Shown piece after piece: positions 1 to 64,000 of a DNA stretch of 64,000 nucleotides. Below the pieces are notes generated by a model. The model did not search any database, had not been told where the DNA came from, and saw nothing but the letters and a program-made list of their open reading frames with translations. This stretch comes from Phycisphaerales bacterium (GTDB lineage: Bacteria > Planctomycetota > Phycisphaerae > SM23-33 > FEN-1343). The DNA lies in NCBI GenBank assembly GCA_003171335.1, contig PMYD01000082.1, positions 2,518-66,517 on the forward strand. The letters are read 5' to 3'. Positions within the stretch are counted from its first letter, which is position 1. Each line of letters begins with the position of its first letter. Both the position numbers and the translations under genes were made by a program.

Positions 1-1423
1 GGTCGCGCAGGTGCACCGCCTCCCAACTGGCCACGTGGAAGCCCACGGCCCCTTTGACAAAGGTGAAGGCCGGCACGTACTTCTGGAGGCTGTACCAGCC
101 GATGTACAGCGCCGTGTCGGGGCACTCGTTGGGCTCGAACACCTCCGGTCGGTTGTCGACCTTCACGGGGATATTCGTATGCCGGCGGACCATATCGGCG
201 ATGCTCTGGAAGTGCTGGTTGTACTCGCTGGCGCCGTTGGGGCTGGCGCCGGCATCAATGTAGAACGTGCCGGCCATCTGGCCGCCGCCCGGCAGGCGGC
301 CGCACAGCCCGGTCTTCTCGGTGGCTATGGAGTCCAGGATCATCCGCATGACGTACTCGACCTTGGGCCCATCCAGCCGGCTGACCATGAGCGTCCGCCC
401 GCCGCCGGCCTGTTCCATGGCGGCGCGATTCTTCCGCTCCTGCCAGAACAGCGGGTTGCGCAGGTAGCCGTCGTAGTTATAGGGTTTCCACAGCAGCAGC
501 GCCAGCTCGCTATCCACGGCGGCCCGGCTGGTGGCGATGTTCTGGTTGCTGATCTGCGCGCTCACCTGCTGATTGAGGCCCCAGGCGCCTTTGACGGCCC
601 GGAAGGCCACCTCGAGGTCGGCCAGCGATTTAGGGGTGGGCGTGGCCCTCACCAGCATCTCGATCCGCCCGGCCTGATCCTTGAGCCGGCTTTCGATTTC
701 CGACGTGGGAGGATTGTCTTGGGCCGACGCCATGCGCATGGCGTCGGGCATGCCCTCCAGCCCAAAGGCGTCGTAGGCCAGGGCCAGCCACTGCCGGTGC
801 GCGAGGGTGGCTTCGGGGCCGGCGCCCAGGTGATGGATTTCCAGCAGCTTATTTTTGGCCAGCACCCAGAAGCGCTCCTGGTCGGCCGCATCGGCGGTGG
901 CCGGCGCGGTCGTCGGCGCCGGCGCGTCGAACCAGCGGCTGCGGTCGTACAGGTCGCCCGTGCTGGTGACCCGGGCGGGCGCCGGCTTGGTCACCAGTTC
1001 CATCAGCCGCAGGTCTTCCTGGAAGCGCGCGGCGCTGCGGGCGGCGGCGGCCTGGTACCAGTCCAGCAGGATCTGCGAATTGGGGTCGCGCGGCCGCTCC
1101 AGCACGCGGAAGGGCACGCCGCGAATGGTCAGCAGGCAGCGGACGTCGTCCCGGAGCTTGCGCTCCAGCAGCGCCTGGCGCAGCGGTTTGACCAGCAGGT
1201 TGTCGTATTCCTCGGGCGAAATGTCATCGGTGGTGGGCAGACTCAGGGCGACCAGGTTGTTTTCGGGCACGTGGCGCTTCGCGCAGTAAAACCGGCCCAG
1301 GGCCACGGATTCATCCAAGTTGCGATTCACCAGCACGACCACCTGGTTGGGCTCCAGCGCCCAGGCACAGGGGGCCAGTGTCAGCAGGAGCGCCGCGATG
1401 AGAATGACGGGAAGTCTGGACAT
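1..1423 (-). CDS. TIGR03790 family exported protein (3' end runs off the window; absent from the ORF track)
   Basis: Manual translation from ATG at 1423: signal peptide MSRLPVILIAALLLTLAPCAWA, then LEPNQVVVLVNRNLDESVALGRFYCAKRHVP...GVPFRV; at the window edge GAVGFHVASWEAVHLRD, typical of the family. Confidence 0.8.
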   Translation of the reverse strand, partial: MSRLPVILIAALLLTLAPCAWALEPNQVVVLVNRNLDESVALGRFYCAKRHVPENNLVALSLPTTDDISPEEYDNLLVKPLRQALLERKLRDDVRCLLTIRGVPFRVLERPRDPNSQILLDWYQAAAARSAARFQEDLRLMELVTKPAPARVTSTGDLYDRSRWFDAPAPTTAPATADAADQERFWVLAKNKLLEIHHLGAGPEATLAHRQWLALAYDAFGLEGMPDAMRMASAQDNPPTSEIESRLKDQAGRIEMLVRATPTPKSLADLEVAFRAVKGAWGLNQQVSAQISNQNIATSRAAVDSELALLLWKPYNYDGYLRNPLFWQERKNRAAMEQAGGGRTLMVSRLDGPKVEYVMRMILDSIATEKTGLCGRLPGGGQMAGTFYIDAGASPNGASEYNQHFQSIADMVRRHTNIPVKVDNRPEVFEPNECPDTALYIGWYSLQKYVPAFTFVKGAVGFHVASWEAVHLRD

Positions 1424-1569
1424 TTGACTCACTATTGTAAGGGTGCGTGGACTACATTCTTATCTTCGTCGGGCCCGGCAAAGGCGTTCACTATAAATTA
1501 GCCGCCGGGGGCTATCCGGGTACACAAAGAAAAGTGGAGGCGGGCGTTATCGCCGCGAAGAGCGAAGAC

Positions 1570-2298
1570 ATGTTCTGCCTGGGCATCGTGCCGGCGCGCG
1601 GCGGGTCCAAGGGCCTGCCGGGCAAGAACTTGATGCGCGTGGGCGGCAAAACGCTGGTCCGCCGGGCCGTCCAGGCCGGCCTGGCCAGCGGCTGCTGCTC
1701 GCTGCTGGTGTGCAGCACGGATGACCCGGCCATCGCCGCCGAGGCCCGCGCCGCCGGGGCCGAGGCGCCGTTTCTGCGGCCGGCAACCTTGTCCGGCGAT
1801 GAGGTGGGGGCGATCGACGTGATCCTGCACGCGCTGGAGCAGGTCGAGGCCCAGCGCGGCCGCCCGGTGGATGGGGTGATCCTGCTCCAGCCGACCAGCC
1901 CCCTGCGGACGGCGGCGGATGTGCGGGCGACAGTCGAGGCGATGCTCGCGGCCGACCCGCCCGCCGACAGCGCCGTCAGCCTGGTGGAGGCGACCGAGGC
2001 CCACCCCCTGTGGCTGCGCCGGGTCGAAGCGGGAATGGCCGTCCCTTATTTCGAATCGCCCGGCGAGCCGGCCCGGCGGCAGGACCTCGCCCTGCACGGC
2101 CGGCCGTACCGCCGCAACGGCGCGGTGTTCATCACCCGCCGCCAGGTGCTGCTGACCGAGCGGCAGGTCTTCGGCCGCCGCTGCGCCGCCTACATCATGC
2201 CGCCGCAGCGCAGCATCGATATCGACAGCCCCTTCGACCTGGTGTGCGCCCAGGCGCTCTGGGAGCACCTGACCCAAAGCGGCCAGCCCACGGAATGA
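1570..2298 (+). CDS. neuA: Acylneuraminate cytidylyltransferase (CMP-NeuAc synthetase family)
   Basis: IVPARGGSKGLPGKN, STDD, LQPTSPLR, RRQD, NGAVF, SIDIDSPFD motifs. Confidence 0.9.
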   Translation: MFCLGIVPARGGSKGLPGKNLMRVGGKTLVRRAVQAGLASGCCSLLVCSTDDPAIAAEARAAGAEAPFLRPATLSGDEVGAIDVILHALEQVEAQRGRPVDGVILLQPTSPLRTAADVRATVEAMLAADPPADSAVSLVEATEAHPLWLRRVEAGMAVPYFESPGEPARRQDLALHGRPYRRNGAVFITRRQVLLTERQVFGRRCAAYIMPPQRSIDIDSPFDLVCAQALWEHLTQSGQPTE

Positions 2299-2393
2299 AG
2301 GTCGCGGCTGAATGAGAGCGCGGCGGGCGGAAAATCGGCATCAATAGCTCGTCAATGGGGGGTTTCTAACATCTTTTCCCGCCGCTGGCTATC

Positions 2394-2421
2394 TTGCTCA
2401 TCCGGGCGTCCACCGTATAAT
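2394..2421 (+). promoter_or_regulatory. Putative sigma70 promoter for the NifU gene
   Basis: TTGCTC-N16-TATAAT about 50 bp upstream of the ATG. Confidence 0.45.
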
Positions 2422-2470
2422 TGATTTGAGGTGATTGAAGAGCACGTGAAGAACTGTTTGGGAGAGTGAA

Positions 2471-2725
2471 ATGTCCGAGCCGTCAACAACTCCTTCGCTG
2501 ACCGAACGCATTACTGGACACGTTGAGACGTTGCGCCGCTACGTGCAGGCTGACGGCGGAGACATTGAGTTGGTCAAGGTGGACGAAGGCACCGGGGTCG
2601 TGAGCATCCGCCTCCAAGGCGCGTGCCGCGGCTGCCCCGGTGCGGCCATGACGTTGAAGATGGGCATCGAGCGGGCCCTGCGGGAACGCGAGCCCGCCGT
2701 GAAGGAAGTGGTCGCCGTCAGGTAA
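2471..2725 (+). CDS. NifU-domain (NfuA C-terminal-like) Fe-S carrier protein
   Basis: DGGDIELV..LQGACRGCP..TLKMGIE. Confidence 0.9.
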   Translation: MSEPSTTPSLTERITGHVETLRRYVQADGGDIELVKVDEGTGVVSIRLQGACRGCPGAAMTLKMGIERALREREPAVKEVVAVR

Positions 2726-2904
2726 CGCAATCGCGATAAGCTCAGCGGAGACTGACCCCGCCTCGAAGGCCAGGTCGGCCTTAACTCTGAAGATCAAAGT
2801 CGCGGTGGGCCGTCTCTGCTGAGCGTGATTCGAAGAGGACGAATGGCGAAATGCCATTCGTCCTCGCTTTTTTGCCCTCTGTCCTTTCTTACTCCCACCA
2901 AGAC

Positions 2905-3000
2905 GAACACAAAGAGCACAAAGACCACAAAGATCACGAAGCAAGAGACAAAGTATTTCTTGCCTTCTTTGTGCCCTTCGTGATCTTTGTGCTCTTTGTG
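2905..3000. repeat. CACAAAG-family (9-bp period) inverted repeat element
   Basis: Left arm GAACACAAAGAGCACAAAGACCACAAAGATCACGAAG with reverse-complement right arm; further copies at ~8806, 16359, 22103, 58477. Confidence 0.85.
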
Positions 3001-3028
3001 ACCTCTTGCGGCTCTGGAGAAAGCAAGC

Positions 3029-4861
3029 ATGTCCAATCCGCTGGCGCTGATGATCCCCCCGCGAAAGCGGCGCCAAACCCCGGGCCGATGGCGGCTGCCC
3101 GCCGACATCCGGGTGGCCTGCGAAGAGCCCCAGGACCGGCTGGGCGCTGAGAAGACGGCTGCCCTGCTGCGGCAGATGGGACATCGCGTGCGGCTGACGG
3201 CCGGCGACGCCGCGGAGATACAGATCCGGCGCAACATGGGAGTTTCCCACGCCGAAGGCTATCGCCTCACCGTCAATCCGGCCGGCGTCCATATCGCCGC
3301 CCGCACCGCCGCCGGTGCATTTTACGGATTGGCCACGCTGCGCGAGCTGCTGCGGTTGCATGGTGCGGCCCTCCCCTGCTGCCGGATCGAGGATGAGCCG
3401 TTCTTCGCCCGCCGCGGCGTGTACCACGACTGCTCGCGCGGCAAGGTGCCGCGGCTCTCGACGCTCAAGGAGTTGGTCGACCGCCTGGCCGAGTGGAAGA
3501 TCAACGAGCTCCAGCTTTATATCGAAAACACCTTCCGCTTCGCCCGCCACCCGGCGGTGTGGGCGGGCCAGTCGCCGCTGACGCCGGCGGAGATTTCCTC
3601 GCTCCAGGAGTACTGCCGCGGCCGGCATATCCGGCTGGTCGGCAGCCTGGCGAGCTTTGGCCACATGGAACATATTCTCGCCCTGGAGGCCTACGCCCAC
3701 CTGGCGGAGCTGCCGCACGGCTCCACGCTGTGCCCGCTGCTGCCGGAGAGTTTGGCGCTGGTGGCCGAGTTGTTCGCGGAATTCGTGCCGCTTTTCGAGG
3801 CCCGCGATTTCAACATCTGCGGCGATGAGACCGTCGACCTGGGGGCCGGCCGCTCGGCCAAAACCTGCCGCCGCCGCGGCACCGGGCGGGTGTACCTGGA
3901 GTTCCTGCTCAAGCTCGATCGGCTCTGCCGCCGGCACGCCAAGCGCACCAACGCCTGGGCGGATATCGTGCTCAAGCACCCCGAGCTGCTGAAGGAGTTG
4001 CCGCACGATTTGGTAATGCTCCACTGGGGCTACGAGGCCGGCGGCAAGCAGGTGGGCCAGACGCGGGCCATCGCCGAATCGGGCCTGCCGTTTGTCATGT
4101 GCCCGGGCACCAGCACCTGGCAGACGTTGGGCGGCCGCTGGCCCAACGCGCGCCAGAACATTCGCGAATTCGCCCAGGCCGGCAAGCAATTGGGCGCCGA
4201 AGGGCTGCTCAATACCGACTGGGGCGATTACGGACACCGGCAGTTCCTGGCCATCAGCCTGCTGCCCCTGGCCTTCGGCGCGGCCGAAAGCTGGAACCCC
4301 GGTGCGGCGGATGGCGCGGCCTTCCCGCGCTCGTTCGCGGCCGCCTTTTTCGGGGAGCGCTCGGGCCGGCTGGCCCGGGCGATTGAGGCCCTGGGGCAAG
4401 CGTATCTCCGGCACGGAATTATTCAGTCCAACCGCGACCCGCTGTACCACAACATCGCCGAGCGGCTGGGCGGGCAGGAGGTTTATCCCACCTGGCGGAC
4501 CATCGATCGCATCACCCCCGAAGGCCAGGCGGCCCTGCTCGACAGCCTGCCGGCCCCGGCCACCTGGCGCCAGCCGGCGGATGGGTCCTTTGAGGCCCTG
4601 GCGCTGGAGGAGTACGCCGCCTCGGGGCGGCTCATCGAGCTGTACTGCCGGCGCGCCGCCGCCGGCTGGAAACTGGGCCTGGGACAGCCGGTTCCCAAGG
4701 CGGAGCTTCTTGCCCTGGCGGATCAGACTGACGACATGGCCGGTGAATTTGCCCGCCTGTGGCACGCCCGCAACAAACCCTCGCGGCTGGCCGACAACCT
4801 GCGGCTCTTCCGGCGTGCGGCGGCCCAGGCCCGCCACCTGGCGCGCGGCCGGAGCAGATAG
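3029..4861 (+). CDS. Glycoside hydrolase family 20-like beta-N-acetylhexosaminidase
   Basis: GH20b N-domain (EGYRLTV..GAFYGLATLRELL), RRGVYHDCSRGKVP, catalytic GDET, WADI, TDWGDYGH. Confidence 0.85.
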   Translation: MSNPLALMIPPRKRRQTPGRWRLPADIRVACEEPQDRLGAEKTAALLRQMGHRVRLTAGDAAEIQIRRNMGVSHAEGYRLTVNPAGVHIAARTAAGAFYGLATLRELLRLHGAALPCCRIEDEPFFARRGVYHDCSRGKVPRLSTLKELVDRLAEWKINELQLYIENTFRFARHPAVWAGQSPLTPAEISSLQEYCRGRHIRLVGSLASFGHMEHILALEAYAHLAELPHGSTLCPLLPESLALVAELFAEFVPLFEARDFNICGDETVDLGAGRSAKTCRRRGTGRVYLEFLLKLDRLCRRHAKRTNAWADIVLKHPELLKELPHDLVMLHWGYEAGGKQVGQTRAIAESGLPFVMCPGTSTWQTLGGRWPNARQNIREFAQAGKQLGAEGLLNTDWGDYGHRQFLAISLLPLAFGAAESWNPGAADGAAFPRSFAAAFFGERSGRLARAIEALGQAYLRHGIIQSNRDPLYHNIAERLGGQEVYPTWRTIDRITPEGQAALLDSLPAPATWRQPADGSFEALALEEYAASGRLIELYCRRAAAGWKLGLGQPVPKAELLALADQTDDMAGEFARLWHARNKPSRLADNLRLFRRAAAQARHLARGRSR

Positions 4862-4886
4862 TGGCTTAGTGGTGGCTCCCGCTTTG

Positions 4887-5010
4887 GGTGCCACGGGTGT
4901 CCGCACCCGTGCGCTGTGCACTGCGCCAAAGATTATGGTCCCGCGGGTTCCACCGAACCTTCGTTCCGCCCGGGCAGCTCCAGCGCACGGCTGCAGACAG
5001 CCGTGGCACC
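4887..5010. repeat. REP-like inverted pair GGTGCCACGG...CCGTGGCACC
   Basis: Two short hairpins in inverted orientation; ends resemble those of the 5797 and 37323 elements. Confidence 0.6.
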
Positions 5011-5095
5011 GGGAATGCTGTCGCACCAGCCGACTTTCGCCCGCTTTTCGATTTGCCGCTTGCCGCGCGGCCGGCGGGTGGCAATCATTCTGCAG

Positions 5096-5782
5096 ATGCT
5101 TTCTCGACCCGTATCCATCGCGCTGGAGACCACGTGCCGCGAGGGCGGCGTGGCCCTGGGTAGCGGCGATGAATTGGTGACCGTGCTGCCGTTCGACGCC
5201 GCCCGGCGCGCCGCCACGCAGGTCGTGGCGCGGCTGGATGAGTTGATGCGCAGCGCGGGTCTGCGCCCGGTGGACATCGACGAAATCTACATCTCCTGCG
5301 GCCCGGGCAGTTACACGGGCACGCGCGTGGGCGTCACCGCCGCCCGCACGCTGGTGCAGGCCGTCGGCTGCAAGTGCATCGGCGTGCCGACCGTCGAGGC
5401 CGTGGCGGCCAATGTCTCCGCCGACGGCATTGAGCATCTGGCCGTGGTCCTCGATGCCCGCCGCGGCCTGATCTACACCGCCCGCTTCCAGCCGGCCGCC
5501 GAGGGCTGGCTGCAGGTCACCGCCGGCCAGACGGTGATGCCCCAGGTGCTGCTGGCCGAGGCGCCGCGCCCGCTGCACGTGGTGGGCGAGGGTTTGGGCT
5601 ACTGTCCCGTTGAAGGGCCAGGGGTCGTCGCGGTGGATCGCGCGCTGTGGCTGCCGACGGCGCAGGGCGTCTGGGCCATCGGCCGCCGGCTGTCGCGCCG
5701 GAGGCAATTCACCGAGCCGATGCAGCTTCGGCCCATCTACACGGGTCTGCCCGAGGCCGTGCGCAAGTGGGATAAGGCGTAG
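5096..5782 (+). CDS. tsaB: tRNA threonylcarbamoyladenosine biosynthesis protein TsaB
   Basis: IALETT, GPGSYTGTRVG, LDARRG, LRPIY. Confidence 0.9.
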   Translation: MLSRPVSIALETTCREGGVALGSGDELVTVLPFDAARRAATQVVARLDELMRSAGLRPVDIDEIYISCGPGSYTGTRVGVTAARTLVQAVGCKCIGVPTVEAVAANVSADGIEHLAVVLDARRGLIYTARFQPAAEGWLQVTAGQTVMPQVLLAEAPRPLHVVGEGLGYCPVEGPGVVAVDRALWLPTAQGVWAIGRRLSRRRQFTEPMQLRPIYTGLPEAVRKWDKA

Positions 5783-5796
5783 CGAAGGTTATTGCT

Positions 5797-5959
5797 GGGT
5801 GCCATGGAGGATTTTGCCTGGGTGCCGTGGCTGCGTTCTTCTGCAGCCACGTGTCACCGAAAAGATGCACCCGCTGCACCCGACTTGGCAAGCTCGTTCC
5901 GATAACGCGTGGCTGCGAAAAGATGCAGCCACGGCACCCGGCTTTTCTCCACGGCACCG
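5797..5959. repeat. REP-like element GGGTGCCGTGGCTGC...GCAGCCACG (inverted pair)
   Basis: Near-identical element at 37323-37469. Confidence 0.8.
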
Positions 5960-5967
5960 GGTTCTTT

Positions 5968-6684
5968 CTACCGCAGCAGCCGCCACGCCACCGCGGGTAT
6001 AAGCCCCAGCGCCCCCAGCACGATGCCCAGGATCGGCTGCCAGCGCGTGGGCGAGGTGGGAGGCGCCGGCTGGCGGAAGGACAGGATGCCGAAGATGATC
6101 GCCAGCACCGGCGGCACCACCGTGATGCCGGCCGGCACGCTGATGATGCCCAGGACCAGGCTGGCCAGGCCGAAGTTGCCGGTGGATTGCGGCGGCGGCC
6201 CCTGCTCGGCCCCTTCCAGCGTGAAGGGGGCAGCGCACCGGGCGCAGTTGTTGCGCGTCACCTCGTTGACATGCCCGCAGCGCGGGCACTGGATCGCCTG
6301 CCGGTCATCCGCGAGGCGCAGGATCTTGGGCGCCCGCTGGCCGGCCGCGGCGTAGGCGTGCACCGGCTGGGCGTACTCCTCTTCCGGCGGCGTGCCGCCG
6401 GTGCGGACGGTCTGGGCGTTGGGCGGCGGCACGTGGAACTCGGCCGCACACGTGGGGCACTGGCCCACCTGGCCCACCATGCCCGTATAGGCCTCCAGCC
6501 GGCAGTTGCACTGGCTGCAGCGGAAGGAGAAGACCTTGCCTAGCGGGATCGAGGTGTCGCGCTCGGCGGGGTTGGCCACGGAAAAGCTGGTCTGGCAATG
6601 CGGGCAGCGGGTGGGATGGCCCACCTGCACGGCCATGATGCCGATATTTGCCCGGCACTTGGGGCAAGTGACCTGGTAATCCAT
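5968..6684 (-). CDS. Multi zinc-ribbon membrane protein (DUF4190-like C-terminus)
   Basis: Six CxxC motifs followed by ASLVLGIIS...LAIIFG transmembrane helices. Confidence 0.7.
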   Translation of the reverse strand: MDYQVTCPKCRANIGIMAVQVGHPTRCPHCQTSFSVANPAERDTSIPLGKVFSFRCSQCNCRLEAYTGMVGQVGQCPTCAAEFHVPPPNAQTVRTGGTPPEEEYAQPVHAYAAAGQRAPKILRLADDRQAIQCPRCGHVNEVTRNNCARCAAPFTLEGAEQGPPPQSTGNFGLASLVLGIISVPAGITVVPPVLAIIFGILSFRQPAPPTSPTRWQPILGIVLGALGLIPAVAWRLLR

Positions 6685-6768
6685 GCCCGCCGCTCCCTGC
6701 CATTTTCACGTTGCTGGAAGATAGCACACCGGCCCAGTCGCGTAAAGGAACCGGCCGTCGGGCGGCGG

Positions 6769-6922
6769 CGTGGCACGGGCGTCTCGCCCGTGAGTGGCAC
6801 GGCCATCTTGGCCGTGATCCGGCCGTTTCTTGCGGCGTGGCACGGGCGTCTCGCCCGTGATCCGGGCGTTTCTTGCTGCGCGCCACGGGCGAGACGCCCA
6901 TGCCACGTTTTCATACACGTTC
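6769..6922. repeat. REP cluster CACGGGCGAGACGCCCGTG / CACGGCCATCTTGGCCGTG
   Basis: Same hairpins at 32200-32322 and 63256-63392. Confidence 0.85.
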
Positions 6923-7020
6923 TTACACTTATTTCGCACGCCCAAAATGCGAGCCTTGTCAATTCTCCCACCCTGGGCCATAATGCACTTGCCGATCCGC
7001 AGGACCCTCATCTCGAAAAG

Positions 7021-7975
7021 GATGACCGACATGACGGCACGCATGGGTTGCTTGGCTGGGCCGGCCGTGTACCGCCTCCGGCAGCAGGGCACGTTCCGCA
7101 CGCGGCCGCTGGGCCCGCGGCAAACGCCCTTTGGGCCCAGCGAGATGGTCTTTGAGGTCCACGATGAGGTCTCGCCCTTCTATCTCATCTGCCCGCACGG
7201 GACCGAGGGCTACCAGCGCTCCGACAGCTTCGTCAACCACCGCGCCAACCTGTACGCCTTCAAGGATCTAGGCATCGAGACCGTGCTGGGCTTCACCGCC
7301 GCCGGCGCGGTCAGCCATAACTACGACATCGGCGACCTGGTGCTGCTGTCCGACGTGATCGACCAGACGACCCGCCGCGCCAACACCTTCTTCGAGGGCC
7401 AGGGCGTGGGCGTGCTGCGCCAGTTCCCCGTGTTTTGCCCCGACATGCAGAAGCTCATGGCCGAAAACCTCGCCGAGATGCGCTGCCGGCATCACGAGGG
7501 CGGCACGCTGGTGGTTACCGAGGGCCCGCGCCTGGAGACGGCGGCCGAGGTGCGCTTCTTCGCCGCCGCCGGGGGCCAGTTGGTCTCGCACGCCCTGGCG
7601 CCGGATGTCTTTCTGGCCAAGGAGCTGGAGCTGTGCTTCGGCGGCATCGTGTATGTCGCCAACTTCGCCGAGACCGGCAGCAGCTATCGGCCGTACTCGG
7701 CCGAAAACCTTTTTGGCGGCGCCCCGGTGAGCGATCAGAGCCGCCTGGAGCGCGCGGTGGACCTGCTGGGCGAGCTGATCCGGCGGGTGAGCCGGCTGCT
7801 GCCGCGGGAAAACGCCGATTGCCCCTGCAGCCTGCCCATGCGCGACCGGGCCCAGCGCTTCGACCTGCCGGCCGACTGGCGGCTGCGCTTTGGCAGCCGC
7901 CCCCACCCGCCGATGATGGGCGGCTGGTGCCCCACCTGCGAGGTCAATATTCCGCGGCCCAGCGTGAAAGCGTAA
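7021..7975 (+). CDS. MTAP/purine nucleoside phosphorylase family protein
   Basis: TPFGPS, VNHRANLYAFKDLG, IDQTTRR.TFF, TEGPRLETAAE, LAKELELC; start may be 7030. Confidence 0.8.
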
Positions 7976-7977
7976 AG

Positions 7978-8003
7978 GCCACAGGCTGAAAGCCTGTGCC
8001 ACC
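7978..8003. repeat. REP CCACAGGCTGAAAGCCTGTGCCACC
   Basis: Copies at 10819-10842 and three inside the amidohydrolase gene (17324-17429). Confidence 0.8.
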
Positions 8004-8007
8004 TGGT

Positions 8008-8781
8008 TCACGCCGGGCCGCCCAGGCCCAGGATCTCCCCGTCGTTGCGCGGGGCGATGGTGGCGCCGGGCGGGACGATCAGAAAATCCTCATCCCACGG
8101 GCCTTCGAAGAGCTTGCGCAATAGCGACCAGTCCCCGCGGCGGCGCTCGAATTCCCAGCCGCGCTCGGCCGCACGGGCCTGGGAAGTGCGGATCAGTTCC
8201 GACTCATCCAGGGTGCCCATCTCGATGTAGCACACGCGGCGGTAGTTCTGCAGCCCATCGCCCAGCGTCTCCAGGATGAACTGGGCGTTCTCCGCGCCGT
8301 ACTGCTCGGTCAGCTCCGCCAGGCTGCGGCCCAGGCCCAGGCGGTCGTTGACGCCCTGGCGGCCGGGGATGCGCGGGTTGTTCCGCTCCACCCAGCCGGA
8401 GGTGTGGAAATAGGTGCCCACGTGGGCGTCGAAATACTCCTGGTATGCCCGCCGGCTGCCGAAGAACAGCGTGATGCAGTCGTGCGCCTTGGGGATGACC
8501 AGCGGAATGGACCGGGCCTGTAAACCCACCACGCCATCGCTGCACCGGGCGTAGCCCAGCAGGATGGCCTTATAGGGCCGGTCGCCCTGGGCGCCGGCGG
8601 CGACGTCGATCACACGCTGCAGGTCGGCCCGCATTTCGGCGGTGGGCAGGTCGTGCAGGCCTTTTTGGAGGAATTCCACATCCACCTGGTGGCGGCTGGC
8701 CGCCGCCAGCGAGCAGGCCTCGCGATACAGCACCTCGCAGCCGATGAACTTCAGCTTGTCGCCGGGGGTCACTTCAATCAT
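8008..8781 (-). CDS. DUF1638 domain protein
   Basis: IGCEVLYRE, GLHDLP, ILLGYARC, HDCITLFFG, GW. Confidence 0.85.
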   Translation of the reverse strand: MIEVTPGDKLKFIGCEVLYREACSLAAASRHQVDVEFLQKGLHDLPTAEMRADLQRVIDVAAGAQGDRPYKAILLGYARCSDGVVGLQARSIPLVIPKAHDCITLFFGSRRAYQEYFDAHVGTYFHTSGWVERNNPRIPGRQGVNDRLGLGRSLAELTEQYGAENAQFILETLGDGLQNYRRVCYIEMGTLDESELIRTSQARAAERGWEFERRRGDWSLLRKLFEGPWDEDFLIVPPGATIAPRNDGEILGLGGPA

Positions 8782-8805
8782 CAGTTTCTGGCTTTAAACG
8801 AAGAG

Positions 8806-8960
8806 GACACGAAGAGCACAAAGACCACAAAGATCACAAAGGAAACAAAGCGTGAAGAATGCAGAGCCAAAACGAGAATATAAGCTGCTGTTTTCCCCGC
8901 CTTTTACTTTTCCTTCTTCTTCCCTTCGTGTTCTTCGTGATCTTTGTGGTCTTTGTGTTC
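8806..8960. repeat. CACAAAG-family inverted repeat element
   Basis: Arms match the 2905-3000 element. Confidence 0.85.
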
Positions 8961-8980
8961 TGCCTTGTGTCAAACTTGAC

Positions 8981-10756
8981 CTACATTTCCGCGGTGGGAA
9001 GATAGACGCTGAAGGTGGCGCCGCGGCCGGCGGCGGATTCGACGTCGATCCACCCGCCGTGCTGGGCGACCACTTCATAGACGAAGGTCAGGCCCTTGCC
9101 CGCCGCACCGGACTTGGTCGTGTAGCCCGCCTGGAAGATCTTCTGCACCAGCGCCGGCTCGATGCCGCAGCCGGTGTCGCGGACGCTCAAGGCCACGTAC
9201 TTGCGGCTGGCATAGGCCCCGTTGGGCGGTTTTTCGTTGGGGTTCTGCGGCCGCGTGGCCACCCAGACGCGCTCGGGGAAGCCGCGCTCCGTGCGGCGGC
9301 GCGCGTGGATCGCATCGCGCGAGTTGGCGCACAACTGCAGCAGCAACTGGCGCAGCCGCTCCGACTGCCCCAGCACGGGCGGCAGGTTCTGCCCCAGCGC
9401 CACGTGCAGGCGGATCTCCGGTCCGACCGCCTCTTCCAGCTCCTTCACGCTACCGCGGATCAGTTCGTTCAGTTCCAGCGGCGTCGCGCCGGCCCTGGCC
9501 TCGGCGCGCGTCTCGGAGTTGAGCCTGGGTCCGGCCACGGAGACCACCGTGGGCCCCTGCGACGATGTGGCCGGCGGGTCAAACGCCTCGGCCGCCTCGG
9601 AGTCCCCTTCCGCCGGATCGAGTTCCTCGCCGACGGGCATAGCCATCGCGTGGGGCACGTGTTCCAGGCGGGCGCGCAGGTCTACTACCTGGCGGCGCAA
9701 GCCCTCGGCCTCGGTGTGCAGCCGGCGGGTCCGCCGTTCCACCGCCACCAAAAGCCCGCGCCGCCAGCCGTAAACGCCGACCACCAGCACCGCGGCCACG
9801 CCCGCGGCAAGGAGCACGGTAGTGAACCCGCTTTCCTGCCAGAAATATCGCAGGCCCAGCTTGTGGGCGAACCACTGCTTGCGCAGCGATTCCAGTTGCC
9901 CGCCCGGGCCGTCCATGGCGGCGATGGCGGTCTGGATCTTCTTGGCCAGCGCTTCGGCGGCCGCGGCGTTGCCGCTGGGCAGGCCGTTGGCATCCGCCGG
10001 CAACGCGATGGCCGGACCCCACTGCCTGATTTCGTAGATGGGCGCGCCGACGAACCGGCCCTCGGTCATGGAGCCCTGGCGGGCCCCGTAGCGGATGACG
10101 TTCTCGTCGGCGATAAACGCCGTGAAGTGCCGGTTGATGACGTACGTGCAGCCGTCGCGACTGCGCCGGACGCTCTCCAGCCCCAGCGCACGCTCGTTGC
10201 CAAGAAATGCCACGACCGGGTCATCGGCCAGTACCGCCACGCGCGTGCCCGCCAGGTTGCGCGGCGTGGCATGCGGGCCAAGCCAGTCGTTGTCCCGGCT
10301 GATGAAGATGCGGTAGATGCGCGGCACCGTGGGCCCGCACAGCTTCCACTGGCTGCGCGGATCGGGCTGGTCGGGCAGCAGCCCCATGCCGACCACGCCA
10401 TCGGCCCGGCCCTCGCGGGCGGCGGCCAGCGCCTGTGCGGCGGGCAGGAGTTCCACGTTCACCGGAATGCCCAGCTTCTCGCAGGCCGCCCGCAGCACGT
10501 CCACGTCAAAGCCGGCAGGTTTGCCCTCGCGGTTGAGGAAGCTGAAGGGCTCGTTGTCGCGGTTGCCGACAAACAGCAGCCCGCCCGCCGGCCGCGTCAG
10601 ACTCCCCGATGCGGCCGGCTCGGAGGCCGCCGCACTGGCGGCCGGCTGCCCGTAGGCCGCAGCGCCAGCGGCCAGGAAGAGGACGGCGACGGCGATCGGG
10701 AGTTTGACGTTCTGGCTCACGTGCAACAGTATCGCTTCTGACCCGTCAAGCATCAA
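8981..10756 (-). CDS. Membrane sensor: periplasmic SBP_bac_3 domain + TM + HATPase_c, with degenerate H-box region
   Basis: EPFSF..GFDVDVL (SBP3), TM helix, QLCANSRDAI / DTGCGI / YTTK / GKGL / HGGWIDVES..G.GATF; true start may be slightly downstream. Confidence 0.8.
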   Translation of the reverse strand: MMLDGSEAILLHVSQNVKLPIAVAVLFLAAGAAAYGQPAASAAASEPAASGSLTRPAGGLLFVGNRDNEPFSFLNREGKPAGFDVDVLRAACEKLGIPVNVELLPAAQALAAAREGRADGVVGMGLLPDQPDPRSQWKLCGPTVPRIYRIFISRDNDWLGPHATPRNLAGTRVAVLADDPVVAFLGNERALGLESVRRSRDGCTYVINRHFTAFIADENVIRYGARQGSMTEGRFVGAPIYEIRQWGPAIALPADANGLPSGNAAAAEALAKKIQTAIAAMDGPGGQLESLRKQWFAHKLGLRYFWQESGFTTVLLAAGVAAVLVVGVYGWRRGLLVAVERRTRRLHTEAEGLRRQVVDLRARLEHVPHAMAMPVGEELDPAEGDSEAAEAFDPPATSSQGPTVVSVAGPRLNSETRAEARAGATPLELNELIRGSVKELEEAVGPEIRLHVALGQNLPPVLGQSERLRQLLLQLCANSRDAIHARRRTERGFPERVWVATRPQNPNEKPPNGAYASRKYVALSVRDTGCGIEPALVQKIFQAGYTTKSGAAGKGLTFVYEVVAQHGGWIDVESAAGRGATFSVYLPTAEM

Positions 10757-10854
10757 GGCTGTAGCTCAAGAGTGGAAACCGGAACTGGGGAATGGGAGCA
10801 CATCCGGAATCAGGAAGACACAGGCTGAAAGCTTGTGCCACCTTGTCGGCTGCT

Positions 10855-11508
10855 TCACGCCTTCAGTTTGCCCGGCTCGCCCACCTGAGGCCCCAGCAGT
10901 TTGTTGGCGCCCAGCTCGGCGGTGGCGGCCAGCTTGAGGACTTCCTCGACAGACAGGTTGACGGGCTCGAGCGTCTGGACCGGCACGTACAGCATGAAGC
11001 CGCCCAGGTTGTAGCTCATGGGCAGCCAGATGGCGACCATGCCGGCCGCTTGATCTTCCCGCAGCGCCATGGGCCGATCATTGGTGACGATGGCCAGCAT
11101 GCGGAAATCCGAGCCGCTGGGGCGGTACAGGGCCACCCGCCCGCGCGACTGCTCGGCGCCGCCGAAGAATCGCAGCACGTCCCGGATGGACGTGTACACG
11201 GTTTTCACCAGCGGCACGCGTTCCAGCAGGTGTTCCAGGCGGGCCAGCAGGCGCGCGGTAAACCAGAAGCGCGCCGCCAGGCCGATCAGCAGGATGACCA
11301 CGACGAAGGCCACCACGATGATCACCAGCCCCAGGCCCGTCGTGAGCAGATCGGCGGCGCGGGGCCAAACCAGGCCCACCGCCCGCACCGCCAGGCCGTT
11401 GAGCCACGCCCCGGCCTGCACCACGATCCAGAGCGTCATGATCAGCGGAATGCCCACAGCCAGGCCGGCCAGGAACGTCTTGGACAGTTGCTTCATGGGC
11501 AGTTTCAT
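10855..11508 (-). CDS. DUF502 family membrane protein
   Basis: FLAGLAVGIPLIMT, ERVPLVKTVYTSIRD; ATGA overlap with the upstream STAS gene. Confidence 0.85.
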   Translation of the reverse strand: MKLPMKQLSKTFLAGLAVGIPLIMTLWIVVQAGAWLNGLAVRAVGLVWPRAADLLTTGLGLVIIVVAFVVVILLIGLAARFWFTARLLARLEHLLERVPLVKTVYTSIRDVLRFFGGAEQSRGRVALYRPSGSDFRMLAIVTNDRPMALREDQAAGMVAIWLPMSYNLGGFMLYVPVQTLEPVNLSVEEVLKLAATAELGANKLLGPQVGEPGKLKA

Positions 11509-11870
11509 GCCGTGTAGATATCCCAGGCCGCCAGGGCCTCTTTCTCGCCGTCGTAAAAGCGGAACAGCCGCTCCAGGTTCATGATCTTGAACACGCGCCT
11601 CAGTTCCGCGCGCAGGGCGCAGATGGCCAGCTCGGCGCCGATGGCGTCGGCCTTCTTCTTGAGCGTCAGCAGCACGCTGACGGCCTGGCTGGCCAGGAAC
11701 CGCACGTTCGCGAAATCCAGCACAATGCGCTTGGCCGCCTTCTGATCCACCAGCGCGTACAGCTCCTGCCCCACCTGCTCGATCACGCCCGAATCGAGCA
11801 TCGTCGAGGCACCGAAACTCACCACCGTCACACCCTGCATCGTCTGCACCATCAGGTGCGAATGGCTCAT
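11505..11870 (-). CDS. STAS domain anti-sigma-factor antagonist
   Basis: IVLDFANVRFLASQ, VFKIMNL; GAGGAG RBS. Confidence 0.9.
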   Translation of the reverse strand: MSHSHLMVQTMQGVTVVSFGASTMLDSGVIEQVGQELYALVDQKAAKRIVLDFANVRFLASQAVSVLLTLKKKADAIGAELAICALRAELRRVFKIMNLERLFRFYDGEKEALAAWDIYTA

Positions 11871-12521
11871 GGCACTCCTCCATCGTCGGCGCGGCCGGCT
11901 GCGCGGCCGCATTGTAAACAAATCGGCATCCGCGGGGCACAGGAATAGCCCGCAAAACGCCAACGGCCGTTTCCGCCTGCCGCGGCCGCGGTGCGGCTCG
12001 GGGGGGGGTGTCAGCTTCAGTGGCACTGGGCTAACGCCCGCCTGAGGCAAATGCCGATGAACCCCAGTAGCTTACTACTGGGCGCCCGCACCTCAAGTCG
12101 CCTTTTTTGTGTTGTGGCAAACGAGGTGCGAAGCACCGCGATGTCTGCCCCTTGTGCCCCAGCAGTTTGGGAGCGGTCGCCTGCCAGCGGCCCTGATGAC
12201 AATTTGGTGAGAACCGTAATATCGCGGATTATCTGGAATTTCTCTAGACGCGGCGATTCGAAACCATTGCAATAGTGGCGCTTGCGTGGACAAGCGGATT
12301 CTCAGCGACGTTGCCGTGCAGTTCAAGGGCCCGCGGGGGGAGCTGCCGTTCCTTGATTCGGCGATTTTTGACGGATTCAAGTTGTCGACCTGTCCCAGCC
12401 AACGTTGTAAAAGTTGTGTATGATGCGTCATCGTCGCTCCGTGTCGCGGGAATGATTACGAATGTCATGAGGGATGTGCCGGAAGGCCGTTGGGGCGTGG
12501 GGAGATTAAGGACGCAGACAA

Positions 12522-13082
12522 ATGGCCCGCAGTCTGTCGACGTTTAAGATAGCGCACCTACTGGATGTGAATCCAAGTTCCGTGGCCAACTGGGTCGACC
12601 AGGGCCTGTTGGCGGCGCACCGGACGCCCGGCGGCCACCGCCGCGTGGCGCTGGAAGACCTGGTGAGCTTCCTGAAAGAGCACCGCATGCCGGTGCCCAA
12701 GGACCTGGAAGTGCCGCCCACGCGGATCCTGGTCGTCGACGATGAGCCGGCCCTGTGCCAGATGATCGCCCGCACGCTCCGCTCCTCCAATTCCGAATAT
12801 GAGGTGATCGAGGCCCGCGACGGTTTTCGCGCCGGCCAGATCGTGGCCACGCTGCGGCCCGACGTGGTGATTCTCGATCTGCGCATGCCCGGCATGGACG
12901 GCTTTGAAGTGTGCCGGCAGATCAAGAGCCAGGATCAGACCAAGCGGTCCGTCGTCATCGCCATGACCGCCTTCCCCTCGCCGGAAAACGAGCAGCGCAT
13001 CCGCGACTGCGGCGCCGACGCGTTCTTCCCCAAGCCGCTGGATATGGACGCCCTGCTTGGCAAGATCAAAGAGGTGGTGTAG
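12522..13082 (+). CDS. Response regulator with N-terminal excisionase-type HTH
   Basis: NWVDQG..RTPGGHRR plus REC domain (VVDDE, LDLRMPGMDG, KP). Confidence 0.9.
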   Translation: MARSLSTFKIAHLLDVNPSSVANWVDQGLLAAHRTPGGHRRVALEDLVSFLKEHRMPVPKDLEVPPTRILVVDDEPALCQMIARTLRSSNSEYEVIEARDGFRAGQIVATLRPDVVILDLRMPGMDGFEVCRQIKSQDQTKRSVVIAMTAFPSPENEQRIRDCGADAFFPKPLDMDALLGKIKEVV

Positions 13083-13144
13083 CGGAGGAGGGCGTTTGCC
13101 CAGGAGATCAGGTCGCGCTGCTAAGCGTTCCTTGGGCAACCTTC

Positions 13145-14431
13145 CTACCGGGTCAGCCGCCCATCTTCCCAGCGCAGCGTGAGTGATGACTTGCCTTGCA
13201 GAAATTCGGCCACGAACCGCCCCACCAGTTGCTCGCGCCATCCCTGGAAAAGCGAAACGCCTTCCATCTTTTTCCCTTCCCGCGCGCTTTCCAGCACGCG
13301 GTGGATCTCATTCCGCGTGGCCACCAGCGCCGGATCGACGCCCTGGCTGTGGCACAGCCCCTGCACCAGCGCCCACAGGCTGTCAACCGCCACGCGCTGG
13401 GAAGGCGGCTCGGGCCGCCGTGGCGAGGCAGACTCCAGGGCCGGCGATTGCTGGCCCTGCCGCACCGCCTCCAGCAGCGCAGCGCCGTACGCCTGCTCCA
13501 CGGGGCGCGGCAGCCCGGTGAATGTCTTCAGTTGGGCGATGTCGGTCGGCTGGCGCTTGGCCAGGCCCACGAGCACCTCATCACGCAGCAGCGAACGAGC
13601 CGGCACATCCTGCTGCCGGGCCGCCTGGTCGCGCACCGACACCAGCTCGCGCAGCACCGCCAGCTTCCTGCCTGATAGCGCCGAGCCGCCCTTGACCCGC
13701 CCTACCTGGGCCTCCAGGTCGAAGGCGTAGCTCTCCAGCCGGCAGAGTTTCTCGCATTCGGCCGTGACCCACGCCCCATGGCCCCCCGCCTCCAGCCGCC
13801 GGCGGATTTCCTCCCACACGGCCGGCAGGTACCGCACATCGTCGGCGGCGTATTCCAGTTGCATGGCCTCCAGCGGCCGGCGGTCCCATTCCGTGAAGGT
13901 GGCCCCCTTATTCACGTTGGCCCCGGCCAGCTCGCGAACCAGCTCGCGCAGCGACAGCGGGTATGGCAGGCCGATAAACCCGGCGGCGATCTGCGTATCC
14001 ACCACATTTTGCGGCGGCTGGCCGAGCTGCCGCGCCACGGGCTCCAGGTCCTGCTGGCCCGCGTGGACGATCGTCTGCACCTGGGGCTCGGCAATGGCCC
14101 CCCACAGGCCGCTCAAATCCAGCCCCGCCAAGGGATCGACCACCATCACCCGCTGCGTCGTGGCCAACTGCACCACGCACAGCCGCGGGTAGTAGGTCCG
14201 TTCACCAATGAATTCGGTGTCGTACGCAAAGCGGCCCACCTGGCGAATATGCGCCACCGCCTCATCCAAAGCCTCCTGCGTCTCAACCAGTTGCGGCGAC
14301 TGCGCGGGGATCAACGGATGGCTGGGCACCGGCGATCGCGCCAAACCTTCATGCTCGAGCTGGGCCGCCGAATGCTGCTGGCGGCGCATCCGCCCGTGGT
14401 AGGCGTGCAGCCCGCGCGTGAAGCGGCTCAT
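13145..14431 (-). CDS. rnd: Ribonuclease D (DEDDy exonuclease + HRDC)
   Basis: DTEFIGERTYYPRLC, HAGQQD, DTQIAA, W..RPL...QLEYAADDV, GWR. Confidence 0.9.
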   Translation of the reverse strand: MSRFTRGLHAYHGRMRRQQHSAAQLEHEGLARSPVPSHPLIPAQSPQLVETQEALDEAVAHIRQVGRFAYDTEFIGERTYYPRLCVVQLATTQRVMVVDPLAGLDLSGLWGAIAEPQVQTIVHAGQQDLEPVARQLGQPPQNVVDTQIAAGFIGLPYPLSLRELVRELAGANVNKGATFTEWDRRPLEAMQLEYAADDVRYLPAVWEEIRRRLEAGGHGAWVTAECEKLCRLESYAFDLEAQVGRVKGGSALSGRKLAVLRELVSVRDQAARQQDVPARSLLRDEVLVGLAKRQPTDIAQLKTFTGLPRPVEQAYGAALLEAVRQGQQSPALESASPRRPEPPSQRVAVDSLWALVQGLCHSQGVDPALVATRNEIHRVLESAREGKKMEGVSLFQGWREQLVGRFVAEFLQGKSSLTLRWEDGRLTR

Positions 14432-14638
14432 GGCGGAGGCCGGCTGGTCCTCTTCCCGCTTTTGCTGGTCTGATGCTCGCTTTGAACACATCACCTGCTA
14501 TTATAAGCCCCTTACTCCGCAGGCCGCCAGTAAACAGAAAGGACTAACGCCAAAACAGAGAGTGCGGCCACGAGCGGTTCTGGCCACTAGTTGATCTTCT
14601 GTGCTCTGTTTTCTACTCTCTGTTCTCTTTCTTGTGCC

Positions 14639-15196
14639 ATGCCGCCCAAACCGAGCGATAAAACGACGCCGCCCAAGGCCAACCCGGCGCTGGCAGGCCT
14701 GTTGGCCTGGCTGGTCCCGGGCGCGGGCCACTTGTACCTCGACCGCCCCGTGCGGGCGGCGGTGCTGTTTATCGTGATTCAGGGCCTGTTCTGGTCCGGC
14801 GTGGCCGTCGGCGGCGTCTTTACGATCAATCCCCGCCAGGAAGTCTGGTGGACCCGCGCGCAGTTGCTCACCGGCCTGGGCGGCGTGGTGAGTTACCAGC
14901 GGCAAAAGACGAGATACAACGAATACTTCCGCGCCATCCTCCACGATGAGCCGCGGCTCACCCAGCCGCAGCGCGATGCCGCCGTGGATGAGCTCCTGGC
15001 CAGGGACCACCTGGCGCTGGTGCAGCCCACCAGCGGCGTGGCGTACGTGCTGTCGGGCGTGGCGGGCATGCTCAACCTCATGTGCATCTTCGACGCCGTG
15101 ATGCTGGCCCTGCTGGGCCAGATGGGTGAGCCGGCCGAGGCGGCCCAGGAGGGGCAGGCCAGCGCCACCCCGGCGGCCCCAAAGGGTGTGTCATGA
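14639..15196 (+). CDS. Membrane protein (DUF6677-like)
   Basis: LAWLVPGAGHLY...AGMLNLMCIFDA. Confidence 0.7.
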   Translation: MPPKPSDKTTPPKANPALAGLLAWLVPGAGHLYLDRPVRAAVLFIVIQGLFWSGVAVGGVFTINPRQEVWWTRAQLLTGLGGVVSYQRQKTRYNEYFRAILHDEPRLTQPQRDAAVDELLARDHLALVQPTSGVAYVLSGVAGMLNLMCIFDAVMLALLGQMGEPAEAAQEGQASATPAAPKGVS

Positions 15197-15414
15197 ACCT
15201 GCTGGCCACGCTGTTTATACATCCCCAGCACATCGCCGACAACGGCCTGTGGATCGTCGTGCCGCTCAGTATCGCCGTGGCCGCCGCGTACAAGGCCATC
15301 CGCACCGAATCCATCCGCCAACTGCCGCGCGAGATCTTCATGCTCACGCTCTACATCCTGGGCGGAGTCGTCGCCCTGATGATCGCGGGATGGGTGATTG
15401 TCTCGCTGAAGTAA
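15193..15414 (+). CDS. Small membrane protein
   Basis: ATGA-coupled; PLSIAVAAAYKAIR plus a second TM helix. Confidence 0.75.
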   Translation: MNLLATLFIHPQHIADNGLWIVVPLSIAVAAAYKAIRTESIRQLPREIFMLTLYILGGVVALMIAGWVIVSLK

Positions 15415-15432
15415 CTCGCAAGCGGCTGCGCC

Positions 15433-15592
15433 GAAATCCCAAATCCCAAATTCCAAATCCCAAACAAATTCCAAATTCCAAGCTCCAAACTCCTATTTGA
15501 TCAATTTCTTCGAAACGGATCGTGCTCTATTCTTCTTTGGAATTTGGTGCTTGGGATTTGTTTGGAATTTGGGATTTGGGATTTGGGATTTC
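15433..15592. repeat. AAATCCC/AAATTCC heptamer inverted repeat element
   Basis: (AAATYCC)n left arm and (GGRATTT)n right arm; copies at 26382-26664, 33576-33743, 60237-60291. Confidence 0.9.
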
Positions 15593-15679
15593 GTTGGCGA
15601 CGAGGCTTCCGGCTTTTCGGGAAAATTCTCGACCCCGAACCCCGCCTCTGCCCTGCCGTAGAATATCTTGGGTGTAAGT

Positions 15680-16336
15680 ATGGAAAAACAACCCATCTTG
15701 ATGGACATTCAGGTGCAGCGGGACATCTTCGTCCCCGGCGGGTCGCTCTATCGCCCCGAGCACCGCAAAGCGGCGGCCAACATTTACCGGCTGTTCGACT
15801 GGGCCAAGGCGGGGGGCGTACCCGTCATCAGCTCGGTGCTGCTGGTTCGCCTGGGCCGGCGCGGGCCGCTTTCGGACAAACCCCACTGCGTGGAAGGCAC
15901 GCCCGGCGAGCAGAAACTCGCCCGCACGCTGCTGCCGCGGCGGGTGAACCTGGGCTTCTCGCACAACGCCGACCTGCCACGCGATGTCTTCTCGCAGATG
16001 CAGCAGGTCATCTTCGAGAGCCGCGATGTGGACCTCTTCAACCACGCCCGCTTCGAGCGGCTGATCACCGAGTTGCCCGAGCCCTTCGAGTTCGTATTGT
16101 GCGGGGCCTCCATCCCCCTGGGCATCAAGCAGGCGGTGCTGGGCCTGCGCAACCGCCACCACGGCGTGGTCATCGCCGAGGATGCCGTCGTCGACCTGGG
16201 CCACCCGCTGGCCGAAATGAGCTGGCTGCAAATCCTGGCCAAGAGCTCGCGACCGCTGCCCACCGTGCAGATCATCCACGAGCTGCCGCTGCCGCGCAGG
16301 AAGGTGTCGTTCGTGCAGCACGCGACCAGTGAATGA
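15680..16336 (+). CDS. Isochorismatase/nicotinamidase-fold protein
   Basis: DIQVQRDIF.PGGSL, PHCVEGTPG, EDAV. Confidence 0.75.
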   Translation: MEKQPILMDIQVQRDIFVPGGSLYRPEHRKAAANIYRLFDWAKAGGVPVISSVLLVRLGRRGPLSDKPHCVEGTPGEQKLARTLLPRRVNLGFSHNADLPRDVFSQMQQVIFESRDVDLFNHARFERLITELPEPFEFVLCGASIPLGIKQAVLGLRNRHHGVVIAEDAVVDLGHPLAEMSWLQILAKSSRPLPTVQIIHELPLPRRKVSFVQHATSE

Positions 16337-16358
16337 GGGCCTTCTCGAAAACAAGGCT

Positions 16359-16520
16359 GAACACAAAGATCACGAAGACCACAAAGAGCACGAAGTAAAG
16401 ACGAGAGAGAGCAACGGCCGGATGTTTTCCTGCTTTTGCTCTCTCTTTTTCCTGGTCTTTCTTAGCTCTACTTTTCTTCTTCCTTCGTGTCCTTTGTGAT
16501 CTTTGTGGTCTTTGTGTTCG
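16359..16520. repeat. CACAAAG-family inverted repeat element
   Basis: GAACACAAAGATCACGAAGACCACAAAG...CTTTGTGGTCTTTGTGTTC. Confidence 0.85.
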
Positions 16521-16558
16521 CTGTTTTCTTCAGACCGACCACCCATTACGCTACCCGC

Positions 16559-18205
16559 ATGGCAAACCCCACATTAGCCATCCTCAACGGCCGTATCTGG
16601 TCCAACGGGCCGGCCACCGCCATCGCCCTCGCGGGCGATCGAATAGTCGCCGTCGGCAGCGATCGCGAGATCCGCTCGCTGTGCAGCGCCGAAACCCGCA
16701 TCCTCGACGCCGCCGGCGGCAGCGTTCTGCCCGGTTTCAACGATGCCCACGTGCACCTGGAATCTTCCGGCGGCAACCTGCTTGGGATCGACCTGCGCGA
16801 GGCCCGCGATGAGGCCGATTTCGCCCGCCGGCTGGGCCGCTACCTGGCCGACCAGCCCGCCGGCCGCTGGATCCGGCGGGGAATCTGGGACCACGAAAAC
16901 TGGCCTTCGCACCGCCTGCCCACACGGCAAGTGCTCGATCCGGTCAGTCCTCGCCACCCCGTCTTCCTCAGCCGGCTGGATGGCCACGTGGCCGTGGCCA
17001 ACAGCCTAGCCCTGGCAGCGGCGAAGATCGACCGCCATACCGCCGACCCGGCCGGCGGCCGCATCGGCCGCGAGTCCGACGGCACGCCCAACGGCCTGTT
17101 CTTCGACACCGCCTTGGCGCTGATCCGCCAGGCAATGCCGGCGGCGACGGAATCCGACCGGCTGGAGGCGATCGAAACCGGCCTGCGGCACGCCGCCGCA
17201 CACGGCCTGACCAGCCTCCAGGCGATGTGCGGCACCGGCGAATACGACCTGCTGCGCCGGCTGGAACAATCCGGCCGCCTGCCCATCCGCGTGAGGGCGA
17301 TCTTGCCGCCGGAGGTCCTGGATGGTGGCACAGGCTTTCAGCCTGTGGCCGGCCGGCAGGAAGAGAATCCACAGGCTGAAAGCCTGTGCCACCTCAAAAA
17401 AAGCCCACAGGCTGAAAGCCTGTGCCACCAGGGATTTCTTCGCACCGGGGCGATCAAGCTCTTCGCCGATGGCTCCTTCGGCGCCGCCACGGCGCTCCTC
17501 TTTGAGCCCTACGACGACCGCCCCGACTCTTCGGGCCTGGCCATTTACGAGCCGGGCCAGCTCGAGGAGTTGATTGGCCGCATCGACGCCGCCGGCCTCC
17601 AGGCGGCGGTGCACGCCATCGGCGACCGCGCCGTGGACAGGGTGCTGACCGCCTTCGAGCGTGTGCTCGCCGCCGGCGGCCGCCGGCAGGCCCGCCACCG
17701 CATCGAGCACGCGCAGATGGTTCGCCCGGCAGACCGCGCCCGCTTCGGAGCCGCCGGCCTGATCGCCTCGATCCAGCCCTCGCACTGCATTGACGACCTG
17801 CGCTGGATTTCCAACCGCCTCGGCGGCCGCTGCCGCATGGCCTACCCCTACCGGTCGCTAGCGGCCGCCGGCGCGCCCATCGCCTTGGGCACCGATTGGG
17901 ACGTCGAACCTCTAAACCCGATGCTCACGCTCTACGCCGCCATCACCCGCCAAACCACCGCCGGCGACCCGCCGGCCGGCTGGTTTGCCGATGAAACGGT
18001 GACACTCGCCCAAGCCATCCGCGACTACACCTTCGGCTCGGCCTACGCCGAATTCGCCGAGGCCGACAAGGGCACGCTCGAGCCCGGCAAGCTCGCCGAC
18101 CTGGTCATCCTCTCACGCGACATCGCCGCCTGTGCGCCCGCCGAATTGCTCGCCACCCGCCCGCGCGCGACCATCGCCGGCGGGCGCGTGGTGTTTGAGG
18201 CGTAG
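16559..18205 (+). CDS. YtcJ-like amidohydrolase (Amidohydro_3) with in-frame REP insertion
   Basis: PGFNDAHVH, KLFADGS, HAIGDRA, RIEHAQ, GTDW, GKLADLV. Confidence 0.9.
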   Translation: MANPTLAILNGRIWSNGPATAIALAGDRIVAVGSDREIRSLCSAETRILDAAGGSVLPGFNDAHVHLESSGGNLLGIDLREARDEADFARRLGRYLADQPAGRWIRRGIWDHENWPSHRLPTRQVLDPVSPRHPVFLSRLDGHVAVANSLALAAAKIDRHTADPAGGRIGRESDGTPNGLFFDTALALIRQAMPAATESDRLEAIETGLRHAAAHGLTSLQAMCGTGEYDLLRRLEQSGRLPIRVRAILPPEVLDGGTGFQPVAGRQEENPQAESLCHLKKSPQAESLCHQGFLRTGAIKLFADGSFGAATALLFEPYDDRPDSSGLAIYEPGQLEELIGRIDAAGLQAAVHAIGDRAVDRVLTAFERVLAAGGRRQARHRIEHAQMVRPADRARFGAAGLIASIQPSHCIDDLRWISNRLGGRCRMAYPYRSLAAAGAPIALGTDWDVEPLNPMLTLYAAITRQTTAGDPPAGWFADETVTLAQAIRDYTFGSAYAEFAEADKGTLEPGKLADLVILSRDIAACAPAELLATRPRATIAGGRVVFEA

Positions 18206-18222
18206 CATGGGCCGCGTCTTTT

Positions 18223-18524
18223 CGGAAGCCCGCAGGGCATAACGATATGCCGAGCTATTGACGTGCCGTGCTTCTTATGATCCGTCCCTGCATTTTCCGG
18301 GAGCCCGCAGGGCGACTGAAAGTAGCCCCTGGCGCTGGCCGACGCGCAGCGCCGGCCGAGCCTGGGGAAACGCGGGACGGATTGATCATCCCGTCTTTTT
18401 CGGGAGCCCGCAGGGCGACTGATAGTAGCCCCTGGCGCTGGCCGACGCGCAGCGCCGGCCGAGCCTGGGGAACGCTAGACGGATTCATCTTCCCCATCTC
18501 TTCCGGGAGCCCGCAGGGCGACTG
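18223..18524. repeat. REP array downstream of tnpA (GGGAGCCCGCAGGGCGACTGA.AGTAGCCCCTGGCGCTGGCCG..CGGCCGAGCCTGGGGAA)
   Basis: Two full ~72-bp copies (18299, 18402) and two partial copies; inverted copy at 19097-19172. Confidence 0.85.
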
Positions 18525-18530
18525 AGCCGC

Positions 18531-18983
18531 TCAACCCCACATCGTCTCGGGATCAAACGGAATGTGGTGCCGTTTCAGGAACGCAATGAATTCCTCTTCA
18601 TACGTCACCTTACGGTGATGCTCCGCCTGGCCGGCAATGTATGATTCCACATCCGGCCGAATGGAATCCGCCACCGTGAACGCGGCGTAACCCTGTTGCC
18701 ACTTGAAACGATCCTTGGGCTTGAGCGTTCGATTCACCCATCCGGTCGTGAGGCTCTTGAGCTTCCCCACCGCCGTCGGAACGCCTATCGGCGGCCTCAA
18801 CGAGATCAGCGCGTGCAGGTGGTTTTCCGTGCCGCCCAGGGCCAGGGCGCAGCCGAGTTCCTTCTTGGCAACGCCGCCGGCATATTCGTACAGGCGGTGC
18901 TGAAAATCCCGCGTAATGAGCGGCCGGCGGTCCTTCGTGCTGAAGATGACGTGATAGAGCAGGTGCGTGAATGTGTGGCTCAT
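18531..18983 (-). mobile_element. tnpA: IS200/IS605-family HUH (Y1) tyrosine transposase, REP-associated
   Basis: YHVIFSTKDR, NHLH (HUH), FKWQQGY, YIAGQAEHH; flanked by inverted REPs; no tnpB. Confidence 0.9.
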
Positions 18984-19061
18984 GGGGACTCCCGTAAACA
19001 GAGTTTGGAACCGGGAGGTTAGCGGGGCGGTCGCGAGGTGTCCACAGAATTGGGGGACTCA

Positions 19062-19172
19062 ATCGCCCTACCGGGCTCCGACCTCTGGGGGCCTCGGTTT
19101 CCCCAGGCTCGGCCGGCGCTGCGCTTCGGCCAGCGCCAGGGGCTACTTTCAATCGCCCTGCGGGCTCCCGGA
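19062..19172. repeat. Inverted REP copy upstream of tnpA
   Basis: Reverse complement of the 18299 unit. Confidence 0.85.
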
Positions 19173-19233
19173 AGAACGCCCGAAGAACATAGTTCCTCAA
19201 CCTCCGCCATTCTCCAGGTTTTCATTTCTTGCT

Positions 19234-20607
19234 CTACCTCTGCCCGATCAACTTCTTCCATCCATCGCCAACAAATTGCATCGAGCCGTATTCGTCAGTC
19301 ACAACTGCAAAACCTGTACTTGCAAATATCATCATTGTGACCGGGCGTCTCTTCTCCTGGCCTGTCGGGTTTGGCATCTCAATCCGCAATACGTGTGGCG
19401 CTAAGCCAGGAAAAGGTTTTCCTAACCCCCCAATTGCAACAGAAGACGATTCGAGCGCTTCAATCAGCAAAGACACATCGCCTTTCCATACTGCATCGTA
19501 AGCCTGATCAATCACCAGAGCAGAATGAGAATCGAGCATGCTCACTATCGCTGTGACTCGGCTTTGCAAAGAAGGAGATGAGAATGCTGGATTACTAGCC
19601 GGCTGCGATGTGATATGCCGGGCCGGCGCGGAGGCCGCCGCGGCAGGCAGGAAGGTCAGCTCCAGCCGCAGCGTGTCGGCGGGAAATGCGCCGGGCGGGC
19701 TGGGCGGGGTTTGGAGCGTGGCGCAGATCGGCGTGGTCCGCTGGTAGAGGAAGGCCTTGTGCGTGGCGGGGTCCACATCAAGCGGCGAGAGCTTGGCCCC
19801 CTCCAGCGATTCAGGCAACTGGCCCGTGGCGGCCACGCGGCTGTGCAGGGCCTCGGCCACGGCGAGCAGGCGGGCAAGCTGGGATGCCCCGATGCTGAAA
19901 CGCAAGGGCGATTCGAGCGTCGCCTTGGGCGCGGCCGGCTCGGCCTTGATCCCCGCGGAGATATCCGCCAGGGGTGCGGGCAATTCCTCCAGCGCGGCCC
20001 CAAGGGATGGACAGCCGGGGGTCTGCATCATGGGTTCAACCGTTTCTAGAGCCAGAAGCAGCAGCCGCACGCCCACCACGGCCTCGATCAGCCGGTCGGA
20101 TCGCGCCACGTTACAGCCCATGGCCATCACCGCGCCAATGGAGGTGGCGGCGGGGCCGAACTGCCCGCGGGCGATCTGCAGCCGCGCCCGTAGCACCTCC
20201 AGCCGGGCCAGCGTGCGGCCGGCGTCGATGAAATTGGAATCCAGTTGCGTCAAGTCGCACTTGCCGCAGTGCGCGGACTCTTCCAGCAGTTTTAGCGCGC
20301 TAGCGTACTTCGCCAGCACGGTCTCCAGCTCCTGCACCGGCAGCTTTTCCAGTGGCATGCCCAGCCACGCGTAGACCCGCGGATCGATCTCCTTGGGCAG
20401 CGCATCGGTCGCCTGCGTGTACAGCCGGGCGGCATCGGCGTTGGGGTCGGTCTTGGCCGGCAGGAAATGGATGCCTTCCTTGGGCGCCGGCCCCGGCGGC
20501 GGCAAGGTCAGCCGCATCACCCGCGGCTCTTGGCCCTGGGCGGCTGCAGCCCCGCAGACGAATAGAAGAACGCCCATCACGCCCGCGAAAGAAAGAGTTG
20601 TCCGCAT
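19234..20607 (-). CDS. Exported hypothetical protein
   Basis: Signal peptide, AGGAG RBS, helical domain with DPAT.KAFLY; lower-GC C-terminal segment. Confidence 0.7.
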   Translation of the reverse strand: MRTTLSFAGVMGVLLFVCGAAAAQGQEPRVMRLTLPPPGPAPKEGIHFLPAKTDPNADAARLYTQATDALPKEIDPRVYAWLGMPLEKLPVQELETVLAKYASALKLLEESAHCGKCDLTQLDSNFIDAGRTLARLEVLRARLQIARGQFGPAATSIGAVMAMGCNVARSDRLIEAVVGVRLLLLALETVEPMMQTPGCPSLGAALEELPAPLADISAGIKAEPAAPKATLESPLRFSIGASQLARLLAVAEALHSRVAATGQLPESLEGAKLSPLDVDPATHKAFLYQRTTPICATLQTPPSPPGAFPADTLRLELTFLPAAAASAPARHITSQPASNPAFSSPSLQSRVTAIVSMLDSHSALVIDQAYDAVWKGDVSLLIEALESSSVAIGGLGKPFPGLAPHVLRIEMPNPTGQEKRRPVTMMIFASTGFAVVTDEYGSMQFVGDGWKKLIGQR

Positions 20608-20887
20608 TGTTTTCTCCTGATGAAACGCCCCGCCCGCACCGGCGGCCGTACATCAAGGATGCGCCGAGCGCGGGAGAGTTGCAAACTCGGGACAAAAAAA
20701 TCCCGGAATTCCTCTAGGCGCCGACCGGAAAGCGCTGTAGGATAGCCACGGTCATTTAATGAAGTATACGGAGTTCTATTCGTGGCTATGAAGCGTATGG
20801 TTCGTTTCTTTGTAACATAAAGACAGTGAAGCCTTGGGAGCAGCGTGCGCCCAGAGGAAAAGAGGCATTGGAAGGGAGAAAACTCAT

Positions 20888-22156
20888 ATGTCATTAGAAT
20901 CGCTGATGTTAAAGCACATTCGCCTGGATGGCGACACGCAGACGCGTGTGAAGATGTCGGACAAGCTGATTGATGAATACGCCCGCCAGATGGCGGAAGG
21001 GGACGACTTTCCGCCCCTGGCGGTCATGTTCGATGGTGTGGACCACTGGCTGTACGACGGTTTTCACCGGTACTACGCCGCCGTGCAGCTTGGCCGCGAG
21101 CGATTGCCGGTCGAGGTGAAGGAGGGCACGCGGGAGGATGCCATCTGGGAGTCGCTGGGGGCAAATAAGACACACGGACTGAGGTTCACCTCAAAGGACA
21201 AGGCCAAGGCGATACGTAAGGCCTTGGAAAATTGGACAGATAGGACGGATGGCTACATCGCCAAGCACATAGGAGTTGACGAGAAGACCGTGAAGAAATA
21301 TCATCTGGAGCGGATTTCACGTCCGGAAATTCCGGACGTGAACCCCCGCCCAGATGCCTCAACTGAGGAATTTCCGCAGTTCGAGTTCGATGGAAGGCCC
21401 TCACGTCCGGGAATTCCGGACGTGAACCGCCGGCCAAATGCCTCAACTGAGGAATTTCCGCAGTTCGCGGTCGATGGAAGGCCTTCACGTCCGGAAATTC
21501 CGGACGTGGACCCCCGCCCAAGTACCTCAACTGAGGAATTTCCGCAGTTGGCGGTCGATGGAAGGCCTTCACGTCCGGAATTTCCGGACGTGACTCACGC
21601 GGAGAAATCCCCAACTGCGGAAATTCCGCAGTTGACCCGGCGTCTTGGGGCTGACGGCAAGTGGTACAAGCCTCGAAACAAACCCATCATCGGCCCGGAT
21701 CGCCGGCCGGCGCCGCCCGAGCCGGGGGCTCTGGCCAAGGAGCCGCCCGAGCGGGACATGCTTGGCCGGCCGTTTGAAGGCCCGCACGCCGAGCGGATGC
21801 GGCAGGTGTTCTCGTTTCAGCCGCGGATTGCCCAGCAGGTGCATCTCTTGGGCAGCCTGGGCGGTTTCATGCGCGACATGGCCGGCGATGGGCACCTAGT
21901 GTACGGGAAGATCGACCTGCCGCGTTTTCACGCTGGGCTCCGCCGGGCCATGAGCGCCCTCATGCGGATCTGCCCGCACATCATCTGCCCGCGCTGCCGC
22001 GGAGCCGGCTGCCAAGTCTGCCGCGGCTGGGGCTGGATTGATCAATGGGGCTGGCTCTCCTACGGCCGGCGGGGGCGAGTTGGTCCAGCTCAAGAAAACG
22101 GCGAACACGAAGACCACGAAGATCACAAAGAGCACAAAGAAAGGCCAAGAGAATGA
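20888..22156 (+). CDS. ParB/Srx N-terminal domain + HTH protein with internal palindromic repeat array and C-terminal CxxCxGxG zinc finger
   Basis: TQTR..IDEYA..FPPL..LYDGFHRYYAA..AN.THG; HTH TDGYIAKHIGVDEKTVKKY; RRLGADGKWY; CPRCRGAGCQVCRGWG. Confidence 0.85.
   Translation: MSLESLMLKHIRLDGDTQTRVKMSDKLIDEYARQMAEGDDFPPLAVMFDGVDHWLYDGFHRYYAAVQLGRERLPVEVKEGTREDAIWESLGANKTHGLRFTSKDKAKAIRKALENWTDRTDGYIAKHIGVDEKTVKKYHLERISRPEIPDVNPRPDASTEEFPQFEFDGRPSRPGIPDVNRRPNASTEEFPQFAVDGRPSRPEIPDVDPRPSTSTEEFPQLAVDGRPSRPEFPDVTHAEKSPTAEIPQLTRRLGADGKWYKPRNKPIIGPDRRPAPPEPGALAKEPPERDMLGRPFEGPHAERMRQVFSFQPRIAQQVHLLGSLGGFMRDMAGDGHLVYGKIDLPRFHAGLRRAMSALMRICPHIICPRCRGAGCQVCRGWGWIDQWGWLSYGRRGRVGPAQENGEHEDHEDHKEHKERPRE
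21316..21634. repeat. Eight ~23-27-bp palindromes at 42-bp spacing (84-bp tandem unit x4) inside the ParB-like gene
   Basis: Alternating CACGTCCGGAAATTCCGGACGTG and CAACTG(A/C)GGAAWTTCCGCAGTT. Confidence 0.95.
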
Positions 22157-22233
22157 GGTTTTTTGGCATTCTCTTATCCCTGCCCTTGTTTTTCTTCCTT
22201 CGTGCCCTTCGTGATCTTTGTGGTCTTTGTGGT
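22103..22233. repeat. CACAAAG-family inverted repeat overlapping the 3' end of the ParB-like gene
   Basis: Left arm encodes EHEDHEDHKEHKE. Confidence 0.85.
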
Positions 22234-22310
22234 TGGCCTTTCTTTGCGGCGGCGGCTGCCATGACGAACAGGCCTTGGGTTTTCGACCCGAATCGTCCAT
22301 GATATTCATC

Positions 22311-23132
22311 ATGCAATACCTGTGGCTGGTACCCCTGGGCGTCTTCATCGGCGCGTTCGGCACGCTGATTGGCGCTGGCGGCGGGTTTATGCTCGTGCCG
22401 ATCCTGCTGCTGGTGTACCCGCAGGAGCAGCCCGCCACGCTGACGGCCATCTCGCTGGGCGTGGTGTGCTTCAACGCCACCAGCGGGTCCATCTCGTACG
22501 CGCGGATGGGGCGGGTGGATTTTCGCTCGGGCCTGTTGTTCCTGCTGACGGGCATTCCCGGGGCGATCGCCGGTGCGTATCTCGTGCACTACATCCCCCG
22601 GCACACGTTTGAAGTGGTTTTCGGCTGCCTGATGGTGGCGGCCGGGGCGTTCATTTTCTTCCGCAGCTATGGGCCGCACGAGCGAACCCGGGCCGGGCAG
22701 ATGGGGTTTCATCGCGAGCTGATCGACGCCGAGGGCCATAGGCACGAGTGGTCGTACAACCTGGCGGCGGGCATGACGCTCAGCGCGTTTGTGGGCCTGG
22801 CCTCCAGCATCCTGGGCATCGGCGGGGGCATCATTCACGTGCCGGCGATGGTGAGCCTGCTGAATTTCCCCGTGCATTTCGCCACGGCCACCAGCCATTT
22901 CATCCTGGCGGCCATGTCGCTGGCCGGCACCATCGAGCACATCGCCGATGGCACGTTGGGCCGGCCGCAGGCGGCCCGCCTCGTGGCGATAGGCCTGGGT
23001 GCGATGGTCGGGGCGCAAATCGGGGCGCGGCTGTCGCGGCGGATTCACGGCCGCTGGATCATGAAGAGCCTGGCCGTGGCGCTGGGTCTGGTCGGCGTGC
23101 GGATTCTCGTGGCGGCGGCGATGAGCCGCTAG
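22311..23132 (+). CDS. TauE/SafE (sulfite exporter family) membrane protein
   Basis: GTLIGAGGGFMLVP and SILGIGGGIIHVP, ATATSHF. Confidence 0.9.
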   Translation: MQYLWLVPLGVFIGAFGTLIGAGGGFMLVPILLLVYPQEQPATLTAISLGVVCFNATSGSISYARMGRVDFRSGLLFLLTGIPGAIAGAYLVHYIPRHTFEVVFGCLMVAAGAFIFFRSYGPHERTRAGQMGFHRELIDAEGHRHEWSYNLAAGMTLSAFVGLASSILGIGGGIIHVPAMVSLLNFPVHFATATSHFILAAMSLAGTIEHIADGTLGRPQAARLVAIGLGAMVGAQIGARLSRRIHGRWIMKSLAVALGLVGVRILVAAAMSR

Positions 23133-23240
23133 GCTGTAGACTATAGACTGTAGGCTGTAGGCTGTAGGAACGACCGGAGCGAGCGGACTTGCTTCTTCCG
23201 CAGTGCCTCCGCCTAAAGCCTACAGCCTATAGCCTGCCTA
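23130..23240. repeat. GCTGTAG/CTACAGC heptamer inverted repeat element
   Basis: Copies at 45220-45367, 46445-46565, 55045-55065. Confidence 0.85.
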
Positions 23241-23582
23241 GTAGTTGTAATTAAACGGCTCGGGCTCGCTGTTGGACTCCACGACGGCGCGTTCCAGCCA
23301 CATGCGGGCGCGGTCGTGGGCCGGGTCGGAGTCCAGGCAGGAGCGGTAGTAGAAGATGGCCTGCGGCAGGTTGCCTTCCTTGTGGGCGATGCGGCCCATG
23401 GCGTAGAACGCCTCGGCCTCATCGGGGTAATAGTACAGCGTGCGCTGGAAGGTGGCCTTGGCCTGCTCGGCGCGGCCGGCGATGAACTGATTCTTGCCCG
23501 TTTCGAGCAGTTCCTGGCGCGAAGGCGCGCAGCCCATCATCAGACCGGCCAGCACAGCCGCGGCGAGTATCGCTTTGCCCAT
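23238..23582 (-). CDS. TPR lipoprotein
   Basis: Lipobox-like LMMGC; TPR helices AEAFYAMG..AIFYYRSCLDSDP. Confidence 0.8.
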   Translation of the reverse strand: MGKAILAAAVLAGLMMGCAPSRQELLETGKNQFIAGRAEQAKATFQRTLYYYPDEAEAFYAMGRIAHKEGNLPQAIFYYRSCLDSDPAHDRARMWLERAVVESNSEPEPFNYNY

Positions 23583-23816
23583 TGATGCATCCTTTCCTGC
23601 CTCCAGGAGGCCTGAGGCCTCCTGTGTCCCTTTTGCTCTGCCTTCCGATTGGCGAGAACGTCTTGCCTCAGGCCAGAAAGTAGAAAGTAGACCGCAGGAG
23701 GCAACTGCACTATTGCGGCGCCGGCGGCGGGGCAATTCCGGCCGTCTGCTCTACTCTCTCCTTTCCGCTTTCTCCTGCTCTAGCTCGCTGCCGAGCAGCG
23801 AGCTAACATAGTACCG

Positions 23817-24233
23817 ATGGAATGTCCGTTTGTCATCCAATTCCACGCCAGCCCGCGCGGAGATCATTTTGACCTGATGATCGCCCAAGGCAAGACCCTG
23901 GCCACGTTTGAATTGCCCTGCCCGCCGGCCAAGCTGGCGCGGGGTGAGCCGCTGCTCATCCGCCGGCTGGCCGATCACCGGATGGACTATCTCACCTACG
24001 AGGGCGAAATCTCCGGCGGCCGGGGAAGCTGCCGCATCGTCGATCGCGGGCTGGCCGTGGGCGAATTTGAGGGGCCGCGCTGGCAGTTCGAGCTGCGCGG
24101 GCAGGGGGAAAGTTCAAGCTTCAGCCTGGAATCGCTGGCCGATGGGCAGTGGCGGCTGGTCAAGCTCAAAGAATCAACCACAGAGGACACAGAGGAAGAA
24201 GAGAGTAACGGCCAAAGAAAAAGCGCGGACTGA
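23817..24233 (+). CDS. Stand-alone LigD N-terminal 3'-phosphoesterase-like domain protein
   Basis: FVIQFH..HFDL, DHRMDYLTYEGEI..G.G...IVDRG. Confidence 0.8.
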   Translation: MECPFVIQFHASPRGDHFDLMIAQGKTLATFELPCPPAKLARGEPLLIRRLADHRMDYLTYEGEISGGRGSCRIVDRGLAVGEFEGPRWQFELRGQGESSSFSLESLADGQWRLVKLKESTTEDTEEEESNGQRKSAD

Positions 24234-24521
24234 GAGACCACAGAGCCTGGGGAGAGAACGCAGAGAGGAAAAGCACGGTGACGGCCGAACGCAGGGTGCA
24301 AAGGCACGGTGACGGCCAAAAGAGCCGGCTGCCGCCATGACGACAACGCTCTTGACGACCCTCCGAAGCCGCCATGTCCTCCTCTGGGGCCGTTTCTTTT
24401 CCAGCCGTTCCTCTCTCTTTACCCCGTGTCCTCTGGCTGCCTTTTCTTCCTCCGTGCTCTCTCTATCCGGCCGTTTCTTCTCCGGCCGTCACTCTCTTTT
24501 CCTCTGTGTCCTCTGTGGTTG
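24175..24521. repeat. Long CACAGAG-family inverted repeat element
   Basis: CAACCACAGAGGACACAGAGGAAGAAGAGAGTAACGGCC with reverse complement; second copy at 25507-25788. Confidence 0.85.
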
Positions 24522-24536
24522 CCTTTTCTTCGTTTT

Positions 24537-25466
24537 TCATTCTGTCGCGCCCGGTCTATCCAACGCCGCCAGCTCCAGCGTGCAGCGGCCCTCTTCCAGC
24601 GTGATGCGGCGGATGCGGACGTTGCCGAAATGCTGGCGGATATCGAGCGAGACGGGTTTGCCATCCAGGGCGGCGGCGATGCCGGTGGCGGCGCGGCCAA
24701 AGATGGCGATCGCCTCCTGGCCGCCGCTGGCAGGCGCGGCGCTCAGGCGGCCGGCCTGGTCCCGGAGGCGGCGGATGAGCTGGGCCTTGTACTGCCGCAG
24801 CGCGGCCTCGGGCAGGGGAATGCGGCCGATGCGGGCGGAATCGATCTGCACGGTCATCTGCCCCATGTCATCGAAATTCAGCGACACATCCACGCCCACC
24901 ACCGCGGCCAGCCGGTCCAGCCGGCCGTAGAAGGTCAGCCGGCCGGGGCCAAAGGCGATCGCCGGCTGGCTGAGCCCCTGGGCCGCCAGCGGGCCGGCCA
25001 CCTGGCCGGAGGCGGCCGAAAGCCACTGGTTCACTTCCTCCTGGGTAATCGTAAACGTGCCGGCGACCGGCGCGGCCGGATCGGGTGCGGCATCGACGGC
25101 GGAGGTGGATACGGTCGAGCCATTCGCGGCCGATGTGGCACGGCCGCCCTCGGCCGTGGAGCTCAAATTGGCCTCGGCACAGCCGGGGTCGGCTGTGCCA
25201 CTCCCGGAGGCGGCGTGCGGGTGGTGCGCGCGGCCGGCCTGGCGCGGGTCCCAGCTACCCACCTCGCCAGCCAGCGAGCCGAATTGGAACAGCCGCTGGT
25301 TCATCGCCTGTCGCACCAGGTCGCGGTCTTCCAGGCTCAGCAGGATGGGCGTGTAGTCGTGCGGCTGGCCGCTGGCCTCCAGGTACAGCAGCACGCCGGC
25401 CACCACGAGCGCTGTCAGCAGGCCGGCGGTGGACCACAGGATGATGCGTCGGGTTCGTTTTTCCAT
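24537..25466 (-). CDS. Membrane-anchored hypothetical protein
   Basis: N-terminal TM; ITQEEVNQWL..ARIGRIPLP pattern; GC-rich codon usage. Confidence 0.65.
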   Translation of the reverse strand: MEKRTRRIILWSTAGLLTALVVAGVLLYLEASGQPHDYTPILLSLEDRDLVRQAMNQRLFQFGSLAGEVGSWDPRQAGRAHHPHAASGSGTADPGCAEANLSSTAEGGRATSAANGSTVSTSAVDAAPDPAAPVAGTFTITQEEVNQWLSAASGQVAGPLAAQGLSQPAIAFGPGRLTFYGRLDRLAAVVGVDVSLNFDDMGQMTVQIDSARIGRIPLPEAALRQYKAQLIRRLRDQAGRLSAAPASGGQEAIAIFGRAATGIAAALDGKPVSLDIRQHFGNVRIRRITLEEGRCTLELAALDRPGATE

Positions 25467-25506
25467 GAGGTACCGGCCGGCGATTGTACCGCGGCGGAGG
25501 GGGATA

Positions 25507-25788
25507 AGAAAAAGCAACCACAGAGCTCACAAAGAGAAAAAGAGAGTAACGGCCGGAAGAAAGACCGGAGTGAGAGAACACAGAGAAAAAGGGGAAAGGC
25601 AACCACTGAGTTCACAAAGTGAGAAGAGAGCAAGAGGCCGCAAAAAAAGACCGGATTGGGAGAACATAGAGACCGAAGGAGCAAGCCTCCGCGTTCTCAT
25701 GCTGGCCTCCGTGTGCTCCTAGTCCGGCAGTTTGCTTTTCCGGCCGTTACTCTCTTCCTCCTCCGTGTCCTCTGTGGTTGCTTTTCTT
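25507..25788. repeat. Long CACAGAG-family inverted repeat element
   Basis: Arms similar to the 24175-24521 element. Confidence 0.8.
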
Positions 25789-25916
25789 TCGTGCCGAACC
25801 GGAACGGCCCTTACAGCCGGCAAAGCCGGCATAAACGGACCACAAGGTGTCTGGCCGACCGGAATCGCCGGCCCGGATCGGCTGGCCAGGGGTAAAATCA
25901 CACCAGAGGACGAGAG

Positions 25917-26558
25917 ATGGAGTCGGACTTTTTCGCCATCCTGCAGTTGCGCCCAGGCCGCTACCAGAGGGACGCAATCGATCGGCAGTACCGGTCGGTG
26001 AAGCGGCAAATCCTGCGCCTCGGCGGCCCGGAGCGCCAGCGGCGGCTGGATGATGCCTTAATCGCCCGGTGCGTGCTGGCCAACAGCGGCCAGCAGGCGG
26101 CGCTGCTGCGCCGGCACATTGTTGCCATCCGCCGCCAGATACCGCGCGGGCCGGCCGCGATTGCGGTGCCCCGGCGCCGGCCAGTCCGACCAGCGATGGC
26201 GCCGCCGATCGGTGCGGCTGTCGGCGACGTTCATGCCCAATTCGCCCAGCGCGTAGCCGGGCAAATGGAGGATGGGCTGCTGCGCTTCACCGCCCGGCGG
26301 AGATTGCTGGAAGCGGCTGGCGAGTTGGGAATCGCGCCCTTTAAGGCGAACTTGATCATTGCCGAAGTCATTCATGAACGGCAAATTCCAAATCCCAAAT
26401 CCCAAATCCCAAACAAATTCCAAGCACCAAATTCCAAAACTCGGAATGAAGAACTCGCGGGTCGGCCGCACGGCGAGCATTACGGCCTGCGCCTCTTGAT
26501 CGCGCTGGTGCTTGCCACGGCCGGTGGCCTCGCGCTGACGGTCTGGTTGGTTCGATAA
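25917..26558 (+). CDS. Hypothetical protein with C-terminal TM and in-frame heptamer-repeat insertion
   Basis: LRFTARRRLL..A.ELGI.PFKANLIIAEV motif, then QIPNPKSQIPNKFQAPNSK, then TM. Confidence 0.65.
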   Translation: MESDFFAILQLRPGRYQRDAIDRQYRSVKRQILRLGGPERQRRLDDALIARCVLANSGQQAALLRRHIVAIRRQIPRGPAAIAVPRRRPVRPAMAPPIGAAVGDVHAQFAQRVAGQMEDGLLRFTARRRLLEAAGELGIAPFKANLIIAEVIHERQIPNPKSQIPNKFQAPNSKTRNEELAGRPHGEHYGLRLLIALVLATAGGLALTVWLVR

Positions 26559-26664
26559 ACGTCCCTTCTGCGGCAAGACCTGGATCTTTCCATGTGCGCG
26601 CTTCCTCGTTTGGTGCTTGGTGCTTGGGATTTGTTTGGGATTTGGAATTTGGGATTTGGGATTT
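26382..26664. repeat. AAATCCC heptamer element: left arm inside the CDS, right arm downstream of it
   Basis: Arms at 26382-26438 and 26609-26664. Confidence 0.85.
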
Positions 26665-26721
26665 CTTCTTCTCCCGCCCGCATTGACTCTGCTGGCGCAA
26701 GGCAGGTAGCATCTGGGCACC

Positions 26722-27297
26722 ATGATTGTCCTGATCGACAATTACGACAGCTTCACGTACAACCTGGTGCAGCGGATCGGCGAGCTGGAGGGCAGCCCCC
26801 CGGTGCAGGTTTTCCGCAACGATGCGGCCACGCCGCAGCAGGTCGAACAGGAATGCCAGCCGACGCACCTGATCATCTCGCCGGGGCCCTGCACGCCCAA
26901 TGAAGCCGGGCAGAGCATGGCGTTCATCCGCCATTTTCACGGCAAGATTCCCATCTTGGGCGTATGCCTGGGCCACCAGTGCATGGGCCAGGTCTTCGGC
27001 GGCAAGGTGGTGCGGGCCGGCCGGCTGATGCACGGCAAGACCAGCGAGATCCGCCACGACGGCAAGGGCGTGCTGGCGGACCTGCCCAACCCGTTCACCG
27101 CCACGCGCTATCACAGCCTGGTGGTGGACCCGGAAGGCCTGTCGGCGGACTTCGAGCAGACCGCTTGGACCACGGACCAGAACGAGCTGATGGGCATTCG
27201 CAGCCGCACATGCCCCACCGAAGGGGTGCAATTTCACCCTGAGAGCTTTCTGACCGATGTGGGCCCGCGGCTGTTGATGAATTTCATCCGGCAGTAG
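26722..27297 (+). CDS. trpG: Anthranilate/aminodeoxychorismate synthase component II (glutamine amidotransferase)
   Basis: IDNYDSFTYNL, SPGPCTP, GVCLGHQ, RYHSL, QFHPES; could equally be pabA. Confidence 0.92.
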   Translation: MIVLIDNYDSFTYNLVQRIGELEGSPPVQVFRNDAATPQQVEQECQPTHLIISPGPCTPNEAGQSMAFIRHFHGKIPILGVCLGHQCMGQVFGGKVVRAGRLMHGKTSEIRHDGKGVLADLPNPFTATRYHSLVVDPEGLSADFEQTAWTTDQNELMGIRSRTCPTEGVQFHPESFLTDVGPRLLMNFIRQ

Positions 27298-27360
27298 GCT
27301 GGGAATGCCGGCCGGGCAGAAGCGGCCCCAAACGAAAGCACGTGGTGATGTCCAAAAACA

Positions 27361-27408
27361 GCTTCCCGGCCGGGGCTTCAAGCGAAACCCCGGCCGGGAG
27401 CTTTTTTT
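27361..27408 (+). terminator. Rho-independent terminator between convergent genes
   Basis: CTTCCCGGCCGGGG...CCCCGGCCGGGAG followed by T6, with an A-run on the other side. Confidence 0.75.
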
Positions 27409-27423
27409 CAACTCCGATTCACC

Positions 27424-29247
27424 CTACCGGCGCCGACGCAGAGCGGCCAGGCCGCCCAGTACCAGCAGGCCAATTGTGGCCGGCTCGGGCACAGGGCCGT
27501 AGTTATTCGGATAGTACGTGTTGCTCAGAACCGGATAAGCCGACTGCCACTTCAGGAAGTCCACGCCGTCAATCTTGTTATCCCAAGTGCACTCGCCGTT
27601 GGAGTAGTTGATGTTGAACGGCGGATTGGTCTTGGGATAGCCAGACTGCCACGCCAGGAAGTCGACGCCATCAACCATGCCATCCAGATTGAAGTCGCCC
27701 ACCTTGGTGTGCAGGATCTTCGTAATCAGGTACACTTTGTCGTTGCTGTCGACGATGCCGTCACCGTTCCAGTCCGTCGTGTTGTTGGAGACGTCGTAGC
27801 CGTCGATCTTGCCATCGCCGTTCACGTCGCCATAGGCGGTGATCCCGGTAATGTTGGCCAAGCCGGCGCTCTTGACGATCACGTTGGGGAAGTTGACCTG
27901 CGTGGCGGGGACACCGATAATGCTTACCCCGTTGGCGTCCACGCCGGTCTTGGTCCAGTTGACCGCGCGGATCGCCTTGTCGACCAACCCGGTGTAGGTG
28001 TTGTCGCCAACCACGAAGTTGTTCAGCGTGCCGTACGTGCCGGTGAAGCTGGGCGTCGTGGTCAGGTCGTACGTGGCGCCATCGCTGGTGACGATGTTGA
28101 CCGCACGCTTCATGGTGCCGCCGTTGCCGTCATTCGCAAAGGTGTTGTGGTTGATCCAGATATTGCTGGCGCTGGTGCCGGTGCACAGGGTCACGCCGAT
28201 CCCGGCCTCACCCAGCAGCGTGTCGGCCCAGGGATGCGGGGTGGGGTCGCTTGGCTCCTGGGCCAGGTAGCCGCAGTCCTTGAACGTGTTGGACATGATC
28301 AAGAAGTTGCTGACCGAGGCGTCGGCCGTGGCCGCCGTCCAGTGGCGGGGATAAAACTCAATGCCCACGTTGCCATAGCAGTTGTAGTTGTCGATGCCGG
28401 TGGCCTTGGACATGTTGACGAACACGTTGTTGGTGATGGTCCAGTTGTTGGCCTTGTAGGCATTGAAGACTATGCCGGACTTCATGTTCTGGAAGGTGCA
28501 GCCATCCACCAGGCCGTTGTTGTTCACCGGCCCGGTGCCGGAGATGCGCAGGCCAAACATATCGCCGCCGGTCTGGGGCGTATTGCCGCCGCCGTCAAAC
28601 AGGCAGTTCTGGATGATCAGGGCGTTGGTGCTTTCCTTGGACGTGATGCCGTCGCCCCAGCCGGGTGTCGTCAGGCCCGTCGGTCCAATAAATAAGTTGC
28701 GAGAGGCAGCACGGACGAAAGCCATGTTGTTGAACGTGAAGCCGGGATGCACGGCCGAGCCGGCCACCCCGCCACTCACCTCAATCATGTCGGCACCACT
28801 GTCCTGAACGCGGAAATTCTTCAACGTCATGTAGCCAGGGCCCTGGAGAGTGAGGAACTCGAGGGTGAAGCATTGGTTGTTCGCATCGCGCACGCCCTGC
28901 CAGACCGTGTTGGTGTTGGGGTCAGCGGCGCTGCCCGAACCGTACAGATTGATCGATTTGGTCCAACACCACTGGGGCGAGGCCGGGGAGTTCCCTTGGG
29001 CGGTGTTCCACTCCTGGTACAGGCCCGGACCCATCAGCAGGGTGTCGCCCTCGCTGGCCCAGCCATAGGCCTCGAGGACGGAGCCGTACTCAAGGCCCGT
29101 TGACGCAACGCACACCGCGTTTGGGCCCAGCGTGTCGAGCAGGATGGGGTTGACCACATCGGGCACATTGCCCACCCAGGCCGCCATGGCGCTGGTACTT
29201 ACGATCAGCAACGCCGCTACTGCTCCGATTCCTCTCATCGCTCGCAT
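27424..29247 (-). CDS. PEP-CTERM surface protein with parallel beta-helix and dockerin-like Ca-binding repeats
   Basis: Signal peptide, I.NN.F repeats, GDVNGDGKID / GDFNLDGMVDGVDFLAWQ, VPEPATIGLLVLGGLAALRRRR; AGGAGG RBS. Confidence 0.9.
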   Translation of the reverse strand: MRAMRGIGAVAALLIVSTSAMAAWVGNVPDVVNPILLDTLGPNAVCVASTGLEYGSVLEAYGWASEGDTLLMGPGLYQEWNTAQGNSPASPQWCWTKSINLYGSGSAADPNTNTVWQGVRDANNQCFTLEFLTLQGPGYMTLKNFRVQDSGADMIEVSGGVAGSAVHPGFTFNNMAFVRAASRNLFIGPTGLTTPGWGDGITSKESTNALIIQNCLFDGGGNTPQTGGDMFGLRISGTGPVNNNGLVDGCTFQNMKSGIVFNAYKANNWTITNNVFVNMSKATGIDNYNCYGNVGIEFYPRHWTAATADASVSNFLIMSNTFKDCGYLAQEPSDPTPHPWADTLLGEAGIGVTLCTGTSASNIWINHNTFANDGNGGTMKRAVNIVTSDGATYDLTTTPSFTGTYGTLNNFVVGDNTYTGLVDKAIRAVNWTKTGVDANGVSIIGVPATQVNFPNVIVKSAGLANITGITAYGDVNGDGKIDGYDVSNNTTDWNGDGIVDSNDKVYLITKILHTKVGDFNLDGMVDGVDFLAWQSGYPKTNPPFNINYSNGECTWDNKIDGVDFLKWQSAYPVLSNTYYPNNYGPVPEPATIGLLVLGGLAALRRRR

Positions 29248-29583
29248 AAATGCGCCTCCTTCCAAAGGTGTAAGAAAAACGCCGCAGCGGAAAAAAGGGG
29301 GCATGACAAGCACGTCGGGAGCCCTGCCGCTGCGAAACCTCAACTACAAAGCGATCACTGAGCTGATGGCAAGAGTGACCGAAAGACGTGTAAAGCGGAT
29401 GCGCGATCTTTGGCTTCCTTCTCCTTTCCTCCGGCACGGCGCGAGCTTGCTGACCCAAAAGACGCTGATCACCCGCCCTTTGCAGACCAGGCTACTGAGG
29501 TGCAATCCAAAGTCCGCGCCTGAATCATATCCTATCACGGTTTGGGTTTTTGACAAGCCTTTTTTGCCCTGCCGCCCGCCCCA

Positions 29584-29611
29584 TTGACGCCCCGCCGGCC
29601 AGAGGTAGAAT
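29584..29611 (+). promoter_or_regulatory. Putative sigma70 promoter
   Basis: TTGACG-N16-TAGAAT about 55 bp upstream of ATG 29667. Confidence 0.55.
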
Positions 29612-29666
29612 CGCTCCCTGCAATTGCGCCCTGCCCCGCACCTAACTGCAATTGAAGGGATGTACG

Positions 29667-32195
29667 ATGAAAGCCATCCGCCTTGCCGGATCCCTCGCCG
29701 CCGCCTGCGTTCTCCTGGTTCTCACCGCCGGTCGCTGTCTCGGCGATGCCGGCCGGGAGATTCCCGTTCCCGCCGGCGGCTATCCGAAAATCCAACCGGT
29801 CAAGGCGGGCGATGCCCAGCCGCGGATCAAGAGCGGCCAGCCGGTGAAGGTGCCCACGTACACGGTGGCCGACGCGGGCTCATTTGACGCCGACGCCAGC
29901 GTGGTGCTCAACTCCTTCGATTCGGTCCGCGGCTTTGAGACGGTGTATATGGGCATCTCCTCCAGCGATCCCAAGCGCGGCGCCCGCGTGGCGGTGTATT
30001 CGTTCGCCTCGCGCAAGGTCGTCACGCTGCTGGCGGATGTAAACACGCTGATCGAGGGCGCCGCCGGCAACGAGCGGCTCAGTCAGAGCACCATCGCCGG
30101 CGATTTCTGCCGCTTCCAGAACGGCCAGAAGGTGTACTTCGCCACCGGGCAGACCAAACCCAAGCCGGAATTTGCCGGCGGGCACCTGATCGAGTTTGAC
30201 GTGGCCTTCAAGAGCTTCCGCGACCTGGGCATCCTTGCCCCCGGCGGGTCGGTGAAAAGCCTGGCGGGGCTGGACCGCACGCACCTGCTGGCGGTGGTGG
30301 AGATGGCCGGCAGCGGCGAAACACGCGTGTACCAGGTCACGCTGGTCGGCGGGGTTCAGTCGCGCGGCGGGCGCAGCATGATCTACGAGCCGACGCCGCA
30401 GTCGCAGCCGGCGGCCACGATCGAGGTCGAGGACACCCAGGTCCGCGATGTGGTGGATTTCTGGCCGGCCGGGCAGAACGCCTGGTATCTCAGCGGCCGC
30501 CAGGCGCCGCTGCGGATCTGGCACACGGGCGAGGACCGGCCGGCGGAGAATCCCCAGCCGGTGGCGATCCACTCCGGCCCCGATGGCCAGGACCCCGCCA
30601 AACTCGGCCCGGCCTACTGGATTACCGGCTTTGACCGCGGTTTTTTCCCCGGCCAGTCGGTGCTGCTGGAGGCCCAGGATGGACCCTATTCGCTGGTGGC
30701 GGCGCCCAAGGAGCTGGCACCGCTGATCGCCGACACGCGCCCCGAATGTGTGGCCTGGATTCGCTGCCGCCACTGGGTCGGCCCGGCCTATCCGGATAGC
30801 CCGCAGCGCCAGGGCGTGCTGTACATGGCCCGCAGCGGCCAGGCCGGTGCGGCCGACCTGGCCGTGTACGCGGCGGCGGAAAAGACGCCGCGGCATTACC
30901 CCATCGTCGATGCCGCCAGCGGCAAGCCCATGCAAAAGCCGCTGGGCATGGTCTTGAATACGCTTAACGACCTGCTTGTCGTCGGCGAGGTCAACGGCCA
31001 ATTGCGGGCGGCCGAGGTGGATGATGTGTTCCTGGATGAAGTGATCGCCATGGACGATGCCCTGGCCCAGAAACTGGCCGCGGCGGATGGCCGGCCCATC
31101 GTTAAGGTGACCGCCTACAGCCTCACCGCCCTGGATGTGGCGCAGGACCGGCCGTACGATGCGCTGACCGTCGCCTCCGACGGCACGGTGTACGGCGGCA
31201 CGATGCCGCACCACCCCACCGCCAGCACGCTGATCGTCCGCTACGACCCCAAGGCGGAGGCGCTGGAGAACCTGGGCTACATCGATGCGCTGGCCGGCCA
31301 GAACAAGCCCACGGATGTGCCCAGCATGATGCACTCGGCGCCGGTGCAGGTCGGCCAGTACATGTGCTTCACGGGCCAGGACCCCTTCTACGGCTCCGCC
31401 TGGCGCTTCCCGGAACTGCCGGCCAAGAACGCCTACGCCGGCTCGCACGTCATCGGCTTTAACCTCAAGACACACGTCCTGCGCGACTTTGGCATTCCGG
31501 AGGCCGGCTTGTCCATGTTCTGGAACGGCGCCGACGCCAACAGCGACTGGCTGTACCTGCGATCGTTCTACGAACGCGGCCCGATGTACCGCATTAACCT
31601 GGCGACGGGCAAGGTGGACGACCTGGAGCTGAATTGCCCATCGCACATCTTCATCATCGCACCCGATGGCACGTTGTATTACTCCGACCACGGCTCACTG
31701 ATCGCCTTCGACCCGCAGACGCACCAGAAGGAACCGATCCTGGACTCGTGGGATGCGCAGTGGATGAAGGGCCAGGATGGCCAGGAGGAGGCCCTGGCCC
31801 TGGCAGGCGATCAGGTGGTCAGCTTCAACACGAAGACCCACGCGGTCCGCAAGCTCATGAAAATCGAGATGCCCAATGCCCTGGGCGGCGATCAGGCCAG
31901 CGGATACGGGGTGATCTGCCAGGCCCACATCATCCGTCCCCAAGGCATGCGGCTGACGCACCTGGTGACCGCCCGCCTGGAAGACAAGGACAAGAAAGAC
32001 CATGGTTTCCTGATGGACCAGAAGGGCCGCATCTGCAGCGAGATCAATGCCGTGGCCATTGGCAACGACAACACGATCTACGCCATCGGCCAGTTCTGGC
32101 CCAAAGTGGGCGACCCGGTGGCGCTGCGCGAGCGGCCGCCGTACCGCGATCTGGGCGATGATTGCTTCATCGTGGTCAAGGGGCTAAAGCCGTGA
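29667..32195 (+). CDS. Large exported hypothetical protein, probable beta-propeller
   Basis: Signal peptide; repeated ASDGTVYGG / APDGTLYY / RYDP / DLG motifs. Confidence 0.7.
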   Translation: MKAIRLAGSLAAACVLLVLTAGRCLGDAGREIPVPAGGYPKIQPVKAGDAQPRIKSGQPVKVPTYTVADAGSFDADASVVLNSFDSVRGFETVYMGISSSDPKRGARVAVYSFASRKVVTLLADVNTLIEGAAGNERLSQSTIAGDFCRFQNGQKVYFATGQTKPKPEFAGGHLIEFDVAFKSFRDLGILAPGGSVKSLAGLDRTHLLAVVEMAGSGETRVYQVTLVGGVQSRGGRSMIYEPTPQSQPAATIEVEDTQVRDVVDFWPAGQNAWYLSGRQAPLRIWHTGEDRPAENPQPVAIHSGPDGQDPAKLGPAYWITGFDRGFFPGQSVLLEAQDGPYSLVAAPKELAPLIADTRPECVAWIRCRHWVGPAYPDSPQRQGVLYMARSGQAGAADLAVYAAAEKTPRHYPIVDAASGKPMQKPLGMVLNTLNDLLVVGEVNGQLRAAEVDDVFLDEVIAMDDALAQKLAAADGRPIVKVTAYSLTALDVAQDRPYDALTVASDGTVYGGTMPHHPTASTLIVRYDPKAEALENLGYIDALAGQNKPTDVPSMMHSAPVQVGQYMCFTGQDPFYGSAWRFPELPAKNAYAGSHVIGFNLKTHVLRDFGIPEAGLSMFWNGADANSDWLYLRSFYERGPMYRINLATGKVDDLELNCPSHIFIIAPDGTLYYSDHGSLIAFDPQTHQKEPILDSWDAQWMKGQDGQEEALALAGDQVVSFNTKTHAVRKLMKIEMPNALGGDQASGYGVICQAHIIRPQGMRLTHLVTARLEDKDKKDHGFLMDQKGRICSEINAVAIGNDNTIYAIGQFWPKVGDPVALRERPPYRDLGDDCFIVVKGLKP

Positions 32196-32199
32196 AAGC

Positions 32200-32322
32200 C
32201 GTAGCACGGGCGTCTCGCCCGTGAGTAGCACGGCCATCTTGGCCGTGTTTTCGGCAGTCTTTCTTCGATTCGCCACGGGCGAGACGCCCGTGGAACTCAT
32301 GGGCGAGACGCCCATGCTACGC
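32200..32322. repeat. REP cluster CACGGGCGAGACGCCCGTG
   Basis: Matches 6769-6922. Confidence 0.85.
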
Positions 32323-32470
32323 CGCAATTCCGGCATCGGCCAGACCGGAAATTCCATTTTTTCTTAAGAAAAACTAACATTTTTGTTCTTCCTTCCGCCT
32401 CAGCCCAGTAACATGCAAAAGCCTACCTGCCATAGGAGCGGTTCCTAGGCGAAGGAAGTTTGGTGTTGCG

Positions 32471-33574
32471 ATGTCCGCTACACGCATAGCCACGTTTTCC
32501 CTGATATCGCTGTTCGCGTTGCGGTTCTGCGCGTTGGCGCAGGGACCGGCGACGCCGCCGCCGGCCAGCACGCAGCCGGCGGACCAGGTGAACCCGTGGG
32601 TGGCGGCGGCGCCGGCGCCGGGGCCGGAGCTGTGCCAGTGCGAATCCGCCGAGTGCACGTCGCTGTCGCAGATTTCGTCGGTGGCGCTGCATCCCTTCGC
32701 CAGCGAGCACTTCGTGGTCCTCCACGCCGCCCAGGATACCTGGGGCCGCCGCGTGGCCGGACTGCTGGAAAAAGCCAACACCGAGTTCTACGCCTCGATC
32801 CGCAAGGCGGGCTACGATGCCCAGCCGCTGCCCAACCGGCTCATTTGGGTCTGTTTCCGCGGCATGGACGATTTTGAGCAGTACAGCCGGCAGAATGACC
32901 AGATCGATATGTCGTGGACGGATGGGTACTATTCCGCCCGCACCAACCGCGTGGCGCTGATGCTGCCGGCCGGTGCGGCTGTGCGCCAGGGCGACGGCGT
33001 CGAGGTGGCCGCCGCCGCCCGCGTGGCGCAATTCGGTCCCCAGCCCGACACGCGGCCGGCCGGCGAGGACCGGCTCGACCAGCGCTGGATCACGCATGAG
33101 CTGGCCCACCAGTTGTCCTTCAACTACGGCCTGCAGAAACGCGGCGTCATGTACCCGCTGTGGCTGTCGGAGGGGCTGGCCACGAATTTCGAGGCCGACA
33201 ACCAGGGCCGGTTTGGCTTTGGCCGCGACAACACCCCGCGCCGCCGCTCGCTGCTGAGCGCCTACACGCACGGCCGGCTGACCCCGCTGCGCCGCTTCGT
33301 CGCGATGGACCGGCTGGAGTCTTCCGGCGAGGCGCAGGCCCGCCAGGACTACGCCGAATGCTGGGGCCTGTACCGCTTCCTCAGCCAGCAGCGGCCCGAC
33401 CAGTTGCGGCAGTACCTGCTGACGCTCAAGGCGCTCGACAGCGGCAACCGCGAGGGCGCCGTGCTGCGCCGCGAGTTCGTCGAGGCCTTCGGCCCCATCG
33501 AGCAGATGCAAAGCGATTGGGAAGACTGGCTGGATGGTTTAGTAGTCGCAGCGGCCAAGAACGCCAAGCCGTAA
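32471..33574 (+). CDS. DUF1570 family zinc metallopeptidase-like exported protein
   Basis: GYYSARTNR, THELAHQLSFN, PLWLSEGLATNFE, YAECWGL. Confidence 0.85.
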   Translation: MSATRIATFSLISLFALRFCALAQGPATPPPASTQPADQVNPWVAAAPAPGPELCQCESAECTSLSQISSVALHPFASEHFVVLHAAQDTWGRRVAGLLEKANTEFYASIRKAGYDAQPLPNRLIWVCFRGMDDFEQYSRQNDQIDMSWTDGYYSARTNRVALMLPAGAAVRQGDGVEVAAAARVAQFGPQPDTRPAGEDRLDQRWITHELAHQLSFNYGLQKRGVMYPLWLSEGLATNFEADNQGRFGFGRDNTPRRRSLLSAYTHGRLTPLRRFVAMDRLESSGEAQARQDYAECWGLYRFLSQQRPDQLRQYLLTLKALDSGNREGAVLRREFVEAFGPIEQMQSDWEDWLDGLVVAAAKNAKP

Positions 33575-33575
33575 C

Positions 33576-33743
33576 GGCAAATCCCAAATTCCAAATCCCA
33601 AATCCCAAACAAGCACCAAATCCCAAGCTCCAAACGCTGCGCCGATAGTCCTGCTTGATTCCAGCGGAACGCTCGCGGGCAAAGTTTGGAATTTGGTGCT
33701 TGGAATTTGTTTGGGATTTGGGATTTGGAATTTGGGATTTGCC
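33576..33743. repeat. AAATCCC heptamer inverted repeat element
   Basis: Begins directly after the DUF1570 stop codon. Confidence 0.9.
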
Positions 33744-33887
33744 TCTACGCGGCACCTTTCCGTTTGCCTGGCCCCTTCAGCGCTACACTTCCCTGATGGG
33801 AACGAGTCCCCCCTCAGACGGACCTATGAGGCGGCCGAGTGGCCGCCGTGGGGACAGGGGACGTTGTCTAACGAAAGGGAACACGCC

Positions 33888-35777
33888 ATGCGTACGTGGA
33901 GCAAGAGGCCTGCCCGGTGGATGGTCATCTTCGGCTTGCTGATAGCCGCGATGGCCGCCTACACCGTGTACGGCCAGGAGACCGGCCGCCCAAGCGGCCA
34001 GATGTCGGGGCAGCCGGGCATGACTGGCCAGGCCGGCACGGCCGGACAGCCGGGCATGACCGGCCAGGCGATGCAGTACAGCCCCAAGCTCGTCAACGCC
34101 AATAAAGTCATTGGCAAGAGTGTGCAGGACAACAAGGGGCAGAAGATCGGGACCGTCGAGGATGTCGTGCTGGACAACAACCGGCAACGCGTCAACTTCG
34201 TGGTGCTCTCCACGGGCGGCGTTCTGGGCATGGGCGAGAAGTACTTCGCCGTGCCGTGGCATGCGGTAAGCATTCCGCAGGGCGATGGGCCGGTGGTGCT
34301 CAACGCCTCCAAGGACCAGGTGAATGGCGCCCCGCAGTTCGACAAGGGCCACTGGCCCGGCAGCGGCGACCCGCTGTGGCGCCAGTCCATGCAGTATTGG
34401 CACCAGCAGATGGGCATGACCGGCGGGATGACCGGCGGCAGGATGGGCGGGCGTGAATGGAAAGGCGGCCAAAGCAGCGGCGGCTCCTCCTCCGATTCCG
34501 GCTCCGGCGGCAGCGCGGGTGCTGCGGCTGGCGGAACAGCCGGCCAGAGTGGCATGGGCGCTGGCGGAACCACCGGTGACCAGAGCGGCATGGGAACTGC
34601 CGGAACCTCCGGCGGCCAGAGCGGCATGGGTACCGGCGGAACCTCCGGTGACCAGAGCGCCAAGGGCACCGGGGGAACCTCCGGCGACCAGAGCGGCGTG
34701 GGAAGCGCCGGAACCTCCGGCAGTCCCAGTGGCATGGCCGGCAAGTCGGGCACGTATGGCGACGTCAATCCGTCAGGCGATTCCAGCGGCATGTCCAATC
34801 GCGGCTGGAGCAGCGAAGATCAGATGGGTATGGAGCAGGGCAACCCAAGCCCGATGAAGTATCGCCGGCTCACCCAGATCATCGGCCTGAACGTCAAGGA
34901 CTACCGCGGCGATCAGATCGGTGAGATCGAGAACGTCATGATCGATGCCGATCACGGCGTCGTGGCCTACGGCATCATCGGCCACGGCGGCTTCCTGAAG
35001 ATCGGCGAGAAGATCACCCCGGTGCCCTGGACGGCGGTGCAGGTGAATCCGCAGAACGAGGTGGCCCGCATCTCCACCGATCGTCAGACGATCGACCGCC
35101 TGGCGATCAGCGAAGATCAGCTCAGCCAGCTCTCCAACCCGGATTTCTCCAACAAGCTGGCCCGCGACTTCGGGCAGGAGCCTTATTGGGTGACCTACGG
35201 CTACGTCTCGCCCGAAGGCGGCGGTGCCCAGGGCTCGTTTGATGCCTGGCGCGCGGGTAGCGCCTACAACCGCAACTTCCAGGCCGGCAAGATCGAGCAT
35301 TACACCGGCACCGTCGAAGGCGTAGGCACCTTTACGCCCGAGCGCGGAAGCGCCGAAGGCCTGCGCTTGCGCGTCCGCACGGACCAGGGCCAGACCATCA
35401 CGGTTCATGCCGGCCCCTGGGCCTATGCCCAGCAGCAGGGCTTCAGCAGCCTGTATGGCCAGAAGATCACCGTCACCGGCGCGCGCAGCACGGTCAACGG
35501 CCGCGATGTGCTGATGGCCACGAAGATCGAGGCCAGCGGCAAGACCTGGGAGCTGCGCGATGAAAGCGGCACGCCCAAGTGGAACGTGGACCAGCTCCAG
35601 TCCCAGATGGGCGGGAAGATGGGCGAGCGCTACACCGGCGGCCGCACAGGGGAACAGATGACCCCTGGCGGCAGCGCCAAGCCCGGTGATCAGGCGGCGC
35701 CCGGTGGTTCGAGCGACCAGGGCACCGGCGGCAGCACCGGCAAGACCGGCAATGCCAGCCCCTGGAGCGCCGGCTGA
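33888..35777 (+). CDS. Exported protein with two PRC-barrel domains, Gly/Ser repeat linker and C-terminal OB-like domain
   Basis: IGKSV.D..G.KIGTVEDV..GGVLGMGEKYFAVPW pattern twice; QSGMGxxGTSG 12-aa repeats. Confidence 0.85.
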   Translation: MRTWSKRPARWMVIFGLLIAAMAAYTVYGQETGRPSGQMSGQPGMTGQAGTAGQPGMTGQAMQYSPKLVNANKVIGKSVQDNKGQKIGTVEDVVLDNNRQRVNFVVLSTGGVLGMGEKYFAVPWHAVSIPQGDGPVVLNASKDQVNGAPQFDKGHWPGSGDPLWRQSMQYWHQQMGMTGGMTGGRMGGREWKGGQSSGGSSSDSGSGGSAGAAAGGTAGQSGMGAGGTTGDQSGMGTAGTSGGQSGMGTGGTSGDQSAKGTGGTSGDQSGVGSAGTSGSPSGMAGKSGTYGDVNPSGDSSGMSNRGWSSEDQMGMEQGNPSPMKYRRLTQIIGLNVKDYRGDQIGEIENVMIDADHGVVAYGIIGHGGFLKIGEKITPVPWTAVQVNPQNEVARISTDRQTIDRLAISEDQLSQLSNPDFSNKLARDFGQEPYWVTYGYVSPEGGGAQGSFDAWRAGSAYNRNFQAGKIEHYTGTVEGVGTFTPERGSAEGLRLRVRTDQGQTITVHAGPWAYAQQQGFSSLYGQKITVTGARSTVNGRDVLMATKIEASGKTWELRDESGTPKWNVDQLQSQMGGKMGERYTGGRTGEQMTPGGSAKPGDQAAPGGSSDQGTGGSTGKTGNASPWSAG

Positions 35778-35995
35778 GTAAATGGGCCTTGACTTGGATG
35801 GCGGTGACCGGAGCGGCTGCCTTTTTGCCCGCGACGATGCGGCGCAGGCTTGTGAGCCTGCGTTCCCGGGGGCAAGGCCTAGCGGCTCGAGGGACTCGTC
35901 CCTGGCGGGGAGGGCTTTACCCGCCCTCCCCGCCACGTCGCTGCCAATAATATGAGCGAGTACGGTGGATGGCCGCAAATGACGGAGTGAACGAA

Positions 35996-36319
35996 ATGGC
36001 CCAGACCGATGACAACGTCGAGGAGGAACTTCAGGCGGTTAAGGAAGACCTGAACTCTCTTCACAAAGATGTCCAGGCGCTATTAGGCGCTCTTGGCAGT
36101 GAAAAGGAAACCACGATGCGTGACTTCAAAGAGAGATTGGCCGACCGGGCCCGCGTGCGTGCCGAACAGATCCGACGGTCCCTTGAACAGGCTGCCCGGC
36201 ATTGCAGCCGGGTCGGCGAAAACATCCAGCGCCACATGAGCCAACATCCGGTGAAGTCGGTACTTATCGCCTTGGCGGCCGGGGCCTTGCTGGGCCGCCT
36301 GATCGGGAGAGAAAGATGA
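35996..36319 (+). CDS. ElaB/YqjD/DUF883-like protein
   Basis: Coiled N-terminus; HPVKSVLIALAAGALLGRL tail. Confidence 0.8.
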   Translation: MAQTDDNVEEELQAVKEDLNSLHKDVQALLGALGSEKETTMRDFKERLADRARVRAEQIRRSLEQAARHCSRVGENIQRHMSQHPVKSVLIALAAGALLGRLIGRER

Positions 36320-36591
36320 GGGCTGTTGCGGACTTGGTGATCCGCCTGGTGGACCTGATCGAGGCCCAGGCCTACAAGATACGCAAGGACCTGCTCAAGA
36401 CCGCCTCGGCGCTTATCGCGGTCCGCATGGCCTTCTGGATGCTGTTCGTCAGCTTGAGTCTGGGATTGGCTGCGGCGTTTCTGGGAATGCTTACGGTGCT
36501 GTCGCCGCCCCTGGCGGCCCTGCTGACAGGGGCGGCGGCTTTGCTACTGGCGGGAATCCTGGCGGGAGTGGCCCGATGGCTCGAGCATTAG
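36316..36591 (+). CDS. YqjE/holin-like membrane protein
   Basis: ATGA-coupled to DUF883 gene; two TM helices. Confidence 0.65.
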   Translation: MRAVADLVIRLVDLIEAQAYKIRKDLLKTASALIAVRMAFWMLFVSLSLGLAAAFLGMLTVLSPPLAALLTGAAALLLAGILAGVARWLEH

Positions 36592-36842
36592 ACCTGGAGG
36601 AGGCCAAGGAGCGATTTCGCCAGGCCGCCGAGAAACTCGGCGACCAAACCCTGGGCGCGTTCCTGAACACGCCGGCGCGCAGCGCCGTCTGGGCCGCGGT
36701 CGGGGCCGCCGGACTGGGTGTGCTCCTGGGCCGCGGCGGCGGATTGCGAAAAACCTTACTGGCCGCCCTGCCCATGCTGCTGCAACTGGCGGGGCAATTG
36801 GAGACGAAGGAGAATGATGCCTCTTCCGAGCGTAACAGCTAA
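36576..36842 (+). CDS. Small hypothetical membrane protein
   Basis: Overlapping operon member with one TM helix. Confidence 0.55.
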   Translation: MARALDLEEAKERFRQAAEKLGDQTLGAFLNTPARSAVWAAVGAAGLGVLLGRGGGLRKTLLAALPMLLQLAGQLETKENDASSERNS

Positions 36843-36909
36843 TAGACATGGAAACAATTTCCATGTCATTTAGTCGTAACGGGGACTCCGCGGGCACAGC
36901 CGCGCAGAT

Positions 36910-37320
36910 CTATTCCCCCATCACGCGAACAATCGCCTTGCGATTCCTGGGCCCGTCGAATTCGCAGAAAAAAACGCCCTGCCAGGTGCCCAAGACCAGC
37001 CGGCCATCCTCCACCAGCAGCGTTTGAGTGCATCCAACCAGTGAGCTCTTGACATGGGCGGCGGAGTTGCCCTCGCCGTGGCGATAGAACTCCTGCCGCC
37101 AGGGAATGGCCTCTTCCAGGGCCGCCAGAATATCGTGCGGCACATCCGCATCGGCATTCTCGTTGACGGTCACGCCGGCCGTCGTGTGCGGCACATGCAC
37201 CACGGCCAGGCCCTGCCTGATGCCGCTGGCGACCACCACCTCGGCCACCTGCGCGGTGATATCGAGCATCTGGGAATGCTCGCTCGTCCTGACCGTGATC
37301 TCTTGCGTGTGCGTCTTCAT
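36910..37320 (-). CDS. yjbQ: YjbQ/UPF0047 family protein
   Basis: PHTTAGVTVNENAD, HGEGNSAAHVKS, LGTWQGVFFCEFDGPR. Confidence 0.92.
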   Translation of the reverse strand: MKTHTQEITVRTSEHSQMLDITAQVAEVVVASGIRQGLAVVHVPHTTAGVTVNENADADVPHDILAALEEAIPWRQEFYRHGEGNSAAHVKSSLVGCTQTLLVEDGRLVLGTWQGVFFCEFDGPRNRKAIVRVMGE

Positions 37321-37322
37321 GC

Positions 37323-37469
37323 CGGGTGCCGTGGCTGCATCTTTTTGCAGCCACGTGTTATGAGAACGAGCTTACGAATCCAGCGGCATCTTCTCGCAGC
37401 CGCGCTGACGCGCGAGAAGAGCAACCTTCGCCGACGCGTGGCTGCAAAAAAACGCAGCCACGGCACCCA
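37323..37469. repeat. REP-like element GGGTGCCGTGGCTGC...GCAGCCACGGCACCC
   Basis: Matches 5797-5959. Confidence 0.8.
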
Positions 37470-37550
37470 GCAATTCTCTTTTTACCCAAGGGTGCTCGGC
37501 GTGGCGCGACCTTCGGCGCCTCCAGCCTCCAGCCTCCAGCCTCCAGCCTC

Positions 37551-38405
37551 TCACTTCCTCCATGTCGCCTTTTCCGGCTGCCAGTGATCTTCCAACTCGG
37601 CCGAGGGGCTGACGAGCCGGCCGGTTCGGTGCAGCCGCGCCAGCAAGGCCCGCCGCAGGTGCCGCAGCGGCGTGACCAGCCGGCGATGCAGCGCCGTCAG
37701 TACCCCGGGCCGGCGCGAGAGGAGCAGTTCCTCCGGCCGCAGTTCCGCCTTCGCCAGCCGCCGCTTGTGCTTGTACAGGTGGTACAGGTCCATCCGCTGG
37801 AGGTAGCGGACGATCCAGTAGCTTACGGGCTCCCACGGCCAGAGGGCGTCGGGGTTGTGAACGACGGAGATCTGAAAATCGATCAGCCCCGGCTGGCCGG
37901 ACTCGGTAACCACGATGTTGCTGCGCTTGTTCAAATCGCAGTACGCCACGCCGCGGGCGTGCAGGCGGTCCAGCGTGACCCGCAGGGAGTCGAAAAACGC
38001 GCCCGGCGGCGGGTTTTTCGCCAGCGTGTCCAGCGTCTGGCCGGCCACGTATTCCAGGGCATACGCCGTGTCGGAGATCTTCGCGTGCCAGCGCTGAATG
38101 CCCGGCACGCCGTCGGCCCGCCGGTGGAAGCGTTCTTCCCGCCGCCGCAGCAGCCGGCCGATCCACTCGGTGGGCAGGCCGCAGTAACTCTGCGTGCGGC
38201 CGAATTTCACGACCAGCCGCGCCAGCTCGCCGCCCTCGCCCTGGAGGCGATATAACGCCGTGGCGGCGAAAAAGTCGTGCTTGAACACCCGCTCCAGCTC
38301 ATACGGCTGGCCGCGCACGAGTAACCGCGCCGGCGGCGGGGCCGGCAGGGCGAAAAGCTCCGCGCTGGCGCGAGATCGGTTCTTCACGAAGAAACCTCTA
38401 TCCAT
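37551..38405 (-). CDS. Protein-kinase-like (RIO/Kdo-like) protein
   Basis: FKHDFFAAT, VVK, LHARGVAYCDLNKRSNI, LIDFQ. Confidence 0.75.
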   Translation of the reverse strand: MDRGFFVKNRSRASAELFALPAPPPARLLVRGQPYELERVFKHDFFAATALYRLQGEGGELARLVVKFGRTQSYCGLPTEWIGRLLRRREERFHRRADGVPGIQRWHAKISDTAYALEYVAGQTLDTLAKNPPPGAFFDSLRVTLDRLHARGVAYCDLNKRSNIVVTESGQPGLIDFQISVVHNPDALWPWEPVSYWIVRYLQRMDLYHLYKHKRRLAKAELRPEELLLSRRPGVLTALHRRLVTPLRHLRRALLARLHRTGRLVSPSAELEDHWQPEKATWRK

Positions 38406-38447
38406 TCGCGTAACGGATCGCGGACCTCCGACTAAGTCGGAGGTCCA

Positions 38448-38495
38448 TTATCCGTTACGGGCCGCGGCCATGTCCTTGGCGAAGGCGGCGGCCGC
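38448..38495 (-). pseudogene. Displaced copy of the pyrF 3' end
   Basis: Encodes AAAAFAKDMAAARNG* versus pyrF AAAAFAKDIAAAVKG*. Confidence 0.75.
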
Positions 38496-38502
38496 TCGCC
38501 GG

Positions 38503-38667
38503 TTACAGCTTGGCGATGATCGCCCCGCCAATGAACATGCCGGCGCCGCAGATCGCCAACGGCACAGGCAGCCGCGGATCGCCCGCAGTTAACGGGGATG
38601 CCAACAAAACGCCTACTACCATCAGGAGGATTCCGCAGATGAGGGCCATCTTGGCGAACGATTTCAT
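38503..38667 (-). CDS. Small two-TM membrane protein
   Basis: AGGAG RBS; MKSFAKMALICGILLMVVGVLLA... Confidence 0.6.
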   Translation of the reverse strand: MKSFAKMALICGILLMVVGVLLASPLTAGDPRLPVPLAICGAGMFIGGAIIAKL

Positions 38668-38718
38668 TGGACCTGCTCCTTCTGCCAGGGGCGACGAAAG
38701 CCGGCGGCGCCGAGCCAC

Positions 38719-39630
38719 CTACCCTTTCACCGCGGCGGCGATGTCCTTCGCAAAAGCGGCCGCGGCCTGAGCGACGATCCCTTGCCAGGCCATGGACGGG
38801 CCATTCTTGAACGCGTAGATCACGCTGCGGCTGGCGTTGACAATGGCGCCGCGGCCCTCCGCGTCGAAGGCCGCCGCACAGTCGGCCGCCGAGGCGCCTT
38901 GGGCGCCGTAGCCGGGCACCAGGAAGATCTGCCGCCGCATCACCGCCCGCAGCCGGCGGGCCTCCTGGGGATAGGTCGCCCCCACCACCGCCCCGACGCA
39001 GGAGTAGCCGCGCTGGCCGATCAGCTCGGGCCCATCGCCGATGCGGGCCACCTGTTCGGCCATGTGGACGAAGAACTCGCGGCCGTCGTGCCCGGGAAAA
39101 TCCTGCACCGCCGCCCCGCCGGGATTGGACGTGCGCACCAGCACGAACAGACCCTTGCCCTGCTCGCGTGCGGCGGCAATGAAGGGCTCCAGCCCATCCT
39201 CGCCGAAGTAGCCGTTGACCGTGATGGCATCCGGCGTGCATGGCCGGCCTTTTTCATCCTGCCGGTTGCGCAAATGCGCCTGGGCGTACGCCTCGGCGGT
39301 CGAGCCGATGTCGCCGCGCTTCACATCGCCGATGACCGTCAGCCCCGCCGCCAGGGCCTCGGCCACAACGTCAAAGTACTCCCGCAAACCTTCATGGCCG
39401 TACTGCTCGAAATACGCGATCTGCGGCTTGACCGCCGGCACATACGGTGCCACGGCGGCGATGACCTGCCGGCAGAACTCCCCCACCGCCTGGGCCTGCC
39501 GGGCCAGCGAGGGCTCCTTTTCGCGCAGCTCCTCCGGCAGCCGTTCGTATGAGGGGTCCAGGCCCACGCACACGGGCGAGCCCTTGTCGGCGATGCGTTC
39601 CAGCAGCGTGTCGGCAAAATGCGGCGCCAT
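38719..39630 (-). CDS. pyrF: Orotidine 5'-phosphate decarboxylase
   Basis: VGLDP, KPQIAYFE, DVKRGDIGST, VRTSNP, GAVVGAT, PGYGAQG, NASR. Confidence 0.95.
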   Translation of the reverse strand: MAPHFADTLLERIADKGSPVCVGLDPSYERLPEELREKEPSLARQAQAVGEFCRQVIAAVAPYVPAVKPQIAYFEQYGHEGLREYFDVVAEALAAGLTVIGDVKRGDIGSTAEAYAQAHLRNRQDEKGRPCTPDAITVNGYFGEDGLEPFIAAAREQGKGLFVLVRTSNPGGAAVQDFPGHDGREFFVHMAEQVARIGDGPELIGQRGYSCVGAVVGATYPQEARRLRAVMRRQIFLVPGYGAQGASAADCAAAFDAEGRGAIVNASRSVIYAFKNGPSMAWQGIVAQAAAAFAKDIAAAVKG

Positions 39631-39733
39631 GCGACGGATTCTCCTTCCACGAATTGTCCATCTGCCTTATACCGCTGCACGGAGTCTGCCGCAACCGCCC
39701 GTGTCGGGCGGGGAGTAGGGAAAGGTAACGCCT

Positions 39734-40966
39734 GTGAGTCTGCTGCGCCGGTTGTTGCTGTTCACGTTCATCGAAAGCGTCGGCACGATTTTCATCGAGC
39801 GCGGCGAGATGTTCCTGACGAAGGATGTGCTGCACTTCTCCGATACGACCAACCTGTGGCTGGCGCTGCTGTTCGGGGCGGGCTACGCCGCCGGCTCGCT
39901 TTCAAGCCACAAGGTGGCGCAGCGCGTGGGCGAGAAGCGCCTGGTGCAGGCCTGCCTGGCGGGGCAGATCGTGGTGTGTACGGCCATGGGCTTTCTACTG
40001 GACCCGGTCGTGATCTTCGTGGGCTCGGCCCTGCTGGCGGCGATGTACGGCCTGAAGTGGGCGGTCACGGAAAGCTACGTCAGCGCCGGGCTCGATTCGC
40101 GCCAGACGGCTAACGTCATCGGCATTTTCAACATCACCTGGTCGGGGGCCGTGCCGGTGGCGCTGCTGCCCTCAGGCATGATTATCCGGCTGTGGCAGCC
40201 GGGCCTGTTTTATCTGCCGGTGTTCATCAGCCTGGTTTCCTGGTGGCTGATGCGGCCCGTGCCCGCCAGCCCTCTGCACCGCGAGTTGCCAGAGCCGAAC
40301 GTCGAGTCCCGCGCTGTCGCCCGCCGCACCGCCGGCCTGCTCGCCTTCAGCCGCTGGCAACTGCTGGGCAGTTACGCGCTGCTGTGGATCCTGGCCGCCC
40401 TGACGCCGGGCGTATTCAAGCGCCTCGGCTATGACGTGCGGCTGCAAACCGTGCTGGCGGCGATTCTGGACACGATGCGCGTGGCCGGCTTTTATCTCCT
40501 GTATCGCACCATCCGCTGGCACGGGCGCTTTGGGCCGCTGTTTGCGGGAATGCTGCTGATGCCGCTGGGCTTTGCCCTGGTGCTGCTGGCCCCCAACGTG
40601 ATGGCCATGCTTGGCGGCCAAGCGGCCGTCGGCACGGCGGTGGCCCTGGGCGGCGAGATGCTCTATGGCCTGGCGGCGGCCATGGTGTATTACGCCGCGC
40701 TGTATTACGCCATGGTGCACACGAATGCCGCCGTGCACGGCGGCGGCTCGCATGAAGGCGTCATCGGCCTGGGCTTTACGCTGGGCCCGGCGGCCGGCCT
40801 GCTGGGTGCGGCCGTGGCCTCGGCGGTCGGCGGGCTGACCTACGGCACGCTGATCGTCGTAGCGCCGCTGGTGGCGGCCGGCATGATCGGCTCGGTCCGC
40901 GCCTATCGCGCCACGCGCGCGGCGGCCGCCGGGCAACCTGTTGCTCGGTCAAGCGGCAACTGCTAG
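39734..40966 (+). CDS. MFS transporter
   Basis: About 12 hydrophobic helices; GIFNITWS, HEGVIGLGFTLGP. Confidence 0.8.
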   Translation: MSLLRRLLLFTFIESVGTIFIERGEMFLTKDVLHFSDTTNLWLALLFGAGYAAGSLSSHKVAQRVGEKRLVQACLAGQIVVCTAMGFLLDPVVIFVGSALLAAMYGLKWAVTESYVSAGLDSRQTANVIGIFNITWSGAVPVALLPSGMIIRLWQPGLFYLPVFISLVSWWLMRPVPASPLHRELPEPNVESRAVARRTAGLLAFSRWQLLGSYALLWILAALTPGVFKRLGYDVRLQTVLAAILDTMRVAGFYLLYRTIRWHGRFGPLFAGMLLMPLGFALVLLAPNVMAMLGGQAAVGTAVALGGEMLYGLAAAMVYYAALYYAMVHTNAAVHGGGSHEGVIGLGFTLGPAAGLLGAAVASAVGGLTYGTLIVVAPLVAAGMIGSVRAYRATRAAAAGQPVARSSGNC

Positions 40967-40975
40967 GATTGTGAT

Positions 40976-42110
40976 ATGTCACAAGAAAATCTTGCTGCCT
41001 TCATCGAGTCCCTCACGGCCCGGATCATCTCGATCCGGGACTCTCTTTGACCTGCCCGCACGCCAGGGCGAAATCACCGAGATTGAAAAGCAGATGAGCC
41101 GCCAGGGCTTCTGGGATGACCCGGATTCCGCCCAGCAGGTGGTGGCGCGGCTAAAGGCCCTCAAGGCTATCGTCGTGCCGGTGACCGCCGCACTGGCGGG
41201 GCTGGAAGATCTGCACGCGCTGTTCGAACTGGCCACCGAAGCTGACGACGCCGCCGCGCTGAACGAAGCCGAGGCCGAGGCCGCCAAGCTCACCGAGCAG
41301 GTGGACCGGCTGGAACTGGCCACGCTGCTGACGGGTCCGCACGACCGCGCGGCCTGCTACTTCTCCATCCAGGCCGGCGCCGGCGGCACCGACGCCCAGG
41401 ACTGGGCCGAGATGCTGCTGCGGATGTACCTGCGCTACTTCGAGCGCAACGGCTACAGCGTCGAGCTGATCGACCGCGTGGACGGCGAGGAGGCGGGCAT
41501 CAAGTCGGCCTCGCTGCACGTCTCGGGCCCGTACGCCTACGGCTACCTCTCCTGCGAGCGCGGCGTGCACCGCCTGGTGCGCCCCAGCCCCTTCAACGCC
41601 GACAACAAGCGGCAGACCTCCTTCGCCGCCGTCACCGTGCTGCCCGAAATGGACGACATCGAGATCGAGGTGGACTGGGACAAGGATATCCGCGAAGACA
41701 CCTACCGCGCCCAGGGTGCCGGCGGCCAGCACGTGAACAAAACCTCCTCCGCCGTGCGGCTGACGCACCTGCCCACGAACATCGTCGTGGCCTGCCAGAA
41801 TGAGCGCTCGCAGCACCAGAACCGCGCCACCGCCCGCAAGGTGATGATGGCCCGCCTGTATGAGCAGGAGCAGCGCAAGCGCGATGCCGACCTGGCCAAG
41901 CTCTACAGCGACAAGGGACAGATCGCCTGGGGAAACCAGAGCCGCTCGTACGTGCTGGATGACCGGCGGGTGAAGGACCACCGCACGGGGGTCGAGACGT
42001 TCAACCCCGACAAGGTGCTGGATGGGGATATCCAGATGTTCATCGACTCGTACCTGAGGAAGCGGGCGGAGAAGAATCAGGCGGCGGCGTCCAAGGCACC
42101 TACCGCCTGA
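40976..42110 (+). CDS. prfB: Peptide chain release factor 2 with programmed +1 frameshift
   Basis: MSQENL...IRDSL ends at CTT TGA C (41045-41051); +1 frame continues with GAGGTDAQDW, SPF, GGQ. Confidence 0.95.
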
Positions 42111-42229
42111 GCCGCGCCGGCTGGCATTGTGCCATCACGTTCCTTTGCGAATGCCGGCAATCGTGTGCCTTTCCCGGCGTCTATGACGAGAGCACGAAAA
42201 GCCGCCGTGCCTTTTTTGGGGAAACAAAG

Positions 42230-43777
42230 GTGGATTTGCATATGCAACAGCCGTTGCGTGCGCATCGCTCGGGTCGTAGCCGAATCGTGGTATTCGCCCT
42301 GCTCGCCCTTGCAGCCGTGGCCACCGTAGCCTTCTGGTACCACTGGCGCCAAGGCGGCGGTCCGACCGACTCGGTCAGCTTTACCCTGCAACGGAGTGAC
42401 AACCAGCAGGTGCTGGACCTGCAGACGGGCCAGATGATTTCTCTGGTCGAAGCGTACAAAGAGGAGCGGCCGTTCCTGGGCTTCGGCAGCTCTGAGCTCA
42501 CGGGCGTCCGAAGGCGGTTGTTCGGACTTGTCCCCCCAAAGCTCAAATGTAAGGCCCAGCTCAAAGTCTTCAATGCGGACCTGTGGTTCGCCCCCGACGC
42601 GAACAACGGGCGCAAGGGGGAGGATTTCTGGGCCGACACCGATGCGGCAAAGTGGCCTGGGTTGACCCCGCGGCAAACCTCTCATTACCTATGGACAATC
42701 GCGCCGACAGACTACCTCCGCCCCATCCTGTTCAGGACGGCCGACGGCACGCAGGGACTGTTACGGGTAACCGGTGCGAACTTCAATGAGATTCTCCTGG
42801 AGCGGCGGCTCCTGCCGCCCGCCCCGGCACCCCGGAGCCAGCCGGCCACGCCGCGCACCTTCAGCGTGACGATGTCCGATGGCACATACGTCGAAATCCT
42901 GGGCCTTTGCCACCATCCACTTTCCGGCCAAGCCTGGTGGAAGCCCGATGGCAGCCCCCTGGCCCGAGCGCCTTACTTGATTGATCCCAAAGTAAGGCTA
43001 ATGACTCTGAACGATGATCGCAAAACCATCGAGATGGCCTTCATCACCATCGCACCGCAGAAGGTGGTCAAAACCGTTACCGGGAATCGCACAACGGTCA
43101 CTTTATCCCAAGGAAGCGTTACTCGCTTCGGGGTCGAAGGTAACAGCGGCGCAGGTTCACACTCCATTGTCGATGAGTTCGGAAACAGGTCCATGGTGCC
43201 GTTCAATACTGGGGAGATGTATGTCTTCGACAAGGACCGTATGACCACTTCCGTGCGCTTCGGCTTTGCTTGCGAACCCTGGACCATGGTGCTGTCTTCC
43301 AGCGCTGGCAGCCAAAGCACCCAGGGCGCCGGAGGTCTGGTCAGCTTTGGCCCGCTGAACTGGGAGAATGGAAGGCCGGCCGTTGACGTGATTCTCTCCA
43401 ATGGCTGGGGCAACTTCGCCGTCCGCGTCGTGGCACTCGACAGCGCCGGCAAGTCCTATAACCTGGATTTTAACCAAATAAAAGCCGTCGAGCCGTCCAG
43501 CCTGGAACAAACGCGATACCACTACACGGTATCGAGCGACCTGCGTCAGAATTGGCCGGCGGACATTGCGGAGCTGCGCCTCGAGGCGACCGGTTTTACG
43601 GATCTTGTATTCGAAAATGTTTCCCTGGAAGCAGGGCAGATCACGGATGTGAAGACCCGGCAGGAACCCCCGCCGCCGGTGGCGTTGCCGGCTAGTCAGC
43701 CCTCAAAGGGGGCTCTCATCATCAACCCCGCGATGAGGAAGCGGGCGGAGAAGAATCAGGCGGCGACAAAAGCATAG
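42230..43777 (+). CDS. Accessory membrane-anchored hypothetical protein ending in a duplicated RF2 tail
   Basis: N-terminal TM; WWKPDGSPL and FENVSL motifs; lower GC; C-terminal RKRAEKNQAA. Confidence 0.7.
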   Translation: MDLHMQQPLRAHRSGRSRIVVFALLALAAVATVAFWYHWRQGGGPTDSVSFTLQRSDNQQVLDLQTGQMISLVEAYKEERPFLGFGSSELTGVRRRLFGLVPPKLKCKAQLKVFNADLWFAPDANNGRKGEDFWADTDAAKWPGLTPRQTSHYLWTIAPTDYLRPILFRTADGTQGLLRVTGANFNEILLERRLLPPAPAPRSQPATPRTFSVTMSDGTYVEILGLCHHPLSGQAWWKPDGSPLARAPYLIDPKVRLMTLNDDRKTIEMAFITIAPQKVVKTVTGNRTTVTLSQGSVTRFGVEGNSGAGSHSIVDEFGNRSMVPFNTGEMYVFDKDRMTTSVRFGFACEPWTMVLSSSAGSQSTQGAGGLVSFGPLNWENGRPAVDVILSNGWGNFAVRVVALDSAGKSYNLDFNQIKAVEPSSLEQTRYHYTVSSDLRQNWPADIAELRLEATGFTDLVFENVSLEAGQITDVKTRQEPPPPVALPASQPSKGALIINPAMRKRAEKNQAATKA

Positions 43778-43791
43778 GCAGCCTCACGGAG

Positions 43792-44157
43792 ATGGTAGCC
43801 ATGAAATGGGCCGACATGAAAGCTGCGGCTTTCTGGACAGGGGTCTCAGGTCTGGTGACATCGCTAATCGGCAATACTTACATTGCTATTTCAATCGTTC
43901 GTTCAATTTCACGAGTTCCCCTCGGGACAACGGGCTATAGGCCGTATGGGCTCGAGCTGGCGGTTGCCATCATAGCGTTTGCCGTGGCGGGAATGGGAAT
44001 CATGTGCGGGCTTTGGTGCGTTGCCTTGGGCTGGCGACGTCCGAGGAACTGGGTGATTGGATGCCTAAGCGTTGCAGCAGGTGCAGCAGCTTGTCCGCTC
44101 ATGCGACTAGTTTTTCAGATGATGTGTGAGTCCCGGAATATCACCATGGGTGACTAG
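43792..44157 (+). CDS. Lower-GC small membrane protein
   Basis: Three hydrophobic segments; start uncertain. Confidence 0.55.
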   Translation: MVAMKWADMKAAAFWTGVSGLVTSLIGNTYIAISIVRSISRVPLGTTGYRPYGLELAVAIIAFAVAGMGIMCGLWCVALGWRRPRNWVIGCLSVAAGAAACPLMRLVFQMMCESRNITMGD

Positions 44158-44165
44158 CTGGCAGA

Positions 44166-45170
44166 TCAGGCCCACTCCGCATCTTCACCCTTGGGCGCCC
44201 GCATCATCAGCCCCGCAATGGCCTCTCTTGGCGACTGGCCTTCGAAGAGCACCGCATGCACGGCCTGCGTGATGGGCATTTCCACGCCGTGGCGGCGGGC
44301 CAGGGCCAGGACGCTCTTTGTGGTGGCGACGCCCTCGACGACGCTGGCGGTGGCGGCCAGGGCCTCTGCAACGGAGCGGCCGCGGCCGACGGCCTCGCCG
44401 AAGGAGCGGTTGCGGCCGTGCGGGGAGACGCAGGTGGTCACCAGGTCCCCCAGGCCCGCAAGGCCCATGAAGGTCTCGCGCCGAGCCCCGAGGGCCACGC
44501 CCAGCCGCGCGATCTCCACCAGCCCGCGCGTCAGCAGCGCCGCCTTGGTGTTGTCGCCGGCCTCCATGCCGTCCAGAATGCCGGCGGCGATGGCCACAAC
44601 ATTCTTCAGCGCCCCGCCCAGCTCCACGCCGATCAAGTCGGGATTGGTGTACACGCGGAAATACGCGGTGGAGAAGAGCTTTTGCACCAGCTTGGCCAGC
44701 CCCGGATCAGCCGAGGCGACAGTGGCCGTGGCCACTTTGTGCTGGGCGATCTCTCGCGCGATATTCGGCCCCGAGAGCGCCGCCAGCGGGTTGCGGCCGC
44801 CGGTGACCTCCGCCAGCACCTCCGTGGGGCGCAGGCATGTGTCATTTTCGATGCCCTTGGCGGCGCTCACAATCGGCAGGCCCGCCGGGCAGTGCTTCCC
44901 CAACCGCCGCCAGCTCGGGCGGATGTACTGCGTGGGCATGCCGGCCAGGACCAGCTCGGCCCCGTCAAACGCCTCGGCGACATCGGAGGTGAAGCGGACA
45001 CTTTGGGGAAACGCCACGCCCGGCAAATACCGCGTGTTCTCGCGCCTGGCCGCCAGCTCGGCGATCTGCTCGGGGAAGAACCCCCACACGCGCACGCGAT
45101 GGCCATTGTCGGTCAAGATGATCGACGAGACCGTGGGCATCGCGCCATCGCCGAGGATCGTTACGTTCAT
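44166..45170 (-). CDS. gpsA: NAD(P)H-dependent glycerol-3-phosphate dehydrogenase
   Basis: KGIE, LSGPNIA, GVELGGALKNV, GLGDLVTTC.S..GRNR, EG, MPI. Confidence 0.95.
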   Translation of the reverse strand: MNVTILGDGAMPTVSSIILTDNGHRVRVWGFFPEQIAELAARRENTRYLPGVAFPQSVRFTSDVAEAFDGAELVLAGMPTQYIRPSWRRLGKHCPAGLPIVSAAKGIENDTCLRPTEVLAEVTGGRNPLAALSGPNIAREIAQHKVATATVASADPGLAKLVQKLFSTAYFRVYTNPDLIGVELGGALKNVVAIAAGILDGMEAGDNTKAALLTRGLVEIARLGVALGARRETFMGLAGLGDLVTTCVSPHGRNRSFGEAVGRGRSVAEALAATASVVEGVATTKSVLALARRHGVEMPITQAVHAVLFEGQSPREAIAGLMMRAPKGEDAEWA

Positions 45171-45219
45171 GGCACATGCCAGAATAGCCGGGCGGCCTGC
45201 GGCTGTCTATGCGCCTTGA

Positions 45220-45367
45220 GGCTGTAGGCTGTAGGCTGTAGGCTGTAGGCTGTAGGCTGTAGGGCTGTGGCCGACGGTCTTTCTGATAGCTTTCGGTTGG
45301 CAGCCTGAAAGATATGCCGTTTTGAGTTCTGGTCTTACCTATGGCCTACAGCCTATAGCCTAAAGCC
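45220..45367. repeat. GCTGTAG heptamer inverted repeat element
   Basis: (GGCTGTA)6 and CCTACAGCCTATAGCCTAAAGCC. Confidence 0.85.
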
Positions 45368-45371
45368 TCTC

Positions 45372-46451
45372 ATGAGCACAAAACCAATCACAATCACACC
45401 TCCCGCAACCGTTGTGGAATGGGTCGGCGGTGCGGCCGACGGGCACGTGCGCCTGCTGGATCAGACGGTGCTGCCGACCCAGGTGGGATATATCGACTGC
45501 CGCAGCACGGAAGAGCTGTGGGACGCGATCAAGCGGCTGGCCGTGCGCGGCGCGCCGGCGATCGGCGTGGCGGCGGCCTACGGCATGGTGCTGTCAGCGC
45601 GCGAGGCGGCCCATGAGGCCAAGATGTCCGGCCGGGCGTTCCGCGAGGTGCTCGCGGAGAAGGCCGAATACCTCAAGAGTTGTCGGCCCACGGCGGTGAA
45701 TCTGGCCTGGGCGGTGGAGCGGGCCCGGCGCGCGGCCAAGGGCGTGGCCGCCGAGCGCGCGGCCGAGAAAATCCTTACGGAGGCGCGCGAGATTCACCGC
45801 GAGGATGCGGCCATGTGCCGGGCGATCGGCGAGCATGCCGCCGCACTGATTCGCCGCTGCTCGGGCGTGCTGACGCATTGCAATGCCGGGGCCCTGGCCA
45901 CGGCGGGCATCGGCACGGCCACGGCGGGCATGTACGTCGCCCATGCGGCGGGACATGCCTTCTGCGTGTACTGCGATGAGACGCGGCCGCTGCTCCAGGG
46001 CAGCCGGCTGACGGCGTGGGAATTGTCGCAGGCGGGGATCAACGCCGTGGTCATCACCGACAACGTGGCCGGCCAGGTGATGCGCGAAGGCCGCGTGCAA
46101 CTGGTGATTACCGGGGCCGACCGCATCGCCGCCAACGGCGACACGGCCAATAAGATCGGCACGTACGGCCTGGCGATCCTGGCCCGCCATCACGGCATTC
46201 CCTTCTACGTGGCGGCGCCGGTCAGCACGTTTGACCTGTCGCTGGAGGATGGTTCAGGAATTCCCATCGAGCAACGCGATGCGGAGGAAATCACCGAGGG
46301 CCTGGGTCGACGCACCGCCCCCGACGGCATCGCCGTCTACGCCCCCGCCTTCGACGTGACGCCCGCCGGCCTGATCACCGGCATCATCACCGACCGCGGA
46401 ATCATCCAGCCGGTCACGGGGGACAAGATCCGGGAGAAGATCGGGCTGTAG
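45372..46451 (+). CDS. mtnA: Methylthioribose-1-phosphate isomerase
   Basis: LDQ..LP, VRGAPAIG, RPTAVNL, THCNAGALAT, ETRPLLQG, GADRIAANGDTANKIGT. Confidence 0.95.
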   Translation: MSTKPITITPPATVVEWVGGAADGHVRLLDQTVLPTQVGYIDCRSTEELWDAIKRLAVRGAPAIGVAAAYGMVLSAREAAHEAKMSGRAFREVLAEKAEYLKSCRPTAVNLAWAVERARRAAKGVAAERAAEKILTEAREIHREDAAMCRAIGEHAAALIRRCSGVLTHCNAGALATAGIGTATAGMYVAHAAGHAFCVYCDETRPLLQGSRLTAWELSQAGINAVVITDNVAGQVMREGRVQLVITGADRIAANGDTANKIGTYGLAILARHHGIPFYVAAPVSTFDLSLEDGSGIPIEQRDAEEITEGLGRRTAPDGIAVYAPAFDVTPAGLITGIITDRGIIQPVTGDKIREKIGL

Positions 46452-46565
46452 GCTTTAGGCTGTAGGCTGTAGGCTGTAGGCTGTAGCAACGGCGGGAAAA
46501 GACGGGATGCGCCTGCGTGTCTCTCTCCGGCCGTTCCTACAGCCTACAGTCTACAGCCTAAAGCC
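46445..46565. repeat. GCTGTAG heptamer inverted repeat element
   Basis: Starts at the mtnA stop codon. Confidence 0.85.
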
Positions 46566-46573
46566 TTCTCCCC

Positions 46574-47215
46574 TCACGCCGCCTCGCCCCAGACATCCAG
46601 CAGATTCGCCGCGCGGACCACGCGGCCGTCGAACTGCTCGCCCGCGCCGCGGGTCAACTCGGCCAGGGCCTCAGCCCGCGTGCGGGCACGGGCGTAGGGA
46701 CGGTCGGAGGTCATGCTGACCAGGGCGTCGGCGGCCTGGACGATGGCGGCCTGGAGCGTGAGGGAGTCCTCCCCGGTGCGGCCGGCGGCGGCTTCCCAAT
46801 GGTGGTGAAGCGCGACGATCCGGGCCAGGCCGGCATCGCCGGTGATCGCCAGCGTGTAGCGGGCGCCCAGGACGGCATGCTGGTTGATGATTCGCCGCTC
46901 GGTGGCCGTCAAGGGGCCGCACTTTGCCAGCAGGGCCTCGGGGATGGCGCATTTGCCGATATCGTGGAACAGCCCCGCAAGGCCAGCGCGCTGCACCGCC
47001 GTCGCCGGCAGCCGCATCGCTACGCACAGCCGAAAAGCCATCGTGCTGACGGCCTGGCAGTGAGTCGTCAGGTGCTCGCGCTGGGTCGGACCCAGGGTCC
47101 CCCAGCAAGCGCGGAGGAAATCCAGCCGCCGGGCCGCCGCATCATGCCGGCTGCGGGCAGGTTCGCGCGGCGTTAACTTCGGGAAGATCACATCCACATC
47201 CAGTCCCTCGATCAC
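46574..47215 (-). CDS. HD-GYP-like HD-domain protein
   Basis: HC..V, HDIGK, K.GPLT..ER, HH, ADAL.SMTSDRPY, QFD. Confidence 0.85.
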   Translation of the reverse strand: MIEGLDVDVIFPKLTPREPARSRHDAAARRLDFLRACWGTLGPTQREHLTTHCQAVSTMAFRLCVAMRLPATAVQRAGLAGLFHDIGKCAIPEALLAKCGPLTATERRIINQHAVLGARYTLAITGDAGLARIVALHHHWEAAAGRTGEDSLTLQAAIVQAADALVSMTSDRPYARARTRAEALAELTRGAGEQFDGRVVRAANLLDVWGEAA

Positions 47216-47665
47216 GATAAAACCCTCTTGAGGCTCGCGTCACATCCGCCGTATGGCCGCACGCGCTGGCGTGCCTGGCTATGGATTCGTCCTGCGAGGC
47301 AAGAGGCTTTATCGCCAGCCCTGTGAAAAGGACAAAATGACCGCCGGCAGCGCATGACATCCGCCACAGCCGACCCCGTCATCACAGGCCGAACAACCCG
47401 TCAACTTTCGCTATGCCGCATGATCTTTCCAGTCGTGCCGCACAAACAATACAGGTGGCGCAACCGGCACGCTCAGCCTGCATTGCGCCATCTGAGGCTC
47501 AAAGGCCAATCGTTGACGGCAGCAACGCCGGCCATCGCGCAAAGCGGAGGAAGTGCCACTATAATCAAGTTTGTGGACGGCGGCGCGGGCATGACGCCGC
47601 CCGCGGGTTACCGGCGAACTGATGCCAGGAAAATGAACTTCTACTGCATCGAAAGGAGCATCCTC

Positions 47666-48082
47666 ATGGCAACAAACGTTGCTGAGCCTATGGTCAGCGA
47701 GGCCATTCAAACGGCCGACTGGAAGAAAGAAAAACACGTGCCGATCATCGAATGCCCCGACACGTTCACCAAGGACCAGATGACTGATGTGAAGGTGACC
47801 CTGGGCAAGGAGATCGCCCACCCCAACACCACCGAGCACCACATCCGGTGGATCGATCTGTACTTCCTGCCCGATGATGGCAGCAAATTCGCCTTCCAGA
47901 TCGCCCACTTCGAGTTCACGGCCCACGGCGAATCGGTCAAAGGGCCAAACCAGGGGCCGGTTTACACCCACCACAGCGGGGCCACCAGCATGAAAACCGC
48001 CGTCGGCGGTACGCTTCAGGCCCTGGCCTTCTGCAATATTCACGGCCTGTGGCAGTCGACCAAGAAGATCTCGGTGCAGTAG
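47666..48082 (+). CDS. Class II SORL / desulfoferrodoxin-type superoxide reductase domain protein
   Basis: EKHVP, HPNTTEHHIRWI, CNIHGLW; AAGGAG RBS. Confidence 0.9.
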   Translation: MATNVAEPMVSEAIQTADWKKEKHVPIIECPDTFTKDQMTDVKVTLGKEIAHPNTTEHHIRWIDLYFLPDDGSKFAFQIAHFEFTAHGESVKGPNQGPVYTHHSGATSMKTAVGGTLQALAFCNIHGLWQSTKKISVQ

Positions 48083-48112
48083 ATGGGCTGAGGCAGGCAT
48101 CGCGTGTTGCTG

Positions 48113-48359
48113 TCAGGTGTCCGCGACGGACACCTGAGGCGGGGAATTCAACTGTCCGCGGCGGACAGTTGAACCGGGGCCACGGAATCCGCATAAGTGT
48201 TACATTCTTCTTCATTTGCGGACGAGTGTAACACTTAAATCGAGAAGACCTCAGGTGTGCGCGGCGCACACCTCTGATTTTGGATCGCACCTTTAAACCG
48301 TTTAAAGGTGAAAGCGCCTATTAGTAATGATAAGGGTCACGTGCGCAATTGCGCACCTG
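48113..48359. repeat. Cluster of six different ~22-27-bp palindromes
   Basis: See findings; each is self-complementary, shared outer bases, different interiors. Confidence 0.8.
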
Positions 48360-48475
48360 CCTTGACCCGACCTGTCAAAATGCGCGCGCGGGGCACTTGG
48401 ACTGCCTAAACTGTCATTAGGGCGGATATGGGCTGATTTTGATAATGATAACATTAGCAATAACTTATGCTTTCC

Positions 48476-48491
48476 AGGCATGCTTATTGCA
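48476..48491 (+). promoter_or_regulatory. Putative sigma54 promoter of dnaK
   Basis: AGGCATGCTTATTGCA = GG-N10-GC, close to TGGCACG-N4-TTGCW. Confidence 0.6.
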
Positions 48492-48539
48492 TAATGCCAT
48501 TAGCAAGAATTCATACGCGATACCAGGAGTTTAAGAACA

Positions 48540-50471
48540 ATGGCAAGCAAGAAGATCATCGGCATTGACCTTGGCACCACCAACAGCGTCGTGGCCCTCA
48601 TGGAAGGCAGTGCCCCCAAGGTACTTATCAACCAGCAGGGCAGCCGGCTGACCCCCAGCGTGGTGGCCCTCACGGATAAGGGCGAGTGGTTAGTAGGCCA
48701 GGCGGCCAAACACCAGCAGGTGACCAACCCGAAGAACACCGTCTTCTCGATCAAGCGCTTCATGGGCCGGCGGCACAATGAAGTGGCCACGGAAGAGAAG
48801 ATGGTGCCCTACGAGATCGTCGGCGGGCCCGACGAGCTGGTGAAGGTCCGCATTCGCGGCAAGGATTACACGCCGCCGGAAATCTCGGCGATGATTCTCC
48901 AGGATCTCAAGAAGACCGCCGAGGACTACCTGGGCGAGAAGGTGGAGCGCGCCGTCATCACGGTGCCGGCGTACTTCAACGATGCCCAGCGCCAGGCCAC
49001 CAAGGATGCCGGCGAGATCGCCGGGCTGAAGGTCGAGCGCATTATTAACGAACCCACCGCCGCAGCGCTGGCCTATGGGCTCGAGAAGAAGCGCAACGAG
49101 AAGGTGGCCGTTTTCGACTTCGGCGGCGGCACGTTCGACATCTCGAACATGGACATCGGCGACAACGTCTTTGAAGTGCTCTCCACCAACGGCGACACGC
49201 ATCTTGGCGGCGATGACCTCGACGAGGTGCTCATCCACTACATCGCCGATGAGTTCAAGAAGCAGGAAGGCGTGGACCTGCGCACGGACCCGATGGCCCT
49301 CCAGCGGCTCAAGGAAGCCGCCGAGAAGGCCAAGTGCGAGTTGTCCACGGCGATGGAGGCGAGCATCAACCTGCCCTTCATCACCGCCACGCAGACCGGC
49401 CCCAAGCACCTGACGATGACGCTGACCCGGGCCAAGCTGGAGCAGCTCTGCGGGCCCGTCTTCGACCGGCTGGTGGGCCCGTGCAAGCAAGCCTTGGCCG
49501 ATGCCAAGGTCACCCCCGAGGATGTGGACGAGGTGGTGCTGGTCGGCGGCTCGACACGCATTCCGCGCGTCCGCCAGATCGCCAAGGACATTTACCGCAA
49601 GGAGCCCAACAAGAGCATCAACCCCGACGAGGTGGTGGGCCTGGGCGCCGCCGTCCAGGGCGGCATCCTGGCGGGTGAAGTGGAAGAGCAGATGGTGCTG
49701 CTGGATGTCACGCCGCTGTCGCTGGGCGTGGAGACGCTTGGCGGCGTGATGACCAAGCTCATCGAACGCAACACCACCATTCCCACGGAGAAGAAGGAAA
49801 CCTTCTCCACCGCCGCCGACAACCAGACCGAGGTGACCATCCACGTGCTCCAGGGCGAGCGCGATTTCGCCCGCGACAACCGCACGCTGGGGCGCTTTAA
49901 TCTGACCGGGCTGCCGCCGGCGCCGCGCGGGCTGCCGCAGATCGAGGTGACGTTCAATATCGACGCCAACGGCATCCTGAACGTTTCCGCCAAGGACCTG
50001 GCCACGAGCAAACAGCAGTCCATCGAGATCAAGGGCTCTTCCGGCCTCAACCAGGCCGAGATCGACCGCATGAAGAAGGATGCCGAGGAGCATGCCGCCG
50101 ATGACAAGCAGCGGCACGAACTGATCGACCTGAAGAACCAGGCCGATCACCTGGCCTGGACGGCCGAGAAGACGCTCCGCGAGCAGGGCGAGAAGGTTTC
50201 CGCCTCCGATCGCTCGAATATCGAGTCGGCCATCACCGCCGTGCGCGAGGCCAACAAGGGCGATGACGCCGAGGCCATTCGCCGCGCCATGAGCCGCCTG
50301 GAGCAGGCCAGTCACAAGCTGGCCGAGGCCATGTACGAGCAGGTCAAGGGCCAAAAAGCCCAGCAGGCCCCGCCCGGCCCCCAGCCGCAGGGCGAACAAC
50401 CCGGTGGCGAAGGCCCCAAGAAAGGCGGCGGCGACGACGTGATCGATGCGGAATATGAAGTGAAGGAATAG
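48540..50471 (+). CDS. dnaK: Molecular chaperone DnaK
   Basis: [39 protein letters not shown]. Confidence 0.98.
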
Positions 50472-50489
50472 GGTTTTGTCGAAAACACC

Positions 50490-50529
50490 GCCCGCGCGCC
50501 AGGTGAATATTGGCGCGCGGGCCTGCTTT
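50490..50529 (+). terminator. Probable terminator after dnaK
   Basis: GCCCGCGCGCCA...TGGCGCGCGGGC hairpin, weak U tail. Confidence 0.55.
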
Positions 50530-50589
50530 CAGGCCGGCTTAAGAAGGTTCATCTCCGGCGTCTCTTCAACCCAGCCTCCAGCCTTCGTC

Positions 50590-53500
50590 TCACGGCGCCG
50601 TATTCCAGTCCGCGCTGAATTCATACCAGCGATTTGAACTCAGCGAGGCGGCAGCGCCGTCCAGCAGTGTGAAAAACAGGGAGCGGCCCCGCATAAACAG
50701 ATGACAATCGGTTTCGCTGGGCATGTGCAGGTCCTGCAACACCAGCACGTCAGAGAATCGGATTTCCGCCGGCAAGTCCGGCCCATTCGTTTGGCCGATA
50801 CGCAATTCGCCATCCTCAATCTCGCCGCTCAGCTTGCCGAAAGTGAATTTCTCGCCGCCGACGCGGCCTATGCAGAAGGCGAGAAGTGCATCCTGGTCGT
50901 GAAAATCCTGTTCGGTGCGGAACGCCCATCGCTCGGTGAAACGCGCTGAGTCGGTGAACGCAAACTCATTGCGATAGAACAAGGCGGGGCGTTTGAGGGC
51001 GAAACGATCGACGCCGCGAATCTGGCCGGTGAAGCTCAAGTGAAGGGCCTCGCCCTCGCGCCAGAGGCGGATTCCGCTTTCGACGTCCTCCGAGGCGCGC
51101 ATGCCCCCCCACGCCGGGAAATACGCGCGTTCGCCGTACAAATCCTGATTCTCCGCCACCACGCCATGCGCTGTGCGCAGTTGGCGAATCATGCCGCCCT
51201 GCCGGCGCAAGGTGACCGAGTAATGCCGGTTGGAGATGATGTACTCGGAGCCGACGCAGCGCGATGTCACACCGCCCATCGCCACCGGCGCCGTGGGGTC
51301 GGGCGCGGGCGGCAACTCGGCAATTTCAACCGGACTTCCGCTTGCCCCGCTGATGCGGCCCGGCGCCAGCAGCCGCACATCATCCGTTACAGGGCCGCTA
51401 AACCGTGTTATTTCCCAGCGGCCGTCCGCGCCTTTGGTGCCGAGCTGACCGGCGAGCGGCAGCATCTCATTTGACCACCAGGCGCCGCCGCATTGCGGGC
51501 GCCAATAGATGCCGCTGCGGTGCGGCCCCGAGATGATTTGGGGCGACACATCGAAGCGGTCGCACAGCCGGCCTTCTACGGTGTCGACGAACCATTCGGC
51601 ATCGTTCCTCGCCGGGATGTCGGCCTCCGGCAGCAGGGTATAGCCCAGCGGGCCAAGTGTGACGGTTGCACGGCCCTGCGGCCAGGTGAGATTGGCCGTG
51701 ATGGGCTGGCGATTGAAGTTGATGACCACGACGCTGGCCGCCTGGCCCAGTTGCCGCAGGCACGTGAACACGCCGGGAACATCGCACTCTACGGCGCGAT
51801 AGTTCGCCAGACCGCGGCTCAGTTCCGGCCGGCGGCGGCGGATCTCGTTGATGCGGGCCAGCTCGGCGCTGTGCCCGATTTCCATGCCGTGATAGATCAT
51901 CGGAATGCCGTCGATCCAGGCGCTCAGGGCGTAGAACGTCTCCATGCCGCGCACGCCGTACCAGCCCTGGGCGCGCAGCGAGTCATGGCTCTCGATATGG
52001 CGCAGCCGCACCGTGCCGCGCGGTTCGCTGAGGCGCTGTTCTTCGAGGTAATCCTGTAAGGCCGTCACAAATTCCGCCGCCTCCATCTTCCGCCAGTTCT
52101 GGCAGACGGTGTAGCAGAAGCCATAATCGTAGATGGCGTCGGATTCGGCGGCGTGCCGCGCGCTTTCCACTTCCGCCAGGATCGCCCCGGCCGGCTTGAA
52201 CTGGCGCACGGCCGCGCGAAGGGCGTGCAGCATGCCCAGGCCGCCGTTCAGATCCGCCAGGCTGGCCCGGGCGTAAGGAATCTTTTCATTCCAGTTGAAC
52301 TCCTTGCTGCCGTACGCGGCGTCGACGCGGTAGCCGTCGATGTCGTACTGCCGCACATAGTGGCCGGCCACGTCGGCCAGATACTGCTGCCACGCCGGCC
52401 AGGCGAAATCGTTGAGCCAGTATTTGAGCGTCGAGCCGTCCTCGCGGCGCAGCATGAATTCCGGATGCTGCTGGTTGTGAAGGGCCGAGGGAGCCCCGCC
52501 GTGCGGGACCAGGTCCTGCAATACCTTGAGCTTCAACTCGTGGGCCCGCGCGACCAGCCGCTTGTACTCATCGCCCGTGCCCAGGCCATCCATGAAGCGG
52601 TAGTAATCCAGGGGCCAGTACGGCTTTTGGTACTCGACCGGCAGGATCCAAATGGCATTGACGCCCAGTCGCGGTAGCGTCGGCAGCAGTTTCTCCGTAG
52701 CGGCCGCGAAGCCGCCAAGATCGGTAAAGTCGCTGGCGATGGTGCCGCCGGGATGAAAGGAGTACAGGATCGCCTCGCGAATCCAGGCAGGCTGATCCTC
52801 CGGCACCTTCAGGCCGACCGAATCCATCCAGTCCCACAATCTCGCCAGGGCCGCCCAGTAATCGCCGGGCAGGACCTCCAGGCTGACAAAACCGATTTCC
52901 TGCGGTTCATCGGGGCGCAGATAGCCGGCGGCCTGCACGGTCTGGCGCAAGTCGAACGTGCCGCTCGCCTCGGTGATCTGGCAGCCTGGCGTGTCTTGCG
53001 TATAACTGGCCCACAGCAAGGTGCAGTCGGCCGCCAACTGCGCCAGGCCCGGCGCGATCGAGCCGCGCCCGTACTGTTTTCGCCCCGGCTGCATTGCCGT
53101 GAAGTCGTGATTCCGGGGCGGCCACACCATGGGCAGCCGGTAAAACCCCTCCCCCTTGGCCATAATGCCCGACAGGCGGAAGGCCACTCTGCGCAACTTC
53201 ACCGTTTCTGCGCCGCGGTTGATCAACCGCAAAGACCGGTCCAGTCGCGGCGGGCCATCGAGGAGCCGATGCGTTTCCACCCATTCGAACTGGCCGGCGG
53301 CCAGAGTCAGTTCCAGCGTATCCGGCGCCGGGCGGGCCTGTTTGAGCAGCTTGGGCGCCGGCGTCATCTCTTCCAGCCAGGTGAGCTTATCCGGCGCCGG
53401 GCCGATGCCAAACGTGATCGAAGGCACGCTGGCCTGGCTGCGTGCAATTTCACGCAGGCCGGCTGTAAACCGGAGCAGCGCCCCGGTGTTCTCGTCAAAC

Positions 53501-53607
53501 GTCAGGGTCAGCGCTCCGCGCTGAAACAGAATCGGCTCGCCGCGTGCCGGTGTGGACAGTGCCATAACGGATACCCCAAGCAAGAACAGGGATATTACGA
53601 ATCTCAT
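50590..53607 (-). CDS. Exported alpha-amylase-family (GH13-like) multidomain protein
   Basis: LGVNAIWILP, LQDLVPH, DGYRVDAA, LAEV, ESHD, GIPMIYHGME. Confidence 0.8.
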   Translation of the reverse strand: MRFVISLFLLGVSVMALSTPARGEPILFQRGALTLTFDENTGALLRFTAGLREIARSQASVPSITFGIGPAPDKLTWLEEMTPAPKLLKQARPAPDTLELTLAAGQFEWVETHRLLDGPPRLDRSLRLINRGAETVKLRRVAFRLSGIMAKGEGFYRLPMVWPPRNHDFTAMQPGRKQYGRGSIAPGLAQLAADCTLLWASYTQDTPGCQITEASGTFDLRQTVQAAGYLRPDEPQEIGFVSLEVLPGDYWAALARLWDWMDSVGLKVPEDQPAWIREAILYSFHPGGTIASDFTDLGGFAAATEKLLPTLPRLGVNAIWILPVEYQKPYWPLDYYRFMDGLGTGDEYKRLVARAHELKLKVLQDLVPHGGAPSALHNQQHPEFMLRREDGSTLKYWLNDFAWPAWQQYLADVAGHYVRQYDIDGYRVDAAYGSKEFNWNEKIPYARASLADLNGGLGMLHALRAAVRQFKPAGAILAEVESARHAAESDAIYDYGFCYTVCQNWRKMEAAEFVTALQDYLEEQRLSEPRGTVRLRHIESHDSLRAQGWYGVRGMETFYALSAWIDGIPMIYHGMEIGHSAELARINEIRRRRPELSRGLANYRAVECDVPGVFTCLRQLGQAASVVVINFNRQPITANLTWPQGRATVTLGPLGYTLLPEADIPARNDAEWFVDTVEGRLCDRFDVSPQIISGPHRSGIYWRPQCGGAWWSNEMLPLAGQLGTKGADGRWEITRFSGPVTDDVRLLAPGRISGASGSPVEIAELPPAPDPTAPVAMGGVTSRCVGSEYIISNRHYSVTLRRQGGMIRQLRTAHGVVAENQDLYGERAYFPAWGGMRASEDVESGIRLWREGEALHLSFTGQIRGVDRFALKRPALFYRNEFAFTDSARFTERWAFRTEQDFHDQDALLAFCIGRVGGEKFTFGKLSGEIEDGELRIGQTNGPDLPAEIRFSDVLVLQDLHMPSETDCHLFMRGRSLFFTLLDGAAASLSSNRWYEFSADWNTAP

Positions 53608-53672
53608 TGCGGCATTCCTGATACTCCCCCCGTAGGCCACTGGCGAAATGCCTGCGGCTTGGCCGGGCCAGC

Positions 53673-54989
53673 TTACTTCTTGCGGTGATCGATGACGCGC
53701 ACCGCCTTGCCGGCCGAGCGATCCAGGGTCTGCGGTTCGACCAACTCGACGTTCACGCGGATGGTGGTGATGGAGTGGATCTCGCGCGAGATCTTCTCGC
53801 GCAGGGCCTCCATCTGGCTCATCCGGTCGGAGAAATCCTGCGCCCGCACCTCGACCTTGACGGTCACCTCGTCCATCTTGCCGGGTCGGTCCACCTCGAT
53901 GAAGTAATGCGGCGCGGCGCCTTCGACGCGCAGCAGCGCCTCCTCGATCTGCGAAGGAAACACGTTGACGCCGCGGATGATGAGCATGTCATCCGTCCGG
54001 CCCACGATGCGGCTCATTCGCACGCCCGTGCGGCCGCACGGGCAGGGGCTGGGGTCCAGGTGGGCGATGTCGCGCGTGCGGTAGCGGAGGATCGGCATGG
54101 CCTGCTTGGTCAGCGTGGTGAGGACCAGCTCGCCGCGCTGGCCATCTTCAACCGGCTCCAGCGTGTCGGGGTCCAGGCATTCCACCAGGAAATGGTCCTC
54201 GCTGATGTGCATGCCGTTGCGCGCCACGCACTCGCCGCTGACGCCCGGACCCATGACCTCGGACAACCCGTAATTGTTGAAGGCCATCAGCCCCAGGCCG
54301 GCCTCGATCTGGCGGCGCATGTCTTCCGTCCACGGCTCACCGCCGAAATGGGCGAATTTGAGCGAGAGGTCCTTCGGCTTGACGCCCTGGCCTTGGGCCA
54401 CCTCGGCGATGTTCAGGGCGTAGCTGGGGGTACAGACCAGCACATCGGCCCCCAGGTCCTTCAGCAGCATCACCTGCCGGGGCGTGTTGCCCGAGGCGGC
54501 CGGCAGCACGGCCGCCCCGACGCGCTCGCAACCGTAGTGCAGACCGAAGCCGCCGGTAAAGAGCCCGTAGCCGAAGGCGATGTGCACCGTATGTTCGCTG
54601 CGCAGGCCGCCGGCGGTGAGAAAGCGGGCGCACAGGTCGGCCCAGGTATTCAGGTCGTGGCGGTTATAGGCGACGAAGATGGGTTTGCCCGTCGTGCCCG
54701 AGGAGCAGTGAAATCGCGCCACTTGCGCGCGTGGAATCGCGAGGAAATCCAGCGGGTAGCCATCGCGCAGGTCCGCCTTGGTGGTGATGGGCAGCCGGCG
54801 GACATCCTCGAGCTTTCGAATGCTTTGGGCTGTGACTTTGGCCTTGGCCAGCGCCTTCTTGTAGAAAGGCACGCACGCCGCCCGGGCCACCGCCTCGCGC
54901 AGGCGCTGAAGCTGCAATGCCGCCAGCTCCTTGCGCGGCATGGCTTCGGCGGGATCGAATACCTTGTTTTCGAAAGGAAATGCGTTCAT
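53673..54989 (-). CDS. paaK: Phenylacetate-CoA ligase family protein (paralog 1)
   Basis: SSGTTGKP, GYGLFTGG, CTPSY, YGLSE, RYRTRD, GRTDDM. Confidence 0.92.
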   Translation of the reverse strand: MNAFPFENKVFDPAEAMPRKELAALQLQRLREAVARAACVPFYKKALAKAKVTAQSIRKLEDVRRLPITTKADLRDGYPLDFLAIPRAQVARFHCSSGTTGKPIFVAYNRHDLNTWADLCARFLTAGGLRSEHTVHIAFGYGLFTGGFGLHYGCERVGAAVLPAASGNTPRQVMLLKDLGADVLVCTPSYALNIAEVAQGQGVKPKDLSLKFAHFGGEPWTEDMRRQIEAGLGLMAFNNYGLSEVMGPGVSGECVARNGMHISEDHFLVECLDPDTLEPVEDGQRGELVLTTLTKQAMPILRYRTRDIAHLDPSPCPCGRTGVRMSRIVGRTDDMLIIRGVNVFPSQIEEALLRVEGAAPHYFIEVDRPGKMDEVTVKVEVRAQDFSDRMSQMEALREKISREIHSITTIRVNVELVEPQTLDRSAGKAVRVIDHRKK

Positions 54990-55062
54990 ACGACTCCGTA
55001 CCAGAGCGACCGGCAGATGGATGCCCTCTTGCTTCTCCCGTCTCCAGCCTACAGCCTAAAGC

Positions 55063-55503
55063 CTATTTCCCCGCCCGCTCATACAGCTCCACGCTGCTGA
55101 TCACATTCATGCCCTTGGCCTGAATGGCGCGGATGCCGGCGTCGGGGTCTTCGAAGCGGAAGACGATAATCGCCTTGTCTGCGCGGCGGAAGGTGAAGGC
55201 ATACATGTATTCCACGTTCAGGGCCGACTTCTCGATGGCCATCAGCACATCGGCCAGCCCGCCGGGCCGGTCGGGCACCTCGATGGCGATAACCTCCGTG
55301 AGGTTGACCACGCAGCCGGCCGCCTCCAGCGCCTTCTTGGCCTTCTGCGGCTCCTTGACGATCAGCCGCATGATGCCGAACTGATGCGTGTCGGCCAGCG
55401 ACAGCGTCAGGATGTTGATTCCCGCATCCGCCAGCGCCCGACACGGATGGCTCAGGCGGCCCGGCTTGTTCTCCAGGAACACAGACAATTGCGTGATCTT
55501 CAT
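55063..55503 (-). CDS. Double ACT domain protein
   Basis: QLSVFLENKPGRL, DRPGGL, VEYMYAF. Confidence 0.92.
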   Translation of the reverse strand: MKITQLSVFLENKPGRLSHPCRALADAGINILTLSLADTHQFGIMRLIVKEPQKAKKALEAAGCVVNLTEVIAIEVPDRPGGLADVLMAIEKSALNVEYMYAFTFRRADKAIIVFRFEDPDAGIRAIQAKGMNVISSVELYERAGK

Positions 55504-55964
55504 GGTTTTTCCCCGTGTTCGTCGAGAGGAAGGAGTTGCTCAAGGATCTCCACCGCATCGCGGACGAAGCCCGCGCAGCGGGTGCGAAAGACGCCCGCCT
55601 GGCGCGCTGCCTCATAGGCCTCGGCATCGTCAAAACTGAATCCCAGGAGCGACCGGCAATCCAGGTACTCATTTTTAGCCTTAAAGCGCCGGGCGAACTC
55701 GGCCACCAGTTCGTACGCCCGCTGCTTGGCGGCGTCCTGGTCTTTTTCCAGGCGGGCATGGACCAGGCCGATGGCCATGAACGCGCCGGTCACCGCCCCG
55801 CACGTGAGGCCCAGGTGGCCCATGCCGCCGCCCATGCCCTGGGCAATTTTGAGGGCCGCCTGGCGCGGCAGGCCCAGGGGCTCCCCCACCGCCGAGAGCA
55901 CCGCCTGGCAGCAGTTGAAGCCGTCGGCGAAGGTGCGGCTGGCGCTGTCGGTGAGCTTGCTCAT
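55500..55964 (-). CDS. C_GCAxxG_C_C family redox-active protein
   Basis: FNCCQAV, GGGMG...TCGAVTGA, C..L, C. Confidence 0.9.
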   Translation of the reverse strand: MSKLTDSASRTFADGFNCCQAVLSAVGEPLGLPRQAALKIAQGMGGGMGHLGLTCGAVTGAFMAIGLVHARLEKDQDAAKQRAYELVAEFARRFKAKNEYLDCRSLLGFSFDDAEAYEAARQAGVFRTRCAGFVRDAVEILEQLLPLDEHGEKP

Positions 55965-57304
55965 GCCTCGGTCTTCTCATTGCGGCGGTCGATGAGCCGC
56001 TTGGCCTTGCCCATGCTGCGCTCGATGGTGTGCGGCTCGACCAGACTCACCTTGACGCGCAGGCCCAGCGTGTGCTCGATGGCGCTGCTCAGCCGGTCGT
56101 GCAGCGACTCCAGCGCGCTGACCTTGTCGCTGAAGAACGCCGCCGTCACCTCGACCTGGACGTCCATCTCGTCCAGCCCTTTCTGGCGGGTTAAAACGAT
56201 CTGGTAATGCGGCAGCGTGCCCTCCACGGCCAGCAGGGCCGCCTCCACCTGGGAGGGGAAGACGTTGATGCCGCGGATGATGAACATGTCGTCGCTGCGC
56301 CGGCCGATCCGCCGGATCCGCCGAATCGTGCGGCCGCACGGGCACGGCTCGGTGATCAGGCTGGTGATGTCGCGCGTGCGGTAGCGGATCATGGGCATGG
56401 CCTTCTTGGCCAGCGTGGTGAGCACCAGTTCGCCTTCGCCGCCGTCGGGTACGGGTTCGAGCGTCTGCGGATTGACGATCTCGGGGTAGAAATAATCCTC
56501 GAACACGTGCAGGCCCGACTGCTCGCGGCACTCGCTGGCCACGCCGGGGCCGATGATCTCCGTCAGGCCGTAAATGTCGTACGCCTTGATGCCCGCGGCC
56601 TTCTCCATGTAGGCGCGCATGGCGTCGCTCCAGGGCTCAGCGCCGAAAACGCCCGCGCGGATCGGCAGTGCCTTCAGGTCCACGCCCATCTCGCCGGCGC
56701 GCTCGACAATGTGCAGGAAATAGCTGGGCGTGCAGCAGATGGCCGTGACGCCGAAATCCTGCATCACCATGATCTGCCGATCCGTGTTGCCGCCGGAGAT
56801 GGGAATCACGGTGGCCCCCAGGCCCTCGGCGCCGTAGTGGGCGCCCAGGCCGCCGGTGAACAGGCCGTAGCCGTAGGCGTTCTGGATGATATCGCCCTCG
56901 GCGCAGCCGCAGGCGGCCAGAGTGCGGACCATCACGTTGGTCCACACCTGTACATCCTCGGCCGTGTATGCCACGACGATGGGCTTGCCCGTGGTGCCGC
57001 TGGAGGCGTGCAGGCGGACCACATCGCGCATGTCGCTGGCGAACAGGCCGAAGGGATACGTGTCGCGCAGGTCGGCCTTGACGGTAAAGGGCAGCCGGGC
57101 CACGTCCGAAAGGCATTTCATATCCTGCGGCTTGCACTTGCGCTCATCCATGCGCTGACGGAAGAGGCTCACGTGGTTATACGCGCGGGCCACCATATTT
57201 TGCAGCCGCTCGAGCTGGAGGTGCTGCAACTGTTCGGCGGGCAGAAAGTCAGGCGTGCTTGCCGGGTGGAACACGCACGCCGCCGGTTTGACGTTGGTCG
57301 TCAT
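55961..57304 (-). CDS. paaK: Phenylacetate-CoA ligase family protein (paralog 2)
   Basis: HASSGTTGKP, YGYGLFTGGLG, GAEPWS, RYRTRD, RSDDM. Confidence 0.92.
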   Translation of the reverse strand: MTTNVKPAACVFHPASTPDFLPAEQLQHLQLERLQNMVARAYNHVSLFRQRMDERKCKPQDMKCLSDVARLPFTVKADLRDTYPFGLFASDMRDVVRLHASSGTTGKPIVVAYTAEDVQVWTNVMVRTLAACGCAEGDIIQNAYGYGLFTGGLGAHYGAEGLGATVIPISGGNTDRQIMVMQDFGVTAICCTPSYFLHIVERAGEMGVDLKALPIRAGVFGAEPWSDAMRAYMEKAAGIKAYDIYGLTEIIGPGVASECREQSGLHVFEDYFYPEIVNPQTLEPVPDGGEGELVLTTLAKKAMPMIRYRTRDITSLITEPCPCGRTIRRIRRIGRRSDDMFIIRGINVFPSQVEAALLAVEGTLPHYQIVLTRQKGLDEMDVQVEVTAAFFSDKVSALESLHDRLSSAIEHTLGLRVKVSLVEPHTIERSMGKAKRLIDRRNEKTEA

Positions 57305-57432
57305 AGATGCGCTCCTGCTGCCTTTGGCCTCACTGGCCGCGACAAAACCCAATGTGGCATGGATTGTCCGCGGACGGGCCGGCGAATTCAAGCTTTTGCA
57401 GCCAGCCACGCCCGAACCGGCGATGGCCCGCC

Positions 57433-57930
57433 TCACGCCACTCCATGCGCCGCCTTGTACAAGTTCCACGTCAAATGCATCTGCCCCTGGTGATGAGCCT
57501 CGTGGAACGTCAGCAGGACGCATGATTCGCCGATGGTGCGCTTGACGTTATTGGGGAAAACGATGGCGCGCTCGATCTCCGAAGGCGCCAGCGCGCGAAA
57601 ATAGTCCCGGGCGTGGGTGTAGTGCTTCTCCAGGGTCCGGCGGATCGTTTCCAGGTCCGGCACGTTCTGGTCGGAAGGCGTGCTGCCGCCGCCGAAGCGC
57701 TGGTTCAGCTCCGGATCGCTCACGGGCTTCTGGCACAGCCGCTCGTTAATGTATCGATCGTGCGTGGCGGCCATGTGCATGGCCTGCCAGGCGATGTGCG
57801 CACGGCCGGAGCCGGGCCGCCAGGCCAAAACTTTCGAGGGGTTCTGCCCGCTCTTGGCGATCGTGTCCAGCGTGCCGATTACGCGTACGCGGGTGAATTC
57901 CATCGCGGCCAACAGGGTTTCTTTATCCAT
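57433..57930 (-). CDS. DinB superfamily protein
   Basis: HIAWQAMH...HEAHHQGQ. Confidence 0.85.
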   Translation of the reverse strand: MDKETLLAAMEFTRVRVIGTLDTIAKSGQNPSKVLAWRPGSGRAHIAWQAMHMAATHDRYINERLCQKPVSDPELNQRFGGGSTPSDQNVPDLETIRRTLEKHYTHARDYFRALAPSEIERAIVFPNNVKRTIGESCVLLTFHEAHHQGQMHLTWNLYKAAHGVA

Positions 57931-57959
57931 CGTTCGGTTCCTTTCCTTTGCGACGCCAG

Positions 57960-58436
57960 CTATTTAAGCGAACGCCCATATTCGAACGCCGCCAGATTCG
58001 CCCCGTGCGCCGCCGGCGGCAGATTGGCCCGCACGGCCGCCACAAAATGCTCCACCGGCAGGTCCAGGTGGGCGCTTAGAAGCCCCAACATGGCGATGTT
58101 GAGGCTGCGCGGGCTGTTCAGCTTGCTGATATCAATCTGCCCGGGCCTGAGCACGGCAGCGTCCTCGCCCAGGACCTCGCGGTTCACCTCCACCTGCGAG
58201 TCTTCCAGGGCCAGCAGGAAATGCGCCCTGCCGGCGGGCACCATGGGGCTGAGCACCTCGCGGCCAAAGCGCACATCGCTGCGGACGGAGCCGCCGCGCT
58301 GGCTCATGCCGTGCACCTCGGCCTTCTTCACATCGAGCCCCGCGGCAAACGCCGCCTCGGCCAGAATATCCGACGCCTTCAGCACGCCCTGGCCGCCCAG
58401 GCCGACCACCACGATGTTCACCACGCCGTCAGGCAT
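57960..58436 (-). CDS. iorB: Indolepyruvate:ferredoxin oxidoreductase beta subunit
   Basis: GLGGQGV, KAEVHGMSQRGGSV, N.AMLG, N.AAFEYG. Confidence 0.92.
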   Translation of the reverse strand: MPDGVVNIVVVGLGGQGVLKASDILAEAAFAAGLDVKKAEVHGMSQRGGSVRSDVRFGREVLSPMVPAGRAHFLLALEDSQVEVNREVLGEDAAVLRPGQIDISKLNSPRSLNIAMLGLLSAHLDLPVEHFVAAVRANLPPAAHGANLAAFEYGRSLK

Positions 58437-58476
58437 TTGCGCTCGCTTTGCGGAAGGCACGTAACAAGAAAACGAC

Positions 58477-58608
58477 AGACACAAAGATCACAAAGGCCAC
58501 GAAGGTCACAAAGCAAGATCAGGGTAAAGGCAACACTGGCGTCCTTCTTCGTCTTTGCACTATTTGTCTCTCTTTGTGCCCTTTGTGATCTTTGTGGTCT
58601 TTGTGTTC
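58477..58608. repeat. CACAAAG-family inverted repeat between iorA and iorB
   Basis: Arms match 2905-3000. Confidence 0.85.
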
Positions 58609-58617
58609 CGCTTTGGT

Positions 58618-60216
58618 CTAAGACTGTCCCGGCTGGACCTGCCGGATCCGCTTGGCCGCCAGCGGGCACGGCCGGCGGATGATAATGACGTTGAGCCGGC
58701 CGTTGGCCAGGCTCTCCTCCAGCAGCCCCCGCAGGCGATCGCGCTGGCTGATCGGGTCGATCACGGCCACGCAGGGCACGCCTACCGCCTTGGCCAGGGC
58801 CTCGATGGAAAGCTGCGCCGCCGGGCCATGGTCCAGGCGGCGGCCGGTGGCCGGATGCTCCTGCAAACCGGTCATGGCGGTTGTGCCATTATCGAGGATG
58901 ATCACCACGTGCCCGGTGGCCGGCGGGTTATACACCATCTCCACCAGGCCGGTGATGCCGCTGTGCACAAACGTGCTGTCGCCAATGACGCTGACGACCC
59001 GCCGCGCCTGCTCCTCGCCCAGCACGTGCCGCAGGCCCAGCCCCACGCTGATGGAAGCGCCCATGCACACGCAGGTGTCCATCGCCTCAAAGGGCGGCAG
59101 CACGCCCAGCGTGTAGCAGCCGATGTCGCCGGCGACCACGCAGCCCAAGTCGCGCAGGGTCTCGAACGTCAGGCGATGCGGGCACCCGACACACAGTTGC
59201 GGCGGCTTGCCCTTGGCCGGCTGGGGCTCCGCGCTGCGGTCGTTCGCCAGGATTCGCGCCACGCGCTCGACGGACAGTTCGCCAAAGCGGTACATCTCCG
59301 GCTGGGCATCCACCGCGATGCCGGCCGCACGAATCGATTCGGCCAGGTACGGATCGCCCTCCTCGATCACCAGGCAGCGTTTGACCGAGCGGGCAAAGCG
59401 GGCGATCTTGCCCACGGCCAGCGGATACGTCATGCCCAACTTGAGCACGGCCGCCGCCGGCGCCGCCTCGCGGGCGTGCATCGTGCTGATGCCCGAGGTG
59501 ATGATGCCCAGCTCGCCGCCGGGTGAGCCGGGCGAATAAACCTTGTTCAGCTCCGCGGTCTCGCTCCACTGGGCGATCGCCGCGAGCTTGGCCCGCAGCC
59601 GGCGGTGGGCCAGACGGGCATAGGTGGGGATCATGACGCGACCTTGAACATCCCGTTCATAATGCGGTGCGGCGGCGGGCCGATTCAGCGTTCGGCGCTG
59701 CACGATGGTCTTGGAGTGGCACACCCGCGTGGTCACGCGCAGCAGCACCGGGATGGACCAGCGCTCGGAAATTTCGATGGCGGCGGCGGTGAAATCGTAC
59801 GCCTCCTGCGAGTCGGCCGGCTCGAGCATGGGCAAACCCGCGGCGACGGCATAGCGGCGGTTGTCCTGCTCGTTCTGGCTGGAGGCCAGGCCCGGGTCAT
59901 CCGCCGAGACGACCACCAGCGCACCCGTCACGCCCGTATAGGCCGCGGTGAATAGCGGGTCGGCGGCGACGTTGAGACCCACATGCTTCATCGTCGCCAC
60001 GGCCCGCGCGCCGGCGAACGCGGCCCCCAGCGCCACCTCCAGCGCCACCTTCTCATTGGGCGACCACTGGGCGTAACCACCCAGCGATGAGAAAACCTCC
60101 AAGATCTCCGTCGACGGCGTGCCCGGATAGCCCGCCCCCAGGGCCACGCCGGCGTCCAGGGCCGCGCAGGCGATGGCTTCGTTGCCACTCAAGAGTTTAC
60201 GGTCAGGCTCACTCAT
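58618..60216 (-). CDS. iorA: Indolepyruvate:ferredoxin oxidoreductase alpha subunit (no C-terminal ferredoxin domain)
   Basis: GNEAIA, YPGTPSTE, NEKVA, MKHVGLNVAAD, SSQNEQD, LCVGCPHR, GDIGCY, GDSTF.HSG, DN.TTAMTG. Confidence 0.92.
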   Translation of the reverse strand: MSEPDRKLLSGNEAIACAALDAGVALGAGYPGTPSTEILEVFSSLGGYAQWSPNEKVALEVALGAAFAGARAVATMKHVGLNVAADPLFTAAYTGVTGALVVVSADDPGLASSQNEQDNRRYAVAAGLPMLEPADSQEAYDFTAAAIEISERWSIPVLLRVTTRVCHSKTIVQRRTLNRPAAAPHYERDVQGRVMIPTYARLAHRRLRAKLAAIAQWSETAELNKVYSPGSPGGELGIITSGISTMHAREAAPAAAVLKLGMTYPLAVGKIARFARSVKRCLVIEEGDPYLAESIRAAGIAVDAQPEMYRFGELSVERVARILANDRSAEPQPAKGKPPQLCVGCPHRLTFETLRDLGCVVAGDIGCYTLGVLPPFEAMDTCVCMGASISVGLGLRHVLGEEQARRVVSVIGDSTFVHSGITGLVEMVYNPPATGHVVIILDNGTTAMTGLQEHPATGRRLDHGPAAQLSIEALAKAVGVPCVAVIDPISQRDRLRGLLEESLANGRLNVIIIRRPCPLAAKRIRQVQPGQS

Positions 60217-60236
60217 GCTTGAAAATGTAACGGGAA

Positions 60237-60291
60237 AAATCCCAAATCCCAAATCCCAAATCCCAAACAAATCCCAAGCTCCAAATTCCAA
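60237..60291. repeat. Single arm of the AAATCCC heptamer element
   Basis: (AAATCCC)3 AAAC AAATCCC AAGCTCC AAATTCC. Confidence 0.8.
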
Positions 60292-60300
60292 ACGAAACAA

Positions 60301-60339
60301 TAAAAAACAGCGGGCCGCCTTTTGAGGGGCGGCCCGCCG
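60301..60339 (-). terminator. Terminator after the porin gene
   Basis: GCGGGCCGCC..GGCGGCCCGC hairpin followed by T6 on the minus strand. Confidence 0.7.
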
Positions 60340-60364
60340 CGATGTTCGAACTACCGGCTTGGGC

Positions 60365-61843
60365 TTACCAGGTGAAGACCAACTCGTAGCGGCCGAAGAA
60401 GGCCACGTCGTTGGCGGCATCAGAGTAGTAGTTGCCCGGGAGGAACACTTCGCCCTGCAGGTGGCCGGCGATGTGCTCGTTGAACTGGTACTTCATCAAC
60501 GCGGTGAGCAACTGGCCGCGGAAGTGGCCTTCCGAGGTCGTCGAGGCGTTGTCCACGTTGTTGTTATAGGCAAACAACAGGTGATAGTTGGCCTGGAAGG
60601 TCAGCGGCTTACAGGGCGTGAAGCCGGCGCCGACGTACAGGCGGTGCAGGTCGGACGAGGCGGCCGGCCGGCCGTCGATCGTGTCCATGTAGCCGTTGTA
60701 CAGATCGCTCCACTGCGGATAGCGGCCCCACAGGATGTTGAAGTCCTGGGCCGGATCCTTGCCGCCGGAACGAACTTCGTAGCCCGCCCAGGCGGCCGTG
60801 TCGTAGTCATCGTGGAAGTTGTAGGTCAGCCGGCTGTTGAGGCCCCAGGCGCCGCAAACGCTGTGCGAGGTGGCTTCCGGCGTGAACCCGGAACCGATCT
60901 GGCTGTTGCCGAACTGGAACGCGCCTTCCGCGCTGCCCTGGATGTTGTCCGTCATATCGCCCGCCACGCGGGTACCCAGCGTGTAGATGTCGGCGAAGCT
61001 GCCGTCTTCCTCCACGCCCGGGGCGCCTTCCAGCGCGCCGGCGTGGTAGTAGATGAAGTACGGTTCAATCGTGGTGCTCTGGATCGACTTGTTCGAGGCA
61101 TACAGGATGATGCCGCGCTCGTTGTTCTCGGCGATGTACCGGCCCTTGACGCCCGCCGCCATGGTATCGTTGAAGTTCGGGATCATGCTGTCCTGGGAGT
61201 CGGCGCGATTCTCGATGTACACCGCGTCAAACGTGGTGTTCATCTCGTCGGCCTTGTACGTGCCACGGATGGCGTCGAAGTACACGGTCCGCGAGCCATC
61301 GCCCGGCGTGCCTTCGAAGACCAGCCAGCCATCGCCGAAGCGCATCTGCTGGCGGCCAACCGTCACGGCCAGCGGCATGTCCGCAATGTTCGCCCAGCGG
61401 ACATTCAAATCATCCACCGTCACCACGGTATCCGGGGTACTGGGCCCGGTGTCCGGCCTGCAAATCTCCCACCATTCCCAGACGACGCGGGCGTTGATGG
61501 ACAGGTCCAGATCCTCCACCGGCTTGATCTGCGTCCACAGCCGCGGACGAATCCGCGTCCACAGGTCCTCGTTGCCCAGGCCGGTCGAGTGATGCTCGTC
61601 CAGCAACGGATCCCTCATGTACTCTTCGCGGAAGCGGATGTCGAAGCCCCAGTTCATCCACGGCACCAGCTCGTTGACGGCCCGCTTGCTCTCGCAGATG
61701 CCGCAATACTCCTGCGTCGTGGCTGTGGTTTCCTGGATGCCCTGCGGAACGCCGGGCTTGTCCTGGGCCCAGGCCGACTGGGCCAGCATCACCGATGCCG
61801 CCAACGCGGCCAGCAACATCACCATCACACTCGTCGTTTTCAT
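60365..61843 (-). CDS. Alginate-export-family outer membrane beta-barrel protein
   Basis: Signal peptide, R.REE, GRQ.MRFGDGWLVFEG, FDAIR, C-terminal aromatic ELVFTW. Confidence 0.8.
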   Translation of the reverse strand: MKTTSVMVMLLAALAASVMLAQSAWAQDKPGVPQGIQETTATTQEYCGICESKRAVNELVPWMNWGFDIRFREEYMRDPLLDEHHSTGLGNEDLWTRIRPRLWTQIKPVEDLDLSINARVVWEWWEICRPDTGPSTPDTVVTVDDLNVRWANIADMPLAVTVGRQQMRFGDGWLVFEGTPGDGSRTVYFDAIRGTYKADEMNTTFDAVYIENRADSQDSMIPNFNDTMAAGVKGRYIAENNERGIILYASNKSIQSTTIEPYFIYYHAGALEGAPGVEEDGSFADIYTLGTRVAGDMTDNIQGSAEGAFQFGNSQIGSGFTPEATSHSVCGAWGLNSRLTYNFHDDYDTAAWAGYEVRSGGKDPAQDFNILWGRYPQWSDLYNGYMDTIDGRPAASSDLHRLYVGAGFTPCKPLTFQANYHLLFAYNNNVDNASTTSEGHFRGQLLTALMKYQFNEHIAGHLQGEVFLPGNYYSDAANDVAFFGRYELVFTW

Positions 61844-62401
61844 GCTCCCGGGCTCCTTTCAGCCTTCTTGGGGGCGCTCCGATTGCCCTTGCGCAAAATG
61901 CCCCAACTCAGTAGTTCGATCATCAAACCAAATTTCGGCGGTAAAACAAGCCGTGCTGCCTAAGGTATTCACCGGCCCTGGCCGTTCCTGGGTCGCCGCA
62001 AAGGGCATTCCAAATTCGGCCAACGCGCTACCGTGGACACTTCTGACCTGCTTCCAAAAGGCGCATCCAACCACCCGATGCCCCGATACAGGACCACGGC
62101 GGTCGTATCCAATCACCGAAAGGCGGATCTTTTGCAAGTAAAATTTAGTTCCCGTTAATCGCTTGTTTTTTCCCGCTGCGGCGGGTTTGCCGCCACACAC
62201 CGATCGGCCCCTCGGGCGACCCAAGCCGCCAACGATTCATTACATCAGCTAGTGCAATGGCTTGCGACAAGCACTCGCCGCTGGCGAGCCATGTTACAAG
62301 GCACACAGCGGCATGTCGGCAATGGGCGCGACCGGGCCTGCCGCCCGGGTCGGCCAAAAAGTGCGTGAGCCGCCGGCGCCCCCGCGGTACGCTGGCGGGG
62401 C

Positions 62402-63256
62402 ATGCTAGGCTGCCATCTTTCCATCGCCGGGGGCGTACACAACGCCCTGCTGGAGGCCATCAGCCTGGGCACGGACTGCGTGCAGATTTTTACGCAGAAC
62501 CAGCGGCAGTGGGCCGGTCGGGCGCTTTCGCAAGATGAACTGGCTAACTGGCAGGCGGCCCGCCGCCAGGCGAAACAGGCCGCGATTATCAGTCACGGCA
62601 GCTATCTCCTGAACCTCGCCAGCCCCGATTGGCCGCTGCGCCGCCGGTCGATCGCGCTTCTGGAGCAGGAGCTGGCCCGCTGCAAAGCGCTGGGGATTTC
62701 GGCGGCCGTGGTGCATCCCGGCTCGCACATGGGCGCGGGACTGAGCGAGGGGCTGCGACGAGTGGCGCGTTCGCTGGACCTGCTGCATAAACGCTGTACT
62801 AGAAACCCCGTCATGGTGGGCCTGGAAAACACCGCCGGCCAGGGCGACGGCGTGGGCTGGCGGCTGGAACAGCTTGCCTGGGTGCTGGAACACGTTGATT
62901 CCCCCGCCCGCGTGGGCATCTGCCTCGACACGGCTCACCTGCTGGCGGCCGGCTACGACCTCACCAGCGGCGACAGCGCCGAAAAGGTGCTGGAGGAGGT
63001 CGATCGCGTGATCGGTTTGGCGCGAGTGCTGGCCGTGCACCTGAACGATTCGAAGGCGCCCCTGGGCAGCCGCGTGGACCGCCACGAGCATATCGGGCAC
63101 GGCCACGTTTCGTTGGCGGCCTTCGCCGCCTTCATCAACCATCCGCGCCTGCGCTGTGTGCCCCAGGTGCTCGAGACGCCCAAAGAAACCGCCCCCGACG
63201 GCCGGCCGTGGGACTTGGTCAATCTGCTCACCCTGCGGTCGCTCCAGCGGGCCTGA
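62402..63256 (+). CDS. nfo: Endonuclease IV
   Basis: GCHLSIAGG, QIFT, HGSYLLNLAS, HPGSH, ENTAGQG, DTAH, HLNDSK, DRHEHIG, ETP. Confidence 0.95.
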   Translation: MLGCHLSIAGGVHNALLEAISLGTDCVQIFTQNQRQWAGRALSQDELANWQAARRQAKQAAIISHGSYLLNLASPDWPLRRRSIALLEQELARCKALGISAAVVHPGSHMGAGLSEGLRRVARSLDLLHKRCTRNPVMVGLENTAGQGDGVGWRLEQLAWVLEHVDSPARVGICLDTAHLLAAGYDLTSGDSAEKVLEEVDRVIGLARVLAVHLNDSKAPLGSRVDRHEHIGHGHVSLAAFAAFINHPRLRCVPQVLETPKETAPDGRPWDLVNLLTLRSLQRA

Positions 63257-63392
63257 GAACGTGTATGAAAACCGGCTCCGATCGTGGCACGGCCATCTTG
63301 GCGGTGAATCCGGCCGTTTCTTGCGCCGCCACGGGCGAGACGCCCGTGGGACTCATGGGCGGGACGCCCATGCCACGTTTCCATACACATTC
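63256..63392. repeat. REP cluster CACGGGCGAGACGCCCGTG with AGAACGTGTATGAAAA / TTTCCATACACATTCT flanks
   Basis: Matches 6769-6922, including the right flank. Confidence 0.85.
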
Positions 63393-63451
63393 TGAGTGGC
63401 GAGTAAGCTCCTTTGCTGCCGTAATCACGTCCTGCCGTCAAAAAAAGACTC

Positions 63452-63479
63452 TTGACAGCCACGAAAATGCGGATAAAAT
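63452..63479 (+). promoter_or_regulatory. Near-consensus sigma70 promoter
   Basis: TTGACA-N16-TAAAAT. Confidence 0.6.
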
Positions 63480-63724
63480 CTTACTAACTATCCGTAGCTA
63501 GGCCTGTCTATAGGATAAGCAATGGTGCTGGCCTGGAAATTGAATGCTTCTGAAAGCCGAGTAGGTTAGACTTGCCAAGCTGGCTGCGCGACCAGAATAG
63601 TTCTTCCGGTCCGCCAGATGCTTCGAGATATATGGTAAGATATTATTACATAAGTAATTATGCGATCTTAGCCGCAGGCGGGGCGAGTTGCGCCCCCCGG
63701 TGGTCCAAGCCAATGCTTTTGGCC

Positions 63725-63975
63725 TCAACTGGTGAAATTCACCAGTTGACTGCCTTCCGGCCGTGCGAGGGGTCGGATTCCGGCCCTTACGCTCCAGCCC
63801 CAACTGAGGAATTTCCTCAGTTGAGGAAAATTCGGGCAGGCGAGGGGTTCGGGTCCAGCCCTTACGCCCAGGCCTCGACTGGTGAATTTCACCAGTTGAG
63901 CACCATCCGGACAGGCGAAAGGTGCAATTCCAGCCCTTACGCTCCGGCCCCAACTGAGGAATTTCCTCAGTTGAA
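63725..63975. repeat. Array of four 23-bp palindromes at 75-bp period (may continue beyond the window)
   Basis: CAACTGGTGAAWTTCACCAGTTG alternating with CAACTGAGGAATTTCCTCAGTTG; centres 63737, 63812, 63887, 63962. Confidence 0.92.
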
Positions 63976-64000
63976 CACTATCGGGCCGGGCTTACCACGC

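Follow-up and report, generated by a model that had tools for sequence, protein, structure and literature searches.

A peat-dwelling Phycisphaerales bacterium with hundreds of intergenic 23-bp palindromes arranged in helically phased arrays

A stretch of 64,000 nucleotides from a Phycisphaerales bacterium (the window) carries a gene for a ParB-like protein with palindromes inside its coding sequence, and similar palindromes recur between genes elsewhere in the window. This raises the question of what the palindromes are and whether the protein reads them. The features concerned are as follows.

20888 to 22156, forward strand: ParB-like gene of 422 aa with a ParB_N domain, an HTH, a helical C-terminal domain predicted to dimerise and a zinc ribbon.
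21316 to 21634, no strand: in-gene array of eight family palindromes in 42-bp steps, the first site from 21318.
21612 to 21634, no strand: perfect palindrome CAACTGCGGAAATTCCGCAGTTG at the conserved post-HTH position of the family, encoding PTAEIPQL.
38423 to 38445, no strand: single perfect palindrome GACCTCCGACTAAGTCGGAGGTC, intergenic and nested in a longer inverted repeat.
48113 to 48359, no strand: array that mixes palindrome types, in the spacer separating a desulfoferrodoxin-like gene from dnaK.
48114 to 48136, 48149 to 48171, 48252 to 48274 and 48288 to 48310, no strand: palindromes upstream of dnaK.
48195 to 48238 and 48337 to 48358, no strand: two looser dyads upstream of dnaK.
63726 to 63973, no strand: right-edge tandem array of four palindromes in exact 75-bp steps, with GTGAA and AGGAA types alternating.

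The three palindrome loci of the preliminary description (in the gene, upstream of dnaK and at the right edge) were all confirmed, and the motif that it proposed, CANST-N13-ASNTG, exceeded shuffled expectation: it occurred 13 times in the window, while 100 shuffles averaged 2.71 and none reached 13. The in-gene palindromes comprised four perfect copies, two with one mismatch and two with two mismatches, alternating between a CACGTCCGGAA type and a CAACTG[A/C]GGAA type (TRF period 84, 3.8 copies). All of these sites lie in one reading frame, each starting at the second codon position, and encode SRPEIPDV and STEEFPQ[FL] repeats, which form an in-frame insertion of approximately 98 aa after the HTH. 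A site nearly identical in gene and distant array had also been described and was found as the CAACTG-AGGAA type, present both in the gene at 20888–22156 and in the right-edge array, which terminates within the window. The dnaK assignment is based on an ORF at 48540–50471 matching HSP70 (E 1.9e-253). Parts of the array upstream of it were covered with 0 differences by contigs from four public peat-metagenome runs, one of which may be the source sample, so that the array does not derive from a single assembly.

The palindromes proved to be a feature of the whole genome rather than a local system of positions 20888–64000, as had been suggested, and the arrays, in 163 clusters across the genome, are not linked to this single gene. 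Perfect 23-bp palindromes (11-bp arms, 1-bp centre) numbered 293–294, versus 16–18 with a centre of 0 or 2 bp; three first-order Markov genomes contained 1–4 against 294 in the real genome. At up to one mismatch there were approximately 425 copies with approximately 50 arm variants. With genes called by a crude custom caller, 359 of the 425 copies were intergenic, 43 lay at contig ends and 23 were genic (81 % of random positions are genic); overall, approximately 95 % of the copies are intergenic. The 23 genic copies fell in nine ORFs, eight of which are ParB-like paralogs. The outer bases of the palindromes were C[AG]NNT[CG], and the flanks of the 425 copies showed only a T at −1 (58 %) and an A at +24 (52 %), both extending the dyad.

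Hundreds of 23-base palindromes are thus found between the genes of this peat-dwelling bacterium, and they form helically phased arrays. For 223 neighbour distances, with each spacing value taken once per array, a scan of periods from 7.0 to 14.9 bp gave a best period of 10.6 bp (R=0.365, Rayleigh ~1e-13), the counts being partly dependent because some arrays are common by ancestry. Spacing peaks were located at 21, 32, 42, 53, 63, 75 and 84 bp, and spacers of equal length were mostly unrelated in sequence. Same-face phasing of this kind is required by cooperative higher-order protein–DNA complexes, as in the tandem centromere repeats or iterons of plasmids. The sopC centromere of F, for example, consists of tandem units, each with one palindromic ParB-family site, spaced by whole helical turns. 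The arrays share this tandem layout but differ in forming 163 chromosomal clusters, in mixing types within an array and in having unit lengths from 21 to 84 bp.

The genome holds ten ParB-like genes and two C-terminal fragments. In all ten paralogs a family palindrome directly follows the HTH in the same reading frame, a positive outcome of a test proposed in the preliminary description, and 23 of 23 family-type sites inside paralogs begin at the same codon position. In the window's copy, the site at 21612–21634 corresponds in the alignment to the lone site of the other paralogs and to the homolog pile-up at gene offset 420–540. This copy scores poorly as coding sequence (29.5 over 422 aa). 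The embedded sites use rare codons: TCA (2.6 % of Ser codons), ACT (3.0 %), GGT (6.2 %), CCT (4.6 %) and TTG (8.8 %). Residues in the embedded sites change in pairs (E..P, G..H, A..P), and the dyad is therefore kept; rare-codon encoding and coordinated residue pairs together represent a constraint at the DNA level. The resident paralogs contain only approximately seven arm types, matching approximately 133 of the 294 perfect copies. The expectation of one paralog per site type was consequently not upheld, as approximately 55 % of perfect copies have no matching resident paralog; CGACTCCGACA, with 21 copies, and CAGGGGCGAAA, with 14, are among these. Some paralogs may be missing, since the assembly is 91 % complete and paralogs lie at contig ends.

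The position of the embedded site extends beyond this genome. Of 131 loci with homologs, drawn from phages, metagenomes and other phyla, 39 carried a palindrome (at least 10 of 11 arm pairs) at offset 400–560, compared with 0 at 60–220 and 3 at 700–860. In a set of 144 non-redundant homolog loci, 44 perfect palindromes were located at gene offset 420–539 versus 0–4 per other 60-bp bin; the embedded palindrome is present in only 30–44 % of homolog loci. A single site, with no second copy within 1.5–4 kb, was found at 38 of 42 homolog loci. Thauera and two further genomes (G011 and G008) have one ParB-like gene each and exactly one site each, inside the gene. The congener G001/G003 has 4–5 paralogs, 12 own-type sites and mixed arrays at seven of nine non-genic sites. 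One gene with one site is the rule elsewhere, and only this genus has expanded both paralogs and arrays. The ParB-like branch as a whole comprises 5360 clusters at E up to 1e-30.

Co-variation of HTH residues with the inner arms, another test proposed in the preliminary description, was detected. For half-site against recognition-helix region, controlling for the N-domain, the partial Mantel r was 0.517 (n=43, none of 2000 permutations reaching it), with kinship among the 43 rows partly removed, and the reverse partial Mantel r was 0.096. DHKT helices occur with GGGGAA, DHNT or DHVT with GGTGAA, and SDKT, DDKT or DEKT with CGGAA. Tight linkage of HTH and site, rather than recognition, could lie behind part of this co-variation.

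An AF2 model of the ParB-like protein (pLDDT 88.9) had its best Foldseek matches in Noc (7nfu, E 8e-8), CTP/CDP-bound ParB (7bnk and 6sdk) and KorB (8qa9), over 150–166 columns. The predicted structure thus shows a ParB/Noc/KorB-like fold, with a ParB N-terminal (ParB/Srx) domain followed by an HTH, in agreement with the original assignment. Pfam ParB_N matched eight of ten paralogs (the C45 copy scored 29.1 against a cut-off of 26.3), and there was no Pfam match for the window's own copy, which hit PHROG 1033 'ParB-like partition protein' at 1.9e-17. Against the PDB, the family profile matched sulfiredoxin (3e-4) and Spo0J (4e-3). CTP-dependent loading and sliding, which had also been proposed, is unsupported because Box II reads DGFHRY and is sulfiredoxin-like: in HMMER alignments DGFHRYK stands opposite GERRYR of Spo0J, GCHRY of sulfiredoxin aligns better, and the GERRxR arginine motif of the CTP pocket was not found at Box II in the family. 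Among 72 homologs, G61 and R64 are invariant, and D60, F62 and H63 show at least 90 % conservation. Scores fell far below the NCBIfam cut-offs (23.9 against 58.45 for parB_part, TIGR00180; at most 27.2 against 315 for Noc, TIGR04285), and the window's copy had no match at all to these two models. A fold survey reports ParB-fold variants that bind ATP or GTP instead of CTP (bioRxiv 10.1101/2025.10.10.680097). The homodimer model scored 0.73 versus 0.03 for the best control, a mark reached in calibration by 20 of 30 solved pairs and one of 23 single chains. At least 62 % of contacts agreed between runs, with a partner pLDDT of at least 67 and an interface at residues 225–285 and 301–305. This modelling supports pairing of the protein as a dimer.

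Each of the ten paralogs holds its own palindrome, and we therefore infer that the ParB-like protein reads the palindromes. The 23-bp palindromes would be double-stranded DNA binding sites of a dimeric ParB-like HTH protein family, a prediction to which we assign a probability of about 0.6. The N-domain of each protein would be of ParB/sulfiredoxin type, its HTH would include a short beta-hairpin, and two chains would pair through a C-terminal helical hairpin and zinc ribbon. Each gene carries its own site approximately ten codons past the recognition helix. As the gene carries its own site, specificity determinant and target would be inherited as one unit and could change together. Gene and sites have both multiplied in this Phycisphaerales genus, and neighbouring array sites, placed on the same helix face at multiples of approximately 10.6 bp, may nucleate larger complexes.

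ParB/parS, Noc/NBS and KorB/OB resemble this predicted system in N-domain and HTH fold, in dimerisation (here from the model only) and in their palindromic sites, which for Noc are also dispersed over the chromosome. One parS of B. subtilis lies inside spo0J. The family described here differs from them in Box II (DGFHRY against GERRYR), in its scores below the NCBIfam cut-offs, in a C-terminal domain made of a helical hairpin and zinc ribbon, in odd-centred 23-bp sites with approximately 50 variants in phased multi-type arrays, and in an in-gene site fixed directly after the HTH across the family. A further difference is that no ParA partner was seen beside the ten paralogs, whose neighbours were compared by size and order. 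StrR/NovG-type regulators, which are transcription activators binding inverted repeats, likewise combine ParB_N, an HTH and a helical domain, and NovG_helical/ParB_N proteins of Actinomycetota are among the Atlas structural neighbours (TM 0.56, residues 3–303). To our knowledge, neither a zinc ribbon nor embedded sites or arrays of sites have been reported for these regulators.

In a less likely alternative, the palindromes would be miniature mobile elements of a selfish, REP-like kind without host function, and the arrays would be insertion hot spots. The copying enzyme would be either the ParB-like protein, acting as a nuclease, or a Y1 transposase (IS200/RAYT-type). The same 23-mer can be found at as many as 40 loci amid unrelated spacers, which indicates that the palindrome itself is the copied unit and that some copying mechanism must exist. 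Copy numbers also differ strongly between congeners (78 versus 3 for one type), as does the presence of arrays: the G003 spacer orthologous to the dnaK array has one different palindrome instead, and the spacer orthologous to the right-edge array contains no palindrome. Selfish spread would fit these differences at orthologous spacers equally well as function. According to PMC3733652, REP sequences are short (20–40 bp), high-copy, mostly intergenic palindromes, with several families per genome, often clustered, and each family linked to one gene; the palindromes are REP-like in size and intergenic habit, and the physical link of each ParB-like paralog to a single palindrome type recalls that of RAYTs to REPs. 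Eight strong Y1_Tnp genes are present in the genome, including one at 18531–18983 of the window, but none of the eight has a family palindrome within 1.5 kb. The palindromes are perfect dyads with a 1-bp centre and the flanks of the 425 copies hold no GTAG or CGTC tag at the stem, and the ParB-like gene contains its palindrome in the coding sequence rather than being flanked by palindromes. Helical phasing is not predicted by random insertion, and insertion leaves unexplained the fixed in-gene position and frame across phyla. The palindrome at 38423–38445 sits in a stretch of approximately 320 bp that is absent from G003, but comparison with G003 revealed no clean empty site or target duplication, and there was no indel variant among the four public runs. 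The selfish and binding-site readings overlap if the ParB-like protein is the mobilising enzyme.

It is quite unlikely that the protein is a replication initiator of phages or mobile elements, with the embedded palindrome as origin or iteron and the chromosomal arrays as ectopic iterons. A precedent is given by PMC4488673, which places the lambda origin, four 19-bp repeats, inside the O gene and has it bound by the N-terminal half of O. The likeness is one of layout only: lambda O also has its own dyad-symmetric sites in coding sequence after the DNA-binding half, and the window's copy, with eight tandem sites in the linker, is lambda-like; the folds are unrelated, most family members have one site, and the sites here have dispersed over a bacterial chromosome. 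The family consists largely of viral members (90 relatives in IMG/VR; nearest Atlas clusters 56–88 % viral), and the three phage loci inspected among 80 viral loci had an adjoining SF2 helicase (L053), a DnaC-like loader 1.4 kb away (L059) and a nearby exonuclease VIII (L048). However, the single site at most homolog loci is unlike multi-iteron origins, 163 chromosomal clusters would be senseless as origins, and the ParB/Noc/KorB-like fold is unlike known initiators. The neighbours of the ten paralogs, compared by size and order, differ and include no helicase or loader in common.

It is highly improbable that the palindromes are RNA hairpins (terminators, stabilisers or attenuators) only incidentally tied to the ParB-like gene, as, although many arrays start 7–50 bp past a gene end and an RNA stem of 10 bp closed by a 3-nt loop would be stable, divergent (103), tandem (178) and convergent (78) spacers all contain sites, sense-strand mismatches in co-directional spacers show no clear preference (G-T 24 versus A-C 17), an Rfam scan of the window gave no match, and neither 10.6-bp multiples nor co-variation with the HTH helix would be expected of an RNA element.

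Under the binding-site reading, the intergenic arrays may conceivably serve as a heritable, fast-changing decoy library that soaks up ParB-like proteins of incoming phages, each having a private specificity encoded in its own gene, with orphan types representing past phage specificities, although we consider this role improbable. We know of no natural example of the decoy-site principle. It does have laboratory precedent, since ectopic copies of the lambda origin stop lambdoid phages, as described in PMC4488673 and PMC3349717.

The copying of perfect 23-bp dyads and the upkeep of their symmetry pose a puzzle. If binding is true, members of a very large, mostly phage-borne branch of the ParB fold would encode their own targets in the linker that follows the recognition helix. 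Sequence alone would then reveal specificities and yield a natural recognition code, for example H versus D/E opposite G versus C. A family of paralogous proteins would have hundreds of helically phased sites on the chromosome, in dozens of variants. Whether it serves nucleoid organisation, regulation or defence, such a layout would be new, and it would occur in a phylum whose cell biology is unusual.

The source genome (G000; 4.2 Mb in 169 contigs, 64% GC), whose closest named relatives are Phycisphaerales MAGs and which is recurrent in peat metagenomes, contains the window within contig C44. A preliminary description had proposed a system of three palindrome loci in the window. The palindromes are real and re-inspection of the window bore out all three loci, but the feature turned out to be genome-wide. 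The genome contained 293–294 perfect palindromes with 11-bp arms around one central base; with 0 or 2 central bases there were 16–18, and three first-order Markov genomes contained 1–4 perfect palindromes with a 1-bp centre. The outer pattern first proposed also exceeded chance, with 13 matches in the window compared with 2.71 expected and at least 13 in 0 of 100 shuffles. The loci in the window are as follows.

20888–22156, forward strand: ParB-like gene, one of ten paralogs in the genome
21318–21634, within this ORF: in-gene array of eight 23-bp palindromes in 42-bp steps, four of them perfect
48113–48359: dnaK-upstream array of four clear palindromes of differing sequence and two looser ones
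63726–63973: right-edge array of four sites in exact 75-bp steps, with the array end inside the window

The in-gene array was detected by TRF as an 84-bp unit in 3.8 copies, and the second array is flanked by a desulfoferrodoxin-like gene on one side and dnaK (HSP70, E 1.9e-253) on the other.

The perfect copies comprise 66 distinct arms, with C first in 53 and T at position 5 in 54. Roughly 50 arms have the outer pattern C[AG]NNT[CG] in common, and the inner five bases are free to vary with complementarity kept.

Palindrome types and their copy numbers in the source genome
CAACTGAGGAA (commonest type): 40 copies
CAACTGCGGAA (second by copy number): 33 copies
CGACTCCGACA: 21 copies
CAACTGGAGAA: 19 copies
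CAACTGGTGAA: 17 copies
CACGTCCGGAA: 15 copies

With one mismatch allowed and the outer pattern obligatory, 425 copies were obtained, of which 359 were intergenic, 43 lay at contig ends past the last gene, and 23 were genic, as judged by our own crude codon-usage gene caller; 81% of random control positions were genic. The copies fall into 163 clusters, of which 68 consist of one site, 25 of two and 70 of three to twelve, and the types group into guilds. GGAA and GACA types with an A/T centre make up periodic arrays, and TCCGC, TGCGC, TAAAC and GTCAA types make up mixed arrays, of which the dnaK-upstream array is an example. Outside the window, on contig C165 (44930–47005), the frame of a membrane-protein ORF continues through a nine-palindrome array and yields the peptides STxEIxQL and RPEFPDV, as in the linker of the ParB-like protein; this open frame is probably a read-through artefact of the gene caller.

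Distances between neighbouring sites peaked at 21, 32, 42, 53, 63, 75 and 84 bp. The best period in a scan of 7.0–14.9 bp was 10.6 bp, with R 0.379 for all 262 distances and R 0.365 for the 223 distances that remained when each spacing value was taken once per array (Rayleigh probability ~1e-13). Because spacers of equal length were mostly unrelated in sequence (eleven 53-bp cases were all different), it is the spacing itself that is kept and not a common repeat unit. The spacers in which sites lie were of all orientations, with 103 sites in divergent, 178 in tandem and 78 in convergent spacers.

Judged from sequence, the palindromes would work as duplex DNA, and neither as RNA nor as classic REPs. 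The RNA reading was rejected, with no Rfam match in the window at gathering thresholds and no clear G–U bias among sense-strand mismatches (24 vs 17). A RAYT/REP system was likewise rejected as driver: none of eight strong Y1_Tnp genes, including that at 18531–18983, had a family palindrome within 1.5 kb, and the palindromes lack a GTAG or CGTC tag. The gene at 18531–18983 (reverse strand) encodes an IS200-type Y1 transposase (Y1_Tnp, E 5e-20) and adjoins 2.2 copies of a 103-bp repeat containing a GTAG-led GC-rich dyad; together they (18295–18983) may form a classic REP/RAYT pair with no relation to the 23-bp family.

Other repeats were also observed in the window. Inverted pairs of short tandem runs, about four copies of CACAAAGAC followed by about four of its complement, lie directly past genes at 2908–3001, 8804–8961, 16362–16516, 22106–22233 and 58480–58605, and would form long hairpins on folding. 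The pair at 22106–22233 spans the final codons and the stop codon of the ParB-like gene (end 22156) and extends into the spacer; many copies of this repeat also occur in the congener MAG (G003, the same assembly as G001). A second, intergenic inverted microsatellite pairs CAAATCC runs with TTTGGGA runs (15434–15591, 26382–26664, 33578–33741 and 60237–60293). A repeat of ~124 bp containing the unit GTGGCACGGGCGTCTCGCCCGTGA (6769–6902, 32200–32321 and 63284–63380) has >80 copies in the genome, one of them immediately after the paralog on contig C150, and >45 matches in the congener. Spacers at 23130–23168, 45219–45268, 46444–46486 and 46536–46566 contain the heptamer AGGCTGT/TAGGCTG and its complement in runs.

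The protein had been described as a ParB-like HTH protein, and fold comparison agreed. The window's copy had no match in Pfam. A tblastn and profile search of the genome identified ten paralogs, named here by contig, and two C-terminal fragments at contig ends; ParB_N was matched in eight of the ten, with the C45 copy above the gathering score, and PHROG 1033 'ParB-like partition protein' was matched at 1e-16 to 1e-22. Against PDB, the paralog profile matched sulfiredoxin (3e-4) and Spo0J (4e-3). The compact C45 paralog was modelled with AlphaFold2 (72 homologs used; mean pLDDT 88.9), and the top Foldseek matches of the model were Noc, CTP/CDP-bound ParB and KorB over the N-domain and HTH (E 8e-8 to 8e-6). 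Beyond these domains the protein has a linker of variable sequence, a long hairpin of helices and a zinc ribbon (CxxC...CxxC). In a homodimer model the helical hairpins were paired (residues 225–285 and 301–305) with a score of 0.73; when the tool was calibrated, 20 of the 30 solved pairs reached this mark, as did 1 of the 23 single chains. The best control scored 0.03, contact agreement between runs was at least 62% and partner pLDDT at least 67. This model supports the predicted pairing of the protein as a homodimer.

The protein is neither a canonical ParB nor a canonical Noc, with NCBIfam ParB and Noc scores far under the cut-offs. At the Box II position it has DGFHRY where Spo0J has GERRYR, which is nearer to GCHRY of sulfiredoxin. 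Variants binding ATP and GTP are reported in a recent ParB-fold survey (bioRxiv 10.1101/2025.10.10.680097). PADLOC gave no defence annotation for the three paralogs tested. The C150, C82, C148 and C37 copies are similar to one another only from ~220–250 bp upstream through the stop codon, and in the congener the similarity spans ~370 bp upstream and most of the gene; conserved neighbours or mobile-element ends around the paralogs were rejected on the extent of this similarity. Adjoining the window's gene is a 448-aa ORF of low coding score (19234–20580, reverse strand), for which Pfam, NCBIfam and PADLOC all gave no match; it may be foreign DNA.

The preliminary description had placed a palindrome just after the HTH, and a family palindrome directly follows the recognition helix in all ten paralogs.

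Embedded sites of the paralogs
C37, C82, C148, C150: GTGAA
C45, C168: AGGAA
C113, C44 (window): CGGAA
C159: three TTTAAAC-type copies
C25: degenerate GAGAA-type copy
C168, second site: perfect CAGTTCAGGCT-type, 42 bp upstream

Within the ten genes, all 23 family-type sites start at one common codon position. They use codons that the genome avoids (share of the synonymous set: TCA 2.6%, ACT 3.0%, GGT 6.2%, CCT 4.6%, TTG 8.8%), and their residues show paired changes (E..P, G..H, A..P) that maintain the dyad in the DNA. The embedded-site peptide forms an ordered connector from recognition helix to beta-hairpin in the C45 model. Compared with its paralogs, the window's gene has an extra in-frame expansion of ~98 aa directly after the HTH region, which adds seven palindromes, all upstream of the ancestral one at 21612–21634.

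The family comprises 5360 representative clusters at E ≤1e-30 and is largely viral, according to the Atlas and 90 IMG/VR relatives. A set of 144 non-redundant loci was drawn from genomes, metagenomes and viral contigs. At gene offset 420–539 these loci contained 44 perfect palindromes with arms of at least 9, and each of the remaining 60-bp bins between -1500 and +2500 contained 0–4. When 10 of the 11 arm pairs were required, a palindrome at offset 400–560 was present in 39 of 131 loci (10 of the 21 from genomes, 13 of the 63 viral ones and 16 of the 47 from metagenomes), with 0 at 60–220 and 3 at 700–860. The sites diverge widely in sequence across lineages, including Planctomycetota, Terriglobia and Thauera, and in 38 of 42 loci there was no second copy inside the fetched flanks. 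Two loci, from a Phycisphaerae MAG (L038) and a metagenome contig (L189), have an even-centred 22-bp palindrome twice per gene, at offsets ~438 and ~845.

Co-variation of the HTH with the inner arm, another check proposed at the outset, was detected. Half-site distances followed the recognition-helix region (partial Mantel r 0.517, 0 of 2000 permutations as high, n=43), and the reverse partial correlation with the N-domain was 0.096 (n=43). Helix–site pairings included DHKT with GGGGAA, DHNT/DHVT with GGTGAA and SDKT/DDKT/DEKT with CGGAA. This supports recognition, short of proof, and tight linkage of helix and site could add to the signal.

The ParB-like gene is patchy in relatives (7 of 31 genomes, E ≤1e-10), and among these 31 only the source genome (12 matches, ten genes) and the congener (five matches) have multiple genes. 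A single gene with exactly one site, located in that gene, is present in Thauera terpenica and in two relatives from the same family or order (G011 and G008). The congener's paralogs contain a TGTAAAC-type site with 12 copies in that genome; nine lie outside the paralogs in DNA not encoding the protein, seven of them in clusters that combine two to six different palindromes. Of the CAACTG-NGGAA type there are 78 copies in the source genome, three in the congener and none in 29 other relatives. The dnaK-upstream spacer contains six dyads in the source genome vs one different palindrome in the congener, and the spacer after an AP-endonuclease-like gene has a 75-bp array vs no palindrome. As orthologous spacers differ between the congeners, the arrays are young and labile, and do not regulate adjoining genes in a conserved way. 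Insertion boundaries were also sought. The alignment of the two genomes was too poor across the dnaK-upstream array, and since the ~320-bp stretch around the singleton at 38423 that is absent from the congener also contains a small ORF, no clean empty site could be defined. Contigs from four peat-metagenome runs showed no variant letters across 47300–49300 and no indels or joints inside the dnaK-upstream array; short contigs often end near the palindromes, and none covers the whole array.

The most economical explanation is that the palindromes are predicted binding sites of dimeric ParB-like HTH proteins. The in-gene copy would keep reader and site linked, and with genes and sites both multiplied in this genus, the phased arrays would be suited to cooperative complexes. 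The model is limited by its coverage, with resident paralogs accounting for only ~133 of 294 perfect copies, and by the presence of identical 23-mers between spacers of unrelated sequence, which some mechanism must have copied. The cores of two types with no resident paralog, CGACTCCGACA and CACGTCCGGAA, were found in 0 contigs each when IMG/VR was scanned by exact match for a phage source of these two types, a result neutral towards the idea of arrays as decoys for phage proteins. The main rival, a purely selfish REP-like element, accounts for array turnover but leaves the phasing and the fixed in-gene position unexplained; it would merge with the binding-site model if the ParB-like protein were itself the mobilising enzyme. 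For a lambda-O-like origin as the embedded site, the layout has a real precedent (PMC4488673) and there is some phage context, but the single-site norm and the chromosomal arrays suit it poorly.

Under the binding-site model, the predicted complexes could serve nucleoid organisation, KorB/StrR-type silencing or activation, or phage-protein titration. The kinds of element involved are known, namely a ParB-type protein with palindromic sites and dispersed bacterial palindromes. In the literature, supplementary files aside, neither embedded sites that co-vary in this ParB-like family nor phased arrays of several palindrome types were found to be described, and the ParB-fold survey preprint (bioRxiv 10.1101/2025.10.10.680097) contains 'palindrom' and 'zinc' 0 times each. 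The proposed specificity rule of this ParB-like family is testable and unusually legible.

Follow-up and report, generated by a model that had tools for sequence, protein, structure and literature searches.

A gene for a ParB-like protein that carries an in-frame array of palindromes, putative binding sites of its own product

Gene and encoded protein

Within the window (the whole 64,000-nt stretch of DNA analysed here), a forward-strand open reading frame (ORF) at 20888–22156, whose start was placed by alignment to paralogs, encodes a 422-aa ParB-like protein. A ParB_N-like domain is followed by a helix-turn-helix (HTH), a linker encoded by the repeat array described below, and a C-terminal helical domain with a zinc motif. 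The neighbouring genes in the window encode an unknown 457-aa protein and a TauE exporter. No ParA ATPase gene lies beside the gene, either in the window or among its conserved neighbours in other genomes, which are recombination and helicase genes.

The label ParB-like, given to this gene in an earlier reading made from the sequence only (hereafter the sequence-only reading), holds at the level of the superfamily but not below it. The protein matches PHROG 1033 ('ParB-like partition protein', E 1.9e-17), while a Pfam search at E 0.1 returned no family and sequence matches to PDB ParB chains were weak; of its paralogs, C45 passes the ParB_N cut-off (29.1 bits against 26.3) and C168 scores 18.2 bits. 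Foldseek searches with the N-terminal 145 aa of the AF2 model found Noc (7ng0 and 7nfu), ParB (7bnk and 6sdk) and KorB (8qa9) at E 2e-7 to 4e-6 and probability 1.00, with target-normalised TM of about 0.4–0.5 over 137–156 columns, and the modelled N-terminal domain and HTH have the fold of the ParB/Srx superfamily, of the ParB, Noc, KorB and BisD kind. The N-terminal domain proper (aa 1–100, 20888–21187, forward strand; pLDDT >85) contains invariant G58-x-x-R61 and N93/H96/G97 (alignments A2 and A3). The GxxR motif is present and invariant in the family (G58, R61), whereas the Glu of ENxxR is absent from it, N93 being invariant within the stretch A92-N93-K-T-H-G-L-R; in a study of BisD, both motifs are named as nucleotide-pocket motifs, and ENxxR is placed in the CTP pocket of BisD (PMC12409273).

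The HTH (21248–21319, forward strand) comprises helix 121–128 and recognition helix 132–144 according to DSSP of the model. The C-terminal domain (aa 290–396, 21755–22075, forward strand; pLDDT >90) includes the invariant cysteines C362, C367, C370, C375 and C378 (21971–22036, forward strand) and is predicted to form a symmetric dimer, with a homodimer score of 0.85 compared to 0.00 for the best of three controls, at least 97% of contacts in agreement between runs and a partner pLDDT of at least 88. In calibration the mark was reached by 20 of 30 proteins whose solved structure is a pair of one chain and by one of 23 whose solved structure is a single chain, counts that are only rough as the run used our own alignment.

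The palindrome array

Eight palindromes are written in frame into the ORF at 21316–21634 (forward strand; codons 143–249), beginning where the predicted recognition helix ends. TRF called an 84-bp period in 3.8 copies at 21316–21633 (88% matches, score 473), each unit holding one palindrome of type A and one of type B, and the centres lie at 21329, 21371, 21413, 21455, 21497, 21539, 21581 and 21623 in a constant step of 42 bp. The four type A copies, to which like the type B copies no strand is assigned, occupy 21317–21341, 21401–21425, 21485–21509 and 21569–21593, with zero, one, one and zero mismatches respectively in pattern scans; the first is a perfect 13-1-13 palindrome if its flanking T/A is included. 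The type B copies occupy 21360–21382, 21444–21466, 21528–21550 and 21612–21634, with one, one, zero and zero mismatches. The first three of these are hybrids, with A as the seventh base in the left half and C in the right, and the fourth, a perfect 11-1-11 palindrome, lies at the spot occupied by the single palindrome in all paralogs and most homologs. Each of the two patterns is expected 0.00 times by chance (100 shuffles).

The sequence-only reading had described eight phased palindromes of alternating types directly after the HTH, with frame-preserving centres exactly 42 bp apart, perfect first A and last B copies and a centre base that flips between A and T. TRF and the pattern scans agree with this description, and all eight centres, the frame, both perfect copies and the flip were reproduced. 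Its statement that linkers diverge more than arms also holds, as pairwise differences amount to 47/108 in linker 1 (four units) and 6/54 in linker 2 (first three units), compared to 9/150 in the A arms and 10/138 in the B arms. Disorder of the insert, likewise expected in that reading, is predicted in the AF2 model, in which array-encoded residues 150–248 have pLDDT <50; the array would thus encode a disordered linker segment.

As a check against assembly artefact, contigs of four Logan runs (X1, X2, X3 and X6) tile the array with zero differences, although no single contig spans it and one of the four runs may be the source sample; those of X1 cover 21243–21461 and 21435–22100. A search for RNA runs with this sequence returned none, which has no bearing on whether the gene is expressed. 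Contig joints that skip 265 and 60 bases were rejected as signs of copy-number variation, since their sides are only 22–25 letters long and they probably derive from other loci with the same palindromes.

Palindromes in homologous genes

The family to which the gene belongs is large (8,036 cluster representatives with E of at most 1e-30), and its members span phyla and phages with the palindrome in the same codon interval. When each ORF was scanned in full, its best palindrome fell 84–110 aa after the DGxHR motif in 65 of 75 distinct ORFs taken from genome records, and in the same 27-codon interval in 58 of 65 from viral contigs, compared to a chance expectation of 9.7% based on the length of the interval. 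In related genomes, eight of the 11 evaluable homologs have a perfect palindrome at aa 144–154. The gene's own palindrome is the sole copy in genomes G009 and G038, and in all three virus or provirus records tested. Comparison of these genes shows an ancestral state of one gene with one palindrome just past its HTH-coding part.

Symmetry is maintained at this site while the encoded peptide is not. The 74 distinct palindromes at the homologous position (23-mers in which nine or more of the 11 positions pair) encode 71 distinct peptides; on average 10.1 of their positions are paired, whereas permuting the partners gives a mean of 5.4 and, over 500 permutations, never more than 6.0, and at arm positions 3–6 all four Watson-Crick pair types are in use, with 93–100% pairing. 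These data bear on the possibility that the array is a peptide repeat under protein-level selection, its DNA symmetry being incidental, or else an artefact of assembly. The repeat is indeed in frame and encodes the motifs SRPEIPDV and STEEFPQ; however, the retention of symmetry through 71 different peptides and the predicted disorder of the segment argue against selection on the protein, and an artefact is hard to reconcile with copies that are just 88% alike and with the agreement of the contigs from four runs, so that we find this explanation scarcely credible. The outcome that would have spoken for it, conservation of the peptide with non-palindromic codons, is not what the homologs show.

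Covariation of half-site and recognition helix

We compared the half-site bases with the protein alignment using mutual information, contingency tables and a nearest-pair test, and found covariation with residues G122, D131, E132, K133 and T134. The strongest signal links half-site position 5 to residue 132 (z 21.7), where Glu occurs with C in 17 of 17 cases, Asp with C in 8/9, His with G in 24/29 and Gln with A in 8/8. Similarly, Arg at residue 122 is paired with G at position 6 (52 of 55), Lys at residue 133 with G at position 4 (22/22) and Asp at residue 131 with G at position 3 (24/24), the general pairing being G with Arg, Lys or His, C with Glu or Asp, and A with Gln. Columns of the N-terminal domain reached z of at most 4.1 and showed no covariation comparable to the HTH. 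The covariation is drawn from related sequences, and our controls lower phylogenetic inflation without removing it; a nearest-pair test with 41 pairs free of overlap found residue 132 to differ in 27 of the 28 pairs that differ in base and in four of the 13 with the same base, a contrast greater than in all 70 control columns.

As the half-site covaries with the start of the recognition helix and not with the N-terminal domain, these results point to direct reading of the half-site bases by the gene's own product, and they fit a palindromic cognate site read by the HTH. The A sites agree with the protein encoded at 20888–22156 (G122-C, E132-C, K133-G, D131-G, T134-A). The B copies do not fit their own protein under this rule and instead fit sister paralogs with Arg at residue 122. 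The proposal of the sequence-only reading that selection acts on DNA symmetry and not on the peptide thus gains support from the 71 peptides, the kept codon interval, the 93–100% pairing and the covariation with the helix, and the comparative data likewise favour its suggestion of an intragenic operator or parS-like array.

Instead of serving as binding sites in duplex DNA, the palindromes might act as hairpins in mRNA or single-stranded DNA, for example in translation pausing, in RNA processing or as the place where the ParB-type domain nicks. Perfect symmetry reaches arms of 11–17 bases and includes the innermost bases, and the single-strand DNA fold of the array is very strong (-108.9 kcal/mol, z -12.7). 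However, arm covariation is equally well accounted for by a homodimer on symmetric half-sites, and the residue-base pairings are confined to the HTH and are of the kind known from major-groove read-out of duplex DNA (Arg, Lys or His with G, Glu or Asp with C, Gln with A). Extragenic copies in the source genome moreover lie in intergenic regions of every orientation class, 28 divergent ones included. We consider a hairpin function in place of duplex binding very improbable, although symmetry that extends to the innermost bases exceeds the usual need of an HTH dimer and may reflect a hairpin or cruciform role.

Paralogs and dispersed palindromes in the source genome

The gene has ten paralogs in the source genome, each with at least one palindrome at the same spot. 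In 10/10 the palindrome follows the HTH and is centred on codon position 1; the arms are perfect over at least nine bases in eight paralogs and have one mismatch in C37, and the palindrome of C25 is degenerate. Homology between the paralog loci is limited to the gene and about 250 nt upstream. A further ParB_N match, C156, was rejected; it is a ParB-methyltransferase-like fusion with no palindrome.

In total the genome contains 292 palindromes of the array kind, which group into 122 clusters. Of these, 87 lie between genes, 16 within genes and 18 at the edges of contigs, and one overlaps a predicted gene partially, although these assignments come from a rough home-made codon-usage gene caller and could be wrong for arrays at gene ends. 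ParB-like paralogs account for nine of the 16 genic clusters, and the only genic positions away from gene ends are in the ParB-like family. A paralog with the fitting residue bears each of the four B classes of 69, 55, 30 and 27 copies, and likewise the A class of 18; for three further abundant classes (34, 31 and 12 copies) no host paralog was found in the assembly, which is 90.9% complete. Dispersed palindromes often form tandem arrays of alternating classes, with spacings that favour multiples of 3; one extragenic array of four B-class palindromes with a 75-bp period, identified by repeat and pattern scans, lies within the window at 63726–63973 (no strand assigned). The genome-wide family of 292, the ten paralogs with sites and the restriction of the fit to type A had not been noticed in the sequence-only reading.

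The dispersed copies were rejected as gene fragments, as there is no flank conservation beyond about 12 nt from their centres and the linkers of the eight-palindrome array match nothing elsewhere in the genome. No match to canonical parS was found in the genome with up to two mismatches allowed, an uninformative negative. A comparison with the same-genus genome G001 for empty sites was abandoned (66–82% identity, flanks on different contigs).

This distribution resembles that of selfish REP/BIME-like elements, which comprise hundreds of short, mainly extragenic palindromes in tandem arrays of alternating types, with several classes per genome and each class tied to one protein gene. It could be supposed that REP/BIME-like or Rickettsia palindromic element (RPE)-like palindromes have spread through the genome and come by chance to lie in frame in a tolerant linker. 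The 292 mainly extragenic copies are compatible with such spread, Y1 transposase (RAYT-like) genes are present in the genome, with one at 2.4 kb upstream, and RPEs are described as inserting into genes in frame (PMC10969869). However, the palindrome occupies the same codon interval across phyla and phages, including genomes without any other copy, and it covaries with the recognition helix. A link to RAYT was examined and rejected, as the Y1_Tnp genes are not near these palindromes: the eight best RAYT-like genes have none within 3 kb, with the exception of the chance neighbour in the window, and two are flanked by their own, different hairpins. In contrast to REP/RAYT, the partner protein here would be ParB-like and not a Y1 transposase, and the palindrome lies within the gene instead of flanking it. 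Palindromic DNA is translated in frame in RPEs (PMC10969869) and PARCELs (PMC2996958) also, but the elements described here are about 23 bp long and confined to one gene family and position, whereas RPEs are in-frame elements of about 150 bp in unrelated genes with a conserved peptide, and PARCELs encode a conserved 25-residue amphipathic motif where the peptide here is unconserved. We therefore judge selfish spread to be a decidedly improbable source of the array.

Viral relatives and comparison with known systems

In viral contigs the gene is found within a replication-recombination module, in which an SF2 helicase gene follows it in 59–61 of 80 loci; the other module genes at these 80 loci include Sak4 (36), a DUF669 SSB-like protein (35), RusA (36) and exonuclease (27). 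GenBank phages gave only two weak matches, and therefore no studied phage carries the gene.

This setting recalls the origin of phage lambda, whose iterons occupy the middle of gene O and where two additional iterons lengthen the protein by 13 residues (PMC7466680). In both cases an array of imperfect or perfect inverted repeats lies within the gene of its own reader, which is putative here, in a linker part that does not bind DNA, and its copy number varies among relatives and alters protein length (PMC7466680). The gene product could accordingly be a replication initiator that binds the palindromes as iterons, with the array as origin of a replicon derived from a phage, as might be suggested by the viral module and by the uniqueness of the site in three of three virus records. 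Repeated sites do lie inside the coding sequence of the candidate initiator. Against this, the G+C profile around 53 viral-locus palindromes gave no adjoining AT-rich region that could serve for unwinding, the palindrome alone being 7–9% lower in G+C; replication genes lie alongside in the phage relatives but not in the source genome, from which the module genes are absent (tblastn at 1e-4) and where ten solo paralogs and about 290 genome-wide sites are too many for all to be origins. In addition, most members of the family have one site and not four, and the modelled protein folds like ParB, Noc and KorB and unlike known initiators. A lambda O-type origin thus seems an unlikely explanation of the array.

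Further parallels are found among ParB-like proteins. BisD, the ParB-like CTP clamp of ICEclc, has as its loading site an 11-n-11 inverted repeat (bisS) found inside two genes (PMC12409273), and the present system resembles it in the ParB-like N-terminal part and HTH, in the long flexible linker and the dimerising C-terminal domain (both predicted here), as well as in the 11-n-11 geometry and the location of sites in coding sequences (PMC12409273). It differs in that bisS lies in other genes (inrR, ssb) and not in bisD, and in that the family of the 422-aa protein has no ENxxR. The array itself, with eight sites at 42 bp, is similar to sopC of plasmid F, which consists of 12 direct repeats of 43 bp that each contain an inverted repeat bound by SopB, a member of the ParB family (PMC3177203).

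The fold match of the N-terminal 145 aa extends the likeness to Noc, ParB and KorB. The palindromes to which Noc and KorB bind are numerous and dispersed, and in Bacillus subtilis a parS site lies inside spo0J. Unlike SopB, ParB, Noc and KorB, however, the present family has no ParA gene beside any copy seen, a different C-terminal domain with a cysteine motif, its site in the DNA coding for its own linker as a family-wide rule, and, within one genome, ten paralogs that differ in site class.

Proposed role and implications

We propose that the locus is probably an in-frame amplified array of putative cognate binding or loading sites for a ParB/Noc/KorB/BisD-like protein, in its build similar to the lambda O iterons. 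The anatomy, the conserved position, the covariation within the arms and with the recognition helix, and the predictions of disorder and of a dimer come from our data; binding, nucleotide dependence and physiological role are each something that we only infer. According to this model the sites would be written into the DNA that codes for the protein's own disordered linker, and an 84-bp unit with two sites would have been amplified in frame to 3.8 copies. Dimers joined by the C-terminal domain would bind each palindrome via their two recognition helices, and the eight sites, spaced at 42 bp or about four helical turns, would lie on one face of the DNA. A dense complex could thus be nucleated on the gene itself, the array serving for loading or nucleation in the manner of parS, bisS or sopC, and the gene may in this way regulate its own transcription as well. 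In the phage relatives, a single site beside the helicase gene may mark an origin, as the iterons of lambda gene O do.

A possible extension, which we put forward tentatively, is that protein and site form a self-contained module, in which the site is kept in the gene of its reader and both are inherited, duplicated and diversified together. This would have given rise to at least ten orthogonal pairs, from which sites have spread to hundreds of intergenic arrays. If so, the repeats are REP-like but partnered with a DNA clamp of the ParB type in place of a RAYT transposase, they could conceivably act through several channels in organising the chromosome or in controlling genes at long range, and a simple residue-to-base rule would make specificity predictable and re-programmable.

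In the open-access literature we found no description of a ParB-like family with a palindrome in its own gene, or of ParB-like proteins tied to REP-like repeats. What appeared as one odd repeat becomes a rule at the level of a family, in which a palindrome at a fixed place in the gene changes with the recognition helix, and the family is large and common in phage replication modules. It offers a readable recognition code that could be tested with a few proteins and oligonucleotides, and that may allow the cis site to be predicted for thousands of unstudied phage and prophage proteins. A large family of REP-like repeats with no neighbouring transposase may further gain a candidate protein partner, and the genome would offer a natural case of protein and site co-diversifying into orthogonal pairs.

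Palindrome array within the ParB-like gene

Eight phased palindromes had been proposed from sequence alone to lie within the ParB-like ORF (20888-22156), just after its helix-turn-helix (HTH), and pattern scans bear this out: odd palindromes of types A and B, four of each, alternate at 21316-21634 (codons 143-249), with centres exactly 42 bp apart. A tandem-repeat search describes the same stretch as 3.8 copies of an 84-bp unit with 88% matches, and chance matches to either pattern averaged 0.00 over 100 shuffles. Symmetry is perfect in the first type A copy (13-1-13) and in the last type B copy (11-1-11), type B copies 1-3 being hybrids with one position unlike between the two halves. Linkers are indeed more divergent than arms (between-copy difference of 11-44% versus 6-7%). 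The possibility of an assembly artefact, also raised in the sequence-only reading, is opposed by Logan contigs from four runs that match the array without differences, single contigs covering only parts of it and one run possibly being the source sample.

A palindrome at a fixed position in the gene family

Ten paralogs are present in this genome (G000, a 4.2-Mb draft assembly, 90.9% complete), and all ten carry an odd palindrome directly after the HTH, centred on the first base of a codon. Its sequence varies among them, each class also being found extragenically, and the paralog loci are alike only over the gene and ~250 nt upstream. The family was found in 10 of 41 related genomes, with a perfect palindrome at aa 144-154 in 8 of 11 evaluable copies, all different in sequence. 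G001, a genome of the same genus, contains 13 copies of the gene's palindrome; two other relatives (G009 and G038) have it inside the gene only.

The same position is often occupied among 80 loci from species-representative genomes of Planctomycetota, Acidobacteriota, Cyanobacteria, Chloroflexota and Proteobacteria: at 44 of them a perfect palindrome, its arms at least 8 long, lies 86-106 aa past the DGxHR motif, with only 5 such palindromes elsewhere in those ORFs. When each ORF was considered in full, its best palindrome lay between +84 and +110 in 65 of 75 distinct ORFs (9.7% expected from the length of this interval) and in 58 of 65 ORFs from IMG/VR viral contigs. Multi-palindrome arrays are rare within the family, which comprises 8,036 cluster representatives (E 1e-30 or better). 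With 10/11 positions paired as threshold, 119 distinct ORFs hold one palindrome in 72 cases, none in 42, two in 3 and three in 1, and the array-bearing gene has six. The complete planctomycete genome CP087563 has at least nine family copies (L070, L078, L087-L091, L108 and L113), eight of them within 2.69-3.72 Mb, spaced 80-390 kb apart and nearly uniform in orientation; L070 bears three palindromes at 66-bp distance.

Selection on symmetry and covariation with the HTH

The earlier proposal that selection acts on DNA symmetry rather than on the peptide is supported across the family, since 74 distinct 23-mers encode 71 peptides and yet keep their pairing, with a mean of 10.1 paired positions versus 5.4 for permuted partners. 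All four Watson-Crick pairs are used at arm positions 3-6, which are still 93-100% paired, with G, T, C prevailing at positions 6-8. The symmetry includes the innermost bases and arms of up to 17, which leaves some room for a hairpin function of the palindromes, though a very unlikely one.

The decisive point is that half-site bases (those of one arm) covary with HTH residues of the same gene. Half-site position 5 follows residue 132 of the 422-aa protein (z 21.7; Glu with C in 17/17, Asp with C in 8/9, His with G in 24/29, Gln with A in 8/8), position 6 residue 122 (Arg with G in 52/55, Gly with C in 4/5), position 4 residue 133 (Lys with G in 22/22), position 3 residue 131 (Asp with G in 24/24) and position 1 residue 134 (Thr with A in 48/49), and N-terminal-domain columns give z of at most 4.1 against half-site bases. 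These pairings are the classical ones of major-groove read-out. When 41 non-overlapping nearest pairs were compared, residue 132 was unlike in 27 of 28 pairs with unlike bases versus 4 of 13 with the same base, an excess greater than in all 70 control columns. For G122, D131, E132, K133 and T134 the half-site expected from the pairings is exactly that of type A, and the type B half-site suits the paralogs C113 and C45, which have Arg as the first of these residues; the array thus appears to interleave the protein's own type A sites with sites of sister paralogs. Most simply, the palindrome would serve the protein encoded by the same gene as its cognate site, housed in linker-coding DNA. We found no description of such a rule, with the palindrome inside its binder's own gene, in the main texts of the open-access literature.

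Palindromes across the genome

Exact pattern matches in G000 number 123 for type B and 15 for type A, and outside this genome the type B pattern is hardly found, with 3 matches in G001 and 0 in 39 other relatives. Perfect arms of at least 9 surround 209 of 960 GAAWTTC cores, compared to 7 of 2,999 occurrences of seven control cores; over all cores, odd palindromes with such arms outnumber even ones by 484 to 75. At a threshold of 9/11 paired positions there are 292 palindromes in 122 clusters, 56 of which are singletons and the remainder arrays of 2-8. The main classes are set apart by a compensated dinucleotide (AG 69, CG 55, GT 30, GA 27), and the type A class has 18 copies. Flanks of dispersed palindromes show no conservation past ~12 nt from the centre, the 23-nt sites having apparently multiplied without conserved flanks and without a transposase. 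Such genome-wide spread would be accounted for if the palindromes were REP-like elements, which we nevertheless regard as very unlikely, as this does not account for why the palindrome keeps its place in the gene, why some genomes have it just once and why it covaries with the recognition helix.

Rough gene calls (2,922 genes, 81% coding) place 87 of the 122 clusters in intergenic regions (between 42 tandem, 28 divergent and 17 convergent gene pairs), 18 at contig edges, 1 in partial overlap with a gene and 16 within genes, namely 9 in ParB-like paralogs, 2 in the 3' extension of a NuoM-like ORF and 5 as weak singletons. The NuoM-like ORF (G000:C165:44930-47005) stays open across two palindrome arrays, which lengthen its C-terminus by ~215 aa. 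Distances between palindromes of extragenic arrays tend to be multiples of 3 (100 of 170 spacings), and among 49 arrays of three or more palindromes 20 have only such spacings (5.7 expected), which is puzzling because most arrays lie outside predicted genes. Three abundant odd-palindrome classes are without a host ParB-like paralog in the 90.9%-complete assembly: GACTCCGACAwTGTCGGAGTC (34 copies), GACTCCGAAAwTTTCGGAGTC (31 copies) and a 31-nt class with a TGACsGTCA core (12 copies). A palindrome of the second kind is borne by a viral-contig homolog (L119). The window holds a second, extragenic array at 63726-63973, in which four B-class palindromes of the GT and AG classes alternate with a 75-bp period and every linker contains an extra imperfect palindrome.

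Gene context

In other genomes and viral contigs, the ParB-like gene lies within a phage replication-recombination module together with a DUF3799 exonuclease, a Sak4-type annealing protein, a DUF669 SSB-like protein, RusA, a DGQHR protein (PHROG 5931) and an SF2 helicase; at 80 viral loci we counted helicase at 59-61, Sak4 at 36, DUF669 at 35, RusA at 36 and exonuclease at 27. A search of G000 for the module genes found none, and its ten copies are solitary among ordinary genes. That the palindrome acts as an origin in the phage relatives is an alternative to be taken seriously: three records of viruses or proviruses (40-62 kb) each have the site just once, within the gene, and a helicase gene adjoins it. 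No AT-rich region was found beside the palindrome at viral loci. In many phage modules the ParB-like gene is followed by a PHROG 5931 gene (L042:3834-4784 and relatives), whose DGQHR motif places two ParB/Srx-type proteins adjacent, ahead of the helicase.

Encoded protein and reading of the array

A Pfam search returned no matches for the 422-aa product itself; it matches PHROG 1033 ('ParB-like partition protein'), and a paralog passes the Pfam ParB_N cut-off. [quoted passage not shown] The array-encoded insert is predicted to be disordered, as had been expected, with residues 150-248 at pLDDT < 50. When paired with itself, the C-terminal domain is predicted to dimerise symmetrically (score 0.85 versus 0.00 in the best of 3 controls; contacts at least 97% alike between runs; pLDDT of at least 88). 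That score was attained by 20 of 30 solved homodimers versus 1 of 23 solved single chains, counts that are only rough because the alignment was self-made.

On the cognate-site account, a two-site unit was amplified in frame in ORF 20888-22156, which the linker would tolerate because of its predicted disorder. Three known systems offer likenesses. BisD is a ParB-like clamp whose bisS sites are located inside genes (PMC12409273); its geometry is like that of our case, where an 11-1-11 palindrome goes with a long linker and a C-terminal domain, the latter predicted to dimerise. The sopC site of plasmid F consists of 12 repeats of 43 bp (PMC3177203), close to the ~42 bp spacing of our array. Lambda O iterons lie inside the gene of their binder, their copy number altering protein length (PMC7466680), a rule that the array would share given binding by its own product. 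From these likenesses we read the array as a putative nucleation or loading array, and it would likely feed back on its own gene.

Other repeats

A RAYT-like Y1 transposase gene (PF01797) lies at ~18531-18983 on the reverse strand beside a 103-bp tandem repeat (18295-18525). At least 8 strong copies of such genes are present in G000, and two of them (C137 and C42) have their own flanking hairpins, unlike the palindromes of the ParB-like gene. An inverted repeat of short CACAAAGA-like units at ~22093-22253 spans the 3' end of the ParB-like gene and codes for the HEDHEDHKEHKE tail of its protein; related short repeats occur at 2966-3001, 8804-8850 and 58571-58605, and at many places in G001. Composite long inverted repeats, in which runs of CAAATCC-like heptamers stand opposite TTTGGGA-like complement runs tens of bases apart, are found at 15434-15591, 26382-26664, 33578-33741 and 60237-60293. 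Repeats of a further family, whose units resemble GTGGCACGGGCGTCTCGCCCGTGA and form hairpins, were also identified by the tandem-repeat search at 6770-6891 and 32201-32247.

Follow-up and report, generated by a model that had tools for sequence, protein, structure and literature searches.

The six palindromes between a superoxide-reductase-like gene and dnaK, in the 64,000-nucleotide stretch of DNA analyzed here (the window), are a typical, not a special, member of a genome-wide family of 23-bp palindromic sites. The same palindromes lie directly behind the helix-turn-helix (HTH) in genes for solitary ParB-like proteins, and the bases of their cores are predicted by HTH residues. Based on these correspondences, the mosaic arrays likely provide duplex loading sites for solitary ParB-like HTH proteins, a family that the genus itself has expanded, with each variant probably read by a different specificity. 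We give this reading somewhat more than even credence. The system behind the array is unusual, although the array itself is typical.

The array upstream of dnaK and its genome-wide family

The desulfoferrodoxin/superoxide-reductase-like gene (SOR; 47666–48082, + strand; PF01880, E 1.8e-29) and dnaK (48540–50471, + strand; named from the sequence of its open reading frame translation) are separated by 457 bp, and all six units, P1 to P6 (no strand assigned), lie within this gap at the positions first reported. Five palindromes with arms of at least 8 bp occur there, compared with a maximum of two and a mean of 0.018 in 3000 shuffles. The positions of the units in the preliminary description stand, but two details of their anatomy do not: P1 (48113–48137) has an 11-1-11 layout with one mismatch in place of the loop described, and P6 (48338–48359; core GCGCAA) is a 23-mer without its central base. 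P1, a 23-bp site with the arm cores GTCCGC and GTCCGT, has no resident cognate protein, and its central 15 bp, asymmetry included, equal the in-gene site of a ParB-like gene in locus L274. P2 (48147–48173) is a perfect 23-bp site with core GTCCGC, has two further exact copies in the genome and is one step from the in-gene site (GTCCGT) of L331. P4 (unit at 48253–48273, full 23-bp site at 48252–48274; core GTGCGC, 16 sites of this core) differs at a single position from the core inside the L092 gene, and P6 is the in-gene site of L076 minus the centre and plus one outer change, the same core being present in L125 and L166. The perfect 23-bp site P5 (48288–48310; core TTAAAC, 25 sites) is the only unit of the six with a resident cognate gene (G000:C159, where G000 is the genome of the window).

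The third unit, P3 (48194–48237), had been taken for an interrupted palindrome, but it belongs to a recurrent 44/45-bp form with 30 copies, in which a core, degenerate in P3, lies between two TAAGTGTTAC(A) half-sites. The TAAGTGTTAC half-site occurs 93 times, 58 of them paired across 19–23 bp; of the 35 left unpaired, 17 lie directly against the arm of a 23-mer in a loose test. In G001, a relative of the same genus, each of four copies of the P3 form encloses a clear 23-mer core. Judged by this layout, P3 is a core plus two extra flanking half-sites and no damaged unit.

Among perfect palindromes with 10-bp arms in G000, 351 have a 1-nt centre, compared with 21–68 for each other loop size from 0 to 8. 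With 49 perfect arm types as seeds and three mismatches allowed, the family comprises 709 sites (11-1-11, 23 bp; in-gene copies and probably a few chance matches included) with 33 six-base cores in 189 clusters, and a 1-Mb Markov control contained no family site. Recurrence of the palindromes elsewhere in the genome was thus found. According to a home-made gene caller (2909 genes), 83 clusters lie in tandem, 44 in divergent and 30 in convergent gaps, 23 at edges or overlaps and 9 inside genes; these classes track intergenic length (58, 26, and 16%) and not promoters. The clusters are spread evenly over the 29 largest contigs (chi2 21.6; assembly of 169 contigs). At least four different cores are present in 38 of the 189 clusters, so the P1–P6 array is not unique; its cores co-occur at many loci, seldom with the commonest cores. 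Across the genome, non-redundant spacings follow a period of about 10.4 bp (207 pairs; R 0.23, Rayleigh p ~1e-5; jitter control at most 0.21), and the P1–P6 array itself is poorly phased, with spacings of 3.4, 5.3, 4.6, 3.5, and 4.8 turns. A second intergenic array of the family, with resident cores, lies in the same window (63725–63973, no strand assigned). An Rfam search gave chance-level matches only, none at the gathering score.

A family pattern matched 260 times in G000, 69 times in G001 and 0–4 times in 29 other relatives, and a second pattern matched 169 times in G000 and 0–4 times in 300 genomes of the class. As far as these patterns reach, the expansion is limited to this genus; neither pattern spans the whole family, and expansions whose outer bases differ would escape them.

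Other repeats accompany the clusters. A 28-bp 11-6-11 palindrome family with a TAAGTGTATGG arm has 20 copies in G000 (e.g., C12:22711–22738), of which 17 adjoin 23-mer clusters, and its layout may resemble that of dif-type sites. An AT-rich module of AATATGCGC palindromes has 22 matches in G000 (e.g., C23:6538 and C52:5015) and often adjoins a TAAGTGTTAC half-site. Several arrays contain a motif that presumably resembles the NrdR box (G000:C75:47418–47726, C25:24973–25306, and C151:12170–12501). In a NuoM-like gene, a 14-site array lies in the called frame as a C-terminal extension (G000:C165:46370–46958), which may reflect read-through or a miscall.

ParB-like genes and the code between HTH residues and core bases

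G000 carries ten solitary ParB-like genes, each with family palindromes directly behind the HTH, and an HTH profile search of the genome found no source gene beyond these paralogues. One of the ten lies in the window (20888–22156, + strand) and has eight in-frame sites. Between two and eight in-frame sites are carried by this gene, by those on C159 and C168 of G000 and by P0001 and P0002; some of the extra sites have the cores of other paralogues, which would permit cross-regulation. The neighbours of the paralogues are unrelated housekeeping genes, and the paralogues share a promoter-like upstream segment, having been copied as gene plus promoter (~1.3 kb). An IS-like gene unit was considered and rejected, as terminal repeats were not seen and integrase and transposase were absent among the neighbouring proteins. 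A scan of 51 of the 56 neighbouring proteins called revealed no ParA partner, and the ParA-binding LG-R/K-GL motif, which is present in the true parB on C112, is by eye absent from all ten.

A structure model of the first 160 residues is matched in fold by Noc, ParB, and KorB, with a Foldseek E-value of 3.7e-08 for Noc (7ng0). GFHR is invariant in the family, and we take it to be the CTP motif GxxR. The modelled C-terminus is a helical hairpin with a Cys4 motif and has generic helical-hairpin matches only (Z at most 6.5). Searches of the protein revealed neither a nuclease nor a transposase domain, and both models start with a beta strand, with no helix before it that could be an N-terminal amphipathic helix.

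Homologues were collected as 180 loci (L numbers) from relatives, genomes, and viruses, of which 178 could be anchored. In 107 of the 178, the HTH is followed by a palindrome in which at least nine of ten positions pair, compared with one of 178 control windows. After removal of near-duplicates, 86 genes remained, in which the palindromes occupy three reading frames (55, 21, and 10). The occurrence of the same cores in three frames points to a constraint on the DNA, and the idea of self-coding, in which the peptide that recognizes the palindrome would itself be encoded by it, was rejected for the same reason. In phages and other bacteria the in-gene palindrome is usually the sole copy: a second copy is absent in 70 of 75 external loci, and five other genomes with ParB-like genes have 0–2 pattern matches. 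Even G031, with at least nine paralogous loci, shows no site spread by the pattern used. Together with its ParB kin, the family comprises 29,575 clusters at E 0.001. Of three almost identical paralogues in G001, one, L227 (G001:C9:145934), carries a frameshift just after the site, and in L035 the site is missing. On the viral contig L164, some 8 kb away from its ParB-like gene, three additional palindromes (14887–15247) look like members of the family but have cores that differ from that of the gene.

Residues of the HTH covary with bases of the core. In the 86 non-redundant genes, residue +2 covaries with base -5 (z 22; His-G 29/32, Glu-C 14/14, Gln-A 8/8) and residue -8 with base -6 (z 20; Arg-G 41/41), z-scores that ignore kinship, and residue +3 with bases -4/-3 (Lys-GG 29/29). 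In leave-one-out prediction, the HTH recovered 4.4 of 6 bases compared with 2.6 for the N-domain and 2.7 at random. Pairs of genes in different frames that have three residues in common agree at 5.4 of 6 bases compared with 2.0, and whatever the N-domain identity of a pair, three common helix residues go with agreement at 5.1–5.6 of 6 bases. No such effect on the core is seen for residues nearer the site than the HTH. The distance from HTH to site is about 50 bp, and module swapping could add to the covariation. By these comparisons of sequences, the core can be predicted from HTH residues whatever the ancestry or frame, which makes the palindromes likely protein-binding sites, and each ParB-like protein likely binds its own in-gene site. 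The earlier proposal that the intergenic palindromes are distinct operator-like sites related to those of the ParB genes is therefore supported.

The following scheme can be proposed for the system. The in-gene site may serve as a self-operator or loading site. Array segments would be copied to new intergenic places by a putative enzyme, and conversion would either exchange cores or alter them in both arms. Five of the six units here have cores for which the genome encodes no known reader; such cores could be relics of paralogues lost or unassembled. Resident proteins may load as CTP-dependent clamps chromosome-wide, in a Noc-like manner and without specific control of the neighbour gene. A wider and more tentative reading is multi-specificity DNA addressing, with a few-residue code and exchangeable, helically phased cassettes, which might function as a combinatorial landing network over the whole chromosome or as an adaptive decoy library against family members encoded by phages.

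Array turnover and rival explanations

The preliminary description suggested that the palindromes were possibly acquired one by one. The arrays do not bear out such serial capture from outside. Types co-travel, neighbouring units and spacers resemble those of other arrays, and no mismatch or age gradient along the arrays was found in 80 clusters. A one-step neighbour exists for 29 of the 33 cores, compared with 21.6 in foreign-site samples, and the cores form a network of 10 components compared with 16.8, a value reached by none of 1000 external samples. Among 307 flank-homologous site pairs in different clusters, the core differs in 101; 66 of these swaps represent one type pair and are not independent, and some differ at five positions per arm. 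Sixty-two sites join two different known arms.

Comparison with G001 also points to rapid change. The SOR–dnaK gene order is kept in G001, where the gap holds a single, different site. Of 26 G001 loci examined, 18 have both flanks orthologous, and with the SOR–dnaK locus left out, 4 of the 17 orthologous gaps share sites with G000, never with the same content. The resident core of G001 has 16 copies there and 5 in G000, and the P1/P2/P4 core group has one copy in G001. Contigs from four sequencing runs break inside the P1–P6 array, and neither gain nor loss is visible in them; no RNA run was among the sequencing runs listed. Segment copying and core conversion within the lineage appear to fit these comparisons better than serial capture.

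The arrays could instead be decoys, that is, an operator library in which mixed arrays spanning many specificities titrate ParB-like proteins of incoming phages or elements; we regard this as improbable. The family is encoded in 437 viral stretches, the cores of P1, P2, and P6 equal in-gene sites of foreign genes, and the repertoires of the sister genomes differ, with 8 of the 22 G001 cores in the G000 list. Of the 26 non-resident cores, 15 differ at no more than one position from an arm of a site inside a foreign gene, compared with 9.3 after shuffling (p 0.003), but exact foreign matches number 3 of 26 compared with 1.0 (p 0.075). Peptide back-matching for the sources of these cores (9/26, p 0.09; 6/26, p 0.13) was not significant; P0002, a close relative, matches a non-resident type over eight residues. 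A metagenome scan with the P2/P4 pattern gave 103 matches, two of them ParB-like genes (L274 and L331) and 101 outside such genes. No viral source for P1–P4 was found: viral scans gave no match for the P1/P4 pattern or the P3 form, and the four matches to the P2/P4 core do not lie in a ParB-like gene. Capture or decoy collection is further opposed by the closer relationship of the cores to one another than in foreign-site samples, by the lack of polarity in the arrays and by the absence of the commonest foreign outer bases (CATCT, TCACT, and TATCT) from the 49 arm types. No family site lies within 2.5 kb of an integrase in G000.

Somewhat less probable still is the view that the sites are neutral, selfish REP/BIME-like hairpins which derive from the gene palindrome, spread by a resident RAYT or recombination and bind little or no protein. 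The sites are genus-specific, intergenic, mostly unconserved in position and, in 57 of 83 tandem gaps, nearer the stop codon, and the genome has eight strong Y1-transposase genes among 13 matches. Nevertheless, the GTAG/GTGG/CGTC tag is not enriched (35 of 709 compared with 56 of 681 control positions), and no site lies closer than 2.3 kb to the eight RAYT genes, the nearest being 2.4–18.5 kb away for seven and the contig of the eighth being siteless in an incomplete assembly. A centre of 1 nt and phasing by the helical turn are consistent with binding to duplex DNA, and abundant cores match resident proteins: resident cores account for 388 of the 709 sites, and the 321 sites without a resident reader include the second commonest core (95 copies) in an assembly that is 90.9% complete. 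The window also contains a RAYT-type Y1 transposase gene (18627–18968) and tagged REP-type hairpins (6774–6859, 32205–32316, and 63329–63372), a repeat family distinct from the 23-bp sites.

A promoter of dnaK at 48476–48491 (+ strand), which we take to be of the sigma-54 -24/-12 type by the consensus generally known, is kept across the order, being present at all 19 dnaK starts that could be located in the 20 loci examined. A conserved motif shared with G001 (48369–48380, + strand), a candidate dnaK activator site, ends the variable array region. The CIRCE inverted repeat before dnaK is the operator of HrcA, and the window contains no match to its consensus with up to three mismatches. Family palindromes occur upstream of dnaK only in G000 and G001 and are absent in all 17 located loci outside the genus; since dnaK keeps its own sigma-54 promoter, downstream of the array, the array is unlikely to be a dnaK operator set, and P1–P6 are probably no switches for dnaK. 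A clamp loaded so near the candidate activator site, at a distance of 10 bp, could still influence dnaK. That the units are dnaK operators, or terminators or stabilizers of the SOR transcript, is therefore very unlikely: the array starts 31 nt past the SOR stop and adjoins the candidate activator site, its RNA would fold strongly (z -6.3) and G001 also has one site in the gap, but the array content is wholly different from that of G001 and, as first noted, U-tails are lacking, with a weak terminator-like call for P4 only (one of six units) that falls within the shuffle range. The alternative of invariant, ordinary dnaK operators or terminators raised at the outset thus fails, since the sites recur in the genome and vary between relatives.

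Comparison with known systems

The literature searched, mostly open-access papers, contained no description of sites inside such genes or of comparable arrays. With the likely target of each protein lying within its own gene, natural protein–site pairs become readable by the thousand from sequence alone. They provide an HTH recognition code that is open to direct testing and much larger than the ParB/Noc pair on which studies of the evolution of specificity have so far relied. The ParB-like genes are also a source of orthogonal ParB/parS-type DNA labels, and operator sites that escaped from their genes are a possible origin for REP-like repeats without a transposase tag.

Several known systems share part of this design. 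Unlike CRISPR-like arrays, the units vary, the spacers recur and no polar growth was seen in 80 clusters; unlike intrinsic terminators, the six units have no U-tract. HerB/YfjB of conjugative plasmids is, by its published summary, likewise a ParB-like HTH protein of a mobile element with many chromosomal sites, and that summary, compared by description only, does not mention in-gene sites or site arrays (PMC13370423). With ParB-parS and RK2 KorB-OB, the system shares a ParB/Srx domain with an HTH and likely clamp loading at a palindrome (PMC12704722, in the portion consulted); in contrast to these, the ParB-like genes have no parA neighbour and no LG-R/K-GL motif, and their sites are even over contigs instead of clustered.

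The REP/BIME elements, as far as the excerpted account describes them, are similar in that palindromes confined to a lineage occur between genes by the hundred, in mosaic clusters and frequently right behind stop codons, and different in that the 23-bp sites have no terminal tag or flanked RAYT and form a perfect dyad with a 1-nt centre (PMC3733652). The variable core of the 23-bp sites is, moreover, tied to an HTH code, and their source lies inside the gene of a DNA-binding protein. Noc of Bacillus subtilis is an orphan ParB-fold HTH protein with palindromic sites (NBS) scattered round the chromosome, and its specificity is set by a few interface residues, according to the parts of the reports available (PMC8429893, PMC7383237). 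The ParB-like family resembles it in its ParB-CTPase fold with an HTH, the top fold matches being Noc, and in its scattered palindromes with specificity from few residues. Unlike the one protein and one 16-bp site of the Noc accounts, ten paralogues and 33 cores are present here, with 23-bp sites, a site inside the gene, and mixed, fast-changing arrays, and the ParB-like models lack the N-terminal membrane helix of Noc and end in the helical hairpin with Cys4. By analogy, the mode of action of the 23-bp system is likely that of Noc at NBS sites and its layout is that of a BIME, but the system lacks defining features of both.

Follow-up and report, generated by a model that had tools for sequence, protein, structure and literature searches.

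The gap between an AP endonuclease gene and mnmE in a Phycisphaerales bacterium (GCA_003171335.1) contains four evenly spaced palindromes behind a promoter-like site. This raised the question of what the palindromes are and whether they have any role in the expression of mnmE. The window that we analysed was a stretch of 64,000 nt (contig PMYD01000082.1, positions 2,518 to 66,517 of the forward strand); its source genome (G000, 91% complete) is compared below with a genome of the same genus (G001), and C-numbers are contigs of the source genome. An earlier note on the window had described four 23-bp palindromes at 75-bp spacing with alternating GGT/ACC and GAG/CTC arms, and the coordinates confirmed this. 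The strand-neutral palindromes were of the GGT type at positions 63726 to 63748 and 63876 to 63898 (the third unit, in which one outer position was unpaired) and of the GAG type at positions 63801 to 63823 and 63951 to 63973 (the last unit). The starts at 63726, 63801, 63876, and 63951 gave a period of exactly 75 bp. The linkers, said to be related yet diverged, indeed shared 63 to 73% pairwise identity. When we followed the array beyond the window, as had been suggested, no fifth unit was found; the contig continued into an intact mnmE that began at window-equivalent position 64096. The upstream neighbour was an intact, nfo-like AP endonuclease 2 family gene (positions 62402 to 63256, + strand), which we label nfo.

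Logan contigs from public peat metagenome runs, one of which is perhaps the source sample itself, covered the locus. A contig from run X1 matched 624 nt from the start of the ORF through the array into mnmE, and a contig from run X3 matched a 580-nt segment that began at the promoter and reached the third palindrome, both with zero differences. Because promoter, array, and mnmE junction were matched exactly, an assembly artefact was ruled out.

The array was preceded by a sigma70-type promoter-like site, TTGACA-16-TAAAAT, with an upstream A-tract (positions 63452 to 63479, + strand). As had been claimed, it was a strong match (11 of 12 consensus positions); two promoter-like sites were observed in 4 kb, compared to 0.8 in shuffled sequence. 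The AT-richer leader of about 250 bp was also found, with a GC content of 50% versus 64% for the genome. The leader proper (positions 63480 to 63631, + strand) was variable in length among related copies, its frame was not conserved, and no shared RNA structure was detected in it. Its best-conserved part in alignments was a motif at the predicted start site, CTAACTATCC ... TGTCT (positions 63484 to 63509, + strand). The array was followed by the start of a trailer with an CACCTGCCAGA-like motif that crossed the window end (positions 63974 to 64000, + strand) and that by eye was similar in the copies on C18, C24, and C58. Between the array and mnmE we found neither another promoter-like site nor a T-tract terminator. 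A hairpin doublet of a different kind occupied the first 140 nt of the nfo-mnmE gap (positions 63257 to 63396); it was present in dozens of copies in the genome and was unrelated to the 23-bp family, and similar doublets also preceded the C18 copy. Short-unit repeat hairpin and heptamer runs were seen in intergenic gaps elsewhere in the window (positions 58479 to 58606 and 60229 to 60292).

The promoter, leader, and array are parts of one multicopy cassette that occurs at 16 loci in the source genome and mostly faces the next gene. The leader alone retrieved other loci of this genome by BLAST, and a profile of the promoter-proximal 105 nt gave 16 significant matches among the 22 listed. All 16 had three to seven palindromes downstream, the first of which lay 202 to 269 nt after the -10 hexamer in 15 cassettes and 663 nt after it in one; the promoter-like site was homologous in these sister cassettes. 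Ten copies could be aligned over the full leader with a mean identity of 59%; the hexamers and CTAAC...TGTC were nearly invariant, and the tree of the ten leaders was star-like. Fifteen of the 16 cassettes stood just ahead of the next gene in the same orientation (baseline 0.57, p=0.0015), and six had a further promoter-like site between the array and that gene. The genes behind the cassettes included mnmE, ruvA, gyrA, trigger factor (tig), S21 (rpsU), acetolactate synthase (ilvB), pyruvate:ferredoxin oxidoreductase (nifJ), membrane pyrophosphatase, an ECF sigma factor, and an HtrA/DegP-type protease; they shared no common pathway. A second promoter family, TGG-TAnnnT-AGCC, was seen ahead of other arrays (L070 to L074, on C33, C45, C147, and C167) and by eye resembled the promoters of the ParB-like genes on C44, C159, and C168 that are described below.

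The stretch in the window is an insertion between nfo and mnmE that is absent from relatives. The gap between the two genes measures 839 nt in the source genome but 131 nt in G001 and roughly 115 nt in the relative G002; it is about 1.2 kb long in G005 and G006 and contains no match to the cassette there. Among the genomes searched, the cassette is known from one species. A search of 300 genomes of the class returned no full-length match and five short matches of 26 to 32 nt. The cassette profiles had no match in 36 G001 regions, a less strict promoter pattern matched G001 once, and a scan of genome contigs gave four weak, unrelated matches. Two viral matches to the promoter pattern both lacked palindromes, and the cassette was not found at 160 loci with homologues of the ParB-like proteins. 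In the literature searched, mostly the main texts of papers available outside subscription, we found no description of the cassette or its site. No enzyme that could mobilise the cassette was found, and no clear terminal repeats or target duplications were seen: the check for such features of an IS or MITE gave only scattered 7- to 9-nt matches in ten copies, whose ends were not delimited. Seven DNA runs yielded no empty-site allele.

The earlier note had called the array non-coding and had pointed out that a TAG at positions 63978 to 63980 interrupted the minus-strand frame. That codon was present, but the plus strand was open for 155 codons through the array (positions 63632 to 64000, with the stop at 64097 to 64099, past the window, overlapping the mnmE start as ATGA), which made the claim doubtful. 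The frame opened with an RTGnTAnnnT motif (positions 63632 to 63641, + strand), a putative start codon or the extended -10 of a second promoter. The distance from this motif to the first palindrome codon was 96 nt in eight of ten copies, 84 nt in one, and 95 nt (out of frame) in the C34 copy. In the 32 codons ahead of the first palindrome, the eight gap-free copies (C34 and C157 excluded) had no stops in this frame versus 20 and 17 in the other two (shuffle P=0.002). A separate stop count that included the C39 copy, which joined the frame-keeping group after inspection of its translation, gave 4, 20, and 19. In the ten frame-keeping copies, 35 of 36 spacings were divisible by three, as were 9 of the 10 distinct spacing values (p=4e-4); in the other six cassettes, which as a group showed no such conservation of the frame, the figure was 9 of 22. 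Past the last palindrome, 8 of 10 copies had no stop in this frame until at most 35 nt short of the next start, and two of these were in-frame fusions (P=3e-5; C39 was outside this test). The amino acids were not kept, with pN/pS values of 1.06 (N-terminal block) and 0.89 (linkers), and no homologue or family was found for the product. We infer from this pattern that selection may have favoured translation across the insert. An AT-rich imperfect dyad with a TTAT-N3-ATAA core lay over the putative start (positions 63633 to 63665) and by eye was not conserved in sister cassettes.

The palindromes belonged to a family that extended beyond the cassettes. The exact pattern occurred in 123 copies in the source genome and 3 in G001, and it was absent from 39 other relatives and from 300 genomes drawn from the class. 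A looser search of the source genome found 323 sites in 118 clusters, nearly all intergenic. Perfect palindromes with an odd arrangement (11+1+11) numbered 293 and those with an even arrangement 16, which was far above chance, and pairing, which was 0.91 at position 11, was down to 0.37 by position 12, consistent with a fixed 11+1+11 design. The arm alternation in the window had been read as compensatory change; the alternation stood, but local compensation did not, as the two arms represented two genome-wide types (68 and 33 strong copies). G001 contained 84 sites with the same outer arms, compared to 7 for a reversed control, and many different cores. Among arrays of at least three sites in the source genome, 26 of 56 had a strong promoter-like site facing them within 440 nt and 30 of 56 had none.

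Several further features of the family were observed. At G001 loci L258 to L293, 23-bp palindromes with varied cores formed tight mosaics, some overlapping by two bases, and many G001 cores matched no ParB-like gene found in that genome. A second abundant type with the inner arm CCGACA (42 strong copies, seen on C4, C7, C20, C82, C141, C143, C146, C165, and C168) often abutted the main type and matched no resident paralog. The nuoM gene at L309 (G000:C165:44669-47005) was extended in frame at its C-terminal end by a long run of palindrome units spaced 93 bp apart.

The note had linked the array to a ParB-like gene and suggested a search for paralogs. The gene in the window (positions 20888 to 22156, + strand) encodes a ParB-like helix-turn-helix (HTH) protein, a putative binding protein, and is one of ten paralogs in the source genome. 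All ten carried at least one palindrome in frame behind the HTH. Within the gene in the window, positions 21310 to 21634 held an in-frame array of two alternating palindrome types in 42-bp steps. A model of the N-terminal part had a pLDDT of 89 and its best Foldseek matches were Noc, ParB, and KorB; PF02195 was above cut-off for the C45 and C159 paralogs. The sequence GFHR, an instance of the GxxR nucleotide-binding motif defined in a survey of the ParB-CTPase fold (PMC12704722), was invariant in 11 of 11 aligned sequences; according to that survey, the nucleotide choice of such proteins is not predictable from sequence, and its main text contains neither "palindrom" nor "StrR". The LG(R/K)GL ParA-binding motif was absent from the paralogs and present in a canonical ParB on C112. 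The C-terminal domain was helical with four cysteines and gave generic helical structure matches only, and Atlas structure matches of the proteins were phage proteins without names. The family comprised 5,724 clusters at E<=1e-30. C-terminal remnants of paralogs without the N-terminal domain were seen at C132:5500-6500 and C139:47000-47170.

Homologues from outside the genome were sampled as the best 80 of 586 viral loci and the best 80 of 574 metagenome loci, which gave 102 distinct rows with a recognisable HTH. A palindrome lay just downstream of the HTH in 78 of these rows, compared to 4 of 102 control stretches. Site similarity followed the similarity of the recognition helix (partial r 0.61, permutation maximum 0.23, a significance that is overstated among kin), and its correlation with domain identity was 0.04. 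The signal peaked at four variable helix residues (0.24 to 0.49) and was at most 0.20 elsewhere and at most 0.18 at third codon bases. Mere linkage was disfavoured because little signal came from third codon bases or from residues closer to the site. In two low-GC parAB loci (L329 and L330) whose ParB has the helix DNKTV, an identical GAG-type 23-mer was found before parA and inside parB. In these operons (L329:1-1631 and L330:1501-3023), the ParB gene held its own probable site and more copies lay before parA. The array in the window alternated the site type found inside DHNTV-helix paralogs (GGT) with that found inside the SNKTV-helix paralog on C45 (GAG); the DHNTV group includes the paralog on C150, and the C159 paralog has the helix SHMMV. 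Taken together, the in-gene palindromes, the tracking of site by helix, and the identical site in parAB loci with a matching helix suggested that the 23-bp palindromes are probably ParB-type binding sites. The same covariation and in-gene palindromes favoured the DNA site array that the earlier note had offered as one of two outcomes. Its idea that the array was amplified from a ParB gene segment found support for the 23-bp palindrome only, as no ParB coding remnant was detected in any frame of the 16 cassettes (best E 0.22).

Several known systems come close. The KorB/OB system of plasmid RK2 (PMC11790492) has in common with the system described here a ParB-fold HTH protein, to which our structure search returned a match, dispersed palindromic sites, and promoters distant from the sites; KorB is described there as acting on promoters from up to 1.5 kb away. 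In contrast to KorB, the present system is chromosomal, with ten paralogs that have different helices, sites inside their own genes, and tandem site arrays within a repeated promoter cassette, and no KorA-like partner was identified. A candidate start-site box for such a partner was enriched (20/44 versus 12/387), but it had been defined from the cassettes and also occurred before ordinary genes, and it was rejected. In the case of BisD/bisS of ICEclc, as described in the parts of PMC12409273 consulted, a ParB-like protein is loaded at an inverted repeat of 11 bp whose centre is 1 bp, the same geometry as here; the sites lie inside genes, and the protein acts on distant promoters, an action that we propose here as well. 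The two systems differ in sequence and in number (two sites on one ICE versus hundreds on a chromosome), and BisD has an activator domain, whereas the source-genome proteins end in the four-cysteine domain without a clear structural match.

The StrR operator, given in PMC8306873 as GTTCGActG(N)11CagTcGAAc, provided a third parallel. Its inner 23-bp frame, CRACTG-N11-CAGTYG, was present in 4 of 4 units of the array, and some plasmid relatives of the ParB-like protein are annotated "streptomycin biosynthesis regulator", a likeness of annotation alone. Unlike the operator as given in that source, the units here lack the outer GTT/AAC arms, pairing falling beyond 11 bp; their inner 11 nt are palindromic and track the helix, and they lie downstream of the promoter. 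Plasmid and prophage parABS (L329 and L330) shares the identical GAG-type site, an xKTV helix, and sites inside parB and before parA, but the source-genome paralogs lack the ParA-binding motif that the canonical ParB of that genome has, and their sites are spread over the whole chromosome.

REP/BIME elements with their RAYT enzymes, as covered in the portion of PMC3733652 used here, resemble the palindromes in that they are hundreds of short extragenic palindromes, clustered and lineage-specific, with a few in coding frames. Against this likeness, the GTAG and CGTC end tags were found in 3 and 2 of the 323 sites and in none of the four units. The sequence GGAG was found near 82 of the 323 sites and by eye was mostly the end of a neighbouring palindrome type. 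No RAYT flanked by repeats was found in the 91% complete genome, where none of seven Y1 transposase matches lay within 600 bp of a 23-bp site. The palindromes also differ from REP/BIME in their fixed length with a variable core, their own promoter and leader, and a matched DNA-binding protein family. The window itself contains a Y1 (IS200/IS605-type) transposase-like gene (positions 18531 to 18983, - strand) flanked by its own repeated hairpins. By analogy, the palindromes may work like a KorB, BisD, or StrR site system and are distributed like REP/BIME elements.

We propose that the ParB-like HTH proteins of this genome, which derive from phages, are likely to dock at the cassette palindromes and that they would thereby control the cassette promoter and the next gene, here mnmE. 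We give this explanation as a whole a probability of about 0.5, and every step past the sequence anatomy is inferential. The cassette promoter would fire and its transcript would most likely run through the array into mnmE, because neither a T-tract terminator nor a second promoter-like site follows the array. Translation across a transcript prevents Rho polarity; ribosomes that cross the array and hand over to mnmE would in this way avoid it. ParB-like proteins would bind the array sites, possibly loading as NTP-dependent clamps, and would act on the promoter 250 to 500 bp away, as KorB and BisD do, to repress or tune it and hence the gene behind it. Each of the two site types in the window would attract its own group of paralogs. 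A comparable arrangement was seen in the ParB-like genes (a promoter-like site, a leader of 160 to 190 nt, and a frame that contains the site), which may point to autoregulation. Several findings count against the explanation: the many strong sites of types absent from resident paralogs, the G001 sites that have no cassette, the 30 of 56 arrays that have no promoter within 440 nt, the six cassettes in which the frame is not kept, the lack of a shared pathway among the downstream genes, the promoter-like sites behind six of the arrays, and a start motif that could equally be an extended -10.

The main rival is that the cassette is a tolerated selfish or neutral dispersed element of the REP/BIME kind. 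Its palindromes would derive from ParB genes and may be bound, but they would exert no useful regulation, and the promoter, orientation, and frame would survive by keeping downstream essential genes expressed. We consider this reading somewhat unlikely. Co-orientation and the open frame are also expected from a merely tolerated insertion, and the confinement to one species among those searched, the star-like tree (as after a burst), the unrelated downstream genes, and a pN/pS of about 1 also fit it. So do the promoter-less clusters, the in-frame array within the nuoM tail, and the many orphan site types (199 of 447 strong sites were of types absent from every resident paralog of the 91% complete genome). 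On the other hand, the promoter hexamers and start-site motif are nearly invariant against the 59% mean identity of the aligned leader block, near-perfect palindromes persist between diverged linkers, and no REP tag, linked RAYT, or clear TIR or TSD was found.

An improbable alternative is that the arrays are decoys or tethers, which would soak up the ParB-like proteins that phages or mobile elements bring in or would serve as parS-like anchors, with the promoter incidental or helping to move loaded clamps. Cores seen in phage genes recur among the palindromes of both the source genome and G001, the family of proteins is very large, and the identical site flanks parA in L329 and L330. Yet the arrays mostly use resident-paralog types, which resident paralogs would occupy; a decoy needs neither a conserved promoter nor a reading frame; and the resident paralogs lack the ParA-binding motif.

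Two readings in which the product of the cassette is what matters fared worse. The first, which we regard as very improbable, is that the cassettes encode related small repeat proteins, in which T-x-E-F-x-Q-L recurs every 25 residues, and express them from their own promoter. The start position and frame were conserved in 9 of 10 copies, but the pN/pS values and the lack of any homologue or family oppose it, the palindrome itself forces a repeated peptide, and the ends are variable, with two fusions and one frameshift. The second, a non-coding hairpin-array RNA, possibly processed to units of about 75 nt, had been the other outcome offered by the earlier note and is doubtful in the extreme. 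A promoter and leader precede the array, 68 of 74 sites had a T at the centre when read in the direction of the promoter, and transcript folding was strong (z -9.3), although this is expected from palindromes alone. The ten aligned leaders showed no consensus structure, no Rfam match or T-tract terminator was found, the frame is conserved, and the site tracks a DNA-recognition helix.

Finally, the decayed tail of an adjacent ParB-like pseudogene, raised by the earlier note as the case against its own reading, can be dismissed: the palindrome peptide does resemble the segment behind the HTH, but both neighbours are intact, no ParB remnant was found in any frame, and 16 loci carry the unit together with its promoter. 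Other candidates were also rejected. For an origin of replication, the gap contained three DnaA-box-like matches with up to two mismatches to the DnaA box consensus, and the window showed no clear skew switch. Searches of the stretch for a tRNA or Rfam family gave no match, and a structured leader was set aside in view of the ten aligned leaders. A CRISPR array was disfavoured in that the linkers are alike and related between loci instead of being unique spacers, again with no Rfam match.

If the docking-site explanation is true, core promoters would have been rewired recently and across the genome, and this by a repeated element tied to a huge, uncharacterised family of phage proteins, although the breadth of the finding is limited in that the cassette was found in one species only. 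A more ambitious version, which we put forward tentatively and consider rather unlikely as a whole, is that a domesticated phage ParB-like family with swappable helices provides combinatorial regulation. A portable promoter with mixed operators would stand ahead of mnmE, gyrA, ruvA, ilvB, nifJ, tig, and rpsU; a frame free of sequence constraint would keep translation coupled; and ten paralogs would read different site codes to control housekeeping genes from a distance. Even a selfish cassette would represent an unexplained mode of spread, namely that of a repeat with no linked transposase whose frame stays open although the protein is not conserved. Because each ParB-like gene carries its own probable target, the family amounts to a natural table of helix-to-site pairs, which is directly testable and gives a target for orphan ParB-fold proteins.
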